Below are positions 1-64,000 of a DNA stretch of 64,000 bases, in pieces (position 1 is the stretch's first letter; every line of letters starts with the position of its first letter). The notes beneath the pieces were generated by a model, which saw only the letters and a list, made by a program, of their open reading frames with translations, was not told the origin of the DNA and did not search any database. Source of the DNA: Elsinoe ampelina (Eukaryota); the NCBI GenBank assembly GCA_010093995.1, contig ML992503.1:1863328-1927327 (forward strand). Direction: 5' to 3'. The position numbers were made by a program, and so were the translations under genes.

Positions 1-790
1 CTTTAACCTTAAGCTAAATAGCTATATTAGATAGAGTAAATCTGTTTTTTAAGGCTCGAAGGATAGCCTATAGGTAAGAATCTCCTTCTAGTTAGATAAT
101 AGTAAGAACTTATAGTATAATTAATAACTAAATAAGGCTAGCTAAATTAGCTAAGGCCTTATATTATTTGTCGTATTATACTTATTCCTCCTTATATATC
201 TAGAAGAGTACTAAGAAGTTAATATTTACTACTTCTAGCCTTTAAGGCTTAGGGAGCCTATCTAGTTTAATAGTCTTCTAGGGATTAATAAGGTTCTATA
301 TCTTAGTATTTAATGCTCTTATCTTAATAATATATAGCTAGCTAGCCTATTTAGCTAATATAGTAAGAATAATAGGTATTCTAGCTATTAAAGTGTTAGT
401 ATCTATAGCTTTGTTAATCTCTTTGTTAATACCTAAATCCTATAGTTATAATTAAGACAGTTCTTAATAGATTCTAATGCTTAAAAAGCAAGATAATAGA
501 GGATTAACTAATAGATAGAGTAGGAAAGTAACTAAGTAATCTACTTATGTAGGGGTAGTTATACCGGGCTTATAACTATTGACTTATATAGGGAGGAAAA
601 AGGATTAATTACTACCTAATCTACTAAACTAAGGTAGATTATAACTACATAAATACTTAACCTAATAAACTAAGAGATAACTAAATCAATAGAACTCCTA
701 AATAACAACAGATTAAGACAATAACCATCTAATCTAATTATAAATTAGTAGAGTGGTAGATAAGTATTCAGTTCCACCAGGGGATAAACT
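1..790. mobile_element. RIP-degenerated repeat/transposon relic (AT-rich, continues off the window)
   Basis: Very AT-rich with abundant TpA (TAG/TAA/CTA) and scarce CpA/TpG, no ORF >=60 aa, and an abrupt change to normal GC at ~770-800. This is the typical fungal RIP signature. The element class is not recognisable. Confidence 0.85.
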
Positions 791-1140
791 GAATCAGGGT
801 CCTTCTTGGCGCTCTAGCTTATACCTCGGTTGACATCCACTTCTTACTGGCATCACCGTGACTTTTCTCCAAAGTTCGCGCCGCTCTTGCCCCAACACAC
901 TACAACCACTCGTGACTTGTATTACCAAATATATATGTTCTGGACCGATTCTTGCCCCCGGCGTGTGGGCTGCCATAAACGGTCAACTGTGTCGCGATCA
1001 CAGATGCGGCGCCGCGAGGCTGCCTCAGCTTGCTGCCTCAGGCACTGAGATACTTGAAGGCTAATATTAATTCTGATGCCGTACCGCTTCTATACATCCT
1101 CACCCTCACTTTCGACGATCAACTTTAGCAGAGGCTCCCA

Positions 1141-2244
1141 ATGAAGGCTTCTGCAGCACTTTGTAGAGCCCGAATGTCATTCGGCATTTGTCAGCAGCAC
1201 GCGAACATGTCTCTTCGAGCATCGCATCGTTCTACGACGTCTATCCTCCATGATCAGCCGCCGGAAGTCCGCAATCAGATCTTTCACCAAGCGCTCGTTT
1301 CACCCCGGCCAATAGTAGTGTGGTCAGCCACGCCGCCGGAGACACAAGGAGAGAAATGGACGCCCGACGTAGAAGGTCCAAAACGAAGCCTCGAAGGACT
1401 ATGCGTGAACCTCTTGCAGTCTGATTCAAAAATTTCAAAAGAGGCGGCGGCGGTATTCTACGGGCAGAACACCTTTATCTTCGGAACAGCCCACGAGTGG
1501 CGTCCGATCACCACTTGGCTCCGGGCTATTGGCGAAAGTAGACGGTTCATCACCAAAATGCAGCTCAAATTCCGTGGCGTGTCGCGAGCATACCAGCACA
1601 AGGATGGCTTGCGAGAAGGATTTGAGGACGAATTCACAGAGGTAGTCCGTCCCCGACACCCGTTGTTGATCCAACCTCCTAGACAGACAGAGTGGAAACA
1701 AGGCGAGGTGGACGTTGTCGATCCCGAAATCGAAGAAATATTCTCCTTGTTGGCGTACAAGGAAAGTGGCACTCTGACGAATACGATCACACCAGTGACT
1801 ATCGACATCATCAATGTTAGCGGGTGCCACCCAGGAGCATACGAGGATCCGGAGAATGAGTACCAGATGATGGACCAACTGCATCTCAGCATGGACCTGC
1901 CCAATCTAATAGAAACCTGGCGGGCCCAGTACTCTCATCCGAACAGACCTATCGATGTAATATGGCGATCCTGGGGACCGAAGTGGCAATTTGATCTGTT
2001 GGAACCTCAACTAGTAGAAGCGGGATGGGACATCATACAGCATGGTTACACCGAAGGAACGCAAGAGTACGACTCGAATAGCGTCGTGATGGAAGACCAA
2101 TCGGACAGACAAGTGGAGTGGTCTATGCGGCGTAGACCACTGCAAGGACCCATCTTCGCTTCGCCGCCAAACCCAGGCGGATGGGGGACTCCCATGTCCA
2201 GGGACATGATCACCACGCCGGATGGGAACCCAATCAAGATGTAA
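1141..2244 (+). CDS. Hypothetical protein with N-terminal F-box-like motif (LHDQPPEVRNQIF); true start may be 1207
   Basis: Intronless 367-aa ORF. The motifs 'L..PPEVRNQIF..AL' and 'EAAAVFYGQNTF' are typical of a large family of fungal hypothetical proteins. Confidence 0.7.
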   Translation: MKASAALCRARMSFGICQQHANMSLRASHRSTTSILHDQPPEVRNQIFHQALVSPRPIVVWSATPPETQGEKWTPDVEGPKRSLEGLCVNLLQSDSKISKEAAAVFYGQNTFIFGTAHEWRPITTWLRAIGESRRFITKMQLKFRGVSRAYQHKDGLREGFEDEFTEVVRPRHPLLIQPPRQTEWKQGEVDVVDPEIEEIFSLLAYKESGTLTNTITPVTIDIINVSGCHPGAYEDPENEYQMMDQLHLSMDLPNLIETWRAQYSHPNRPIDVIWRSWGPKWQFDLLEPQLVEAGWDIIQHGYTEGTQEYDSNSVVMEDQSDRQVEWSMRRRPLQGPIFASPPNPGGWGTPMSRDMITTPDGNPIKM

Positions 2245-2360
2245 GGCCAGCAAGTAGATCCACAAGAGAAGAGACCCGGACAATGGTCGCCAGACTGTAG
2301 CTCTACGACCACGCACGAATCCAAAAGGCCGATCAACGAATATATTTACAAGAGATATCC

Positions 2361-5300
2361 CTACCCAAGCGTCACCAAATCCCTCACCCCCCTCACCGTC
2401 AACGAAATCGGCACACACCCCTCCACCACGCCCCCAGTGACAACATGCTGCAACCCCTCTTCCTGCAAGAAGAACAAATCATCCACATCCCCCCTCACCA
2501 ACAGCACCTTGAACCCTCCCCCGCCATTATACACACAGACCACCGGCAAGAAAAACTCCTCCACCGTGTTCACAGCCGTCAACACGGTGGTCCCATTATA
2601 CCCCATCGGCACCCACGACACCATCCTCGCCCCCCTCGGCACGGCGTTCATAGGCGCCAGACGAAGCCGCGACGCCCCGTAAGCATCCATCAGATCAGGG
2701 AAGTAGAGAAATATCCGATCCGAGGTGTCGAAGGTGACGAAGCCGGCGTCGAGCACGAAGTTCGCCGGCGGGTCGGACGGGGTGTAGTTCGCCGTCAAGT
2801 ACAGGTTCCCGTCTGCGCCGGGGCTGAGGAGGAATTTCCCCGTCACGTCGGTGATGGGGATGTTCCGGGGTGCTTCATCGCGACGACGCAACGGCGCCGG
2901 GGGACGATTCGTCGGCGGGTCGAGGGAGCGTTTCTGCTTCGGCGCAGTGAGCAGCACGGCCGAGTCGACGGTGAAATCGTACGTGCTTGAATCCGTCTTC
3001 GCCGAGGCGCGCGTCTGCGTCTTGAGCGCGCACCACGGCGCCGAGGCGTAGCGGCCCCCGTGGACCCACGAGACGCCGGCGCAGCCGCTTTCGGCGTCGC
3101 AGAGCTGTTGGCAGGCGAGGAAGGAGGGGGTGGAAAAGTCGTGCCGGAGGTCGTCGCCGCGGTAGTCGATGCCGCATTCGATGCGGTAGGCGCCGCCGGT
3201 TTGGGGCTGGAAGACGGTGGCGTTGGCGGTGGGGCAGTCGGTGAAGGAGCGGGAGGGGCGGGCGGCGAGGACGGTGAGGCCCGAGGGGGCGACGGCGCCG
3301 GCGTCGTAGGAGGATTTGAGGTAGCAGTATTGTGCTGCCTGGCCTGCGGGGACCCAGATGACGACGCGGCAGTCGAAGCCCCAGTCGCTGCAGGCGTTGA
3401 CGCAGGCGGTCATGTTGGGTGTTGTGAGGACTTTCAGGAGTGGGCCGGAGTAGTCGGTTTGGCAGTCGACGTTCCATTGTCGCTTGTCCGTAGTGGTGTA
3501 GTTGCTGCCACAAGTCAAGACCGTAGGGCTCGGTATGGATGAACTGCTTGTGGTGCTTGTAGTACTTGTGGTGCTTGTAGTGCTTGTGGTACTTGTAGTG
3601 CTTGTGGTGCCTGTAGTGCTTGTAGTGCTTGTGGTACTCGTCATTGTTGTGTCTATCGTCGTCATTGATAGCGTTGTCGTCGACGATGTTATGGACGTTG
3701 TCTCCGTGTTGGTCGTGGTCTCGGATGTTGATGTTGCAGTCGACCTTGATGCCGTGCTAGTCATTGGAGCAGTCATGGTTGCCGCAATGGTTGAAGTCGT
3801 TGACGAGGCTATGGAGGCCGTCGTGGTTGTCGTGGTTGTGGTTGTCGCTCTAGTACTACTTGTCGTCGTCGTCGTTCGCACTATTGACAGGGTAGTGGTG
3901 GCTCTCTTGGTTGTCTTGAAGATGTTAGGAAGTACAATCTTTCTTTTGGTCGTTGTAGGTTCCGGAGCTGGCAAGCCAGGGTTGGTCGAGTCCTTCCCAC
4001 CAATGCAGCCACTGATCAGAGTCTTCTCCCAATGCCACAACACGACCTGCTTGATGTTGAAGTAATCGGCCAGCGAGTCCATATAAGGACCTACTCCGTA
4101 CGTGACACCGCCAGCGCACTCGGAATTCTTCTTGGTACCATCCGTGGAGACATCCAAGATGGTATATGCAAATCGAGCTTGCACTCCAGGTGAGAAAGTC
4201 AGGGATGCCTGCTTCTCGATGAGTCCGGCGAACATGGAAATGCCAAAAGCTAGTTCGACTGGTAGACCGAATTGAAGCTCGAGAAAGATTTCGGCATAAG
4301 CTTCTATTTTCTTGTCCAATCTGGGAGTCCAGCCATAGGAATATGAGCTGTCTGGGTTCAGGAGATCTACGTATGTCCGAGCCTTTGGAAAGCCTGTGGG
4401 ATGTCAGATGACCTATATCAGTGAACAGGTAGAGTACTTACCCCACGAGAACCCTGCCAATGCCTGTCCCTGGATACCAATCGCTACCTGACCTCTGACA
4501 TTGACACTGAATTCAGGACCGATGGTCCCAATACCGGGAATGGAGCAGGATGGCAGGCCAGCGCTGAAGACCTTGTAATTCTTCGTGTACTCGAGCTTGG
4601 CGAATGCGTTGACGCCAAGATACATGCTGACATTCAGTCTGCCTCCCATTTCAAAGGTGGCTTTTTTGAGCCCTTCGGCTTTACTGTAAGCCACGTTGGC
4701 GGTAAAGTCGAAATGAGATTTGATACCGCAGTCGACGCAGTAGACCTGTACACCGACTACGACCTCTGTACTGCTCTTCGTCTTGCCTTCTAGCTTCTTG
4801 TTGTCGGCCTCAGCCTCTGTCTTGGTCTTTGAATCTGTCGGTCCCCATGCAAAGATCAAGAACTGGCGACCCCATGGAGACACTGCTGTTCCCGGAAGCA
4901 TGTATGTCATGTCAAAGTCAATCCCATGTTTGCCGTCCTGGCTAGCAGGGGCATTCGCTACAGCAGATGCTTGGTTGTAGGACTGTTTGACGCTACTTGG
5001 GACAGCCTTGGAAGCAGTGTCTTTCACAGCATTTGTAGTCGTCCCGATAGGGTCTTGAACGAAGCTGACGAAGCCACCCCAGCCTCGTGCGAGCAGTCGC
5101 TTCTTTGATTGGGACAGGGTCGGAGCGATCTGTCCATACAGATCAGGTAAGTCGTCCTCTCCACTGGGATAGTATCCTAGCTTATCGTCCAGTGTCTTAT
5201 CGAAAGAAGGCCCGCATGGTGCTGTTGGGAAAGACAACGTGGCGTTCGCGGGCAGATCTGCGCAGGCAGGAATAGCCAAGGTGGTGTTTGCACCAGCATC

Positions 5301-6473
5301 GCCAAAGCTCATAACTACTTCATCTATGACGTCGACCATTCCTTTGATAGAACCAGAAGCCTGGACTGTCATGCTAGAGTCGCTGAACGTGAAACCCGTG
5401 GTGAGAAATGGTGAGCTCTCGTCTGAAGCTCCGCAAGATGGGGCTGACGTCAGGAGAATGACTTGGGTATTTGATCTCCAGGCGCTTTTGGCATATTGGT
5501 ATGCTTTGTCAGAGTTGTACTGGATTGACATGACTGAGCCGGCGCACGTCACTGAGGAGATATAGACTGTGTGATCCAGCGCTACGGACTGATACAAGAA
5601 CGCAGCAGAGACAGCTGCTACTGTCGTATTTGCGTCATCGCCAGCTTTTCCTGCGAAGAAGAGAGATTGATTCTGTGTTGGTGAGAGATTGTCTAGGCTG
5701 GTGAGGTCCAGGCCCGGGGGTGGCATGGCTGCAAGAGTCGCTGTAGGTGCAGGTTCTCCGGTGACTGGCGTGGGCGTCTGATAGTTGCCTTGAAATTCCA
5801 CAGGGGTACTGGTGGAGGCTTCTTCTGTTGTGGATGTCGAAGTCGAAGTGAAGACCCCATCGCGGATTGTTACTGATAAGCTCGACGGCAATATCGTTAC
5901 TTGTGACGATATTATGCCGCTTGAGACCTGTCGTCTACTTGTTCTGGTGGCGGAAGTGCTCCTCGAGGGCGAAGTTGTGATACTGGTCCTAGGACTGACG
6001 ATAGCTGGATTTGCTACCACCTTCTTGCACACCTGCGTAAGTTGTTTGGCTCCAAGATTATAAATGGGACTGTCTCCTCTTTTCTTCCTGGTCCAGAAAT
6101 GACAGAATGTGACTGGATCTGCAACAGACTTCTGCAGTGTGGTCAGGCCTCTCACTGCACTCTGGCCCGTGGGTCTCGTGATGATCTTTGTTTTGGTAGG
6201 ACCTAATAAGCTGGGCTTAGTGTTGATGCATCTGCAGGCCTTCACGATGTCGGCTGCAGCGATTCCTTTGAAAGGACTGTTCCGTCGACTGTTAGAGTTG
6301 TACCACTTGCAGAAATCGCCTGGTGCGCCGACAGTCTGGCGCAGGGTGAGAATTGTAGCATCTTGTGGTTGGCATGCTACCTTGGAAGTAAGCTTTGCCG
6401 CTGAAGTAATATCTATAACGAAGAGAAGTAGGAGCAACCATACCCACTGGATGTGGCCTTTGGTGACTTCCAT
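2361..6473 (-). CDS. Large secreted multidomain protein (~1354 aa): signal peptide, duplicated Cys module, Ser/Thr linkers, two apple/PAN-like domains
   Basis: Two ORFs join in frame via intron 4394-4441 (GTAAGT...CTGAC...CAG): 2032+2033 nt = 1355 codons. Hydrophobic N-terminus. Two C..DY.G...C...C....C..V.W...C.LK apple-type repeats. Confidence 0.85.
3545..3640. repeat. Coding 9-bp tandem repeat (about 10 imperfect units, encodes (TST)n on the minus strand)
   Basis: Units such as GTGCTTGTA/GTGCTTGTG/GTACTTGTG are repeated. Confidence 0.9.
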
Positions 6474-7590
6474 GATATTGGCAAGCTACAAAGAAAATCC
6501 TCTATGTAACTCACCAGGATCAATCGACTTGTATAGTGCTGCAGAGCCATCTCTTGCTCAACAACATGATTGGCCATACGAGCTGCAGCGTTGAACGGCC
6601 GTTGGGAGAGAATTGAAACCGATGTATTTCACGAGGAGAAGTTCTGCGATTGGAAATGCTCATGTCCGAACGTGTTCGCCACCAGTCGTTACTCCAGCCG
6701 TGTGACGAAGTGCGAGATCGAGATACCAAGGTCCTCTGCGGCGACGTGACCTGTCTGGATAGAAGCCTGTAGTGTTGATGGCAGGAATCTTGGTTTCCAT
6801 TCTGCCAGCTCCCCATCCATGGACGAGCTTCAGGATACCTCAGACCTGTGAAGCGGCCTGTTGATATCATCAGAACGGACGGCTTGCTGCCAGCACAGTC
6901 ACACTGGCAATGTCAGCCGAGCGCGTGCTTCTCGATGCGTCTAGAAACGCTTGTTCTCATCAAGAGAAACTGTCAGTTGTGCAAGACCGGTGATGGATTG
7001 TGATGAACCAAAACGGCCCAACGAGGTCGCCGTGGGCGAAAAGCTTGGCGGAAGGGCTTGACCGGCAGCGTCAATTTCATCGCAATCGGTCCTTTTTCCT
7101 TGACAACAACTTGGATTCGTGCATCTGGCAACTCTGATCAATAAGCCCTCCCATCTTTGCATTCGTTCGACCCCGCTTTGGACAGTTTGTAAGCCATGCG
7201 GCACTTCGGCACGCGCTATACCAGTATTACCATGTTATTTCGCTGAATAGTGAAAAGTCCAGCCTGTGTCTGGCGAGCATGTCTCGTCATCTCGACGACA
7301 TGGCACAAGTCGCCGCTACTTCAACTATTCATCCGTCCAATCATCTGTTGCAGAAGCAGCATTGTATTCAAGTAGCCCCTCGTTCATCGGCAGACATCTG
7401 GGGTCGGCATGCAGGTACCGCCATGCTGGAATGACACTGTCGACCTAGGTGGCCTACGGACTGACATCAACACCACCTTTTGTCCGTGAACCCATGCTTT
7501 TGCAAAGAAGCAATACCCCGCTTGATCATCTATAAGTCTGCGAGTACCGTACCGCCCGAGCGCAAGGTAGGTCGTCTACAAGCCTTTGCC

Positions 7591-9386
7591 ATGGCCATCT
7601 TGAGGCCTCTTTTCTTGTCCGTCGCCGCTTTGGCAGGCCTAGTCACTGGTCAAAATACCTCAGAACCCATCGTTGATCTCGGATATGGACAATTCCGCGG
7701 AACAGTGAACAACACCGTCCGCACTACCACCTACTTTGGTCTTCGCTATGCACAGCCTCCAGTGGGGGAGCTGAGATTTCGCGCTCCACGACCAATCGAG
7801 AGGAGCAATTACTACAACGCTGGCAATGTCACCGATGCCACTCGTCTGGGCCCTCAGTGTATTCAAGGTAATCACCGCGCGCGTCCTTGTTGCCACCAGT
7901 CTAACGTTGTGCTAGGCACCCCAGGCTTTAGCCTCAGTAACTCGACGCCCACCATTCAGCCTGGCATTGAAGACTGTTTGCTCCTTGACGTTCTCGTCCC
8001 AAATTCCCCTGTCTCATCGAGCCTGCCTGTGCTCGTTCAAATACATGGAGGAGGATACGCTCTCGGCTCTGCAGAGACATACCCGGGATACGCACTGGTC
8101 AATCAATCTCAAGCCATCATTTACGTCACCATCCAGTACCGACTGAACGCCTTTGGCTTCTTGAGCAGTGTGGAGGTCCGTGAGAACGGGGACGCCAATG
8201 CGGGCCTACTTGACCAACGTGCCGCTCTCAATTGGGTCGAGCGCAACATTCGGGCGTTCGGTGGTGATCCAACCAAGATTACTATCATCGGAGGCAGTGC
8301 GGGAGGCGGCAGTGTAATGAACCAGATGATTCTCTACGGTGGTGACGATAGTCCACCCTTTCGAGCCGCCATCTCCGAGTATCCTTGGTGTAAGTCCTAT
8401 TGAACGACAAAGATGTTCTGCCACTGACTTTCGACAGGGCAGCCATACCACAATGACACAATTCTTGGTGACCAATATCGTCAGGTTTTGACTGCATCCA
8501 ACTGCACAGACCTCAACTGTCTTCGGTCCATCTCCTCTGACGATCTCAATGCAGCCTCGCAAGCAGCGCTGAGAGTAGGCTACACCTCGAATCCCAAGTA
8601 TTACGGCTATGGCGACTTCTACTACGGCCCCGCAGTGGACGGAGATGCCATTCGCGATCTCCCTTCGAACGAGTTCAAGCTCGGTCACTTCACCAAGGTC
8701 CCACTGCTGGTCGACCATGACGGCTACGAAGGTACATTCCATCCCCATCCCACTCTGACCAACCTAACCCTCCCAGGCGTGACCTTTTCCAACCGCTCCG
8801 TCACCAGCGAAGCCGAAGCCGAGATCGATCTGCAATCCCTCTTCCCCTACGCCAAACCCTCCTTCTTCACCCGCCTCTTCGACCTCTACCCCTCCTCCGC
8901 CTTCAACAGCACCTTCTTCCAACGCCAACAACTCTTCGGCGACTTCATCATCAGTACGCCCCCTCCCCTCCCCTCCCCTCCCTCCCTCCCCACTAACCTC
9001 CACCCTCCCCAGACTGCCCAACCTACTACATGTCCACCGCCACCTCGGACCTCTCCATCCCCACCTGGAAACTCACCTTCAACGCGGGCACCCAACTCCA
9101 CGGCGCCACCGTCCCGTTCCTATTCAGCACCAACGCCTCGGCCATCAACAACGCCACGTTGGCGTACATCATGAAGGATTGGTTCACGAGTTTCACGGTG
9201 CACCTCGATCCGAACGCCGAGAGCTGGACGGGGGAGAGGAAGCCGTATTGGCCTCGGTATCAGGAGGTGGTGGATGAGTACAGGGTTATGAGTGTGAATT
9301 ATACGGAGGTGGGAGCGGTGGCGGATGCAGATGCGTCGGCGCAGTGTGATTTTTTCCATGGGCAGAGTTATGTTGTTAGGAATTAA
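7591..9386 (+). CDS. Secreted type-B carboxylesterase/lipase (alpha/beta hydrolase)
   Basis: Signal peptide, motifs EDCLLLDV, IHGGG, GGSAG (nucleophile Ser), DGYEG and LHGA. Introns 7868-7915, 8390-8437, 8732-8776 and 8954-9012 restore the frame. Confidence 0.92.
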
Positions 9387-9982
9387 TGTGGGGATGTTGG
9401 GGTGGGTGTGGTCGAGGAGGGACAGGAATTGTGAGCCGGTTGTGGTCGGCGCGCCAGCGAGTGGCAGAGGTGAGGTGGTTGCCAAGCTGGAATGAGGGTG
9501 TGGGATAGGCGCCAGACCACAATGAAATTAGATGTACCCAGATGGGAATGTGCTGAACGGAAGCGGAAAGTGATCGTGGACCGGCGTGTTTCGTTATAGG
9601 GATACGGTGCAGGGTCGGGAGACGAGTGTGCAAGTGTGTTTCACCAATATCAGACCCTGCATGATGAGTGAGATTTGACCGGGTCTGGCGGCTCCATGGA
9701 CCTCGGGTAATGAGTAAGAAAGTGATGGTACGAGAGCAGAATTAGGCGTTGGCACTGCTGGATGGGTGGTCTTGCACCACGAGCTGAGGCGTCATGACTG
9801 GCATGACATTGCGAAGACATACATTGTAGGTAGGTAACATTTGTCCATTTGAAGGAAGGTGGATATCGAGTACAGACATTAATTATGCTTGCTCAAACGC
9901 ACAATCGCAGACACTTTTTTAACCATGCTCCCTATCATATGTACTCTCGTACAATATGAGGTGGAGTATCCCTTTCCCTCAT

Positions 9983-10959
9983 CTAGTGCGGACCTTCGTT
10001 CTCGTTGTCACCACCTGGCGCGGTAGGAGGGATCAAGACACGGTTGATCACGTGAACAACACCAGTCTTGACCAGGACATCGCGCTGAACAACGCGAGAC
10101 CTGTTAATAAAGATGACAGGACCGAGAAGAGTAACGCGGACGTTGGCTCCGTTGACAGTGGGAATGCGTTGACCTGGTCGGAGGATGGTGGAGTAACCGA
10201 CGGTTCCATTCACGACGTGGTAGGTGAGGACGGAGGCGAGAGCATCACCGGTTGGTACCTCAGGAAGAGCGGCAAAGGCCTCGTTGGTTGGAGCGAAGAC
10301 AGTAGCGTCAGGCAAGGTGTTGACGGTGTTGAGGAGGTTGGTAGAGACGAGGGCACCAGCGAGGGTCGTCAGGTTGGCAGCAGTGGCGGTGGTAGCGATG
10401 TCAGCGGGAATGGTGAGGACCTTGTCGATGATGTGGACGATGCCACCGTTGTCGAACTTGACATCCTAAGATGGGTCAGTATAATGTTGCGAGGTAGTCA
10501 GCGAGTTCAACTAACAGCAGTAACAACACGAGACTCGGCACCACCTCCAGAGGTGATGGTGACACGGCGACCAAAGCGCTGAGCCTTGACGACCTGTCCG
10601 CCAGTGACCAGGGAGAAGGAGGTGTTGGTCAAGAGAGTGGGAGCGAAGACACCACGCTTTGGGATTGCCTTGGCTGGAACCCGGGATGGAAGGACGTGGT
10701 ACTGAAGGACAGCCTTGATGGTGTCTGGCTGGTTGCCGAGGTCTGGCTGAGCAGCGAGAAGCTCCGCGAAGGCGTCGTTGGTAGGAGCAAAGACGGTAAT
10801 GTTGGGAGTGGTCGTCAACGCCTGAACAATGTCTGGATAGTTGTCGACTAGGTCCAGCAGAGTGGAGAGGTTGGGTGTGGCCTGGAGTAGCTCGACAATA
10901 GACTGGGCACTGGCGACTGCCGAAAAGGCGAGTGCCGTGACGAAGCTCTTGATCATCAT
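9983..10959 (-). CDS. Secreted fasciclin (two FAS1 domains)
   Basis: Signal peptide; two copies of TVFAPTN.AF...L.YHV...G.VH.I.RVL. Intron 10466-10515. Confidence 0.93.
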
Positions 10960-12429
10960 CTTGGGAGGTGGTGCCTGGATGTGCCTGGTGTTGCAAAGTG
11001 TTTCTGGCGGTGCAGGGCGGAAGGTCGTAGGTCATGCGTTGCCTCTTATACACAAAGTATTGCTGTGCCTCCGCAACGGGTTCCTCATTTGGCCCCTGTC
11101 AATCGCCATGATGCTGTGCAGTCGACAACCCTCATGGTCATTCCGCATTCAGCCATTTGTCAACAAAATATGGCGCTCCTGCAATCTGTCGATATTGCAG
11201 ACGCCGGAAGCGCAGTGATGGTGGTACATGATGATCGTGGAGGCAGATCGAGCACTGTTGTCTCTTGCCCTACCGAGGATGGCTCGAGATTAAGATGGGA
11301 AGATCCTTACCGTGTAATAAACACATGGCGTTCTTGTGGAACCTTACGGACCGACTTCCGGGCAAACCTGTGCTCTGTGCTGGGATCGATCGTGGTTGTC
11401 ATGAACGCATGTCGTGACTGTATGACAAGTCTCTACTCGAGCATGCTAGTAACCCGAGGCAGCCTGGTTGGGCGAATGACCGCAAACAGATGGCATTTAG
11501 CATTGTGTAGAATCCAATTGATCCTCGGGTCGAAGCAACATGTCGTCTGTCCTGCAGGAAGGCGTGGCTTGTCGTGCTGGGGTGACGTAGAGTAAGTGAC
11601 CAACCAGGAAGTCGACAAGAAGTCGCTCATTGGCGATGGGTAGATTGAAAGTGATTGCTGATCTCATTTCAGGGTCTTGGTAATGGGTTCATGTCCAGGA
11701 ACGGATGATGGGGAACAAGGTTGTCCAGGCTTAGCCATGCCCTATCCTGAATGGCACCGAGGAATGGGCCGTGACCCCGTCATTTCGTGTCTGCTCTGTC
11801 GACAGACTCTGAATGCTGACAATTGATGAAGAACGAGTCATGGCGATTATAGTCATGACATCTAAACGAGTGTTTGTCGCGCAGAAAAGATCGATCGAGG
11901 TCGACGTAAAGGACCCTTTGCCGCGCTCCCACCAGACGTCGTTAATCGGATCAGCTTGTGAGAACAGCCGCAAAGAACGTGTTCATTTCCCCGCTGAATT
12001 CTCTGCTGGCGTCCTGCAATAATGACAGCGGGGTTGTCTGCAAGGCACAGCCATCGTTCGGATGATCTCTTTGACGACATGCGAGGATGACGATGGAAGC
12101 ACGGCGAACGCGAACCGTCTGTAGATTGGCCAATTCGATTTGACGTTGACGCTCTCTCTTTACGTAAAAGATGGACACGATGGAGACTGCAACCCACGTG
12201 GTCTCGCATTCAAAGAGACTCTGATGAAATGACACTAGGTTGGGTATTGAATGGCTCGCCATGCATGCCCAGCCGAAGCATGCTTCGCCAGTCTGATGCT
12301 GACTTGCATCTTGCCAAAGTCATGCAACGCGCAAAAGCAAAACCTGATCGCAGCAGGTCGTACACCCATCACGCAATGTAACAATCTCGGTGTCTGCTTT
12401 ACACTGTCCAGTGATCAGGTCCGATTGGC

Positions 12430-13623
12430 TCACGTGTCGATGAACTGGACCTTGACAGCTCTGGCGGAGGGGTTGGATGCTGCCTCGAATGCATCCTGCG
12501 CCTGCTCTAGCCCAAATCGATGCGTGACAAGCGGCTTGACATTGATCAATCCTTCCGACACGAGCTGGATTGCTCTCGGATATGTCTCATGATACCGAAA
12601 TTGGAATCGAATATCAATCTCCCGGAACGATGCATGCATGAAAGGATACTCTTGGAAGCTCTTACTACCAACACCAATGATGAAGACTGCACCTCCAAAG
12701 CGGGTCGACTATTCATTTTTAGCGATGTTCCAATCGATGGACTTTGAAACAACGAACGTAGATGGCAGTATGGATACTGCTTTCGACACCAGTGCATTCA
12801 AGGACCAACTTGGCCTCTTGACCAAGCTTTTCCTTGATGGCTTCGGAGAGGTCTTTGGATGACTGGCCCTTCTGCACTTGTAAAGTCCGCACTCGGGGCA
12901 CCAGCTGCTTCGCCATCTGTAGGCGATTGTCGTCAAGGTCGGTGATGACAATTGGCGATGCTCCAGCGGCATGGGCAGCAAGCAATGTGACCATGCCGAT
13001 AGGACCTGCACCACAGATGACCAAAGGATCTCCCAACCTCAGATCAGACCTCTCGATACCAGCCAAAGCGACTGACAGTGGTTCCAGCAATGCTCCCTCT
13101 TCGCAGCTCATGCTGTCTGGCAGGCGATGCAGCCACGCCTCTGGGTGAGCGTGGTATCTTCGAAGGGTTCCATCAATGGGTGGAGATGAATAGAAGGTCA
13201 TTTGTGGACAGGCATTGTATCGTCCTGTTCGACATGCTGAGCACTCTGGTTTAGAGCATGGGACACCCGCTTCGATGGCGACCTTGTCACCTGCCTTGTC
13301 AGCGTCAACATCAAGAAAGGTGGATACCTAGATCCTTCCTTACCTATCTTCAACGTCGTCACCTTTTGACCAATCTTCACCACGACACCAGCACTTTCAT
13401 GTCCCAGTCCGCACTCCTTGGTGATGACCGAGTCGCCAATATTGCCGTGCTTCCAAAAATGAACGTCGCTGCCGCAGATGCCCGTAGCTTGGACGTGAAC
13501 TAAGCAATCATTGGGTCCGATGTCGGGCACCTCAGCTTCGAGCACCTTGATTTCATGCTCCGGATTCGTTGCTACAGCCAAGTTGATGGGCTTGCGAGTG
13601 AGGACTTCTGTGCATGAAGACAT
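12430..13623 (-). CDS. Zn-dependent polyol dehydrogenase, L-arabinitol 4-dehydrogenase/galactitol dehydrogenase (LadB-like) family
   Basis: Motifs TGICGSDVHFW, GHESAG, GAGPIG, FQFRYHETYPRAI. Introns 13291-13343 and 12709-12757. Confidence 0.9.
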
Positions 13624-13730
13624 GATTGAGCTGACTGCATCCAACGACGTTGTTGCAAGACTGTTTTATCCTTCCTGCTGCCTGCAGTCTGACGGTTGGA
13701 CTTCTGCTTGCTGAGCACTCTGCCCCTCCT

Positions 13731-13749
13731 TCGGTGCGGGGTCGTCCGA
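13731..13749. promoter_or_regulatory. Gal4-type site CGG-N11-CCG overlapping a CreA-type GCGGGG, in the divergent LAD/Ldh2 promoter
   Basis: TCGG-TGCGGGGTCGT-CCGA: CGG at 13732-13734 and CCG at 13746-13748. Confidence 0.55.
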
Positions 13750-14034
13750 TGCACACATCTCGCATCCTGCTCACACTGTTACCAACAACACCGCATCATC
13801 CTTAGTCAGATGTGAGAAGTTTCATCACCTCCCAAGGCTGCAATCGGTCCTTCCTATGTGGCATTGAATCCGGTACAGGCCTGCTTCCATGACCTGAGCG
13901 GCATCGCATTTCGGCGTTTGGCCGAAGCCTTCGGCGTTCGTCCGTCTTCGGGTCACATTTTCTCGAGCCAATTGATGAAGGGCATCAAAACCACTTGCCT
14001 CAACATCAATTGACATTCAGCACTTCAATCCACC

Positions 14035-15114
14035 ATGTCTGAACAACCACAACGAATCGGCACCATCCTGCCCGCCGACGCCAAGCAATTCGCCACCGAC
14101 ATCCTCACCGGCAACGGCCTCTCCCCGACCGACGCCTCCACCGTCGCCTCGTGCCTCATCGCCGCCGACCTCCGCGGCGTCGACACCCACGGCATCAACC
14201 GGCTCCCGTCCTACATGACACGAGTCCGCAAAGGCCTCAACTCCCCCACCGCCCAACCCGTCCTGACCCAAATCACGCCCGCCGTCGCCCTCGTGGACGC
14301 CAACAACGCCTTCGGCTTCATCGGCGCCAAACTCGGCATGGCCCGCGCCATCGAAATGGCACAGACGTTCGGCATCGGCATGGTCTCGATCAAACACTCG
14401 AACCACTTCGGCATGTCGGCGTGGCTGGTGCAGCAGGCCATCGACGCGGACATGATGAGTCTCGTGTTCACGAACTCGTCGCCCGCGTTGCCCGTGTGGG
14501 GAGGGAGGAGTAAACTCATGGGCGTGAGTCCCATCGCGTGCGGAGCGCCTGGCGAGCATCCGTTCATCCTGGATATGGCGCCGTCGGTGGCGGCGAGGGG
14601 CAAGATCTACAAGGCCAAGAGGCGCGGGGAGAAGATTCCTTTGGATTGGGCGCTGGATGGGGAGGGGAGGCAGACGGATGATCCGGGGAAGGCGTTGGAG
14701 GGGGTGATGCTGCCGATGGGTGGGCCGAAGGGGTCGGGGTTGGCGGTCATGATGGATGTGTTTTCTGGGGTGTTGTCCGGGTCGGCGTTCGCGGGGGGTG
14801 TGACGGGCCCGTATGACTTTTCGAAACCGGCGGATGTGGGGCATTTTCTTGTGGCGATCAAGCCGGATTTGTTCATGTCGATGGCGGAGTTTAAGGAGAG
14901 GATGGAGGAGTTGTATGGGAAGGTGGTGGGGTCGGAGAAGATGCAGGGCGTGGATAGGATTTACTTCCCGGGGGAGATTGAGCAGTTGACGCAGAAGAAG
15001 AGGGAGGTGGAGGGGATTCCATTCGTGGAGGCGGAGATTGAGGCGCTGAATGAGGAGGCGAGAGCGGTGGGGGTGCCGGAGCTGAAGGTCAAGTCGTGGG
15101 AGACGAAGGCGTGA
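14035..15114 (+). CDS. Malate/L-lactate dehydrogenase type 2 (Ldh2/AllD/YiaK) family oxidoreductase
   Basis: Intronless 359 aa; motifs ADLRGVDTHG, SNHFG, LDMA.S, GGPKGSGLA, YFPGE. Confidence 0.92.
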   Translation: MSEQPQRIGTILPADAKQFATDILTGNGLSPTDASTVASCLIAADLRGVDTHGINRLPSYMTRVRKGLNSPTAQPVLTQITPAVALVDANNAFGFIGAKLGMARAIEMAQTFGIGMVSIKHSNHFGMSAWLVQQAIDADMMSLVFTNSSPALPVWGGRSKLMGVSPIACGAPGEHPFILDMAPSVAARGKIYKAKRRGEKIPLDWALDGEGRQTDDPGKALEGVMLPMGGPKGSGLAVMMDVFSGVLSGSAFAGGVTGPYDFSKPADVGHFLVAIKPDLFMSMAEFKERMEELYGKVVGSEKMQGVDRIYFPGEIEQLTQKKREVEGIPFVEAEIEALNEEARAVGVPELKVKSWETKA

Positions 15115-15220
15115 GATCTCTTGTGAGTATCTGTATCAAATACTCATATCTACATACTAGGTGGATGATATCATGGCCTTTTGATGTGCCACTTTACTCT
15201 CTGTGCTTGCACCAATCCCG

Positions 15221-15760
15221 CTAGAACACTGTCGCTCCTCCATCCACTACCAGATCCGCTCCATTGATGTACGATCCCGCAGTACTACACAACATGACAA
15301 CGGGTCCCGCCACTTCCCACGGTTGCGCCATCCTACCCATCGGATTCCTCCCTGCCCAAATATCTCTACATCTCTGTAGTCCCTCTCCGGCGTTCAGAAT
15401 CGTGTCGGCATATCCCGGCGACACGGAATTGACTCTGATCCCATGCACCGCCCACTCGGCCGCAAGACAATGTACGAGATGAATCACTGCTGCTTTACTC
15501 ACGTTGTAAGCTGCTTGAGGCTGTGGATAATTCACTCGATGTCCGGACATGCTGGCTACGAGGACGATACTACCACCTGACCCGTGGGATTTGATGTGTC
15601 GTGCAACAGCTTGTGAGGCATTGAAGGCGCCAGACGTGTTTACGGAGAGTACGCGAGACCATTCTTCCGCGGATACATCCATGGCAGGGACGCAGGAGAC
15701 CACACCAGCGAAGTGGGCAAGGTGGCGGATCGGGCCAAGTAGTTGGAGGAAAGTGCGGCC
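15221..15760 (-). pseudogene. 5'-truncated short-chain dehydrogenase (D-arabinitol 2-dehydrogenase-like)
   Basis: Has FAGVV, ASMSG, YNVSK and VDGG. The frame hits TAA at ~15800 with no ATG and no TGxxxGIG Rossmann motif, and no upstream exon was found. Confidence 0.65.
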
Positions 15761-15837
15761 AGCACGAATTAAAACGCATCTTCTGGTGAAGAAGAAAGAT
15801 TAACAAAACATCTCACATCCACCCAGAACCATCCACC

Positions 15838-16215
15838 ATGGTGCCACCCATCACAGATCTCGAATTCTTGAAAGGTCTCTGGCTCGAAGCTCACGCAACG
15901 ACCCAATCCAAGCGAGCTGCGATTAGGCACGCAACACGCATCAGCAACGAGATGGCAAGCAGAATGTCCGTCGCTACCTCATCCACTCAAGATCATTCCG
16001 ACAAAGCCTTTGAGGAGAATAAAAAGGAGATCGCAAAGCTCAGGAGCGAGCTTGACGCTGCTGAAGCATGGGAGGCACAACTCAAGAAGGATGTCGAAAG
16101 TGGGTATCCAGTGGCTTCAAGGTTGGACAGACTGACACATCGCAGGTATGGGTGGTACTGTCGGTTGAGGTCTTGGAGCTACGGCTCACACAGAAGCATG
16201 AGAGTGGAGTGGTGA
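15838..16215 (+). CDS. Small hypothetical coiled-coil protein (possible intron 16100-16145, giving a stop at ~16168)
   Basis: Good Kozak context (CCACCATGG), helical charged sequence, CTGAC...CAG branch/acceptor. No family recognised. Confidence 0.4.
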   Translation: MVPPITDLEFLKGLWLEAHATTQSKRAAIRHATRISNEMASRMSVATSSTQDHSDKAFEENKKEIAKLRSELDAAEAWEAQLKKDVESGYPVASRLDRLTHRRYGWYCRLRSWSYGSHRSMRVEW

Positions 16216-16421
16216 TAGAGGAGAGATCAGAGCAAGAATTGTAGGGGCCAAGGAGAGAGCAGATCAGTATGCATACAGAGAATACAATATCGACCTGATC
16301 TATGGTTGTCATTTGTGCATAACGTGATTCCAACTTCAAGGCAAGCTGTACCCTTTCGCGCATACTTGTCGGTCTTTCAATTGTCCAGCTCTGAATCGCT
16401 TGTTGTTTTCAACTGGCAGAG

Positions 16422-17174
16422 TTAGCCGTGTCTCGTGTCCCTGATGGCTGCTGAACCGCTCTTACGCATCACTATAAACGTCCAATGCCACTTCACCGTC
16501 AGGACATCTTCCAATACGATTGGCGGCCGGCGTAAGAGGAATGGAAACTCCATTTTCAGCCACAATGCGCGAAACGACTCATCTTGGGTTCTAGACAGAT
16601 CGCCCATGATACGTAGTTCAGCCTGTGATCTGGCAGATTCCTCGCTCTGCCCAGGTTGGATTGTTCCAATACCTCTCAACATGTCGATGTATTTCGGAAT
16701 GTGAGTTGCTATTCTTTCCTTAGTTGGCAGGCGAAAGACGATACAAAGGTCGCTAAGATGTCTCCCGAAATCGATTTTCCGGAACAATGCTTCAAGGTTA
16801 TCTACAGTGTCGAAGTCAATTGGGATATCAACGATCAGACTTCTTAAAGTCCTTGCTGATATCCCAGGTAGGAAGCGTAGAAGCGCAGCGGCATAAGGCT
16901 CCACTAAGCATGGTATGTCCGGGAGAGTGATGACGATTTCAACCGATCCGTAGAAGATGGCAAGTGCTTCACTATATGTTGTCTTGCAAGTCTTAACAAG
17001 CGACCACATGTATGGATCCTGCTTATTAGGTCCGCGGAGACGCCAGACTTGCTGGTTCGGCTCGGAAGGACTTTGAGCCAGGTGGAGGCTGTACTCGAAG
17101 CGCTGCAGCTTGGCCATATGTCGATAGATGGACATTCGGATCTCTGGCGGGGCGGCCAGGAGAGGGAATGCCAT
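16422..17174 (-). CDS. Hypothetical protein with N-terminal F-box-like motif
   Basis: 250-aa ORF with 'PLLAAPPEIRMSIY' and 'LVKTCKTTYSEALAIFY'. Confidence 0.65.
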   Translation of the reverse strand: MAFPLLAAPPEIRMSIYRHMAKLQRFEYSLHLAQSPSEPNQQVWRLRGPNKQDPYMWSLVKTCKTTYSEALAIFYGSVEIVITLPDIPCLVEPYAAALLRFLPGISARTLRSLIVDIPIDFDTVDNLEALFRKIDFGRHLSDLCIVFRLPTKERIATHIPKYIDMLRGIGTIQPGQSEESARSQAELRIMGDLSRTQDESFRALWLKMEFPFLLRRPPIVLEDVLTVKWHWTFIVMRKSGSAAIRDTRHG

Positions 17175-17423
17175 GTTGTGTCGTGAGTGAATGCGGAAAA
17201 TGGAGTAAGGACCAGAATGAGAAAGGGAATTGAACAGCTCAATGATAAGAACGTGTCAGAAGGATGTGAGTCTTACCAAAACCTTGAATTTTTTAGATGC
17301 TTAATGGTGTTCTTTTTCACAACATAGTATACCTACAGTAAAACCAAAAGCTGATCCAACACCAGCTCGACGTCCAACATCACACTTCATGTCATACAGC
17401 CTACTTAGCTCAAGCGATTTTGC

Positions 17424-19601
17424 ATGGCCGGTGCTGCGAGCCAGCATGTTGCCACAAAGGCCTGTACGGAATGCCAAAAGCGCAAAACCCGATGCATCGT
17501 GATCAACAATGGACAGCCATGTCGATATTGCGCCCGCGCAGGCAAAACATGCACAGTCTCTGTACCACCGGTAAGGACGCCTTTGACAAGGAAGAACCTG
17601 GAAGCTGTCGAAGCTCGATGTGCGCGACTGGCGCGACTAGTGCACTCACTCAATCCTACGATCAACATTGAAGAAGCTATAGCGAAAGACGACATCGCTT
17701 CCGACACGATCCAGAGCATTGGGGTGAGCACCGAGGGCGAGTCACCAACGGCTGATCGAGCAGATGGGTGGCGGGAGCCAAATTTCGAACATGTCGGGGA
17801 CTCTGATGGTATGGCATCTTTGCCACAAGCCAACAATGGAAGAGCATTTCTCGGTCAGTGAGCCACCAAGGCTTCGGCTTCACTACTAATGCTGTTCAGG
17901 AAGTAGCTCGGGGTCATTCCTGTACCAGCGAGCAACCCAGCTTGCAGGTATCCAAGCAGCGTCTACATCGAGCATTACCGGACGTCGTGACACGAGAGAG
18001 CAATTGAGCTTGTCACGTGCATCTCAGATGTTCCCACTACCACTAGCAGAGCAGCGTCTGACCGCAAGCTTCCGATCGGCGTACCTGGTAGACGTATACT
18101 TCGTATGCTACAACGTACCATGTCCCATTCTGCATGAACCGACGTTCCGGCAAGGTCTATCGAGACGAGCAGGAATTAAGCAGGACGAGTGGTTCCCCCT
18201 TCAATACCAGCTGGTTCTCGCCATGGGCTACTGGATCATAGGTGGAGACGAGGGGCTCCAAGTGTCTTTCTATCAAGCCGCTCGAGCACAGCTGTCCCTG
18301 GAGTGTTTCGAATCGGGCTCTCTGAGTCTTGTACAGGCACTGCTACTCATGGTATGCCAATCTCCCACATTGCGACCATCATATCTGACCTAAATAGGGC
18401 AACTACCTACAGAAACGCGATCGTCCCAATACTGGATACAATTACGTTGGATTAGCAGGACGTATGGCAATCGGGCTGGGACTGCATCGAAGGCCTACTG
18501 ATGGTGGGACATATTCGAACATGCAGCTTGAGATCAGACGAAGAATATTCTGGACGCTCTTCTCCTTGGAGAGCGGCTTTGCCCTGACCACCGGTAGACC
18601 TACTTTGGTGGAAGAGACTGTGACCGATCTCTCACTTCCTTCGAACATCGATGACGAGGTATGCTGAACTGCTCCTTTGCACCCCATCAAGCTGATCGGT
18701 ATAGGATCCGTCGTCTGTGGATATTCGAAATCGACCGACCTCTTGCTCTGCGATCATAGCCCAGAGTCAGCTTGCTATCATCGCCAATCGGCTTCACAAG
18801 GATATCATCAATGGCAAATCCGCACTATTAGACCTGCACGCCTGCAAGAAATCCGTCCATGAATCCTTCATCGTCTGGAAAGCACAACTTCCTAGATATT
18901 TCTTCGACGCGGGAGTCCCGGACTGGTTCCGTGGACCGCGAGCTATGGTCTTGTGGAAGGAGCAAAACCTAAGAATGATATTCTGGAGAGCATGCAGACG
19001 AAGCAATTGTGGCTACGTCAGTAGTGAAGAAGCTGCTCTCCGAGCGTCCGAGACGGCGATAGAGTCCATTCGAGATGTCTCAGAGTTTCACAACACCAAT
19101 TCTACTCTTCTCAATCAGAACATCGCATGGTATTCAACTTACTTCATCTTCCAGAGCGCTCTAGTCATTATCCTTGGCCACTTGGAAGCTCTTCGCACCA
19201 GCAGACCGGCTACAGAAACAACCAGGCAAAATCAGGACATGCTTGAGCTTGCTCGGAACTCCTTGAGAGCGCTGTCTACCTGGACGCCAGCGGCGAAGAG
19301 ATGTCGATTCGTGCTGGAGACATTGGCGAGAGCAGTAACGACTACTGTACCTAACACGTCCGCGACTGATGGGCCTTCTAATGACGTTCAGATGGAACAG
19401 GTTTCTGGGTTTTCTTTCCCCAGCCAGACGCCGGGCGATACTGCGACCAACGACTTCCTCTCGCAGATGGGGATTACCGGCAACGACACCATGCCGGATC
19501 AATTCGATACTTCCTTTGATGTCTTATTCCAGCAGATGCAGAACTTTGAAGGCGATTGGACACAGGACTTCAGCGACCTAGGATTCAATGATTTCTCCTG
19601 A
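17424..19601 (+). CDS. Gal4-like Zn(II)2Cys6 transcription factor with fungal-specific TF domain (GalX-like candidate)
   Basis: CTECQKRKTRC...CRYCARAGKTC followed by RTPLTRKNL (Gal4 has RSPLTRAHL); GNYLQKRDRPNTGYN; RRRIFW. Introns 17854-17899, 18352-18397, 18659-18704. Confidence 0.92.
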
Positions 19602-19632
19602 TACGCCAGGACAAAGAATATCTCACTCGATT

Positions 19633-20457
19633 CTAAGGCAACACATAGCCACCATCCACCAGCACATCACTCCCGGTGGTGTAACTACTCGCATCACTCG
19701 CCAAATACAAATACACCCCCTTGATCTCCTTGACATCACCCTGCCTCCCCAACGGCGTCATCCTATACGCCTCATTCCTCACCCTCTCCGCCGCCCCCAT
19801 CTTCGTGTCAAAAAACCCGGGACTCACCACATTCACCCTGGCAAACCCCCTCCACTCCCGCGCCAGGCTCTTCCCGAGATGCGTCACGTACGCTTTCGTG
19901 GCGTTGTACACGGGCTGATCCACCGGCACATTGACGATATGCGCGGAGATGCTGCTCGTGATGATCAGATTGCCGCTGCCCTGGCGCTTGAACACGGCGC
20001 CTGCGTATTTCGCGCAGTAGAAGACCCCGTCGACGTTGACTGCCATTTGGGCGCGGTACTCGTCGAGGGTCTGTTCGAGGATGGGTTTGCTGATGGCTGT
20101 GCCGGCGTTGGCGATGAAGACGTCGAGACGGCCAAAGTCGGAGGCGATGGTTTCGATGGTGGCTTCGACGGCGGACGGGTCGGTGACTTGGAGCTTGTAG
20201 GCTTTTGCGGTGATGTTGTGGGTGCTGGCCAGGGAGGTGGCGTGCTCGATGGCCGCGGCGTTGGAATTGTAGATCAGGGCCACGTGTGCGCCGGCTTCGG
20301 CCATGGCTTCGGCGACGGCGAGCCCGATGCCGTCTGCTGCGCCGGTGATGGCGACGACGCGCGAGCGCATGGAGAGTTGGGAGAGGACGTTGGTTGGGGT
20401 GGAGGGGGTGGGGAGGGGTTGGCGCGGGGCCTGGGCGTCGGCGAGGGACATGGACAT
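19633..20457 (-). CDS. Short-chain dehydrogenase/reductase, L-xylulose/sorbose reductase (mannitol dehydrogenase-like) family
   Basis: Motifs TGAADGIG, IANAG, YNATK, VSPGFFDT, VDGGY. Intronless. Confidence 0.92.
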   Translation of the reverse strand: MSMSLADAQAPRQPLPTPSTPTNVLSQLSMRSRVVAITGAADGIGLAVAEAMAEAGAHVALIYNSNAAAIEHATSLASTHNITAKAYKLQVTDPSAVEATIETIASDFGRLDVFIANAGTAISKPILEQTLDEYRAQMAVNVDGVFYCAKYAGAVFKRQGSGNLIITSSISAHIVNVPVDQPVYNATKAYVTHLGKSLAREWRGFARVNVVSPGFFDTKMGAAERVRNEAYRMTPLGRQGDVKEIKGVYLYLASDASSYTTGSDVLVDGGYVLP

Positions 20458-20591
20458 GTTGGGCGGCTTGATGGGATTAGGATTGGTTGGTAGTGGAGTT
20501 GGAGAATTGTAGAGATGGTATTATCACCTGCAAGGATTGGGGATATATTGTGTATTGATATGGGCAACTGCTTGGGAAATTTCAATAGCCG

Positions 20592-20633
20592 GCGGGGGCG
20601 GGGCAGAGATGGCGTCGGTCGAGTGTGCTCCGA
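20592..20633. promoter_or_regulatory. SDR promoter: tandem CreA-type GCGGGG sites plus a Gal4-type CGG-N11-CCG site
   Basis: GCGGGG at 20592 and 20598; TCGG-TCGAGTGTGCT-CCGA with CGG at 20616-20618 and CCG at 20630-20632. Confidence 0.55.
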
Positions 20634-21360
20634 TTGCGCCCAAGTGGAGTAGTCGTGGCGGCATGATGTATACCACGTCGTCATCAATTTTTTCTGGTGT
20701 AAAGAACGACAAAATCCAACAAACCCGCCATTCATATCATTTGTGGCGTGTCAGAACGACTGCTGCAAGCTCTGGGCATAAATGGGTCTTCACAGACGGC
20801 GGACCATGGAATATCGTATACCTTGACTGAAGAAACGCAGTGCTTGTCAGAAGTTATGCAATTGGCCGTCAATGACCAGTCAAAGCATACGACATGCTCC
20901 TATGGACATGTGTTGCCATAGGTGGGCATAGGTACATGACGATAACGAGGGACCTCTTGCAGGGCCAGAAGGAGAGCTGTCATGGCGGGTCAAGAGCAAG
21001 AAGAAATTGCTGGGACTCTGCTGTTAACACACCGCTATTGATTGATGATGGAGTGCTTTTGTCCGTCAAGCGTATGTACATCTCGTGTGCTTGAAGGTTA
21101 CCCTCAAGCCTCGAATCCTTACCGAACGTAACAAGCTGGAACCCGCTCGCATTCGCTCCGGGTAAAGTCGTTGCCGACCAGCGGGCGAGAATCCCTCGTA
21201 TACGGGTGGCAAAGACCTGAGGACCTTGAGACGGCAACGGCGAGGGTCACAGTACATTTGATATCGTGTGTGTAGGCGGCAATGGGACACGCGTGCTTGG
21301 ACCTCCTTATGAGCACATTCTCGTGAGACGTACATGTAAGTCCGATGTCTAGCAGGGAGC

Positions 21361-21840
21361 TCATAGACTCTTCCTGGTCCTTGCACGACTCGTGAGCCCT
21401 ACATCAAGGAGAAAGCATATCCTTGTCAATGCGCCCACATAGACAAACCCTAGGTTACCCCAGTAAATGGCGTTCCACTCCCAGAATCGCCAGTAGGTCT
21501 GGAGGCCCATTGAATTGACACTGTAGAGATGACCAAAGTCGGCGATGAGCAAGCCGAGGAGAAAGACCCTCCAGACGTTCCGGTCGGACGTGGCGCGGAG
21601 GACCAAGGCCTCGTTGAGGGCAAATACAAGATACATGTTGGCGAGCTGTGTCAGAACTATACTCTCCACCTTTGAAGGTCCGAGGAGAGTAGGACTCAGT
21701 GACGGAACGGTCATGGCGAGATAGTCCTTCTGGCCAAAGTGGGCGTAGTAGGCACCTACAGCCGTTGCAACGGGTTCGATGTATAGGAAGAACAGGCGGT
21801 AGAGGAGCGGTAGACGGGATGACGTTGATGCAGGAGCCAT
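21361..21840 (-). CDS. Conserved fungal small integral membrane protein (~4 TM)
   Basis: Motifs YRLFFLYIEP, QLANMY, LLIADFGHL, WGNLG; hydrophobic segments. Confidence 0.8.
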   Translation of the reverse strand: MAPASTSSRLPLLYRLFFLYIEPVATAVGAYYAHFGQKDYLAMTVPSLSPTLLGPSKVESIVLTQLANMYLVFALNEALVLRATSDRNVWRVFLLGLLIADFGHLYSVNSMGLQTYWRFWEWNAIYWGNLGFVYVGALTRICFLLDVGLTSRARTRKSL

Positions 21841-22199
21841 AATGGTTGATGATTGGCGATATTTCCAGCCGCGTCTTTGTGAGAGATTGGTCCTCGAATA
21901 GATGCAACAAGTCGGGTCGCAGCCTGGTGAGCGGAGATTGTGGCGCGCGTGCAAGAGTCTGACGGAGAGGAAAATGACGGCCTCAGCTGAACCGGGAAAT
22001 GGTGTACGACGACAAATAGACTCTTCCGGGCGTTGGGGAACAAAGGTGAGACTGCGTTGCGGCTTGTGTCAGACGGCGGGTGGGGACGTCGTGGTGGGCA
22101 GATGGTGAGTAAGATGGACGATAATCTGGCTGACACGAAGCTTGTGTCGGAATTTGATGAAAGGCCGAGATGAATTGTCTATGAGCAGGGCTGAGGCGG

Positions 22200-22231
22200 T
22201 GTGGTCAGTGGTCAGTGGTCAGTGGTCAGTG
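22200..22231. repeat. 7-bp tandem repeat (GTGGTCA)x4
   Basis: gtggtcagtggtcagtggtcagtggtcagtg read directly from the sequence. Confidence 0.9.
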
Positions 22232-23678
22232 TAGCTGAAGGGAGATGAGATTGTGCGTGAACCGGTGACACGAATTTACGGAATATTGGACAATGACGAG
22301 ATGACGAGATGCCTCCTTTCCTGCGTGTGACCTTTGTGAGGGCAGAAAGTTGGTTCGGCGCGGAAGGAACCAAAGAAAGGCAAACACCAAGCGCGCCGAG
22401 TTTATCTCGACAATTGCGTTCTCGGGCAGAGTATCAGAGGATACAGACTCGCCAAAAGCAAGGCCGTCTTCGCGTGGAATCTGGGGAAACACTGTACTTG
22501 TGGATGGCAAACTTCGTGATGCTGCACTTTCGGAGTCTCCGGACTGTGCATGCCCAAAAGAGTGTTTGTTGGTGCTGATGCTACATGGAACAGTACAGTG
22601 CTTCTAGGCGAGGCAGTCCCTGCAAAATCTCTTTACAAGGAAGAGCAGCATTGCCGTTGGGATCAAGGGTGCTGTACGATGGCAGCAAGTGTCACGCGAA
22701 TAGTAGTAAAACCCTCCTGAACAATTCCTTCCTCTGCCATCGTCAGCGACAGCGCATCAGTGCATCCAGAGTACAGTCAAGGAAGCCCCTTTGACGAGCC
22801 TCTACGCCCAAAAAAGCAACAAGCTTTTGTGTATTGCCGGGCTGGAATCGCTTCTTCGTTCTGGCTACTCCTCTCTTGCACAGAAGCGCACTTCTTTGGT
22901 TCCACTGTTCCACTCCCCTCCTGCTCTCGCACCCTCGCCGCCGACTCTGGCTCGCCCTCTGGCTGTGCCAATCTCAATCTCGACTCTCCCCTTACTCGAC
23001 CTCCCACACGCAGTACGCTCCCAAATGCAGGAGCATAACACGGCCATCGGCTCCCTGCCCGTCCAGTAACGCAAAGAAGGCCCTTCCGCCCTCGCTGTCG
23101 CAGCTGCAGCCGTTGGACCGTCGTTGCTCTCGTCGTTAGACTCCCGCCCGCCAGCATTCCACTTCCATCACAACCGTATCCCATCCGTCGCCCGTCTCGT
23201 CTCGTCTCGTCTCGACTCTTTCCTCTTCCCTCCACGACCTCGTCATTCGTCCACTGACACCGGCCCCTACTGGACAAACTACTGGTCCCACGCCGTTCGA
23301 CTTTACCCAGCAGCCAACCCCATCTCAGTATCCACCTGCGACATTGACACCAGACATTGCAACGACTACATAGGCTTTCCATACCCGCCATCCGCTCCCT
23401 CCGCCCCGAGTCCAGAGTCCTTTTGACCGGCCCATTCTCTCATCTGGATCATCCTTTTCTCTCATCCACCTTCAATCTCAAGCCCAACTCCGAAACACCC
23501 ACACTCCTTTTGGGAACTTGGAATGTCGACCGCTCTCTACACTCTCTGCTAATACAATCAGTCAATCCTTGGCTGCTTCCATCATCGTCCCTCGACACTC
23601 GTTGCCCATTAGCCCCTGTCCTTTCGTCATTACAGCAATTAGCAGCATCACACGACATACCTAATCATCCTACGCACC

Positions 23679-25997
23679 ATGCAGTCGACAAACTTCAACC
23701 TCCACAGCACTTACAAACCCGTCGAATCATTCAGTGGCCCGTCAACGACAAGACCGATTGATATTCCCTCCAAGCGTCCTTCATCGAGGCACGAGTTTCC
23801 CCCGACCGTCCCTTCCCAGCCGGCCGACAAACTCGTCAACAGAAAGAGACGGGACAACGTACATTTTAGGGACGTGCAGTGGGGTTCCAAGCAGCAAGAA
23901 ATCGCTGAACGGGAACAGTTGGCTCTCTCATACGGGCGTGTGGGATCGCCTGCTCGATCCAATTCGTCCAGCAGCAAGAAACGGGAGGGCAAGGAGACTG
24001 GCATCTTCAGGAGGACTTCCGTCTCGTGCAAGAACAAGTTCCAAAAGGCTATCGCTGGAAGAAGCCGGAGGTCCTCAGCCGATCACATGGAGGGTGTCGA
24101 AGAGACTACTTATCCCGAGGCCAGCTCATTCTATCAGACACAGTCTCGTGGCACCTTCATGGACCGCATCACCCACCCCAAGGGCATGTTGTCCAACCTC
24201 AAGGTCTCTAGGTATGACACACCACAACCTATCCACGGCGCCTCGGCATCGAGTGCTGCACGCCTCTTCTCCCAACGACCTGTATCCGCACAATTCTATG
24301 AGTCTCAACTACCTACAATCAGTCAACACTACGATTCGAGGGGAGGATACGCTGCTCGCAAGGCCGCAGCAGCTGCTAGAGACGGCATGCGTTCAGGCCT
24401 GCCACCTTCTCCACCCTCGCCCTTCAACTACCTCGAAACACGCGAGCAGAACCGACGAAGACTCGGGAGCAATTCCAGTGCAGCCGACAGCGGCGCTGAC
24501 ATCTGCTCAAGTTCCGACATTGACATGATCGACCTGCCCGAACAATTCGTGGCCAAGCGTGATCCCATGTCCCACCTCCCCCTCGAACTGAACGCCCTCA
24601 TCTTCTCGCATCTCGACGCTGCCAGTCTCCGTTCTTGTCAAAAGATTGGTCCCTGGAGAAATCTGGCTTCGGATCCTCTCGTCTGGCGTGGAGAGTACCT
24701 CCGAAATTTTAACAAGGAGAACTACGTCTCTCCGGCTCCTATCCAGATCGGTGGTGTCGGAATCGGCATGCCAGGCCAGCAGTTGCAGAACTGGGAGCTG
24801 ATGCACAGCGCAAGAGAACAGATCAACACAAACTGGGCTAATGCCAAGGGCCGCGCCATCTACATGGCCGGCCACACTGACAGTGTCTACTGCGTTCAGT
24901 TTGACGAGCAGAAGATCATCACTGGTTCTAGGGACAGGACCATCCGTGTCTGGGATCTCAACACCCACCGCTGCATCAAAGTCATTGGTGGACCTACAGT
25001 CCGCCCGACACCTGGTCCTCGTGTCCTTCGCACCGTCGATTATCCTTCATTCCACCACGCAGAGGCCAGCGTCAACGGTACTGCATACGGTCACAACATC
25101 TACCACGTGCCGTCTGACTTCCACTCCGCTTCCATTCTGTGCCTTCAGTACGACGAGGAGATTCTCGTGACTGGATCCAGCGATAATGATTTGATCGTCT
25201 GGGATGTCAAGACATACGAGCCCATCCAGAGGCTGAAGCACCACCAGGGAGGTGTTCTCGATGTCGCTTTTGACGCCAAGCACATCGTCTCCTGCTCCAA
25301 GGATTGCACCATTGTCGTTTGGGACCGCAAGACTCTCAAGCCCCTCCGCACACTCACTGGACACAATGGCCCTGTCAACGCCGTCCAGCTCCGTGGCAAC
25401 CTCCTCGTCTCTGCTTCTGGCGATGGTGTCGCTCGTCTCTGGGATCTTAACAAGATGGAGTGCGTCCGCGAGTTCCCGGCAAAGGAACGCGGTCTTGCGG
25501 CTGTCGAGTTCAGTGATGACGCCAAGTACGTCCTCGCTGGTGGTAACGATCACGTCACCTACAAGTTCGAGGTTGCAACTGGCAAAGAGGTCCTTCAATA
25601 CTCTGGCCATACTCAGCTCGTCCGTTCCCTCTTCCTCGATACCCAGAACAGGCGTGTCGTGTCTGGATCCTACGATCTGGATCTTCGCGTCTACGACTAC
25701 GACACTGGTGCCACCATCGCCGTCTTTGCCGAGTGGACCACGAGCTGGATGTTGGCCGCTAAGTGCGACTACCGCCGTATCGTGAGCACCAGCCAGGACG
25801 GACGTATCTTGCTGATTGATTTTGGTATTAACCAAGACGGTCAGAAGGTCGAAGGAGTGGACCTTTTGGGGGGCTGCGAGCCCTGGGTCCATGAGGAGCT
25901 GTAAGTTACTCAATCTTCTGGCTGACATGAGCATGAACTGACAAGTAACAGTGATCGTCTCTACCCAAGCTTCAACTCCAGCGTCCCCAAGAATTAG
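23679..25997 (+). CDS. F-box/WD40 protein (beta-TrCP/FWD-1-like SCF substrate receptor); unspliced form ends at 25904
   Basis: F-box DPMSHLPLELNALIFSHLD; WD repeats (GHTDSVYCVQFD, TGSRDRTIRVWD, GHNGPVNAVQ). Probable terminal intron 25901-25951. Confidence 0.9.
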
Positions 25998-26634
25998 AAG
26001 AAGAAGAGGACGTGATGGAACGATGTGCCCGACAAACGGCACGCAAAGTGTCCAGAAGATCAGGAACCGAAACAACTCGAATGAGTACAAACCTAATAGC
26101 GAGGTGTCGGTGCATTTGCATATTGCATAGCAAAACGGCGTATTCTTGGGCGGGCGGGGCATTCAGCAAAGTCACAGCATGACTATGGCATTCCAGATCA
26201 GGTGATCTGAGTCTCTCGTTCCCAAACATCGGTCAGCGTGGCGTTTTTGAGGTCAATCACGACCGGTCGAAAAGTCCGCGAGTCTTTTCATCTTGATACT
26301 GATATCAGGAGGGGCTTTGACGAGACGGCTTTTGGACATTTCTACAAGGGACAAATCGATGGACAGCAGTTCTAAACTCACATTGAACACCTAAGAACGT
26401 CTGAGATCTCAGTGTCTTGTCAAATAATACGTGTGAGCATTCCCGTCGACTGGTTTAGCCCGATACCCTCAGACGTCGCACCTTTTCACGATCCTTGATA
26501 TAAGTCACGTGATCCGGCCGGCGAAACTTTTCTCCCTCGTCCGGATGTCGCCAAGCCCCAACTTTTTCGCTACAACGATCCAAACAGCTTCAATCTACCA
26601 CTCCGCTCGATCACGTCCATTGACCTCCGCAACC

Positions 26635-27437
26635 ATGGCCGCCGCTCTCAACAAGATCGCTGCGAACAGCCCATCAAGGCAGAACCCTTCCGAGATTGAG
26701 ACCAACATCGCCAACGCCCTGTATGAGCTCGAGACCAACATCCCAGACATGCGCAGTGCCTTGAGGCCTCTGCAGTTTGTCTCTGCCCGCGAGGTACGAT
26801 TGACCCGAACAACACCCAAAGAATGAGAAGGACACATCACAATGGACTCCCCTTGATACCCCTACACATACAACCGAAGAGGCGTTGGGCACTGGGCGGC
26901 ATAAATGCTGACACCAGGACTCTTACAGATCGAGGTCGGTCACGGCAGAAAGGCGATTGTCATCTTCGTCCCCGTCCCGCTACTCCAAGGCTGGCACAGG
27001 TCGCAGCAGCGGTGAGCTCTCCTTCTCCCTGTGTTTTCCTCCTTCATCCATTCTAATTGACCCCCTCCAGCCTCACCCGCGAACTTGAGAAGAAGTTCTC
27101 AGACCGCCACGTCCTCATCGTCGCCTCCCGCCGCATCCTGCCTCGCCCCAAGCGCTCCAACCGCAGCCGCACCACCCAGACCCAGAAGCGTCCTCGCAGC
27201 CGCACACTTACCGCCGTGCACGACGCCATCCTCGCCGACTTGGTTTACCCCGTCGAGATTGTGGGCAAGAGGACCCGCACGAGGGAGGACGGGAGCAAGA
27301 TCTTGAAGATTGTGCTCGACGAGAAGGAGAGGGGTGGTGTGGATTACAGGCTCGACACGTATTCGGAGGTGTACAAGAGGTTGACGGGTAAGGGGGTGAA
27401 TTTCGAGTTTCCTCAGGCTGCTGGTGGGGAGTACTAG
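26635..27437 (+). CDS. rps7: 40S ribosomal protein S7 (eS7)
   Basis: Motifs [39 protein letters not shown]. Introns 26794-26928 and 27012-27070. Confidence 0.97.
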
Positions 27438-27605
27438 AGGGGATTAGCATGATGCTCTAGGTGTCAGGGAGGGAAAAGCATTTGTGCGATATGCACCGGT
27501 TCTTCAAGGTCACATGAGCGTGAATGAATGGACCAAGTCACTTTCCAACCTTGCTTTTCATTACGTTGGTTTGCTATGCACATGTCCATTCACATTTTCC
27601 ATGAT

Positions 27606-29062
27606 CTACTCGAGAGTCCACTGTCCGTCCTTCTCGACGATCTTGACACTCCTCTTCTCGTCCAAACTCACCCTGCCAGCGTGCAGGATGGCCCCCGTAG
27701 CAATCGTGTTTTTCAACGTCGGCAGGCCCCTCTTGTCCAGCTCATCCAGCGACACGACACCGTCCTTGAGATCCGTCACGGCGTCGACGAACTTTTCAAA
27801 CGACACGTAGCCGTAGCCCGACTGGCCGGCAAAGTTGCCGCGCTCGTCAGGGGCGTACTTCATGTAGAAGCTAGAAGCAAACGTCAGCCGAAGCCCACGG
27901 CATATCGTGAGCAAAGAGAGAAGAAGAAGGGTGAACACTCACGGATTGAACCAGGCAATCCCCTCCCCGTCGACCGTAACATCATACCCCCTCTTCGCCT
28001 GATCAACACGCACCTCGCCCCCGTCGGCCAAGTAATGAAAGTACTGATTACTATGCACGCCCGCCTTCTTCGGCGCCGTCCAACTCGCGGTGTAAACCCC
28101 CGTGGCCCGCCTCCCGCTCCCGTCCTTCTTCTCCCAGTCCACCAGCAAGGCAATCGTGTCCTCGGTGCCGGGGTCGCACCCCAGCCCGCTCGCCACCCCC
28201 GTGCTCCCGCTCGCCGTCACCTTGATCGGCCTGTAGTTGGGCACCATGCTCTCGCAGATGTCGACGTGGTGCGAGTTGAGGTAGTACGAGATGTCGCTCT
28301 CCTTGCCGGCCCACGCCTTGAACGTCTCGAGCTGGTTCTTGGGCTGCGACATGTAGCTGTAGAAGTAGTTGAAGTCGCCCAGTTGGTGGAGGGCTTTGTG
28401 GCGGGCGTCGGCGTAGGCCGGGTCGAAGCGCTTGTGGTGCTCGATGTAGACGAAGACGTTGTTGGCGCGGGCTTTGTTCAGGAGGTCTTGGTGTTCGGAG
28501 AGGAGTTTGACGGCGGGCTTGGTGATCATTACGTGGATTTTGCGCTCGATGGCGTAGAGAGCGATGGGGTAGTGGGTTGGGTCCGGGGTGAAGATGGTGA
28601 TGGCGTCGCCGGGGGAGAGGGCGTCGATGGCGGTCTTGTAGGCCGAGGGGTCGCGTTGGTCGTTGGGTGGGAAGGAGTCGAAGGAGGTGTCGAGGCCGTT
28701 GTAGGCTTCGGTGATGTTCTTTTGGAGGTGCTCCCCTGGATGGGGTTAGTGGGTGGGCTTCAGAGGATAGCTCGGGGTACGAAGGGTGTCTCTCCTGAGC
28801 ATGCTGAAGAGCCAATGCCACGGCAGAGCTAGGAAACTTGCGATACAGGACAGAAGGAAGAACGAGTGCACTCACTGATTGCAGGAAACTTGTTGCCAGT
28901 GGTTCCCACCATGGACAGCTTTCCAACCTTGCCTCGTCGTCGAAGATCAAACAGAGTCAATCCGACAACACCGACCTTCTTGTCTGACCCGGAAGCTCCA
29001 CCTCCAACGAATCCGGTCGTGTACTCTCCAGTACCGACCATCAACACGTTCAATGGCGCCAT
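27606..29062 (-). CDS. gaaA: D-galacturonate reductase (Gfo/Idh/MocA family)
   Basis: N-terminus [12 protein letters not shown]...[21 protein letters not shown], plus EHHKRFDP. Introns 28736-28875 and 27871-27942. Divergent from gaaC. Confidence 0.9.
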
Positions 29063-29699
29063 ACTTGCGGTTTCTGTGGTATTTCTTGTGCGGGTGGTAT
29101 AGCAAAAGTTGAGGCGGGGTAGATGGAGGGGCAGGGATCAAAAAGATGGATACTCGAGCGGACGTCAACACCGCTCCTTTTCAACAATTGTCTCTTGAGC
29201 TGAACAAGTATGTCGCAAATTGAAAGGCGTCTCGCACCAGCCGTCGCCCGGCGAGTGAATTGTAAATTCTTCCGCCGTGGCACGCGCATTTCCATCGTTT
29301 CATACCCCGACGCGACAAGTCTTTGTGGGGAGGGCTATTGCCGGCCCACATGGCGGAGGTCTCTTGCGGCGTTTCTGGGCCCTGATTGGTGCGAAAATAG
29401 CCCGGCACCTTTTCTCCTCGAGAGCTGTTTGCCCGCAAAGGGAAATCTGTTTGGCACGATTGAAGCAATCTCACAGAAATGTCCGCCGGACTAAAAGACG
29501 GCGAGACATGGCAGGGTGACGAGGGTTGTGGAATCTCGGAAAAGTCGATATAGAAAAGCCAGGAGCCGTCTCGAGCACTGTCCATTTCCTGCTCTTTTGA
29601 TTCTTTTGCTCTTATACCCCTCCACCCCACCTTCATACCAAAATTGACCCATCATCGACTTCACCACTTCACCGACACCACCACAACACCACCACCACC
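29063..29699. promoter_or_regulatory. Bidirectional gaaA-gaaC promoter
   Basis: 637 bp between head-to-head ATGs. This arrangement is known from other ascomycetes. Confidence 0.8.
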
Positions 29700-30671
29700 A
29701 TGTCTACCAACGGCTCCACCAAGTCCCGCACCCCTCTCCGGGCCGGCATCTACGCTCCCACCATGACCTTCTTCGACCGCACCACCGAAGACCTCGACAT
29801 CCCAACCATCAAAAAACACGCCGTCTTCCTCGCCAAAGCCGGCCTCGTAGGCCTCGTCACCATGGGCTCCAACGGCGAAGCCGTGCACCTCTCCCGGGAA
29901 GAAAAGGCCCAAGTCACGCGGGCCACGCGCGAGGCCCTCGACGAAGCAGGCTTCTCCTCGGTCCCCGTCATCGCGGGAGCAAGCGACATGTCCGTCCGGG
30001 GCACGCTGCAGAACATCACCGACGCGGCCGGGGCCGGGGCGGAGTACGTCTTGCTTTTGTCGCCGAGTTACTACCGGTACGCGATGAATGATGGGGCCTT
30101 GTACGAGTACTTCACTTCCGTGGCGGACAAGAGTCCTCTCCCGATTATCCTGTACAATTACCCTGGTGCTGTCGCCGGCATTGATCTGGATTCGGACCTC
30201 ATGATCAAGTTGGCCGGGAACAAGAATATCATTGGTGCAAAGTTCACGTGTGGTAACACGGGCAAGCTGTCGAGGGTGGCGCAGGAGTTGGAGGCGGCGA
30301 ACGCGAAGGGGACTGGGGCGGGCGAGTGGATGGCGTTTGGAGGTTTCGCGGACTTCACGATGCAGTGTGCTGCGTCGGGGGCGAGTGGAATCATCGCGGG
30401 TGGTGCCAATGTTTGGCCGAAGATGTGTGTCAAGGTGTGGGAGTTGTGGAAGGCGGGCAAGGTTGAGGAAGCGATCAAGTTGAATGAGGTCCTCACCAAG
30501 GCGGATTGGATCTTGACGAGAACAGCTATTCCAGGTACAAAGGCGGCGATTGAGATTGCGTATGGCTATGGCGGTGTGCCGAGGAGGCCGTTGCAGCCAC
30601 TCAGCTCGGAGAAGCACAAGGAGTTGGAAGGATTGGTCAAGGAGTACCTCAAGACGGAACAGAGCTTGTAG
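29700..30671 (+). CDS. gaaC: 2-keto-3-deoxy-L-galactonate (L-threo-3-deoxy-hexulosonate) aldolase, DHDPS family
   Basis: Motifs GIYAPTMTFF, MGSNGEA, LYNYPGAVAGID, GAKFTCGNTGKL. Confidence 0.92.
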   Translation: MSTNGSTKSRTPLRAGIYAPTMTFFDRTTEDLDIPTIKKHAVFLAKAGLVGLVTMGSNGEAVHLSREEKAQVTRATREALDEAGFSSVPVIAGASDMSVRGTLQNITDAAGAGAEYVLLLSPSYYRYAMNDGALYEYFTSVADKSPLPIILYNYPGAVAGIDLDSDLMIKLAGNKNIIGAKFTCGNTGKLSRVAQELEAANAKGTGAGEWMAFGGFADFTMQCAASGASGIIAGGANVWPKMCVKVWELWKAGKVEEAIKLNEVLTKADWILTRTAIPGTKAAIEIAYGYGGVPRRPLQPLSSEKHKELEGLVKEYLKTEQSL

Positions 30672-30761
30672 ATGTGCTATGTAGATGATGAATAAAATTG
30701 CATGACCCTTCCCTCGCTTCTCGAATGAATGACTTGGTGTTGTCGGAGTGCTGTGTTCCTC

Positions 30762-32786
30762 TCAGACAACGGCCAGAAGCTTGCCGGCGTCGACTCGTCC
30801 AAAGCCTTGTCCGAACCGATGTCCACCACCGCTTGCCAACAGACCCTTCATGACCTGAGCATGCATATCTGCCTTGACTTTCACCTCTTCAGTCATCACC
30901 GTACCACTGTCTTTACCACCCCAAGGTCGGGTCTCAACTTCACACACGGTTCCTTCTGCTGGCAGCGTGCCATCGAAAAAGTACTTGTGAATATAGTCGA
31001 ACGTGCAGGGACTGTATGCCGCCAAGCTGCAATGACCAGGGCTGTTCTGCGTCAAGACCCTGGCTCCTTCAAAGCCGCGAGCCATCTTCTTGGCAGACCA
31101 GAGAGGTGTGACTGGGTCTGCAGTGTTGCCAATCATGAGCAAAGGGTGAGATGTCTTGCCAACCCAAGGTCCTCGAAAGGCATAGCCAGGTCGAAGTGTA
31201 TAACCGATACAGGGAAGGGCGATGCCGGACCACATGTCCCCCAGTGTTGGGGAGAGCTCCATAATAGTCTTGACCTTGTCTGCGAATTGATCACGGGTCA
31301 TGTCTGTGATGGAGTAGCCGTCCGCACACGCAATCGCAGAGCCGGTGAACGGATCCTTCGAAGAAAACGTTGCAGACGAGTTGCGAAGGGGTATGGCATC
31401 TTTGGTCTGAGCACCCGACTCTGAAGCGGGGCAAGAGACGGTGTGGTACGTTGACATGAGCTCTGCAAGGAGTGTTCCGTCCCCCTTTTCCAGCTGTGCC
31501 AGAACATTGGCGAGGTAGGGGAAAGACGTGATCGGCGAGTAGAGAGACGCGAAGATGAGGCCTCGAATGTCAGACCAAGAAACAACATCGGCATAGGGCT
31601 CCAGGATGGGAATAGGTGAGTGCCACATCTTCTTGAGAATGTCTTTGGTACGAGCCTGGACCTTGGCAGCAGTCGGCTTCTTCTCATCTGCCAATGGGCA
31701 GGTAGGATAGCCGACTCGAGCGCAGTGGTAGTAGAAGAGATCCATGACTGTTTCGGTGTCGCGGAGATCATCGATCCAGTCAACAGCGACGTAATCGTCT
31801 GCATCGACCACACCATCGACAATGAGTCTTTCAATCCGGTCAGGGAAGAGGGCAGCATAAGAATTGCCCAAGTATGATCCGTAGGAGAAACCCCAATATA
31901 GCAGATTGGCCTTCTTGGGTTCGACAAGAATGCTGCTTCCCAGCTTCTTCAGCTCTCGTGCTCTCCATCTGGCTGAAGCTTCAGTAAGCTCAAGCATATC
32001 GCGAGCCACGGACGCAGTCGTGAGAAAGTGTTGTATATTGTCGTCTTCCACCTTTGAGCACTTGCCACTGGCAGCTTGCATCATTGACCACAAACGACCA
32101 AGAGCAGCATCAGAGGAAGTCACTGTACCCTCTTCGAGCTCGCGAAGGATCCATAACTTTGCCCACTGAGCAGTACCTGAGCATTGTACTGGGGGCGAGG
32201 TGAGACCGATGCCGCGAGGGTCGAATCCGACAATGTCAAAGTACCGTTCCTTTGCAAAGGGGAAGTCGCCCTGAACGATTGCTTGCAGGTGTTTCCCAGC
32301 TCTGTAAGCGAGTTCGACACCACTGCCGCCAGGGCCGCCAGGATTGATCAAGATGGGACCTCGGTACTTGGGATCGTCAACGCTGACCGTGGCAGGTATC
32401 TTGATGACTGCGAGACTGATGGTCTTATCGGTCGTGCCATTCCAGTAATCCAGTGGCAATTTTAGACGAGCGCAGTACATTCCATCATAGCAAGGAGCGT
32501 ACTCGAGTTCTGGCGTGGTGGCAATCTGGTCGCTATTAGTACGTGGTAATTGGACGTGCCATGGCACGCTTACCTTATCCCAAGAAAAGCCATTGGCATC
32601 AGACTCTGGACGATATTCTATGATAGAATACTGGCACAGTCTGATGGAGGCATGGACCAAAGCGAATGCCAGCAGCAGTCTGATGATGTGACGGAAAATC
32701 GAACGACCACGCTTTGGTGGAGCTTGTTTGCAAGGCTGCTGGTTGGGCAGCTCCTCGCGCAGTAGCAATGATTGTTTCTCGTCCAT
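30762..32786 (-). CDS. TAP-like alpha/beta hydrolase (tripeptidyl aminopeptidase-like), N-terminal membrane anchor
   Basis: Motifs NPGGPGGSG, FDPRGIG, GFSYGS, DPVTP, GHCS. Probable in-frame intron 32526-32573. Confidence 0.88.
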   Translation of the reverse strand: MDEKQSLLLREELPNQQPCKQAPPKRGRSIFRHIIRLLLAFALVHASIRLCQYSIIEYRPESDANGFSWDKVSVPWHVQLPRTNSDQIATTPELEYAPCYDGMYCARLKLPLDYWNGTTDKTISLAVIKIPATVSVDDPKYRGPILINPGGPGGSGVELAYRAGKHLQAIVQGDFPFAKERYFDIVGFDPRGIGLTSPPVQCSGTAQWAKLWILRELEEGTVTSSDAALGRLWSMMQAASGKCSKVEDDNIQHFLTTASVARDMLELTEASARWRARELKKLGSSILVEPKKANLLYWGFSYGSYLGNSYAALFPDRIERLIVDGVVDADDYVAVDWIDDLRDTETVMDLFYYHCARVGYPTCPLADEKKPTAAKVQARTKDILKKMWHSPIPILEPYADVVSWSDIRGLIFASLYSPITSFPYLANVLAQLEKGDGTLLAELMSTYHTVSCPASESGAQTKDAIPLRNSSATFSSKDPFTGSAIACADGYSITDMTRDQFADKVKTIMELSPTLGDMWSGIALPCIGYTLRPGYAFRGPWVGKTSHPLLMIGNTADPVTPLWSAKKMARGFEGARVLTQNSPGHCSLAAYSPCTFDYIHKYFFDGTLPAEGTVCEVETRPWGGKDSGTVMTEEVKVKADMHAQVMKGLLASGGGHRFGQGFGRVDAGKLLAVV

Positions 32787-33503
32787 ATCTTTGCACTCGT
32801 GTTGCTACAGAACAATGTTGAGGGAAAGAATGAGTGTGCAGAAAGAGGAGCTAAAAGAGGATGGATATGAAGCGTGCTCCTCAGGCAACCACTTGATGGC
32901 ACCAACCTGGCGTATCTTCAGAGTACCCCTCCATGCTCCATCGATCGGCTATCTCTATCCGACCGCTGATTACTCCGCCACGGAGTTCGCTACCGTCACG
33001 AACTGTCCACAAAGGTCAGCATGCAATGCCTGCTGCTGACGATGATGACTTGCCTCTGCAAAGGAGGAGTATACAGTCCCGGGCATCTTATCGTCGCCGA
33101 TTTGTAAAGACAAGAGCACGGTGAATAAGTGGGGCTAATCTGAAGGGGAGGGGCAAGCAATGGAAGCTCCGGAGCTTTGTCAAAAGGCGTTGAATGAATG
33201 CTTCATGTCCTCAGAAAGTACTCGGGCAAAATTTGGCAGAGCTGTAGACGGGTTCGAAGGACAGCAGGTACGGCAGCTTATGTCAAATGATAGCCACATG
33301 CTTTTAATGTCCAATTGATCACAATAAGTTAACCTGACTGTATCCATTCCAAGGCTGGGTATCCTCGGCTCCTGATTGGCAACCCCACGGACAGGCTGGG
33401 TGGGACGAAATGCGGCTCAACCACCTTGGACAACCACATCCAGGTCCGTCTATAACCTTGTAGCTGGTCCCACACTCGTCCTTCACCTCAGTCACGCTCA
33501 GTC

Positions 33504-34819
33504 ATGGCGCGTTCGACCCTCCAGAAGCACGTTGTGCGCTCGGTACAGCAATTGACCCGACCCTCGCAGCGATGCTTCACAACTACTCCCGAAGGCCGCA
33601 TGGCGTCCATCGCCGACCCTTCGCCGATACAGCGGAGCACCAGCCCGCTTGACCAGGCGATCAATGCAAAGGCTCCGAGGTATGACTGGACAAAGGATGA
33701 GATCAGAGAGATCTACAACACTCCTCTCATGGAACTCGCACATCAATCGGTATGTACAGCACTCCGGCGCTGACACACGGGGCTGACAGCATGACAGGGT
33801 GTGCTGCACCGGAGATTTCACTCGCCATCGGCTGTGCAGATGTGCACTCTCATGAACATCAAGACCGGTGGCTGCTCCGAAGACTGCTCGTACTGCGCTC
33901 AATCTACCCGATACAATACCGGTCTCAAAGCCACAAGAATGTCCCCAGTCGACGAGGTGCTGGAAAAGGCTCGGATAGCAAGAGATAACGGAAGCACAAG
34001 ATTCTGCATGGGCGCCGCATGGAGGGACATGAGGGGCAGGAAGACGAGTTTGAAAAACGTAAAAGCAATGGTGCAGGGTATTAGAGATATGGACATGGAG
34101 GTCTGCGTCACGCTCGGCATGATTGATCAGAACCAGGTATGTCAGCGGGAAGAGCACAAGAAGAAACAGATGATTGACACCAACAGGCCGATGAACTCAA
34201 AGAAGCTGGACTTACTGCGTACAACCACAACCTAGACACGTCGAGAGAGCACTACCCAAGTGTCATTACCACCAGAACCTACGACGAGCGTCTGCAGACA
34301 CTGTCAAATGTCCGACAAGCTGGCATCAACGTCTGCTCTGGAGGTATCCTCGGTCTCGGAGAGAAGCCAGAAGACCACGTCGGTTTAATCTACACCGTAG
34401 GAACTCTACCAGCACACCCCGAGTCATTCCCAGTCAATGCTCTGGTCCCGATCAAAGGAACACCACTGGGAGACAACCCCGACCGGAAACGCATCGGCTT
34501 CGATGCCATCCTTAGGACCATCGCTACCGCACGTCTTGTCATGCCAGCCACAATTATCCGCATTGCAGCAGGTCGAACAACCATGAGCGAAGCCGAGCAA
34601 GTCCTGTGCTTCTCGGCAGGCGCTAACGCCATCTTCACTGGCGAGAAGATGCTGACAACCGAGTGCAATGGTTGGGACGAAGACAAGACCATGTTTGCCA
34701 AGTTTGGCCTCAAGCCTATGAAACCATTTGAGCGAGGCGAGTACCGAGAAGTAGCAGTCGAGGACATGGCGCTGGGTATGGATGAGACGCCAGCGCAACG
34801 GCAGCAAGCAGCGCTGTAA
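33504..34819 (+). CDS. bio2: Biotin synthase (radical SAM), mitochondrial
   Basis: Motifs CSEDCSYC, RFCMGAAWRD, YNHNLDTS. Introns 33750-33797 and 34137-34186. Confidence 0.96.
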
Positions 34820-36886
34820 ATGTTGAGTATTTGTTGAACACCTCGTTACCATGACTGTGGCATTCATTGACCAGGTCACCGAGGATGATGTATAGATCGC
34901 AATCTGCAAAGCTTTTGATTCGTTCAGCCCGTGCATGACTATCTAGAATCATGCAGCGCGAACCATTGATTTGCGTGACATGCCACTCGAGCGCGAGTGG
35001 TATCGCCTTATTTGATTGACCTCGCTTGCTTCTAGAAAACTTGAAAGCTTCCATTTGGCTTGGTGCCATCATACGCCGCTATTTATCCATCAGCCATGGC
35101 GATGCAGCCGAGCTGACCACGGCGTTGATAATTGATATGTGGTTAGTCTCATGAGGGGCAACACGGCAGAGACAACCATCATCGTGCGGCTCCACCAAGG
35201 CCCACCAACTTTCGGCCCTTCCTGAGTCGCTCGTGTGTCCCTGGCAGATGGGCTCCGCATGATCCGGACCGTCCGGAAAGCAAGGGAGTTAGATGGATCT
35301 GCGGGACATTAATCTTAGGAAACAGCAGTCCCTTGAAAGCTACAAAAATGAAAGGAGTCGGCCCGTTGTTTCATGCCTACCAAGATCCAACTCGACGGTC
35401 GTCAGCAGCTGCCTATTCGAACATTATGGAGCAGAAGGCCACAGTATTCATTCGATTATCGCACCGACCAAGCCGGACGACGGTATCTCCTCCACGTCTC
35501 GCCTGGGAAATGGCGGGAGTATGGAGGCACTCCCACTGAGCACAGTCCTCAACACGATACTGGCAATGTAACTCTCCCCGCTCTGATCAAGCATGGCCGA
35601 AAAGAAAAGCCACCAGTTGATCCTGACTGCGGGCGAACCGTGGAGTCCCCAAAGCCCATCGCAAGTTCGGCTAGCGGGAGCAGCGCCTTGGTTGCAAAGT
35701 CAAAAGTCAAGCCTGGGGCTTGCCAGAGTCGTACAGGCACGGTCAGATGCCAGACCGACAGGACTACTGAGAGCTCAAAGCGAGGATTGGTTATACCGCT
35801 GCGGGGTGTTGGTGGCCGAGCGAGACATCATTGTGATCAGCTGTTTGTTCCATCTGTACTACCTCACGAGACCGGCACTGGGACAATCGATATTCACAAG
35901 CGGCTTGGAAGACGAAAGCCAAGTATGTGCCCTGGCTTGAAGCGAAGAAGCAATTGCGGTTGCTTTTCGGGCTCATCTGCGCTTGTACATGGTACCTGAA
36001 TGGCCACGACTCATGGTCGCCATACAGTAGACCTACTGCCTCTATACGCTGTCTTGAGATCTATCCCGAGCAGATATCGCACTTACGACGGACCTGACTG
36101 GAGGACCCAGGTCTACAAATCTGATCTCACGTGTGCTTGCCGAATCGAAATGGCGCGTTTGGCCGAATTGTACGACAATCACAACATATCACACTGCCCT
36201 GCAGAGCGTGTCGTCATCTGGTCCGGGGCGAGCTCCCTTCCTGCAGGAGTGCTAACCCTGTTTAGAGGTAGTACCTGTCGCCCGCCCTTCAAGACTTCAT
36301 CCTAACAGAAGAGGATACTCAGGGCTCTCCCCACCACAAATTTGCATCGCCGACACGAGACGCCGTATTATTGGCTCTGCCATGATCGATTCTGTCCCGC
36401 TACCTGCTACCGCAATATATCCCCCGCTGCTCTGTGCCCCGCTAATCACCTTCTAGCTCTTCTAGTGTGGGCCCTAATCCAACTTAGCCTGCATGTCTAC
36501 CATCGACCACGCGGGGTCATCAGCAAAATGTTTTCGCGACCCCATCGAGCTATTCAAGTCCCAGACGCCGTCTGCGCACTGACGAGGTCATTCGTCACCA
36601 TCGATGCATTTGAGTTGGCTCGAAATCCTCGGAAGGTCGACGTGAAGTGTCGATGGCTCCCAAGTAGCCTCTTGGATTGGACCTTGAGCTACCGTCCAGT
36701 TTGAACGTGACGATCGTGCCCTGCCAGATCCACCACAGGGCCAGAAACTTGATATATTGCTGTGGCCCTGACAAAATTTTAGATCCCTCATCCTGACTTC
36801 TCTCGAGGTACAGTAGACCGTGAGCCTGTCAGTTCTTCGGGCGAAGTCCAGTCTCTCTCTTCTTCCCTCGTTCCAGTATACCCATC

Positions 36887-39696
36887 ATGGGTCTCCTGTC
36901 AACGCTGCTGTTCGCAGCTCCTCTGGCATTAGCCCAGCAGGTTCAGCCTCCAGGAACACCAGTCAGTAGCTCGACCTTACTGCCACTTGCTCACTAACCA
37001 GACATTGTAGTTCCCCGAGTCTACCTATCGCAATGCCACGGATCCTCGTGCTCTACCAGGAGCTCAATCTGGTCAGACATCGCCGCCCTTCTACCCATCT
37101 CCATGGGGTGAAGGTCTAGGCAACTGGTCGGCGGCATACGAGAGAGCCAGGGAGTTTGTCTCTCAGCTCACCCTCCTCGAGAAGGTCAACCTGACCACCG
37201 GTGTCGGCTGGACCAGTGACAGGTGCGTCGGTAACGCCGGGCACATCCCTCGTCTCAACTTTCCCGGTCTTTGCCTCCAGGATTCGCCTTTGGGTGTCCG
37301 TTTCGGTATGAATACTGTAGACCTCCCCAGGATCAAGAGACTGACATGCATCTCCAGCTGATTTCGCCACTGCCCAGCCAGCCGGTGTCAACGCTGCTGC
37401 AACCTGGGATCGTCGTCTCATTCGCCAACGCGGCATCAACATGGGAGCTGAACACCGTGACAAGGGTGTTGACATCCAGCTTGGTCCAGTAGTCGGAGGT
37501 CTCGGTCGTGTTCCTGCTGGTGGACGCAACTGGGAAGGTGAGCAAGATCATGTGCAAAAAGAGGATTCGCATAATTGACACTCCCAAGGATTCTCCCCCG
37601 ATCCAGTCCTCTCCGCAATCGCCGTCCGCGAAACTGTCGAGGGTATCCAGTCCTCCAACGTGATTGCTTGCACAAAGCACTATATCATGAATGAGCAAGA
37701 GCACTTCCGTACCCCTAGTCTTGGTATTGAGGCTATCAGCTCCAACTTGGACGATGCTACCATGCATGAGCTGTACCTGTGGCCTTTCGCCGAGGCCGTT
37801 CGTGCTGGTACTGGCGCCATCATGTGCTCCTACCAACAAATCAACAACTCTTACGGCTGCCAGAACTCTGACACCCTGAACAGGCTCCTCAAGGCCGAGC
37901 TTGGCTTCCAGGGCATTATTCTGTCAGATTGGAGTGCCCAACACTCTGGCGTGAGCAGTGCGCTTGCAGGTCTCGATCTTACCATGCCTGGTGACCAGGG
38001 CTTCAACAGCGGTAACTCCTACTGGGGTTCTAACTTGACCATTGCTGTTCTGAACGGTACTGTTCCTCAGTGGCGTCTCGATGACATGGCTGTTCGTATC
38101 ATGGCATCATACTACTTCGTCGGCCGTGATACCGCTCGCGTCGATCCCAACTTCTCCTCTTGGACTGATTCCACCGAGGGTAACCGCTACTACTTCTCCA
38201 ACACCGGGTTCCAGGTAATCAATGAGCACGTTGATGTTCAGGACGACCACAAGACCAACGCTCGTGAGGTCGCCGCCAAAGGTACTGTCCTCTTAAAGAA
38301 CACTGGCGCCCTGCCTCTCAACGCCGAGAACATCAAGCTCACGGGTATCTTCGGCGAAGACGCAGGTCCCAACCCAGATGGTCCAAACGGCTGCAATGAC
38401 CGCGGCTGCAACCAGGGTACTCTCGCCATGGCTTGGGGATCCGGTACCGCAGACTTACCCTACCTTGTCACCCCACAGCAGGCCATTGAGCGGGAAGCTC
38501 TCGATGCTGGCCGCAACGTCGAGACCATCTTGGACAACTTTGGTGCTGCTTCCCAGACAGCCAACCTCGCCTCCCGTGTCAACGATGTCGGTGGTGTCTG
38601 CTTGGCCTTTGTTAACTCCAACGCTGGTGAAGGTTACATCACTGTTGACAACAACGAGGGTGACAGGAACAATCTGACCCTTTGGGGTAACGGTGAGACA
38701 GTCGTCCTCGGCGTCGCCTCCCAGTGCAACAACACCGTCGTCGTCATCCACAGCGTCGGCTCGGTCCTCGTCACCGACTGGTACCAAAACCCCAACATCA
38801 CCGCCATCCTCTGGGCCGGCATCCCCGGCCAAGAATCCGGCAACGCCATCGCCGACGTGCTCTACGGCCGCGTCAACCCCTCGGGCAAGCTCCCCTTCAC
38901 CATGGGCTCCTACCGCGGCGAATACGGCGCGGACGTAATCTACGTCCCCAACGCCGGCGCCGGCGCCCCACAAGACAACTTCCAAGAAGGCGTCTTCATC
39001 GACTACCGCGCCTTCGACAAGCTCAACGTGACGCCCATCTACGAATTCGGCTACGGCCTCTCGTACACCACGTTCGAGTACTCCAACCTCGTCGTGACAC
39101 CCCGATCCGCCAGCCCCTACGTCCCCGCCTCGGGCTCCACCCCTGCCGCCTCCACCTACGGCACCATCGACAACAACAACACGGCCGCGTACGTCTTCCC
39201 CGAAGGCTTCGTCCAACTCGACCGCTACATCTACCCGTACCTCAACGCCAGCACCCTCCGCGAAGCCTCCCAAGACCCCTTGTACGGGCAGAACTACTCC
39301 TTCCCGGCGGGCGGGTACGACAGCTCCCCACAACCGCGTCTCCCCGCTTCCGGTGCGCCCGGCGGCAACCCCGGCCTGTACGAAGTCCTGTACACCGTGA
39401 CGGCAGACGTGCGCAACACGGGCAACGTGGCAGGGGAAGAAGTCGCGCAGTTGTACGTCAGTCTGGGCGGGTTCAATCCCAAGGTTGTACTGAGGGATTT
39501 CGGCAAGCAGGAGATTGCGCCGGGGGAGACGAAGACGTTCGAGTTTGCCATCACCAGGAAGGATCTGAGTAATTGGGACGTGGTGCAGCAGGATTGGGTC
39601 ATTTATGATTTCCCAAAGACGGTGTATGTCGGGGCGTCGAGTAGGAAGTTGAGGTTGGAGGCGCCGTTGACGGGGGCGAGTGGGTCGGGGAATTAG
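36887..39696 (+). CDS. Secreted GH3 beta-glucosidase
   Basis: Signal peptide; [23 protein letters not shown] nucleophile, C-terminal FnIII-like region. Introns 36962-37010, 37306-37357, 37538-37588. Confidence 0.95.
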
Positions 39697-39910
39697 ACCG
39701 CGGGAGGGTATGGGCACTAGGGTAGGGTGGGGATGACAGTGCGATGGGTGAGCAAAGGGGAGAAAGTAGTCGAGTCTAGTTCGAGTATATATTCTTGCCT
39801 ACATGCGAATTCCCTCGTACCACTTCTATTCTTCGCCATCCCTTTCAGTCACAATTCAATGCATCCCGTCCCGCCTCTCACCACACCTTTCCCCCCTCCC
39901 CCTCACTAAT

Positions 39911-41008
39911 TCAACCCCTCCCCCCTCCCTCCAAAAACCCCTTCAAATCCACCTCCCCACTCCCCCTCGGCAACGGACTACTCTGCCCCTCCCCCTCCTT
40001 CCACCCAATCATATAAATCGTCCTAAAAGTAGCCGGCAGCCCCCCATCCTCATCCCCGTACAACTCCCTATAAACCCCCTCGGCCGCCATCAACACATCC
40101 CTCCCCACGGGCCCCTTCTCCATGCGCAAACTCGCGTTCCCCTCCCCCATGGCGTTGAGGTCGCGCAACAACGCCACGAGATCGGGGTAGGAAACCACGA
40201 TATCGTCCACGTCGACGGTGAGGAGCTTGAAGCCCGCGCGAGAGAGCAGGTTGCCGACGTCCCTCACGTCCGCCAGGGGGGAGACGTGGGATTTGATGCC
40301 CCCGAGACGTTCTTGGGTCGCGAGCTGGAGGGAGCCGCGGAGTTCGTAGAGGGTGTCGCCGCCGGGCATGGCGCCGAGGAAGGCGCAGTCGGGTTTGAGG
40401 AGGTGGTTGATTTGGGTCAGGACCGAGGGGAGGTCGTTGATCCAGTGGAGGGAGAGGGAGGAGAGGATCAGGTCGAAGGAGGAGGGGGCGAAGGGGAGGG
40501 TTTCTGGGTGGGAGAGGTGGTGGCGTTCGAGGCGCATACCGGAGGCTGAGGAGGGGGTGTTGAAGGGGTGGAGCGCGGGGTCGGAGTCTCGGTAGAGCAA
40601 CTCGTGGGAGTGTTCTGCGCTGACTAGGGTGGAGATTTTGCTGGCGAGAGGGGCGGTGACGGGTTTGGCGCTGTCTGGATCCGGGTCGGGTTGGGTTAGA
40701 ATGCGGGCGATGTTGCATGCGTTGGCGCCGTAGTCGAGGACGCGGTCGTAGTTGCGGTTGATGTCGAGGAGGCGGGTCACGAGGCGGGTGGCGATTTCGT
40801 CGCGGAGGTAGTCGACTTGGCGGGAGAGAGGAGCGTTGAGAGCTGCTCGTGAACGTTGGATGGTCTTTTGTTCGGTGTTGAAGACTGACGCGGCGGGTTG
40901 GCCGGGTGCCTGGACGGCGTATGAACGAGCATGATGGGTGGTGGGAAGACGTACGCAGGAGGTACAGAGGCGAGGCAGGAGAGGTGATGGTCGTACGAAG
41001 GACTGCAT
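39911..41008 (-). CDS. NDUFAF5: Complex I assembly factor NDUFAF5-like SAM-dependent methyltransferase-fold protein
   Basis: Mitochondrial presequence; DYLRDEIA, SSLSLHWINDLP, GGDTLYELR, LPATF..IYMIGWK. Confidence 0.92.
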   Translation of the reverse strand: MQSFVRPSPLLPRLCTSCVRLPTTHHARSYAVQAPGQPAASVFNTEQKTIQRSRAALNAPLSRQVDYLRDEIATRLVTRLLDINRNYDRVLDYGANACNIARILTQPDPDPDSAKPVTAPLASKISTLVSAEHSHELLYRDSDPALHPFNTPSSASGMRLERHHLSHPETLPFAPSSFDLILSSLSLHWINDLPSVLTQINHLLKPDCAFLGAMPGGDTLYELRGSLQLATQERLGGIKSHVSPLADVRDVGNLLSRAGFKLLTVDVDDIVVSYPDLVALLRDLNAMGEGNASLRMEKGPVGRDVLMAAEGVYRELYGDEDGGLPATFRTIYMIGWKEGEGQSSPLPRGSGEVDLKGFLEGGGRG

Positions 41009-41579
41009 ACTGCCCGGCAGAGTCTGAAATATATCTTATAACCGTAAGATCATGATAGAAGAAATGAAGCTAATTACAAGGCGTGGTGAAGAGTGTTGTA
41101 TAGTTTTGACTTGGAAAGTCGAGTTTTGTTGTGGCCAAAAAGTGAAAGCTTCAAAATGACGTTGACATCTAGCCGCGATGGACGGGAAACAGCTTGAGGG
41201 CACACAGCACAAGGGCATTGATCAAGATGACTATCAAAACACGCACATGCGGACCTCATGAACACTGAGTTGTACTAGTCGATGTCCGAATTTGATAACT
41301 GGAAAGAGTGACAGTGTCTGAGATGGACCATAACAGAGGCACAATGTTGAAGTTGTGCTCTAATGCGGACTTGCTAAAATCATGGCTATTCTGTTGCAGG
41401 TGCCATTCGATAAACCATGCTCGCCTGCTTCTTGAGATTCCTGAAATGAGTGACACTACCGAGATTTAATGGCCTCTCCACCTTTCGCTTTGTCTGCTTT
41501 TCGAGGCCGGTTTAGGTATGCTACGGCATACAGATTGACGCCACAGACTATACTGGCTAAGCTCATGTTGTCCGGGACA

Positions 41580-43195
41580 TTAGTGGAGAATATCCATGCG
41601 ACCGTCCTTGTAATACTTGATAGCAGGGGTCTGCACGGAACAATCAGTTGTTTTATCGTCTGAAGCGTATCATGTTTACTTACCAGGTCGATGTTATGAG
41701 TAGACTCAAACGCACAATTGTCACCATAACAAGCGTCTCCAAAGGGGCAGACGTGGCCACAGGTGCAGTCGTAATCTTCGCATGCGAGACCATCATTGCA
41801 GGCTCTCGTGCGAGCACGGAAGCGGAGGGCGGACAGCTCAGCACCGACAAGCTTCTCTCCATGGATGAATCCGCACTTTCCAGGACACTTTCCGGCCAAA
41901 TGATAATTGTTGCAGACCTTTCCGTGCTCCTTGACACGGCGAAAGAGCTTATCTTGAGATGCTTTGTCAGGTTGGGGAATCGGAGCATCAAGGCGTTCAT
42001 TTGCCTTGTTGCAGAGTATATATTTGGTTGGCGGTGGTTTTTTTCCAGCCACTTGGAATTCCTTCTGACTACTGTCGACGGGCTTACTGACACGGGCCCA
42101 CGAAGCTGTACTGCCATTCTCTGTTGGCGCTGGACTGGGAGAAGTGATGGAGACTCCGCTCACGCTTGGCGTTGTTGTCAAAGGAGGGCTGATGATGGAG
42201 TCGGCTTTGTCGTGTGTGGCAGTACGCACCGGGAGAGAGACACCACTCTCAAGACTTGCCTTACGATTGATGCCTCCGTTTGGCAAAGAACCATTTGGAG
42301 CAGCAATTGGCTTGCTAGCAAGATGTTCTTGTCTGAACACATTATTGACCCTGATCGGGCGGAAGAGCATGCTTTTGAAAGCAGGCTGAGCCGGAAGTGT
42401 TGCAAGAAAGCTGATACGAACATGCTGCATAGGGTCATGGACGTAGGGGTCCAGCATAGGTAGGTAGCCATTGTCGTGGCAGATGCCTCCGAGAACAATG
42501 TGCTTGCACTGTACATTGTTGACAAACAGTCTAAACCATTCCCTGAGTTTATAGTCGGCACGTTCCTTGCCAAAGCCCACATCGACAAATTGGAAGAGCT
42601 GGCGACCAAAGGATTGGGCAAAGACGGACATGTCAGCGCCATAGTTGAGGAGACCACAGGCACGTAGCTTTTTAGTCAAGCCATCCATGTTGACAAACAC
42701 GTTGACGATAATATCCCAGTGTGCAGTGTTTTCGTTGGGGTGCATGGCGGCGATCTGCTTGCGGAGTTCTTGGTCGAGAAGATATGCGGCCTGCTTGCCA
42801 CCATCTTCTCCTTTAGTGTACAACTCATCAAGGAACTGTGGTCAAAGTCAGTAGGGCTCTTCAGCCAATCTTGGGACGCGACTGACCGGTGCACCATCCC
42901 CGTCAATCAAAGCTAGCACAAATGGAGCTGTGCCCTGAGCATGGGAAGTCCTATTGAACTGCTCCTGAGCGTGTTGAGCTTGCCTCTGCCATTCTCTTCT
43001 AGACTGCTGCTCGTTGGCGAGATCGCTAGTGGTTTCTTGCAATTTAGAATCGAGATTTTGATAGGCCTTGATAAGCTCTTCCATGAGCTGATCACGTTCA
43101 CGGTCGGATCTTCTAAAGGCTTCAAGTCGATGGCCAAAATCGAATGAGCCAGGCGGACCGCTCGCGTAGGACGCGGCGGGCGATTGAGCCATCAT
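41580..43195 (-). CDS. CCCH zinc-finger protein with coiled coil and NYN-like (IDGDG) domain
   Basis: Motifs FVLALIDGDG, GKERADYKLRE, CHDNGY, C-terminal CCCH. Introns 42836-42886 and 41631-41682. Confidence 0.85.
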
Positions 43196-43735
43196 CGTGA
43201 GGGAAATTGTTAAATTATCCAAAGAGTCGTGTGCCGGTCGCAATGTGAAGCTGACAGCTGAAAGAGGGACTGGAGAAGCTCAATCAGCCCTAAATTGCCG
43301 TAATGGCAATCAGATGAAGAGGGACCCGTCAACTTTTCTGGAAATTGTACGTTGAGGCCAGGTGCTCAGTGCGTATTGTCGTCAGGCAGACGGAGTGAAA
43401 TGTGGATGGTCTGTCAAAGGGCGAAATTCATCGTTTTGGACGTGGAATTCGAGAAAGACGTCGAATCTCGCGTTTGTGGCGCGTTAAATGCTTGGATTTG
43501 ATTGGTTGCCTTTAAAGAGCTCCCTGGACGTGATCAAAGCCAATTCCCGAGGCCTTTCGCCGCCTTTGACCACAGAATGCACAACAAAAACGGAGCTTCA
43601 TCGTTCTGCCCCGCTTCTGACCATTGTCGACGTATTACGGAGTAAGGTAATGTTAGCACTAGCTGTACGTCCATGCGAACATCGCTCGTGAGCCTTTCTT
43701 TGCCCCTGTCCACCAACTTCGATCCATAAACAGCC

Positions 43736-44584
43736 ATGTCCGAACCAGAAGCAAAAAGACAAAAGACGGCGCCAGAGTACGAGCTACTCTATCATCCTGG
43801 CATTCCAGGCCGTGGCGAGTACATCCGTCTGGCGTTGGAGGCGGCAGGTATCCCGTACAGCGACATTGCAAACGAGGACAAATCCAATTATAAAGTGGTC
43901 CAAGCCATCTGCATCTCAGACAGTACTGGTGACGAAGATGGCAACCCTCCACCGTTTGCGCCTCCTGCCCTGAAGATCCCAGGTGCTGGCAAGGATGGTA
44001 AAGCTCTGATCATATCACAAACGCCAAACATCCTGCTGTATCTGGGCCGCAAACTTGGTCTTGCAGGGACCGCGGACCATGAACAGTACTATGTGAATCA
44101 ACTGACACTCACCGCCCTGGATCTGTCAAACGAGACACACGATGTGCATCATCCAATCGCTGTCTCAAAATACTACGAAGGTGGAGTTCCCGCTGCAGGT
44201 TTCAGACAACACGACTGACCATTACCAGATCAGAAACAAGCTGCACTCACCCGTGCTGCCGACTTCCGCAACAACAGATTGCCAAAGTTCTTCTCTCATT
44301 TCGAGAAGACCCTGAAGTGGAATCAAGCTGAAGGCAATGGCAAATACTTGGTGGGAAGCAAGCTCTCATACGCAGATACGACACTCTGGCAAGTCTTGGA
44401 TGGTTTGATGTTTGCCTTTCCAAAGGAAGTGAAAGCACGGAGCAAGGATTACCCCTTGCTGTTTGACACTTTCTACCCTGGTCTCAAATCGGAGAAGTGG
44501 CTGCAGGAATACTTGGACAGTGAGCGGCGACTTGCATACTCCAACGGCATCTTCAGGGACTATCCAGAGCTTGACAGGCGGTAA
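43736..44584 (+). CDS. Glutathione S-transferase
   Basis: Motifs PGRGEYIRL, FAPPAL, SQTPNIL, LSYAD. Intron 44181-44228. Confidence 0.92.
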
Positions 44585-44702
44585 AGGTCTTTGCATACAT
44601 AGCCAGCAATCATATGAAATGAATAAGAATGTACATGTCACCCTTGTGGTACTGTCCACTCTCCACTCCTCATCCTGCCATACTCAGCCACTCGTCAACA
44701 AG

Positions 44703-46166
44703 ATGCCTCCGCCAGTGCCCATCAATTTTCAAGTTGAAGATGAGCTCAACGTGCCTCCCGTTCAGTCCAATCGCGAACGATTTTTGAGTCAACCAAATAT
44801 CAGTCAGCCTAGAGTCGCCAAAACACCAGCATCTGAGGATCCCTTGAATATGCCCGATATGCGATCGCCAGCCATTGTGAACGGCTCGCAGCAGGCGACT
44901 GAATCCAGCAAAGCAGTGGTTGACCAGGACCACCAAGACCATGATGATCAGGGCCCTCAACATCATCAGATCTCTGATGCAATCCCGAGATACAATAAAC
45001 CAGCTCGTAGAGGTAAAGGCAAAGGCGGTTTCGGCAGACGACTTTCCAAGAAGCACCACGAAGGTGGACCAAGTCAGAACCTACCATATCAAAATCAGCC
45101 TCAGTACATTCCATATCACCCTGGCGTTACCTTCAACTATAACCTTCACAACTCCAGGGAACAACCAAATGTCGATCCAGCCAGATCTAATCATGTCGTG
45201 TACAGAAACGACCACGATGCCATGCCAGAGCATTCCAGTGTCGCCGACCCCGACTACTACCATCGAGATGGATTCCGCCCCGCCACCGCCGGACCACACT
45301 TTGGCCCGATGGACTTCAACCCAGGAGCTCTGTCACATGCCACGCACACAATGCAGAATCAGTCAGAAAATTTCAACCCACCTCGTCCTTCTTCCTCCTC
45401 CGCTCCACCTCCTTCTCATCTCATCAACTCTCATACCAACAACAACCCTCACTCGCCACCAAAGAAGATCGCAGAAATGCCAAAGCAACCCATCGACCCC
45501 TTGGCCATGCCGCCTCCCAAGCTAGGTAATTATTTCCCAGGTGTCCCCATTGCCCATGTGTTTGCGCCGAATAAGCCCATCCGCCCTGTCGACCTGCTTC
45601 ATTCTCACGTGGAGGGACTCAACCGTGAGCTGGATCGCATCATGGCCGCCGTCAACGAACCCAGCCAGTACCCGGACCCTCAGATCACTGCCTGGAAGGA
45701 GGATGTTCTCAACCGCCTGGCCGCCGAAATTATCCCTGGTCTCACCGTCACCACCACCCGCGTCGCCAATGCCATCCGCGACGGCATGTACGCCAACTCT
45801 GGCGGCATCCGCATCCAGACTGGTGGTTATGGCTTCACTGCGCCGAGTCAGATGGCCGCCACTAGTGCTCACTACGGGCCTGCTCATGGTCACGCCGAAA
45901 TGCCGGCCTCCCAGGGCGGTCATCACCTCAATGAAGAAGATGAGGATGACTACCACACCGCCTTCCCCGGCCATGCAGGCCAGCACGACGAAGCTCAGCA
46001 CGACCATAACTCGCACGCCGCCCACGAACAGAGTGATTACGGTCAGAGAGTCCCCATCGGACCTCGTACCGACAGGAGCTACCTTCACGGCCGCACTCAA
46101 GGTCAGCCATCCGGTTACAACCACGGCGTCACTCAGGGCCAGCCGACCGGTCACCTTCACCGCTGA
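44703..46166 (+). CDS. Hypothetical low-complexity (Pro/His/Gln/Asn-rich) protein
   Basis: Long ORF with coding-like C-ending codon bias. No family recognised. Confidence 0.6.
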   Translation: MPPPVPINFQVEDELNVPPVQSNRERFLSQPNISQPRVAKTPASEDPLNMPDMRSPAIVNGSQQATESSKAVVDQDHQDHDDQGPQHHQISDAIPRYNKPARRGKGKGGFGRRLSKKHHEGGPSQNLPYQNQPQYIPYHPGVTFNYNLHNSREQPNVDPARSNHVVYRNDHDAMPEHSSVADPDYYHRDGFRPATAGPHFGPMDFNPGALSHATHTMQNQSENFNPPRPSSSSAPPPSHLINSHTNNNPHSPPKKIAEMPKQPIDPLAMPPPKLGNYFPGVPIAHVFAPNKPIRPVDLLHSHVEGLNRELDRIMAAVNEPSQYPDPQITAWKEDVLNRLAAEIIPGLTVTTTRVANAIRDGMYANSGGIRIQTGGYGFTAPSQMAATSAHYGPAHGHAEMPASQGGHHLNEEDEDDYHTAFPGHAGQHDEAQHDHNSHAAHEQSDYGQRVPIGPRTDRSYLHGRTQGQPSGYNHGVTQGQPTGHLHR

Positions 46167-46480
46167 AATGGCGATCAAGGCAGAGACCAGAAGAAGTGAG
46201 TTTGCACCATTCATGTGAAGTGAAATTGAGCTGACCCGACACAAGCAAAGGTGCAAAGCACGGTGTGAGGGAGGAACAGGATAGGGCGCATAGCGAGGTG
46301 CATGGCGCTGGATGGTGGATTCAAAATGGGTTTCTCGGGCAAGATGCCTTCTTCCTCTCACATCAGAGATTGGCAAGGAAATAGCAGAGGTCAAATACCT
46401 CACCGGCTCAAGCAGCGGTCAATCAATCCGATCGCTAGCATCAGAGTCATAATAAAATCGTGCCTCCACTTCCGTCCATC

Positions 46481-47281
46481 CTATTGCACCTTCTTGACGT
46501 CGCCCGCCGCAAATTCCAACCCTTGCAGAATCTCTGCGCCAAACACATATGTCAAGTAAATCGGTATCACGATCCAAGGCGCACTATTCACCAGTCAGCA
46601 CCTTCCCTCCTTCCTGATATATCATACTCACTTGGGCAACACCCACAACGTCACCAACGTCCACGCATCATTATGCCCAATATTATCAAACCCACTATAC
46701 GCCTCATTCAACCAATACAAGACCGTCTTACTCCACGTCATGACCGTGACGGCAAACCCCAACAAACACGCCACCCCCGCCCAATAACCCGTGACCCTCA
46801 TCGCCCTCCCCAACCCCCCAACCTTATCCGTCCCCGGCGCCCCCCTGCCCTCGACCTCACTCTGCCTCCCCTTCGTGTACACGATCCACAGATACACCAA
46901 ATACCCAACCGTCTCGACGATGTTCAACGTGCCCTGCGCCGCCGTGAAGCCATTGTTTTCGTTCCACGCTTTGAAGCCGTAGACTTGGTCCACGCGCCCG
47001 TACAGCTCGTAGGGCTGCCATGGCCAGTGGTATTTCCCGCCGGGCATCGAGTGGGGGCGCAGCATCACGTAGCCGCAATCCCAGATCACGAGGGGGAGGG
47101 AGATGCCCAGCCAGATGAGGGTGAGGTTGGACGGGGTGTGTGACCAGACGGAGTTGGTGGAGGTGGGTTTGCGGCGCGTCACGGTGGTGGAGGCTGAGGG
47201 GGTGGGGGTGACGCTGCGTTGTTTTGAGGGCGAGGAGGTGGGGGAGGGGAAGTTGGAGGGGTGCGAGCGGGTGGAGACCAT
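46481..47281 (-). CDS. Integral membrane protein, EXPERA/emopamil-binding-like
   Basis: Motifs VIWDCGYVMLRPHSM, YGRVDQVYG, KTVLYW, LWVLPNAPWIV. Intron 46584-46631. Confidence 0.8.
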
Positions 47282-47671
47282 GGTGTCGGCTGTTGGTGGT
47301 GAGAGTGATGGGTGGTGGGTGGTGTGTGGACGAAAGAAGGAGGGAAAGCTGGGGTGGTGGTGGTTTATGGAGTCGCCGGTGGTGCGTTAGGGCCGGGTTC
47401 AGGGCATTTTGTCGCGCGTCACGACGTTCGGGAAGAAGAGGTCCCGTCTGCTTTGGTTTCCATTGATCTCCAATTCCTCATTCGAGACCCCACCAGCCAC
47501 CTGTATCGAGCATTTTGACGACTCAATTGAACGTTAAGCAAAAGTATGCAACACCTTAATTGAAGAGAGCACATTCCGATGAGGTGATCGACCCTCACAT
47601 GATGAGAGGTTGATTCTGCGCATACAGGTCGTTCTCGCGGTGGACAATCTCCGATGTCCAATCAGTGAACA

Positions 47672-49618
47672 ATGTCAAGATCTTTCCCTTACGCATACAT
47701 CTCTTGTCCCTGCGATCAAGATCCGGAATTCCCGGCAGCCACAGCACATGTCAGACGATCATCAGTCTTGCCTATATTGGCAGACGACGAGGATGAAGCA
47801 GACAAGACCTTGAATCCTCACGATGAGAGGTCGAGCTTCTCCCTGTACCCATACGACCAATTACTCTACTGCGATGAATGTCATCAAATTCGCTGTCCAA
47901 GGTGCTGGGCAGAAGAGAACACGCACTGGTACTGCCCGAGCTGTCTGTTCGAAATACCAAGTAGTCTTGTCAAGTCCGACGGAAACAGGTAAGGTGAGCC
48001 AGTGCCCTCGAGATGCGAAAAGCCTTGTCTCTGACAATCATCCAGATGTACAAGGAACTGCTTCAGCTGTCCATTATGCACAGCACCATTATCAATCAAT
48101 GCACTGGATCAGCAAAGCAGGCAGAGCTCAGGTGACACCACTGGTCCAAGTGGTCCTTTCTTTCTAGCATGTCCAGTTTGCGACTGGTCTTCTCTTGATG
48201 CTGGCATCGAGTTCAGCAAGCCTAACAAGATCTATGAACAGCTTTTGCGCATGCGACGGCCGAAAAAGGCTCGACTGGAAGACGACATGCCCGACCGAGA
48301 TGTCAGAGAGGAGACGCCAGGACCAGAGGTTGCGGAGACGACCGACCTCGACCTGCTGGACCACAAGTTCTCGAAGTTGCTCAAATTCTACAAGACGCAG
48401 CTGGCAGAGTCGGACACAGCTGTCAACAATCCTCTTGGACTGGACGCATCGTACTCGTCACCATCAAATCTCGCCCGAATCATGCAGCTGTATGGCGGTC
48501 TCTCAGCAGCTTCACTCAAAAAGGCCAAGGAAAAGCCACAACCGATGCGTGAAGCCCTTACTGCACCAGAAGGACTTACATTGACCATCTCGGAAGAGGC
48601 AATCGTCAGGCAGATACGCGACTCCCCCGACTCCATACCAACCGAGGCCCACCATCAAGCCCATCCATGGAACTCGACTGCCACAGATATCTCCTCACTC
48701 TGGCCCGTTCCCACCCTGCTCGCCACCCGCAAGTCCAAACGCTGCCGCTCATGCCGCCACATTCTCATCCGCCACGACGAACGTAAGCCCACAACCAACA
48801 GCTCCTCGCACAGCGCCTCCACCTCCATCGCCACGTCTCTCAAATACAAAATCCGCCTCCTCGCGCAATCCTTCATCCCCCTCCTCTCCCTCCGCCCCTT
48901 CACCCCCTCTCACCCAGCCACAACCCCTCTCCCCCGCGCCTCCTTCGCCCTGACCACCACCGCCCTCCAAACCCTCCGCGACACAGAAGGCCCCATCCCC
49001 CCTCTCCGCCCAGGCCAAAAGCGAGACTACCTCCTCCTAATCCAAAACCCCCTCTTCGAAACCGTCCGTGTCAACCTAGCCACCCCGGCCATCACGCCAG
49101 GCAAAGTCGAAAGCAGAGTCACCATTCTCTGCCCCAGCTTCGAAATCGGCGCCGACGGAGACGTCTGGGACGCCGCGCTGAGCGACACCACGGGTGGGAC
49201 GGGGAGGACTGGGCGGGGGGAGCGCAAGGGGAGGGAGTTGCTCGGTGGGAGCGGGATGCAAGGCACCAAGGACAAGGATGGGGAGGACCGTGTGCCGGAA
49301 GCGGGGAAGGTGTGGGAGCGAGGGAGGAATTGGGTTGGGGTGGTGGTGGAGGTTGTCCCGGGGAGTTTACCTGTCAAAGAAGAGGAAGGGGAGGGGGAGG
49401 ATGAGGATGAGGATGAGGACTATGATTCGTATCTGCAGAGGGAGAAGAAGGGTAGGATGGACAGGACGGTGAACGATGATGTGTTGGAGATACCGGTGTT
49501 TGTGAGAGCGGAGTGGGATGCGGACGTCGCTGGCGAGGAAGGAGGGGCAAAGGGGCAGAAGGAAAAGAGGGAGGTGGCGTTTTGGTGTGTGCTTGGGGCG
49601 GGAAGGATAGTGCCTTGA
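47672..49618 (+). CDS. Dynactin p62 subunit (DCTN4/RO-2)
   Basis: Motifs LLYCDECHQIRCPRC, YCPSCLFE, RCTRNCFSCP, KSKRCRSCRHIL. Intron 47989-48045. Confidence 0.92.
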
Positions 49619-49809
49619 CGGACAACCAGACACGACCCTGCTCTTGAACAAGCATCGCAAGGAAGTCTGGCAAAGTAGCAGAGCCATGAGGCAAGATAAG
49701 AGGAGAATACCATTTCCCGCATCCTATCCTATCTCTACGCCGGCTCTATACCATGCAACCCCCAAACTCATAGATATATACAATGCCCCGCCTCCCCCCT
49801 TTTCCGTCA

Positions 49810-52560
49810 TCACAACCTCGCCTCCCCCTCCCCCTTGAAAATCGTCGGCGCAGGACTCGGCTCTCCCCCACCCGGCAACACAGGCGGATCCTTCTTCTCC
49901 GGCTCAGGCGGTATCGAGCTCCCATGCCCCTCTCGATCCCCCTTGCTGCCATTGAAATACTTGCTGAACTCCGCCTTGTCGGGGAACGGTCTCGGGCCGA
50001 GCAGCCTGATCATGTCGTCGCGGCTCAGCATTTCCTTCTTGAGCAACTCCTCCGCCACGATGCCGACTTCCTTCTTCTTCTCGCTCAGTAGGTCTTTGCA
50101 TTGCTGGTATGCCTCGTCGACGATGCGGCGGACTTCGGCGTCGATGTCGCGCGCGGTTTCTTCGGAGAAAGGCTTGTGGAGTTGTTGTTGTGCGTCGTCT
50201 TCATAGTACCGGTAGCCGATCTTCGGGCTCATACCCCATTTCGTGACCATGGCGGTGGCCATGCGGGTGACTTTGTTGAAATCGTCCGACGCGCCCGAGG
50301 TGACAGTCGGGAAGTGGAGTTCTTCGCTGACGCGTCCGCCGAGGGTCATGGCCATTCGGTCCATAATTTGGTTGGCGGAGAGGAGGTAGGTGTCGCCCGC
50401 GGGGAGGTATTGGGCGTAGCCGAGGGCGCCGGAGCCGCGGGGAATGATGGAGACTTTCAGGAGGGGATCGGCCCATTGAAAGTACCAGCCGCAGATGGCG
50501 TGGCCGGCTTCGTGGTAGGCGACGGTGCGCTTCTCTTCTGGTGAGAGGACGAGAGACTTCTTCTCGAGACCGCCAATGACTCGCTCAATGGCTTGCTCGA
50601 AATGTTCCATCAGAACGGAAGAGGCGTTACCACGGGCAGCTGCAAAGCGTTAGTAGTCATTCGAGACGCCATCGTAAAGTGTGTACTGACCGACAAGAGC
50701 CGCTTCGTTAACACAGTTGGCAATGTCTGCTCCCGAGAAACCTGGGGTGAGGGCAGCCAGACGTCCTTCCAGATAGTCGGTGTCAACATGAGTCACAATC
50801 TTTTTAAGATGTACCTTGAAGATCTGTCTTCGACCGTCCATGGTTGGTGGATCGATGGCAATGTGTCTGTCGAATCGCCCTGGTCGCATGAGAGCCTTGT
50901 CAAGGACATCGGATCGATTGGTACCAGCCAGCACTACCACCTGTTCAGACGTGTTGAAACCATCCATCTCCGTCAAGATCTGGTTGAGTGTTGCTTCTCG
51001 TTCGTCGTTGCCGCCACCAAAGTTCTGCTTTGACCTCGACTTTCCGATAGCATCAATCTCATCAATGAAGATGATGCATGGTGTGTTCTTTCTCGCGTTC
51101 TGGAAAAGATCTCGCACTCTCGAAGCACCTACACCGACAAACATCTCCACGAACTCGGAACCAGATACCGAGAAGAAGGGAACTCCAGACTCTCCAGCTG
51201 TAGCCTTTGCGAGAAGCGTCTTACCAGTGCCGGGCGGTCCAGAAAGAATGGCGCCTCGAGGAATCTTTGCACCGAGCTTCTGGTACATGCCGGGATCCTT
51301 TAGAAAGCTGACAAACTCCATAATCTCTAGCTTTGCTTCGTCCATGCCAGCGACATCCGCGAACTTGACCTTAACATCGGTTTCGTGATTGAACTTCTTC
51401 GCCCTGCTGCGGCCCATGCCGAAGATGCCTCCAGCCTGTCCACCACCTCCTGAAGCCGCTCTTCTTGACATCCAGAGTAAAACACCGATGAAGAGAATGG
51501 TGGGTCCGAAGCTGAGTACTGTCTCTACCCATGGTACTTCGCGAGCGTATTGGACTGGTATCCGCTCCGAGCTTGGTACACCAAGTTCTGCTTGTGCCTC
51601 ATCCACCTTCCTTTCAAAAGCCTCGACCGAACCGATTGTAAAGTAGTAGTAGAAGTTCTGTTGGGCAGCCGGTGACTCGGGGTACATTGATGCCACAGCC
51701 TCGCGATGTAGGTGTACTCGGACCCGACTATTGTTCAGCACCACGAGCTTCTCCACAAGTCCTTTGTCGAAGAAGGTATTCCTGAATTCTTGCCATGTGA
51801 TCTCACGCGAGTTCTCTGTCGGCATGAATAGTCGGTACAAGAGATATGCTGTGAAACCAGACATCAGGAAACTGCTGAGATCAAGTTTGAATTCCATCAC
51901 GTTCGGTGCGCCTTGCTTCGATTTGCCCTTCTTTCCTCCAGCTGAAGATGGACCTGGATCGTCGGATGACTTCTGCTCTGCCTGACCTGGCTTTGCTTTG
52001 TTGCCGAATCGTTCCTCTGCGGCTTGTTCGGCATACTTGCGTGCCATCTGAGAAGTCAGTCGCCACAACTTTGCAGCCATGGCCGGCGTCACGGTGCCGG
52101 TCTGCATCTCATGGACAGTCTTTCGGAGCTCCTCGGGTATGCCATGGGCTTTCATGTCCTTGATGACCTTTTCAATGTCCTGCGCCATGGATGCCGGCAT
52201 TCCCTTCTTCACGAACTGGAGGACTTCCTCGAGGCGGGCCTGCTCCTTTTCGCTGAGCTTCACGTATCCAGTCTTCAGCTCGCCCTTCTTCCCACTAGTA
52301 GCTTGACTCTTTGATATCGGGCTGGAGTCACCGTAGAGGTGCTCCATGCCAGGTGCCTGCTTGCCATCCTTGCCGTCGACCTTCTTCTGATTTTTTGGCT
52401 CCTCTGGTGGCTGTGTTGCGTACCGTCGAACTATCTGCCTGTTGTACACATGTCTTGGGATGAGTGGCGGTCTTAGCGAAGGGTTCCGAGCTCTACAGGC
52501 AAGTTGTAAATTGCTGGATAGTCTTGTGGCCTGAGCGGTCTGCCGGAGCAGGCGCGTCAT
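49810..52560 (-). CDS. yta12: Mitochondrial m-AAA protease subunit (Yta12/Afg3 family)
   Basis: Walker A GPPGTGKT, Walker B FIDEID, HEAGH zinc motif, two TM segments. Intron 50640-50690. Yta12 versus Afg3 is not resolved. Confidence 0.93.
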
Positions 52561-53039
52561 GACCGTCGTGTGTGGGATGGCGATGGATGCGAAAAGCGAC
52601 CTCACTTGACAAGCAGCAGAGAGAAGAAACTACTTTGATGTTTGTAGCAGTCCGAGTGGTGATGGGGGCGCGTTCGAAGAGGCAAAGTAGACTCAGACCT
52701 CACATCGATGACGAAGAATCGTCTAGCCGAGACTTTCCCGTCCCTGTCCGTGCGGCGGTTCCCGAGATCTGGCGGTGGACACCAGATCTGACGGCGATCA
52801 TGTTCTGTTTCTGCTGCTACGGCCATACATCTTACTCTCATTCTTCCATGTCGTGACACGTGAAACACGAGCGACCTTTTCACATGCTGTGAAAGCTTTT
52901 CGCCACGGCCACCATTAGCGAACCTCGTGGTTACCGTCAACTACCGCCAGATATGTCACGCAGTGGCCGGACTTGTAGAGCTCGTGATCCTTTAGTATAA
53001 TGTTTAAACTGTTTGCTGCTTCAGCTGGGTATCATAAAA

Positions 53040-54079
53040 TCATGCTATCGCCTCTTTTTCCACGCCAGACTTCGCCGCCGCCGCTTGCAAGCTTCTCTTC
53101 AGCCTCCTCTCCAGGTCCTCGGGATCATCGGCCTCTCCATAGACCTCTCGAACAAGGCCCGCAACCCCGTCTGCACCTATCTCGACCTTGCCTCTAGGAC
53201 CGACAATGTACTCGCTGACCTCATCGCCACTCGAATTGTCCTTTACATGCATGATGAACGCGTCCTTTTCCATCTTCTTGAACAACTTTTCACTCGTATC
53301 TACAATGCCGAAGGCAATTGAGTTGGATAGTGCTGTCATCTCGTCGATATTGGCGCGCTCCAGATATCTCTTGAGTTTGGTCTCGGCCAGACTTCCGCCG
53401 CTGAGCATGATTAGACTGACTACAAGGCTGCTCAGTGCTGTATATCGGCTCTCAGATTCTGTTGTTGGAGCTGAAGGTGGAGGAAGGATGTCTGGCGTGC
53501 GATATTCGTCTGGCAGGATGGTCGTCAGAATCCAGGCTCTCTTCTGCCCCGACTGCGATTGTGTCCCTTGTGTATCCGCTTGTGACTTCCTCCCAGGCTT
53601 CTTTCTGGTCTGTGTCTCCGCCCGTCTCTGCTCAGCCTGCATCTCCGCCATTGCTGCCGCCTGTCTTTCTCTCGCCGTGACTTTCTCGCGCACTGGAAGC
53701 TCTACCATTGCCATGCCGAACGTCTCCTTCAGGTGCTGTTGAGCTGCAGCAAAAACCACTTTGAATTGTTTGGTATGACCACCCAAGACCTTTTCCTTGA
53801 TATCAAGTCTCTTGAGGGGTATTCGAGAGTATTCACAGGCAAGTGCCATCCTGACAAGGTTCTTCACCATGAGATCTGAATTACCGGGTCCTTGGGTTGC
53901 ATCGTCCCCGTCATCACCGTATCCTGTGTCTTCATCTACCTCTGATATCCGCGCCCTTTGAGTCTGTGGTCGTGAATTCGTATTGTACTCGTCTTCGTCC
54001 TCTGACTCAGCCTGGACACGTCAAAACGAGTGCTGTGCTTCACAAGCCTTGTGTCACTCACCCTGCGCCGTCGTGGCAT
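53040..54079 (-). CDS. nse3: MAGE-domain Smc5/6 subunit Nse3
   Basis: Motifs VKNLVRMALACEYSRIP, FGMAMVELP, EYIVGPRGKVE. Intron 54012-54061. Confidence 0.88.
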
Positions 54080-54795
54080 GATACAGACTGTAGGTGACGA
54101 GCTCGAAACCTTTCCGTGAAGATGACCAGATGCAGACAAATGGCTGTCAATGTCAATGCAGGACCAATTGCTGGAGGTCAGTCTGCTCCGGTTGCCGAAA
54201 GATTGTTCAGGAATATTGTGCCTTAGGTTGATGAGTGATTCCAGAAGACGCGTCTATCAATTTGACGCGAAAGCGGGGCAATTTCCGCCAAAACCTCCAT
54301 CACAGGCAACTTCACCTCCCTTGCTCTTTGTCCTCCACCAATAACCAAGACTTCCAAATATTGTGGGTGTTTCTTTGTTCGAGTATGCCTCCTCTTCATC
54401 ATAGAGAGGCATGCCTCCAGCGCATCTCTGCCACCGAGGTATCCGACCTCCCCGTACCACACCACATGACCGGAGAGGATGTTTTCGTCGTGCTTACCTA
54501 TATGCGGTCCTTGAATGCAGTATCGATCTACTCGCTATCTGAGGATGTTGAATAGCTGGACCACATGATGTCGACTATGACTCTATTTGTTGACGTGGCT
54601 TCTCTTCGCCATCCGCGTCCTTTGTCGCAGCCCACCTCAGTCTTTCAGCAAGATTCTCGAAAGAACACTCAAAGAGGCCCTTCATATCGGATTTGCTCAT
54701 AAGAGTCCCCCTCGCCTCTCGATGGAAAATCCCCACAATATCATTCGCCGTGCACAATCTGCAACCATTGCAATCCATATCAATCATTAACGGAA

Positions 54796-55728
54796 ATGGC
54801 TTCACAGATTTTGGAGCACCCTGTCTTCAAGGCAGAGTACGAGCGTCGACTCAACTTTGCCCGCCACAAGGCTTTGACAATAGCACTCGGTAGAGGCACT
54901 ATCCCTATCCTAGAGCCCGTTGACAAGCTCGAACAGCTAATGCTAGCATACAGGGCCGGAGTCAGCGAACATCTTACCGAGATTAACAACAGACTGACCC
55001 AGTTCCAAACCCTCGTCGTCGATCAGATACCGGAGCGTCCACCGTTCGTCGGCGGTCTGGTCTACTTGTACATCGACGGTAAAAGGCCGGACCAGTTCCC
55101 CATGGGACCCCTTCAAGCCGTACCCGACAACTTCCGCCGCGCCTTTGCGGACCATGACGAGCGCTACAAGCTTCTCGACATCGAATTGGTCGAGTATGGA
55201 CTGATTGCCATCGCTCTCCGCAATGGTGGTGTCCAACCAGATTGGGACCTCATCCCCGCCTTTATGGAGGAGATGACCCGCTGGATCCGCCGCAACATTC
55301 CGCGAGACAACGACAGAGATATCACGACTGCCGAGGTAGAGGCGCTGGGCAATGCTGCTACTGACATTCACAACCAGTTGCTCGAGCGTCCCAACCCTCT
55401 CTTCCTTGACCCTGCACGTGACTTGGCAAAAGCCCACCACGATGCCATCGAACTATTCGAGCACAGATTACGTTTGGAGCCTGCTCATTGGGCTAGGTAT
55501 TGGATCGACACCGCGCCTAACGAGGATGATCGCCTGGCAATGTATGAAGTGATCAGGCTGGTCCCTGATGCCCCTACAATTGAGGTCTTTCTCGAGCAGC
55601 TGAAGGAGGTGGATGAGATACAAGGACAGCGTCTGGCACGCGAGGTCATGCATAACCGTCGTCCGGTGTATGAGAGGGAGATTGCCTTCCGCGAGAAGAT
55701 CAGGGATTCGCTCGACCAGGGTTACTAG
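54796..55728 (+). CDS. Hypothetical alpha-helical protein (orphan-like)
   Basis: Intronless 310-aa ORF with coding-like codon usage. No family recognised. Confidence 0.6.
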   Translation: MASQILEHPVFKAEYERRLNFARHKALTIALGRGTIPILEPVDKLEQLMLAYRAGVSEHLTEINNRLTQFQTLVVDQIPERPPFVGGLVYLYIDGKRPDQFPMGPLQAVPDNFRRAFADHDERYKLLDIELVEYGLIAIALRNGGVQPDWDLIPAFMEEMTRWIRRNIPRDNDRDITTAEVEALGNAATDIHNQLLERPNPLFLDPARDLAKAHHDAIELFEHRLRLEPAHWARYWIDTAPNEDDRLAMYEVIRLVPDAPTIEVFLEQLKEVDEIQGQRLAREVMHNRRPVYEREIAFREKIRDSLDQGY

Positions 55729-55939
55729 ATTTGCAACTAGATTCTGAGTATACAAATTCTTTTGAACAGAGTATTGTGTGCCACAGAGGCTGCGAGATGC
55801 CAGGGGCGCAAATTCGGCGCCAAGCCCTATCACGTGGAGTCCTCAACTTCGTGAACCTTCACCACTCTCTTCATCCTTCCCATTTCCAGCATCACGTTGC
55901 GCATCGCCACCCGAGACAATTCCGCTTCCTTGATCCATA

Positions 55940-56250
55940 ATGGCCGACAAGCTCCGTACTACACAGCAGCTCGAGGCGCTGCAAAACAAGTACATCGGAA
56001 CGGGCCACGCAGACACCACAAAATTCGAATGGACCTCAAACATCGCTCGCGACAGCTATTCTTCTTACATAGGACACCCACCTTTACTTCAATACATCAC
56101 ACTGGCCACTGGCGAGTCCTCAAGAGAGGAGACAAGGATCAAATTACTCGAGAAAATGGTGCGGCCTGTCGGAGCGCCACCCGAGGTATTATGTCCACAC
56201 ATTTCGTGTTTGCAATACCAGCACTAACATGTTTCTAGACGGAGGGTTGA
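55940..56250 (+). CDS. SF3B5: Splicing factor 3B subunit 5 (Ysf3/SF3b10)
   Basis: MADKLRTTQQLEALQNKYIGTGHADTTKFEW. Intron 56186-56238. Confidence 0.95.
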
Positions 56251-56698
56251 TGCAGTTACGCTTGCACATGCACGAGATATTCCCCGGCACAAGCGTCATA
56301 TGATGCAGCACCAATCATGCAGTCCACACCCGACAAGAACGTGAGCTATATCCACCACCGTTGGTCCTTTGATGAACCGTCTATGCTCTTCCAAATGTTA
56401 GCAGTCGACATCGCACCAACTACCATGGAGGTCACGAAGCGGTCCCGAGAGATCCGAAAGGTCCGCAGGACATGAGATCTGCGGCCTCAATGAGGCATTT
56501 GGAAAGCATCTAGAGAGCCCTCCTAAGCAGTCGCTGATTGATACGAGAACTTGAACTCGATGGCGACAATTTCGAAATGTCATTGCCATCACGATTCACT
56601 CTATCTTTCCTCCCAAACGCCGTGCTGTGCAAGATTCGGCTGATACACATGTGTTCAGTGCGGCTTCCAAGGCCTATAAGCCCTGACAAGAGGCTGCA

Positions 56699-57399
56699 TC
56701 AATCGCTATCACTCGCCGGACCTCCATCATCACTGTCGTCCTGCACCACATCATCTCCTGCCGCTATTGTGAACTCTGCCTTCTGTAACGACTTCCTCAA
56801 CTCGGTATTTCTCGGGTCGACAAGATCGAAAGGCTTCAGCTTCGCTTTGTTTCGTATTCTGCTCCCATTAGCACCTCTTCCCCATCTGTCCAATGCTGTA
56901 CCGTGCTCCTCTGCCCAACCAAATCCTCAAAGCACTCGCCAGTCGGCTCCGGCCTTCCCACGTCCGCAAGTCACTCACCTCGGATCACACCCCGCGTCCA
57001 GCAGGATCTCCACCACCCTCCCATCCTCCTCCCAAGCCTCCTTCCCCTGCTCATTCACCCACCTGACCGCCTTGTGCAAACACGTATCCCCCTCCCTCTT
57101 CTCCTGGCCGTCAATCTCCACTCCCTCCTGGTCCAGTAACACGTCTAGCACTTCGTAACTACCGTACTGTGCGGCAATGTGCAGTGCCGAGCAGCCTAGA
57201 CCGTCGGTAGAGGTGTTGAGGAAGTGGGCGATCTTGTCTGCGGAGGCAAAGGAGGAGAGGACGGACGTCAGGAGGGAGCTGTTGTTGCGTCGGCAGGATT
57301 CGAGGAGGAGTTCGCGAGGGGAGGCACCCTGGACTTTGGTCAGTGAAATGTATGGGCTGAGGGAGGGGTTGGTAGTGGAGGGGATACCTCATCTGACAT
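56699..57399 (-). CDS. Small ankyrin-repeat protein
   Basis: Reconstructed MSDE|GASPRELLLESCRRNN...ALHIAAQYG...GDTCLHKAV...LLDAGCDPR|IRNKAKLKP. Introns 57329-57387 and 56859-56978. Confidence 0.85.
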
Positions 57400-57859
57400 G
57401 GTCGCGGTGGTGTAGGCAGCAGGTTGTGGTAGTGCGGAAGAGAGGGACCAGCAATTGGAAATTGAAGTGATAGTCCTGAACGAAGGTTGCGAGGGCGGAC
57501 AATGGTCGGAAGGAATAGCGAAGCTCAATGATTAAGGGATGTGGTATTTCTAGCAGAGGAACGAAAGGAAGTAAAGCGCTTCTAGATTGCAGGACGGGTC
57601 TACGCGGCTCTACATGCGGCTCGAGTCAGGGACGGCGAACTGTATGGTTGGCAATCGCAAAATGGTCTTCACTCTTCTCGAACAGTCATTCTTGACAAAG
57701 ATTAAACCTTTTCTGAAATTTATTAAAGGAACCTGTTGTGACAAGACTCCATTACTGACATCACGATCTCGTCCGAAATTTTCAGCCTCATACGACCATA
57801 ATTTGAGGTCCAAGCGGGGACAGATATCTCATCTACTTTACTGCAGGCCTTGGGAAATC

Positions 57860-58384
57860 ATGCTGCTCTGTAAGTTGCAGATCGTCTATCATGGCATACA
57901 CAACAACGTATACTGACTCTCGCACTAGTCTGCCCCGTATGTGGCAATCTTCTCACCATCACGGCCGTGCCAGCCGACGAGCTACCAGACAGTGAGCAGC
58001 ACAGGGCAGGCAACAACCACTTTCAATGCCGCACTTGTCCTTACCAGATGGCGTTACAAGGAGTCTTCTACGAGAAGAAGCAAATGGTCGCAAAGGAAGT
58101 AGAGGACGTGCTAGGTGGCGCAGACAGCTGGAAGAACGTCGACAAGCAACCCAACGGTGAGCATCTCTTTGTGGCACGGTGGGAATTGGAAGGCACTGAC
58201 CTTTCCAGTCAATTGTGTAGATCCAAATTGCACGGGCACCGAGGCGTACTTCCGACAGGTTCAGATTAGGAGTGCAGATGAGCCGATGACGACGTTTTAT
58301 AGGGTACGTTAGGTCATTTGAGGGAGGATCGCCACTGACACATACCAGTGCTGCGTCTGCGCAAAGGACTGGAGAGAGAATTGA
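57860..58384 (+). CDS. rpc11: RNA polymerase III subunit C11
   Basis: Motifs MLLFCPVCGN, FQCRTCPY, QIRSADEPMTTFY, C..C..DWREN. Introns 57870-57928, 58157-58208, 58304-58348. Confidence 0.95.
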
Positions 58385-58516
58385 TTCGCTTTGGGGTATC
58401 TAATGCAAATAACGCCACGGCTCACAGCCTCGATGCAGCTAGGACGATCCGGATCTATCACATGTGCCATCCAATCGACGAACCATTCAGCCACGGTTTC
58501 AGCATCGATCTAGATA

Positions 58517-58995
58517 TCATACTTGTCGAGGGGGCGCTTCGCTCGCAGCAAGACCTTCCTCGTACATGCGGTTGACGGTCTCTGGGATCAAGATGTCTTT
58601 CCGGAACTGGTCTTGCTGGAGAAGCTCAAGAGCTTTGAGAGTCGGGCCGGGATATCTGCTTGGATTAGCCAGACCGAGCAGCACACCGACAGAGAGACTG
58701 ACGAGAGATATTTGATGTACTTTGGGTCTTTGAAGTATTGCAAATACTTCAGGTAGGCCACAAATTCTGGGCTATCGAACCATTTCTGAGCTGCGAGATG
58801 GTTGAGGTAGAGTGGATTTGATAATGCTTGGACGAACTTAATATTTGTTAGTGATTTGGACAGAATCGCATCACCGAACCAAGTATTTTCCACGTGAATG
58901 TGATAGACCTCATGGTGAAAAGTACTTGCCTCTAGTTCTAGCTCAAATCTAGTGAAGCCACCATACCGAGGCTCTTTCGTCGTAGTACGCTCCAT
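58517..58995 (-). CDS. soh1: Mediator subunit Med31
   Basis: RFELELE|FVQALSNPLYLNHLA...YLKYLQY...YPGPTLKALELLQ. Introns 58837-58929 (GC-AG) and 58656-58702. Confidence 0.93.
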
Positions 58996-59450
58996 CGTGG
59001 ACTAAAACTCAGAGACAGCGCTCCGACTCAGAGTCGATGATCAGAAATAAATCAAAGGACAAAGCATGTATTGATGTTAGAAATAGCGAGATGGAAGAGG
59101 CAATGCTCAAACGACGCTCGCGATGCGGCTCTTTGACGATGGCTCTTGGCAAAATGAAGCTGAAGCACAATCACCAGCAGGGCGAGGATTAGCAGAACAC
59201 ATCATCAACTAATTCAGTACTCCTGGACACTGCAAGCACCTGATATTGAGGGCCAGACTCACTTGAGGAGCCTTCGCAGACTAGAAGTGACACGATCTCG
59301 AGCGAGAACACAAGCTTGTGGCGTAGACTCAACGACGATCATTCATCGACATGCAAAGCAGTAAGGTCATGTCACAATCACCACCACAATGGCTACCAAA
59401 AATTGGACCGGACCTGAGACCTTTGTTGATGGAGCATCGATCTAACATGA

Positions 59451-60511
59451 TCAAGCCGTCACATTCCGCCGCAGAGCCTCGTACATGCCGGACTCGATCT
59501 GCACAACACCACCATGCCTCATGCCCTTGGGCGTCAATGCCGGATCGCATGGAGTATACGGTACGGTGAAGGTCTCCGTGTAGTAGCACTCATACCCAGC
59601 ATCCGCGCCTCCTGTATAATTGTCCTCCCACAAGTAATACCGATTCGGATTGAGGATATCTCGATAAGCAGCAGCGCCTTCACGAGTCTTGTCTACCGGT
59701 CGGCCGACCCTGTTCCATTGACCGAAAAGCCCGGTATCGGATCGATCCAGGACAATTCTGAGATTCGCCGTGTCGCTGATATATCGGATGTAGGTCTCGC
59801 CTCCCAAGTACTGGATCTCCTGGTCGATGTATGTGGTCGTCACATCTGGCTCCCATCGAGCTGGAGTCGTGAAAGTGACGAAATCGCTGGTGTGTGAGTA
59901 GAAGATGAATGGCCCCTGGGATGGTCCGAGATGGGCAGGATCATTTGCTTGGTAGGTCCGGGACGACCAGAAAACGGCGTAGGCGTCTCGGTCGACATCC
60001 CATATGGCCGATGGAGCCCAGACATACCCGGCAGTGGGTGGCATCAGCTCGACAAGACGATCCTGCGACCAGTTGACACCATCTGCGGACTCCCATACGA
60101 AGATGCTCCTGGATCCGTTGGTCTGAGCAGCATTCCAATTCGTCTTTCCAATGTCAAGATCCGTTGCTAGAACCCAGAGCTGTCAATCATGTCAGCGCAG
60201 CGTTTGGTCAACACTGGGTCGCATACCTTTGACTTGTCTTGTGAGAACAAGATGAACGGATCCCTCGCGCCCTTTGTGCCTTTGGTCGGCACGAGAGACG
60301 GCTGGCCGCCATTCAATCGTGAAAACGTCGATGGGCTTTGTGGGCTGGCCAGGTGGAAGAACACGCTCGGAACATTACCCAGGAATGCCGCAGCAAGATA
60401 TCCAGCTGCTTGCGTCTGTCGCCCTTCAAGAGGCAGAGCTTGCACTGGAGTATGGAAGTTGGTGGCGAGGGCCGCCACTATGGCAAATGCTCGACCTAAG
60501 GAGGATTTCAT
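59451..60511 (-). CDS. Secreted glycoside hydrolase family 43-like protein
   Basis: Signal peptide; GARDPF, LATDL, WAPSAIWD, IDQ, EG, MRHG. Intron 60180-60226. Confidence 0.85.
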
Positions 60512-61155
60512 GGTGGACGGAAGTAGGACTATTATGGAGAATCCCAGGAGAAGTTGGGCCAACAGTATATATAGAACTTACTCTTGACGCTACAGACTTC
60601 GCTTCACAACCACGACATGCACAACAATCCACCTTGTCACGAGGGGCCAAAGATCCTGTCACAAATTTCACATCGCCCGGCGGGACGACCAGACCGTCAA
60701 ACGAGTTGCCGCCTTAGGGTTCCCCGCACCCCACATTGACCCCCGGCTTCCATTGGAATGGTCAAAAGGAAGCCCAACTTTGCCCACCGGAGACTGCTGA
60801 TCTTGGTTAAAGTCCTTGACTTCGTTTACGAGCTATAGGGCAAACTTCCGCTTTCGCAATTGGTCTCGCAGATCTGTCAGTGCCTGACCCGCGTATCATC
60901 ACGGCTGGGTCAGATCTCCGCACTTTAGCCTGCAGCTGAGCTCCACTGTGAGAGAGTACCTGCTGGTAGGTGTCGTAATCGGCAAGAAGTGGTTGCTCCG
61001 ATGGGTAAAGGTTAAGAGTATGTCCTGTGGCATTCGCCTCAATACCAAATATCTCCTTGGAAAATCCTCCTCGATCCTCATTGTGAAGCATTCGCTGTCG
61101 CCAGTTCAATACCCATCCTGAATATTAGCTTGATTTGCCCGTCAGACCTACCAGC

Positions 61156-62145
61156 ATGAGACTCTCAATCATCCCAGCACTCGCAGTCTTTCATTTCGCC
61201 ACTGCTGCGAGCATACCCAGAGCGAGTTCATCCGGCAGTCCAGTCCTTAAAGGACTCTATGCGGACCCTAACATTGCTGTCTTCGGCGACAACTATTACA
61301 TCTATGCAACCACAGATGGCTTTCCAGGCTGGGGCGGTCAAGTCTTCTACACTTGGCAGTCACCTAACCTGGTAGACTGGACTCGCGCCGAGCAGCCTTT
61401 CCTCGTCCTGAACGGTACCAGTGGCAACGTGCCCTGGGCAGTAGGCAACGCATGGGCACCGACGATCATCTCAAGAGACGACAAGTACTACTTTTACTTC
61501 TCCGGGCAGAACTCACAGTACAACCGCAAGACTATTGGTGTCGCCGTTGCATCAGACCCTGCAGGACCCTTCACTGCTCAACCGCAAGCTATGATCCTGA
61601 ACAACGAGCCCATCACATCAGGTCAGGCAATCGATCCACAAGCCTTCCGCGACCCGGAGACTGGTATCCACTGGCTGCTGTGGGGCAATGGCAAGCCTCT
61701 CCAGGCGCAGCTCAACGACGACATGACCAGCATCAAGGTCGATACGCTGGCTGCAATGACCGGCCTCACCGATTATCGAGAAGGCTCGTTTCTCGTATAC
61801 CGTGATGGTACTTACCATCTGACATACTCCGTGGACGACACGAGATCCGAGAACTATCGTGTCGGGTATGCCACGGCAGGCAGCATCACCGGGCCGTGGA
61901 CCTACCGGGGTGTAGTCCTTCAGAAGGACGTAAGCCAGGGTATCCTTGGGACTGGACATAACTCGATCGTCAACGTGCCGGGTACTGATGAATGGTATAT
62001 TGCGTACCATCGCTTTGCGATCCCTGGTGGAAACGGGACGAGCAGGGAGACGTGCTTGGATCGATTGACCTTTAACGCGGAGACAGGACTCATTGACGCC
62101 GTCAAGCCGACGCTGACAGGTGTTGAGGCCAGGCCTCTTGCGTAG
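61156..62145 (+). CDS. Secreted glycoside hydrolase family 43 protein
   Basis: Signal peptide; YADPNI, WAPT, AIDP, REG, GTGHNS, YHR. Confidence 0.92.
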   Translation: MRLSIIPALAVFHFATAASIPRASSSGSPVLKGLYADPNIAVFGDNYYIYATTDGFPGWGGQVFYTWQSPNLVDWTRAEQPFLVLNGTSGNVPWAVGNAWAPTIISRDDKYYFYFSGQNSQYNRKTIGVAVASDPAGPFTAQPQAMILNNEPITSGQAIDPQAFRDPETGIHWLLWGNGKPLQAQLNDDMTSIKVDTLAAMTGLTDYREGSFLVYRDGTYHLTYSVDDTRSENYRVGYATAGSITGPWTYRGVVLQKDVSQGILGTGHNSIVNVPGTDEWYIAYHRFAIPGGNGTSRETCLDRLTFNAETGLIDAVKPTLTGVEARPLA

Positions 62146-62603
62146 ATAGAAGACAGATTGGATATTATGAAAAGCTGAGTGGCAAGCCTCGTATCATCAA
62201 AGATGCATCGTGTGAAGTGCATTGCTTCGACCACTCGTTGGGCCGATAGTCTGGTACATCTGTTCTCGATCCGCGGTGCAGCCGCATATGCTCGAGCGTG
62301 ACACCCTGCTGCCCAACATGATCGTCTGGACCTTAAACAGATATGTTTGTTGTTGGAAGAAAGGATTAGACCACATGAAGGGTGCCGCCGAACAAAGAGG
62401 CTAGAGTATCACAGCCAATCACAGCACGTTCTGTCTCGCCCGGACCGATCATCCGCCGAGCAACGACATCATCGGAAAACAGTCCAAGCCGCCAGGTTGT
62501 TGAAGGTACTACTATTATTCACAAATTCCCACAGCTCTACTACAAGGATACCTCACTTTCCAACACCACTCTTCCACACTCGCAAACGAATACAGAACTC
62601 ACA

Positions 62604-63731
62604 ATGCCACCACCACTCCAAATCTCCATCCCAACGACCCACACCTCCCCGTCACCCTCCCCTCACACAGTCTACAACATAACCCTCACCCTCCCCCTCC
62701 GCTCCCACATCCTCCAAAAACGCTACTCCGACTTCCTCACCCTCCACAGCACCCTCACCTCCGAAACCAAACTCGCCCCACCCCTCACCCCACCCCCGAA
62801 ATCCTGGCTGCGCTCCACCGTCTCCTCCCCCGACCTCGTCGAGACCCGGCGGCGCTCCCTCGAATCCTACCTCCGCGCCATCCTCGACGCAGACGACTCA
62901 CGATGGCGCCAATCCGCAGCATGGCGCACCTTCCTCTCCCTGCCCGCGAACCTAGTCGCAAAACCCGCCTCCTCCTCCTCCTCCTCCACCGCCGCCGCGG
63001 CTGCTCCAGGCCCAGACGCCCTCGACGCCAACGCCTGGCTCGCGCTCCACCGCGAGATCAAGTCTCGCATCCACGAAGCCCGTCTCGCGCTGCGCCAGAG
63101 GGAACAGGCTTCCACGACGACAGAGCAGCATGCCGCCGCGGCGGAGGTCAAGGCCGCGCTGGTCAAGGCCGCGACGGGCATCGCGCGGTGCGAGGGCGCG
63201 CTCAAGACGCTGGCCGACGGGGATAGTTGGGGCGGCGGCCTGGGCGACGGTGAGGTCCGGCGGCGGCGGGATTTGCTGGTTGCGGCGCGGAAAGAGGTCG
63301 AGGGGCTGGAGACGCAGTTGCGGGGATTGGCGGTCAAGAGCCTGGGGCCGGGAGGGGAGATGGGGAGCGCGGTGGCGAGTGGGGCGGATAAGAAGGGGTT
63401 GTGGGAGGGGACTGCGGTGGCCTCGGGAGGGGCGGGGCAAGGGAAGGGGCCCATCAAGACTGGACGGGTGTTGGGAGCGCATAAGGAGACGGAACGCACG
63501 AGGGAGTTGGACAATAAGCAGGTGTTGCAGTTGCAGAAGGATGTGATGGTGGAGCAGGAGCAGGATGTGTTGGAGATTGGAAAGGCGGTGAGTCGGATGA
63601 AGGAGATGGGGATATTGATCAATGAGGAGCTGGTGGTGCAGAATCAGATGCTGGGCATGTTGGAGGGGGATGTGGATCGGGTGCAGGGCAAGTTGGACGT
63701 GGGGAAAAAAAGGATCGCGAAGATCCATTGA
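62604..63731 (+). CDS. vam7: Vacuolar SNARE with PX and Qc-SNARE domains
   Basis: PX motifs (HTVYNI, KRYSDF, PPK, RRRSLESYL); C-terminal RVLG...ETERTRELDN SNARE helix with no TM segment. Confidence 0.9.
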   Translation: MPPPLQISIPTTHTSPSPSPHTVYNITLTLPLRSHILQKRYSDFLTLHSTLTSETKLAPPLTPPPKSWLRSTVSSPDLVETRRRSLESYLRAILDADDSRWRQSAAWRTFLSLPANLVAKPASSSSSSTAAAAAPGPDALDANAWLALHREIKSRIHEARLALRQREQASTTTEQHAAAAEVKAALVKAATGIARCEGALKTLADGDSWGGGLGDGEVRRRRDLLVAARKEVEGLETQLRGLAVKSLGPGGEMGSAVASGADKKGLWEGTAVASGGAGQGKGPIKTGRVLGAHKETERTRELDNKQVLQLQKDVMVEQEQDVLEIGKAVSRMKEMGILINEELVVQNQMLGMLEGDVDRVQGKLDVGKKRIAKIH

Positions 63732-64000
63732 GATGCATATTGATGGCGTGGGATTTCATGTTTCGATTCAGCGAGCGAGCAAATCTTTGCACAGAGCATA
63801 ACCAGTCTGGACCTGATGTCAATTTATTGCTTTTACCGGACTTTGTAGATGATGATCTGAGATGTTCACCCTTTTGACAAGATGAAGAGACTATCTGCTC
63901 CTCCCAATGCTCCCACCTTTTTGCACGCCTGCAAGTCTGCATATCGACTGCGAGCTTCATGAGCGGTCTGACTCGAGAGGTTCCGCTGGCGCGACATTGT

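Follow-up and report, generated by a model that had tools for sequence, protein, structure and literature searches.

An on/off form of fungal intragenic GC skew at the 3' ends of genes in Elsinoe ampelina

The strand asymmetries of transcription and replication include jumps in GC skew at origins and at CpG-island promoters. They are weak (a few percent), run over many kilobases and are centred on promoters or origins, and the upward jump at origins is established both in bacteria and in human skew domains. The nearest description of the domains reported here is the intragenic fungal skew of McLean and Tirosh (2011, PMC3315797), in which a C bias of the coding strand early in the gene gives way to a G bias late in it, with the skew extending into UTRs and affecting both fourfold sites and amino acids. 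As characterized there, it consists of modest whole-gene average gradients with flat AT skew, and its C bias is tied to the promoter or gene start. A preliminary description of the present DNA knew of no named feature class for its domains; these skews, of opposite sign at the two ends (5' and 3') of fungal genes, supply a description. Intense, abrupt third-position skews in functional coding DNA are also reported for GRINS (2021, PMC8256042), mostly in bacterial polyketide synthase genes. GRINS are duplicated by definition (over 80% identity), are linked to gene conversion and show strongly correlated GC and TA skews. In humans, Ginno et al. (2013, PMC3787257) found terminal G skew, together with R-loops, where genes are closely spaced. 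That skew, as they present it, lies mostly around or after the poly(A) site, has no upstream C-rich arm and is enriched in tandem arrangements.

The window analysed here is a stretch of 64,000 nucleotides from E. ampelina contig ML992503.1, with a GC content of 54%. The preliminary description had listed fourteen GC-rich segments that run from C-rich to G-rich on the + strand. An unsupervised three-state HMM, run over the whole window with those coordinates left out, recovered thirteen of the fourteen places as CA-to-GT pairs, mostly with edges tens of bases or less from the listed ones. The fourteenth (49730-50560) is weaker and drew no HMM call, yet is confirmed by codon third positions. Domains have 58-66% GC, compared with 52% elsewhere in the window. 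By fixed thresholds there are eleven C-to-G and three G-to-C switches. When 400-bp blocks were shuffled 200 times and flipped at random, C-to-G switches averaged 3.7 (maximum 10) and G-to-C switches 4.2 (maximum 9), so the C-to-G switches are real. All three G-to-C flips (15116, 39778 and 49613) occur where two genes adjoin by their 3' ends.

The segments were said to be C/A-rich and almost G-free, then G/T-rich and almost C-free, around a CpG-rich centre. For G and C this stands, as GC skew changes sign in 14 of 14 domains. For A and T over all sites it does not: TA skew has the stated sign in only eight of fourteen left arms and nine of fourteen right arms, its correlation with GC skew is r = 0.31, and the A/T component is clear only at synonymous sites. 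The near-absence of G was overstated, with G in C-arms at 10-22% of all sites, 11% of fourfold sites and 5% of intron sites. CpG density does peak at the centres, with 11.2 per 100 nt compared with 5.9 outside the domains, but the observed/expected ratio is flat over the domain (1.09-1.15); the peak is arithmetic, since C and G are about equal there.

The domains and the genes that they occupy are as follows, with the basis of each assignment in brackets.

D1: 2359..3844, minus strand; PAN-domain gene, 3'-terminal part (ORF 2364-4403, probably joined to 4416-6485); coding-strand third positions pass from 92% C to 65% G, and the stop codon is 2 nt from the edge (HMM; Pfam PAN_4).
D2: 8732..9638, plus strand; carboxylesterase gene, last two introns (both nearly G-free), last two exons and 3' flank; stop 9384-9386, with G-richness running on to about 9800 by sliding skew (Pfam COesterase; HMM).
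D3: 14021..15115, plus strand; entire Ldh_2 family gene (ATG 14035, stop 15112-15114); third positions pass from 82% C to 80% G (Pfam match 4-332 of 333).
D4: 19649..20661, minus strand; entire short-chain dehydrogenase gene (19636-20520) and 5' leader (Pfam adh_short_C2; third positions; HMM).
D5: 27013..27473, plus strand; ribosomal protein S7 gene, final intron and exon and the beginning of the 3'UTR; stop 27435-27437; the shortest domain (Pfam Ribosomal_S7e; HMM).
D6: 27946..28788, minus strand; GFO/IDH/MocA-type oxidoreductase gene, penultimate exon and the intron upstream, followed by a 76-nt intron and a 260-nt last exon (sequence by eye; Pfam; HMM).
D7: 29617..30671, plus strand; entire DHDPS-family gene (Pfam DHDPS 3-288 of 289; third positions; HMM).
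D8: 38697..39797, plus strand; GH3 beta-glucosidase gene, final 1.0 kb and about 100 nt of 3'UTR; onset in the coding sequence is abrupt, T-ending codons dropping from 38% to 0% (Pfam; third positions; HMM; RNA contigs).
D9: 39798..41001, minus strand; entire methyltransferase gene (stop 39911-39913) and about 110 nt of 3'UTR; adjoins D8 tail to tail (Pfam; third positions; HMM).
D10: 46463..47404, minus strand; entire small gene without a Pfam match, and 5' leader; ATG near 47282, intron 46584-46631, stop near 46480; no other domain lies in a tandem arrangement (spliced RNA contigs; HMM).
D11: 48622..49612, plus strand; dynactin p62 gene, final 1.0 kb (stop 49616-49618) (Pfam; third positions; HMM).
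D12: 49700..50600, minus strand; FtsH/AAA-M41 protease gene, terminal exon plus some 110 nt of 3'UTR; final intron 50640-50690, stop codon 49810-49812; the weakest domain (Pfam; third positions; RNA contigs; no HMM call).
D13: 56703..57513, minus strand; entire small ankyrin-repeat gene with two introns, C-rich in the C-arm and G-rich in the G-arm (RNA contig joints 56858/56979 and 57327/57387).
D14: 62528..63731, plus strand; PX-domain gene, from about codon 50 to the stop codon (Pfam; third positions; HMM).
Unlisted weaker domain: 15221..16100, minus strand; second short-chain dehydrogenase gene (third-position GC skew -0.63, then +0.40).

The preliminary description held the domains to be independent of gene orientation and of position, falling in 5', middle or 3' parts of genes. 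It is true that the polarity reads the same on both strands, and independence of orientation is therefore uninformative. Independence of position is contradicted: 13 of 14 domains have their G-rich edge between -210 and +300 nt from a stop codon of matching orientation, compared with 3.2 on average and 10 at most over 20,000 random placements. The sole unanchored domain, D6, is a penultimate exon. Each domain is the final 0.5-1.5 kb or so of a transcription unit, or the entire unit if this is short, in which case it runs from the 5' leader through the 3'UTR. About fourteen strong and at least three weaker domains were found among 28 genes with a placed stop codon. Most domain-free genes show a mild shift to G in the last 100 codons, so that the genes form a continuum.

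The C-then-G polarity had been offered as the footprint of bidirectional origins of replication, whose leading strands would be G/T-rich to either side, and like origin and bidirectional-promoter asymmetries the domains change sign around a fixed point with this polarity, that of the upward jump at origins. They are centred, however, on the last kilobase of a gene, with stop codons as their anchors. Domains occur once per 4.6 kb of the window, the centres lie inside expressed exons, the skew reaches only about 0.5 kb to either side and stops at transcription-unit edges rather than continuing to a terminus, and no motif common to the domain centres was found. Origins are thus a highly improbable source.

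Domains gather where genes converge. With well-supported gene models, eleven of twenty convergent 3' ends carry a domain compared with one of eight tandem ends (P = 0.088); with all models the counts are 13/23 and 1/11 (P = 0.011). At the packed convergent ends that bear domains, stop codons are 32-215 nt apart. RNA-derived contigs (four runs from three studies, unstranded) cover the domains at 99% identity or more and are spliced, and at two convergent pairs they extend beyond the stop codon towards or into the neighbour (to 39895, and to 49391-49516). Several convergent genes in the window have no domain. One reading is that domains are selected termination insulators, G-rich gene ends with G-rich antisense further in promoting R-loop-assisted termination, which would keep polymerases from entering a neighbour only 30-200 nt away. 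The tight convergent spacing fits, as do the human genes, where terminal G skew goes with close spacing of genes and is found together with R-loops (PMC3787257), and a maximal use of G with avoidance of C would reproduce the codon choices, among them T in preference to C at twofold sites. Selected G4 elements, which had also been suggested, and selected G clusters gain no support beyond composition: runs of three or more G (147, against 145.9 in synonymous-codon shuffles) and G4-like starts (10, against 8.9) are not in excess. Many equally crowded convergent genes do without a domain, the human enrichment is reported at tandem rather than convergent pairs (PMC3787257), and kilobase-scale recoding with amino-acid drift is a high price for a terminator. 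We consider insulators distinctly unlikely.

The composition of the arms bears on selection more generally. At fourfold sites, C-arms have A.08, C.76, G.11 and T.04, and G-arms A.05, C.14, G.70 and T.11, compared with A.22, C.35, G.16 and T.27 outside domains. C at twofold pyrimidine sites is.94 in C-arms,.33 in G-arms and.63 outside, and G at twofold purine sites is.33,.93 and.67, respectively. Synonymous-site GC rises from about 51% outside to about 85% in domains. The two arms therefore mirror each other, even against the genome's own codon preference. Introns follow their arm, with C.54 and G.05 in the C-arms (n = 5) and G.43 and C.13 in the G-arms (n = 2), against C.26 and G.22 in ten introns outside domains; the skew includes UTR-scale flanks as well, as the preliminary description had it. 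Because introns share the skew of their arm, codon selection is not the cause, and the claim that ordinary codon bias cannot explain the domains is borne out. Selection on the protein is not the cause either. Intron skew and mirror-image arms make a strand-asymmetric process at the level of the nucleic acid the natural reading.

Selection on the mRNA, either for pairing of a C/A-rich half with a G/U-rich half or for position-specific codon use in translation, could draw on the 44-87% of predicted base pairs that link one arm to the other and on the domain edges that coincide with a stop codon. Yet fold-back beyond composition was absent in six of six domains compared with within-arm shuffles (|z| < 2; eight shuffles each), folding was no better than in fully mixed shuffles either, the skew is present in introns, which are absent from the mRNA, and the mirror symmetry overrides preferred codons. 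This reading is largely refuted and its chance of being right is minimal; the selected fold-back elements proposed earlier likewise find no support beyond composition.

Amino-acid use in the Ldh_2 gene tracks the skew (Gly/Val/Cys/Trp versus Pro/Thr/His/Gln), a drift also described for GRINS (PMC8256042); in the GH3 C-arm the drift runs opposite to the skew. A GRINS-like process, perhaps the same as in bacterial genes, might thus act on single-copy fungal genes. The intense, abrupt skews, their third-position maximum and the spill-over into Ldh_2 amino-acid use would suit it, and the GRINS account mentions single-copy skewed regions and eukaryotic cases along with such traits (PMC8256042). The domains differ in lying in single-copy, unrelated genes: the window showed no self-similarity, the sole match between domains being 26 nt, and the repeats that define GRINS are missing. 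TA coupling is weak (r = 0.31, against 0.70 in GRINS; PMC8256042), and the fixed polarity and regular gene-end anchoring do not figure in the description of GRINS that we drew on. We regard this as improbable.

Intragenic recombination or break-repair hotspots deserve more weight, although we still think them unlikely. Recurrent breaks near the centre would be followed by resection, with re-synthesis errors and GC-biased conversion; the re-synthesised strand would gain G:T-type misincorporations on each side, leaving C on the left, G on the right and a high GC3. By our own derivation such errors would give the observed polarity (T-to-C with G-to-A to the left of the centre, A-to-G with C-to-T to its right). 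The two-sided domains with equally intense mirror arms, the scale of about 1 kb, the rise in synonymous GC and the restriction to a subset of genes all fit. Damage to the exposed resected strand, the better-documented signature of breaks, would give the opposite polarity, though. A break-centred tract has no reason to follow stop codons or transcription-unit ends, the centres share no motif, and outer edges that can be sharp around a gradual centre are the reverse of what a fixed break with variable tracts would leave. In another Dothideomycete 1435 of 2578 hotspots are exonic, but GC-biased conversion is called 'extremely weak or absent' in Zymoseptoria (PMC5844332).

The explanation that we tentatively put first, at somewhat less than an even chance, is a gene-end 5'-C/3'-G skew from transcription-linked, strand-asymmetric mutation and repair bias, to which antisense or convergent transcription probably adds. 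Non-template-strand exposure and preferential repair of the template strand have been reviewed (PMC12139591). Near the 3' end the non-template strand would be exposed in the transcription bubble, by pausing or in R-loops and, being repaired less well than the template, would drift to G and lose C. The G-arm at the gene end would stem from sense transcription, and the mirror-image C-arm further in would be written by polymerases running the opposite way, either from antisense initiation at the 3' end or by read-through from a close convergent neighbour. R-loop involvement is possible; G-rich non-template DNA favours R-loops, and the state could be self-reinforcing, from which the on/off pattern would follow. 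The stop-codon anchoring, the intron skew, the spliced RNA contigs with their extension beyond stop codons, the tendency towards convergent ends, the continuum with domain-free genes and the skew in relatives all speak for this explanation.

Some observations sit less easily with a transcriptional cause. The arms are near-equal in intensity across genes that probably differ widely in expression, which comes more easily from a single two-sided DNA process than from two independent transcripts. The GH3 C-arm begins abruptly at 38697, 1.0 kb from the stop codon and without a visible signal, an abrupt mid-gene onset that transcription alone does not predict. Convergence is not sufficient, given the domain-free convergent genes here and the weak skew of most convergent Ldh_2 relatives. 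Simple deamination (C-to-T and A-to-G) cannot account for fourfold sites at which G far exceeds T, and transversions to G are therefore needed; abasic sites copied with C are a proposed source. In non-coding parts of G-arms A equals or exceeds T, a misfit with a pure deamination signature. The reversed amino-acid drift of the GH3 C-arm also counts against this cause.

In relatives, 24 of 25 fungal Ldh_2 loci (from metagenomes, several of them redundant) have a GC skew that rises from the first 40% of the gene to the last 40%, by 0.5 or more in nine of the 25; in five bacterial homologues the first-versus-last difference is at most 0.11. Both of the two interpretable skew switches in relatives lie near gene 3' ends. 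Skew is weak in seven of nine Ldh_2 relatives with a convergent downstream gene and in both of the two with a tandem one.

Like the human terminal skew, the domains concern a subset of genes of no particular functional class, with a G-rich coding strand at the end and close neighbours; R-loops were measured in the human case (PMC3787257), and the domains are known from sequence. With the fungal intragenic skew of PMC3315797 they share polarity, reach into UTRs, fourfold sites and amino-acid use, presence in many but not all genes and a strength that varies by species. Unlike that skew as described, they are discrete blocks of about 1 kb, near-saturated (76% C, then 70% G at fourfold sites), with raised GC3, an A/T choice that flips at synonymous sites, introns included and an on/off pattern. 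In long genes the C-arm lies mid-gene, 0.5-1 kb from the stop codon and far from the gene start, so the arms act as one paired gene-end unit. The domains carry the 5'-C/3'-G intragenic GC skew of fungal genes to an extreme and in an on/off form, and in about four in ten genes here the last kilobase is made of nearly all C-ending, then G-ending codons.

The window has a GC content of 54%, and sliding windows show many adjoining C-rich then G-rich stretches along it. We segmented the whole window with a three-state HMM (background, C-rich, and G-rich), which recovered C-rich/G-rich pairs with closely matching edges at 13 of the 14 places that a preliminary description had listed as skew switches. 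The 14th (49730-50560) is weaker and is supported by codon third positions. Each of these ~1-kb GC-rich segments, here called domains (D1-D14), has a C-rich arm (C-arm) followed by a G-rich arm (G-arm) on the coding strand, and the order is C then G in 14/14. With fixed thresholds, the window contains 11 flips from C to G and 3 from G to C. Across 200 shuffles of 400-bp blocks in random orientation, C-to-G flips averaged 3.7 (maximum 10) and G-to-C flips 4.2 (maximum 9), which confirms the polarised excess. The G-to-C flips (at 15116, 39778, and 49613) are meeting points of the 3′ ends of two genes. The observation of skew switches is real and striking.

Pfam scans of all open frames identified single full-length genes spanning both arms.

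Pfam-supported genes that span both arms of a domain
14035-15111, + strand, Ldh_2 gene (Pfam profile positions 4-332 of 333)
19636-20520, - strand, short-chain dehydrogenase gene
29601-30668, + strand, DHDPS-family gene

The G-arm's outer edge falls within a range from 210 nt upstream to 300 nt downstream of a stop codon of matching orientation in 13 of the 14 domains (edge-to-stop distances 2, 252, 1, -16, 36, -203, 101, 113, 17, -6, 80, -159, and -27 nt). When 14 domains were placed at random (20,000 trials), a mean of 3.2 were anchored in this way, with a maximum of 10. In short genes the domain takes in the whole gene, extending from the 5′ leader into the first part of the 3′UTR: Ldh_2 (D3), short-chain dehydrogenase (D4), DHDPS-family (D7), methyltransferase (D9), a small gene without a Pfam match (D10), and ankyrin-repeat (D13). 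Within long genes (GH3 beta-glucosidase, dynactin p62, FtsH protease, PAN, carboxylesterase, and PX), the domain is confined to the last 0.75-1.5 kb, and the coding sequence upstream of it has ordinary codon use. The transition is abrupt in GH3, where the share of T-ending codons drops at about 38697 from 38% to 0%, and is spread over 240-360 nt in the dynactin, FtsH, and PAN genes. The exception to anchoring is D6, which by eye covers the penultimate exon and the preceding intron of a GFO/IDH/MocA-type oxidoreductase and is followed by a 76-nt intron and a 260-nt last exon. The switches had been described as independent of gene orientation and as falling in 5′, middle, or 3′ gene parts. The first point is automatically true and carries no information, because the pattern is its own reverse complement; the second is contradicted by the 13 domains that end near a stop codon. 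The skew domains are a gene-end phenomenon with a published relative and not a new class of origin-like sites.

Some domain edges also fall near introns. The upstream edge lies at or beside an intron in the carboxylesterase (8732), RPS7 (27013), GFO-type oxidoreductase (28788), and FtsH (50640-50690) genes, and in the first three of these the adjoining intron is itself already skewed. At the GH3 onset (38693-38701), the in-frame 9-mer GTGAGACAG resembles a 5′ splice site joined directly to a 3′ splice site and may be due to chance or be the trace of a lost intron. The GH3 protein appears to align without gaps to the Aspergillus beta-glucosidase.

The composition of the arms was examined at codon third positions in 10 genes, which change on the coding strand from 70-92% C to 60-80% G, whichever strand carries the gene. 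Fourfold sites have A.08, C.76, G.11, and T.04 in C-arms, A.05, C.14, G.70, and T.11 in G-arms, and A.22, C.35, G.16, and T.27 outside domains. At twofold pyrimidine sites the C fraction is.94 in C-arms,.33 in G-arms, and.63 outside, while at twofold purine sites the G fraction is.33,.93, and.67, respectively. The two arms are complementary mirror images. T-ending codons outnumber C-ending ones in G-arms and A-ending codons outnumber G-ending ones in C-arms, both opposing the genome's own preference. Non-coding DNA carries the skew as well: introns have C.54 and G.05 in C-arms (n = 5) and G.43 and C.13 in G-arms (n = 2), compared with C.26 and G.22 outside domains (n = 10). Several intron coordinates are accurate only to 1-3 nt, which does not affect these compositions, and the introns of D10, D12 (FtsH), and D13 are supported by spliced RNA-derived contigs. 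The 3′UTRs of the GH3, methyltransferase, carboxylesterase, and FtsH genes are skewed, as are 5′ leaders. Codon selection is an unlikely cause, as the mirror-image arms override the genome's codon preference and introns follow their arm. The process acts on DNA or pre-mRNA regardless of coding, is mirror-symmetric, and is delimited by transcription-unit structure.

Two further features of the preliminary description hold in part. It had given the switches as C/A then G/T. The G/C component flips in 14/14, and the choice between A and T flips at twofold sites (67% A in C-arms, 67% T in G-arms). Over all sites, TA skew is weak and has the described sign in only 8/14 left arms and 9/14 right arms, and A is not depleted relative to T in the non-coding parts of domains. 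This inconsistency makes G versus C the primary variable; the change from A to T arises mostly from the structure of the genetic code at synonymous sites. A CpG-rich centre had also been described, and CpG density is indeed higher at centres (11.2 per 100 nt, vs 5.9 outside). Since the observed/expected ratio is flat across the domain (1.09-1.15), this peak is arithmetic, and a CpG island at the centre is ruled out.

The skew extends to amino acids. The C-arm of Ldh_2 is shifted to Pro/Thr/His/Gln, with only 5/119 orthologues as extreme, and its G-arm to Gly/Val/Cys/Trp, with 3/119 as extreme. The amino acids of the GH3 C-arm are shifted the opposite way (3/120), and those of its G-arm mildly in the expected direction. 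Drift at the protein level therefore depends on the gene; judged by first and second codon positions, it is strongest in weakly constrained proteins such as dynactin, PX, and the methyltransferase.

Several sequence elements had been proposed or could be envisaged as the basis of the domains. A selected fold-back structure is unlikely: in six domains the real sequences fold no better than within-arm shuffles (MFE z from -1.9 to +1.6, only eight shuffles each), and the order of the arms brings no gain over fully mixed shuffles, so that this candidate was rejected within the limits of small shuffle numbers. Selection for G4 elements is similarly improbable, with G runs (147 runs of at least 3 in 3.4 kb) and G4-like motifs showing no excess over synonymous-codon shuffles. 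A search for a motif at the switch points found the top 6-, 7-, and 8-mers in 9, 7, and 4 of the 14 centres, within shuffle expectation (95th percentiles 10, 7, and 4). A blastn search of the window against itself returned 0 non-self matches, and the domains share only a 26-nt match with one another, which tells against repeats or mobile elements as the source. The ~1-kb scale and 3′ anchoring suggested cDNA-mediated conversion from the mRNA 3′ end, which we rejected because the domains retain introns that are themselves skewed. Deamination of an exposed strand, acting by itself, was discarded on the grounds that G lies far above T at fourfold sites.

The domains are expressed. RNA-derived contigs from four runs in three studies, without strand or depth resolution, cover them at at least 99% identity, so their sequence is real and transcribed. 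Among well-supported gene models, domains occur at 11/20 convergent and 1/8 tandem gene ends (P = 0.088), and among all models at 13/23 and 1/11 (P = 0.011). As several of the gene models have no support beyond an open frame, the enrichment at convergent ends is no more than suggestive. Stop codons of convergent neighbours are 32-215 nt apart, and at two convergent pairs unstranded RNA contigs overrun the stops by 200-420 nt, approaching or entering the neighbouring gene (GH3, 39697-39895; FtsH, 49810 to 49391-49516). This suggests overlapping 3′ ends at both pairs, though contigs that bridge two genes need not represent a single transcript. Most domain-free genes show a mild rise in third-position G over the last 100 codons, and three show half-domains; genes form a continuum with a saturated upper class.

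We infer that the cause is a transcription-linked strand asymmetry. The non-template strand would be exposed and damaged and the template strand preferentially repaired, processes covered in a review (PMC12139591). Polymerase dwelling near the 3′ end would make the effect strongest there, with sense polymerases writing the G-arm and antisense or read-through polymerases writing the C-arm. R-loops could make the asymmetry self-reinforcing. The shift to G as well as to T requires transversions, for which abasic sites copied with C are a candidate route. Rev1 copies abasic sites in this manner. The main rival is a two-sided process of repair synthesis or recombination centred in the domain, which accounts better than the transcription model for the symmetry of the arms and the rise in GC3 and leaves the anchoring at stop codons unexplained. 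Replication origins had also been considered, and the sign change from C to G at a point (14/14) resembles the skew jump at an origin. However, the skew does not run on to a next terminus regardless of gene ends; it dies out within 0.2-1.1 kb, where a stop codon or the edge of a transcription unit lies, and origins are unlikely. A further possibility, which we regard as speculative and rather improbable, is that the arms form one paired unit, produced at gene ends by a two-sided self-reinforcing process (perhaps runaway R-loops on the two strands of a sense/antisense pair, or recurrent rounds of repair synthesis near a break inside the gene). Such a process would toggle genes between 'off' and saturated 'on' states and recode the last kilobase, including introns and some amino acids.

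A 5′-C/3′-G polarity is described as an average property of fungal genes by McLean and Tirosh (2011; PMC3315797). There the skew reaches UTRs and is seen at fourfold sites and in amino-acid use; C bias goes with the promoter and gene start, with intermediate skew in the gene body and roughly uniform AT skew, and the cause is left unknown. Our domains resemble that skew in being C early and G late on the coding strand (from 76% C to 70% G at fourfold sites) and in including 3′UTRs, 5′ leaders, and fourfold sites. They differ from that account in their near-saturated amplitude, in forming discrete blocks with raised GC3 and skewed introns, and in the onset of the C-arm, 0.75-1.5 kb from the stop in the GH3, dynactin p62, FtsH, and PAN genes. 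The C-arm of long genes is paired with the G-arm 0.5-1 kb from the stop and is not at the gene start; for this reason the 'initiation-phase' idea of that study cannot explain it.

The domains also share features with GRINS, defined in PMC8256042 by a length of more than 500 bp, mean |GC skew| and |TA skew| above 0.15, a duplicate of over 80% DNA identity in the same locus, and a strong GC-TA skew correlation (r about 0.7). Intense third-position skew and amino-acid drift are common to both, 13/14 domains are longer than 500 bp, and mean |GC skew| and |TA skew| inside domains (150-nt windows) are 0.39 and 0.16, the latter barely above the threshold. Unlike GRINS as defined there, the domains have no such duplicate within the window, and GC-TA coupling is weak (r = 0.31 inside domains and -0.13 outside). 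Taken alone, the G-arm resembles the G skew reported, together with R-loops, at the ends of closely spaced human genes (Ginno et al. 2013; PMC3787257). Co-oriented 3′-end G skew and close neighbours (stops 32-215 nt apart here) are shared with those elements; RNA:DNA hybrids were mapped at the human genes. The openly accessible literature on Elsinoe, on fungal GC/TA skew and gene conversion, and that quoting the title of the 2011 study yielded no account of discrete domains like these, and the paired, saturated, on/off form of gene-end skew appears to be previously undescribed.

We also looked at relatives. The window is fungal, and its Ldh_2 and GH3 proteins share 87% and 91% identity with proteins of Elsinoe fawcettii, with other Myriangiales as next-best matches, which points to an Elsinoe-like Dothideomycete. 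Our comparison set comprised 80 loci with Ldh_2 homologues from metagenome contigs, of which 25 fungal loci, several of them redundant copies from the same organisms, were analysed. In 24/25 of these (several redundant), GC skew rises from the first 40% of the gene to the last 40%, and the difference is at least 0.5 in nine. Among bacterial homologues (n = 5) it is at most 0.11. Switches differ by contig group, with almost none in 12-18 kb in one and 3 in 21 kb in another, and skew strength is lineage-specific. By downstream gene, nine Ldh_2 relatives are convergent (two strong, from one lineage) and two tandem (both weak); neighbour orientation does not predict strength here, though with so few strong cases the comparison says little. 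Two of the eight switches in relatives are interpretable, each near the 3′ end of a Pfam-supported gene (245-350 nt away); the other six have no Pfam-supported gene. Two of the metagenome contigs (L005 and L007) have Ldh_2 genes with identical skew and third-position figures. Downstream of each lies a RING-finger gene, opposite in strand to Ldh_2 in one contig and co-oriented in the other, which reflects either a local inversion or two separate loci.

Long open frames lie antisense to several real genes, with which they share third codon positions.

Long antisense open frames
14017-15135, - strand, antisense to the Ldh_2 gene
19582-20493, + strand, antisense to a real gene
29661-30761, - strand, antisense to a real gene
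38455-39798, - strand, antisense to a real gene
44433-46166, + strand, 577 codons, opposite a - strand gene with a spliced RNA contig

Such frames arise as a side effect of C3/G3-rich coding and could be annotated as genes in error. Elsewhere in the window, an AT-rich block (1-800, 28% GC) adjoins gene-dense DNA of 52-54% GC and looks like a degraded-repeat, RIP-type isochore, of a kind common in Dothideomycetes. On the - strand, a tandem 18-nt repeat (3520-3650) encodes a Thr/Ser-rich linker in the PAN-domain gene and lies a short way upstream of the skew domain there. On the same strand, 13 nt with a stop codon (4404-4415) separate a 690-codon DUF7029/DUF7223 frame from a 680-codon PAN frame; rather than two genes, these are probably a single one of more than 4 kb whose frame is broken by a short intron or by an error in the assembly.

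The skew distorts measures of codon usage and GC3, shifts the amino-acid composition of weakly constrained proteins, and could mislead tests for selection or horizontal transfer. If the arms were indeed a single paired unit, the process behind them would be the equivalent, in single-copy eukaryotic genes, of the unexplained intense skews of bacterial GRINS. The cause of the fungal 5′-C/3′-G skew has been open since 2011, with just three other papers quoting the title phrase of that year's study in the literature searched, and its near-saturated, gene-by-gene form in this fungus makes the question directly testable. Because the skew is present or absent gene by gene, neighbouring genes serve as built-in controls for stranded RNA, polymerase-occupancy, RNA:DNA-hybrid, and recombination maps, and the domains are thus a good system for finding the cause.

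Follow-up and report, generated by a model that had tools for sequence, protein, structure and literature searches.

A putative sugar alcohol or sugar acid catabolic cluster beside a Gal4-family regulator in the plant-scab fungus Elsinoe ampelina

Gene content and organization of the cluster

A regulator similar to yeast Gal4 lies beside four oxidoreductase genes, three intact and one broken, within the window, the 64-kb stretch of Elsinoe ampelina DNA that was analyzed and to which all positions refer. A Pfam scan of the reading frames detected an MDR dehydrogenase, an Ldh2 protein, two frames resembling short-chain reductases (SDRs), and a Zn2Cys6 factor; neither a transporter nor a kinase is among the cluster genes. 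The first-pass annotation had placed these five genes within 8 kb and all are found there, but Pfam and alignments identify one of the two SDRs as a 5'-truncated remnant, and the cluster is therefore not intact in this genome. Fungi commonly have sugar-catabolic clusters that contain a regulator, and because of this the layout is no surprise. Orthology calls are based on best matches, linkage, and residue patterns. Sequencing runs X4 and X5 were used as contigs only and are termed RNA-type; no listed run is recorded as RNA, and their depth cannot rank genes.

The leftwards-transcribed gene at 12430–13623 codes for a 363-residue zinc (MDR) polyol dehydrogenase with ADH_N and ADH_zinc_N domains, which belongs to a sister group of LadB and has N. 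crassa LAD (3M6I) as its best PDB match; both introns (13291–13343 and 12709–12757) are spliced in contigs of run X5. Divergent from it is an intronless rightwards-transcribed gene (14035–15114) coding for a 359-residue Ldh2-family NAD(P)H 2-hydroxy/2-oxo-acid oxidoreductase (Pfam Ldh_2, 417 bits), the single match in the genome, whose score falls under every NCBIfam equivalog cut-off. We found no function for the conserved fungal Ldh2 in the literature consulted. A LAD gene lies beside Ldh2 in none of 80 metagenome loci, 37 of which have at least 2 kb upstream; the neighbors there are a dehydratase or a sugar transporter, and some Ldh2 relatives adjoin IlvD/Edd dehydratases.

The truncated reductase, SDR1 (15221 to about 15763, leftwards-transcribed), is matched by Pfam from model position 69–70 onwards, and retains the YxxxK motif but lacks roughly the first 85 residues and with them the cofactor glycine motif; no upstream exon with the glycine motif is present among frames of at least 20 residues. 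Alignments to organisms C and D stop at 15738–15740. No long SDR1 piece is among the X4 and X5 pieces listed, an observation that carries no evidential weight. Between SDR1 and the regulator lies a segment (15764–17290) with two open reading frames, at 15835–16215 (rightwards) and approximately 16413–17174 (leftwards), neither with a Pfam family and each with one intron that is spliced in RNA-type contigs. About 1.5 kb of the segment is duplicated, with a 72% copy at G000:C8:753296-754778, and the region comprises 1,605 nt here compared with 913 different letters in organism C. The duplicated segment has replaced the start of SDR1 and most of the intergenic DNA between SDR1 and the regulator, an insertion that destroyed SDR1 in this genome. 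The second reductase, SDR2 (19633–20457, leftwards-transcribed, 274 residues), is intact, is represented in RNA-type contigs of both X4 and X5, and belongs to the fungal mannitol-dehydrogenase, Sou, and carbonyl-reductase group; its nearest solved relatives are of the mannitol dehydrogenase and carbonyl reductase types (PDB 4O0L, 3CTM, 3GDF), and an Atlas neighbor is named 'putative sorbitol utilization protein SOU2'.

In the relative organism C, all five genes are present in the same order on one 32 kb contig, so the linkage seen here is kept in a second genome. The catabolic cluster is real, and is probably restricted to Elsinoë. In E. fawcettii the LAD and Ldh2 genes are not on the contig that carries the best match of the regulator. 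The E. batatas locus tags (000009, 000699, and 000964) are widely spaced on a single contig and are not readable as positions.

The regulator and candidate operators

The rightwards-transcribed regulator gene (17424–19601; introns at 17854–17899, 18352–18397, and 18659–18704) codes for a 679-residue protein with PF00172 and PF04082 matches, and has the Zn2Cys6 cluster and middle homology region of the Gal4/Lac9 family. An R-x-P-L-T-R motif starts seven residues past the sixth cysteine, as in Gal4, and the linker aligns without gaps and in exact register with those of Gal4 (3COQ) and Lac9 (1CLD), bearing out the parallel with yeast Gal4 that had been proposed for the segment following the zinc cluster. 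The seven-residue offset recurs in 40 of the 77 complete clusters among 180 homologues read. Homologues are present across Aspergillus, Penicillium, Venturia, and Clonostachys. Yeast Gal4-like proteins, which carry Gal4_dimer in 9 of the 17 long ones scanned, match the regulator over its full length, and the regulator has a lysine at the Gal4 K18 position. The regulator nonetheless differs from yeast Gal4 and Lac9 in that identity to yeast-type members is only about 30%, the Cys2–Cys3 loop is two residues longer, its predicted targets are not Leloir genes, and it is encoded inside the cluster; nor does it have its own Pfam Gal4_dimer match (PF03902, at E 0.001), a domain present on 27% of the members of the nearest Atlas cluster. 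It is the only protein with a Gal4-type linker found in the genome; a weak second linker match is not a transcription factor.

Two TCGG-N11-CCGA sites described in the first-pass annotation are at the expected places. Site 1 (13731–13749) is in the 411 bp promoter shared by the divergent dehydrogenase and Ldh2 genes, 108 bp and 286 bp from their respective ATGs, and site 2 (20615–20633) is 158 bp upstream of the SDR2 ATG. Using CGGRnnRCYnYnCnCCG as the strict yeast Gal4 consensus, site 1 is an exact match on the minus strand, and site 2 misses at two positions. There are 39 exact matches in the 28.3 Mb genome, and by hand arithmetic about 0.002 are expected in the approximately 1.45 kb of non-coding DNA of the cluster; this exact fit of site 1 is the part that exceeds chance. 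Plain CGG-N11-CCG is at chance level in the window (21 observed, 17.7 expected), and TCGG-N11-CCGA occurs four times against 1.4 expected, a count reached in 6 of 100 shuffles, with two of the four inside coding sequence. Both sites share the T...A flanks and a CGGASSAC half, and are two of only 37 such matches genome-wide, although the pattern was derived from these sites; this pattern, CGGASSAC-N6-CCG, is not enriched genome-wide (37, against 61 for the control), and no other match was found within the paralogue loci examined. Among four paralogous MDR promoters, one also has a plain N11 site within about 300 bp. The Ldh2 promoters of other fungi, whose gene contexts differ, show no N11 signal (3 of 46), and spacings of 7 and 8 are the commonest there.

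CreA-type GCGGGG hexamers, offered earlier as accompanying both sites, are indeed within site 1 (13736–13741) and, as two tandem rightwards copies, beside site 2 (20592–20603), but SYGGRG is at chance density (24 in 4,077 bp, 21.8 expected), and they are ruled out as regulatory support. In organism C the alignment runs through site 2 and ends at 20634, one base after it, but breaks inside site 1 at 13736, where 99 nt are replaced by 55 and the site may be lost.

The DNA sequence supports operator-like N11 sites in both promoters, at which binding is predicted, and the cluster is likely to be read out by a Gal4-type operator. It is rather doubtful that the locus is instead only a loose neighborhood, its genes linked in one fungal lineage, with the N11 sites arising by chance or the factor regulating other targets; in this reading the dehydrogenase–Ldh2 and factor–SDR2 genes would be two independent pairs. 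The chance-level counts of the plain motif and the lack of N11 enrichment at Ldh2 promoters point that way, as do the separation of the partners in Aspergillus, the similar separation of the factor in E. fawcettii, and the loss here of SDR1 and most of the DNA upstream of the factor. Against these stand the exact strict-consensus match of site 1, which is between the divergent genes and 3.7 kb from the sole Gal4-linker factor found in the genome, the end of the organism C alignment just beyond site 2, and the conserved gene order in that organism.

Relationship to GalX and candidate substrates

The locus was first proposed to be a GalX-like galactitol cluster, and the Aspergillus galX-xhrA-ladB region is similar in linking a Zn2Cys6 regulator to a LadB-group dehydrogenase and an SDR with a redox-rearrangement logic; in A. 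niger the three genes are near neighbors (NRRL3_07290, 07289, and 07283). The Elsinoe cluster differs in having Ldh2 and in lacking an aldo-keto reductase like NRRL3_07282. In addition, among 29 matches to the regulator the sole A. niger cluster is CAL00361.1 on contig An11c0140 (36% identity), which is unlinked to ladB, whereas GalX is An16g01640/NRRL3_07290 (and AN10543). The regulator homologue and LadB are on different contigs in A. brasiliensis (4.54 and 2.03 Mb), as are the homologue and a LadB-type protein in A. steynii (4.51 and 6.28 Mb). Judged indirectly, by genomic location, the regulator is probably not GalX but a separate member of the Gal4 family. According to a 2017 review (PMC5468973), the binding site of GalX was not known.

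The dehydrogenase shares the catalytic and structural zinc ligands and NAD+-type aspartate of LadA, LadB, LadC, and the sorbitol dehydrogenases, with 64% identity to LadB (A. brasiliensis) and about 50% to LadA. Of 11 matches in a search of the genome, it alone falls by similarity in the LadB group, but the assignment as a LadB orthologue does not hold: it belongs to a distinct paralogous subgroup with an altered pocket, and both LadB proper and the sister paralogue coexist in Zasmidium cellare ATCC 36951 and in Hortaea. By alignment the pocket residues are S65, S129, A297/F299/R300, and F308; relative to LadA, LadB, LadC, and the sorbitol dehydrogenases there is serine for M70 and for T121 (human SDH numbering), A-S-F-R for L/M-S-A/S-K/N, and phenylalanine for Y318, changes common to Dothideomycetidae relatives. 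F308 matches the phenylalanine of sorbitol dehydrogenase, and the Y318F substitution in LadA raised sorbitol affinity (PMC2731777). A structure predicted by AlphaFold for the E. batatas dehydrogenase was left out, as its pocket loops have pLDDT values under 50. The four changed positions look sorbitol- or idonate-like, and galactitol is therefore not the default substrate; the changes weakly favor a sorbitol-, iditol-, or sorbose-type compound.

A galactitol pathway, in which the dehydrogenase would oxidize galactitol, SDR2 would reduce L-xylo-3-hexulose or L-sorbose to sorbitol, and the factor would respond to galactose or galactitol like yeast Gal4, is unlikely, with the four pocket differences, the coexisting paralogues, and the An11 location all counting against it, and no place in the pathway for Ldh2. 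The LadB-group similarity and the galX-xhrA-ladB linkage favor it, as does the fact that the L-sorbose-reducing enzyme of A. nidulans is still unconfirmed (PMC9151342).

Quite improbable is a sugar-acid cluster in which L-gulonate or another (S)-2-hydroxy aldonate would be oxidized to its 2-keto acid by Ldh2, the zinc enzyme would act as an L-idonate 5-dehydrogenase, and an SDR would reduce 5-keto-D-gluconate. The Ldh2 family does include 3-dehydro-L-gulonate 2-dehydrogenase, for which the score is below cut-off, and the dehydratase-linked Ldh2 relatives fit as well; S129 corresponds to the T113S change seen in plant L-idonate dehydrogenases (PMC4404067), but two further changes of the plant enzymes, Y42H and A112G, are missing and a single serine is weak evidence. 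The L-gulonate step of fungal D-glucuronate catabolism has no assigned enzyme and GluF is an SDR (PMC4870679, PMC5814732), whereas SDR2 is closest to mannitol and carbonyl reductases, and GluC/GluD-type D-2-hydroxyacid dehydrogenases are absent from the Pfam families of the scanned cluster frames. The portion of the gluD-gluE report available (PMC5306355) describes in A. niger a similarly divergent pair of hydroxyacid dehydrogenase and zinc (alcohol) dehydrogenase genes with a shared promoter of about 0.4 kb; GluD is there a D-isomer-specific 2-hydroxyacid dehydrogenase, unlike Ldh2, and that portion reports no linked regulator or SDR.

A proposed pathway and its implications

The locus probably encodes a small switchable pathway that acts on some sugar alcohol or sugar acid and is distinct from the known galactitol cluster of Aspergillus. 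The best overall explanation, to which we give a probability of roughly 40%, is a lineage-restricted inducible catabolic cluster under a Gal4-type factor; what we infer here concerns binding, induction, and substrate. The regulatory half, the factor with its two operators, is the likely part: the factor would use its Gal4-type linker and coil to dimerize and would bind inverted CGG half-sites 11 bp apart, with site 1 serving the divergent dehydrogenase–Ldh2 pair and site 2 serving SDR2. The enzymes would carry out a redox rearrangement in which the NAD+-dependent zinc dehydrogenase converts a polyol to a ketose and SDR2, probably NADPH-dependent (and formerly with SDR1), reduces a ketose to a polyol usable by central metabolism, and Ldh2 may handle an acid step or a side product. 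A neutral-polyol route leaves Ldh2 without an obvious role. The cluster would have been assembled separately from the Aspergillus galX cluster.

As a bolder and improbable proposal, a filamentous-fungal Gal4 relative may still read the yeast UAS 17-mer, recruited to a non-Leloir pathway. The cluster would then bring together the LadB sister paralogue and the widespread fungal Ldh2, each from an orphan enzyme group, in a new route for an aldonate or a polyol, and might provide the unassigned L-gulonate 2-dehydrogenase of glucuronate catabolism in fungi.

The cluster places a LadB sister enzyme together with the conserved Ldh2 of fungi in one testable pathway, and it provides a ready operator prediction for an uncharacterized Gal4-family factor with homologues across several mold genera. 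If the predicted binding is true, the protein–DNA code of Gal4 would have persisted in molds while its targets changed.

Gene content, linkage and a probable inserted segment

The first-pass annotation described five reading frames between about 12430 and 20640, and all were found with Pfam matches: a zinc-dependent dehydrogenase (12430..13623, leftwards), an Ldh2-family dehydrogenase (14035..15114, rightwards), the short-chain dehydrogenases SDR1 (15221..15763, leftwards) and SDR2 (19633..20457, leftwards), and a Zn2Cys6 factor (17424..19601, rightwards). Gene models were built from intron signals, a named 679 aa homologue, and spliced contigs covering both dehydrogenase introns; the closest named relatives of the cluster proteins are from Elsinoë. 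All five genes lie in the same order on a single 32 kb contig of the relative organism C. In E. fawcettii the factor's best match is on another contig than the dehydrogenase and Ldh2, which are themselves consistent with one contig. Among the best 80 of 154 metagenome Ldh2 loci (partly redundant, 37 with at least 2 kb upstream), no LAD gene was found near Ldh2; a sugar transporter is present in 20, an IlvD/Edd dehydratase in 10, and a distant Zn2Cys6 factor (22–34%) in seven. From these Ldh2 contexts and the unlinked E. fawcettii factor, the cluster looks confined to part of the genus. Ldh2 reached no cut-off against NCBIfam models.

We note that fungal Ldh2 lies directly downstream of the IlvD/Edd dehydratase in metagenome loci L002, L003, L005, L008, L009, L041, L043, L073, L079 and L080, often together with a Zn2Cys6 factor, an arrangement suggestive of a sugar-acid cluster not yet described in fungi. 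The neighbours of the window cluster are ordinary: a carboxylesterase (7465–9386), a fasciclin protein (9983–11031), a DUF7704 protein (21361–21900), a WD40 protein (23643–25904), and a GH3 glycosidase (37579–39696). A divergent Gfo/Idh/MocA reductase and DHDPS-family aldolase (27939–30671), 7.5 kb from the cluster, resemble the gaaA/gaaC D-galacturonate pair; GaaA also converts glucuronate to L-gulonate as an additional reaction.

Both SDR frames are present, but the Pfam match of SDR1 begins only at model position 69–70, and the missing glycine motif was in none of the 58 frames of at least 20 aa read by eye from 15740 to 17430. The adjoining DNA (~15764 to 17290) is 72% identical to a stretch of another contig (G000:C8:753296-754778). 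Organism C has 913 different letters in place of 1,605 in the window, and the contig of a second relative, organism D, continues beyond 15738 with 127 letters absent from the window. We infer that an insertion removed the 5' end of SDR1 and, with it, most of the sequence ahead of the factor; SDR1 is likely intact in organism C. The segment and its C8 copy contain two convergent orphan ORFs, each with one spliced intron, and are best conserved at the non-coding junction (~16240–16360); part of the segment is on a different contig in organism C.

A Gal4-type regulator and its candidate operators

The factor would bind both predicted sites and induce the cluster enzymes, a regulatory scheme to which we assign a probability of about 0.7. 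The proposed likeness of its post-cluster segment to Gal4 was borne out by gap-free alignment after Cys6 with Gal4 (3COQ) and Lac9 (1CLD). Yeast-type Gal4 proteins are within the best 150 matches in an exhaustive search, and the factor is the sole protein with a Gal4-type linker found in its genome. A domain search gave no scoring Gal4_dimer match in the factor; the domain is present in 9 of 17 long yeast-type Gal4 matches scanned. In this family, linker and coil fix the half-site spacing. Of 180 homologues read (a redundant set including the window protein's own model), 77 have a complete Zn2Cys6 cluster; the linker motif is seven residues after Cys6, as in Gal4, in 40 and six residues in 16, and the exact motif is absent in 21. 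The offset-six Gal4-like group (P0391, P0392, P0394, P0400, P0413 and others) may read another spacing because of this shift, and GalX could belong to it. Fused gene models place a PRK-type kinase ahead of the factor in Venturia inaequalis (P0003) and an SDR in A. versicolor (P0076).

The first-pass annotation suggested a GalX-like cluster; the factor is probably not GalX. The sole A. niger cluster in 29 matches to its last exon holds CAL00361.1, from An11c0140 rather than An16, with 36% identity over 678 columns. GalX is identified as An16g01640 (PMC5468973) or NRRL3_07290 (PMC8961234), with xhrA (07289) and ladB (07283) nearby in A. niger (PMC6231085); a review gives it 20% identity to Gal4 and lists its binding site as unknown (PMC5468973). 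Factor homologue and LadB-type protein are on different contigs in A. brasiliensis and A. steynii, and in A. flavus the factor homologue's locus tag is thousands of genes away from Ldh2. Since the homologue search was word-limited, GalX may belong to the factor's family as a more remote relative.

Both TCGG-N11-CCGA sites were confirmed, at 13731..13749 in the divergent dehydrogenase/Ldh2 promoter (site 1) and 20615..20633 upstream of SDR2 (site 2). Plain CGG-N11-CCG is not enriched in the window (21 observed, 17.7 expected); the longer form occurs four times against 1.4 expected, twice within coding DNA (20309, 21539), and 451 times in the whole 28.3 Mb genome. The CreA-type hexamers reported near the sites are present, but at chance density (24 versus 21.8 in one 4 kb locus). 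Site 1 exactly matches the strict Gal4 consensus CGGRnnRCYnYnCnCCG (PMC1698483), a fit to a yeast-derived consensus that was spotted by eye ahead of testing; with 39 matches genome-wide (42 for the control), the ~1.45 kb of the cluster that is non-coding would be expected to hold about 0.002, by hand arithmetic. Site 2 departs from the consensus at two positions and so falls outside the one-mismatch set. The organism C alignment block stops at 20634, one base past site 2, which suggests that its right half is retained; at site 1 the alignment breaks at 13736, where 55 letters stand for 99 nt, so that this site may be lost there. Plain CGG-N11-CCG is found in 3 of 46 non-redundant Ldh2 promoters and within ~300 bp upstream in one of four paralogous dehydrogenase promoters. 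A plain site (L094:918-934, G000:C4 ~498570) ~290 bp upstream of another zinc dehydrogenase, which has a divergent SDR (C4:497561-498085), may have arisen by chance or mark a further target.

Enzymes and candidate substrates

Besides the window dehydrogenase, the genome holds separate genes that we take, from sequence motifs, to be LadA-, LadC- and XdhA-like. The E. batatas orthologue of the window dehydrogenase is 64% identical to ASPBRDRAFT_207387, which is listed as LadB (PMC6231085). Among 19 aligned sequences, eight (three from Elsinoë) share S65, S129, A297/F299 and F308, and nine of the LadB type carry M65, T129 and Y308. A single Zasmidium strain encodes both types, which are therefore paralogues. 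Positions 65 and 308 correspond to LadA M70 and Y318, where Y318F lowers the sorbitol Km about five-fold (PMC2731777), and position 129 to that of the T113S change in plant L-idonate dehydrogenases (PMC4404067). In Friedmanniomyces (P0246) a fused gene model has a polysaccharide deacetylase ahead of the dehydrogenase. The nearest relatives of SDR2 are fungal carbonyl reductases and mannitol dehydrogenases.

Most likely, factor binding at both sites would induce a redox rearrangement, with the zinc enzyme catalyzing an NAD+-linked oxidation, SDR2 an NADPH-linked reduction and Ldh2 taking some further part. As for the substrate, the likelihood is divided among a polyol of the sorbitol/iditol type, galactitol and an aldonate. 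For the aldonate, the L-gulonate to 2-keto-L-gulonate step lacks an assigned enzyme in A. niger (PMC4870679), and A. niger gluD/gluE form a divergent pair (PMC5306355), as do dehydrogenase and Ldh2, but the window cluster is without any GluC/GluD-family gene.

Our literature search, with the original GalX, LadB and XhrA papers outside it, returned no account of this cluster, an Elsinoë Gal4-type regulator or a GalX site; those papers and the synteny figure of PMC4651341 may describe relevant neighbours or motifs. The cluster design is of a known type; its members and likely substrate are new.
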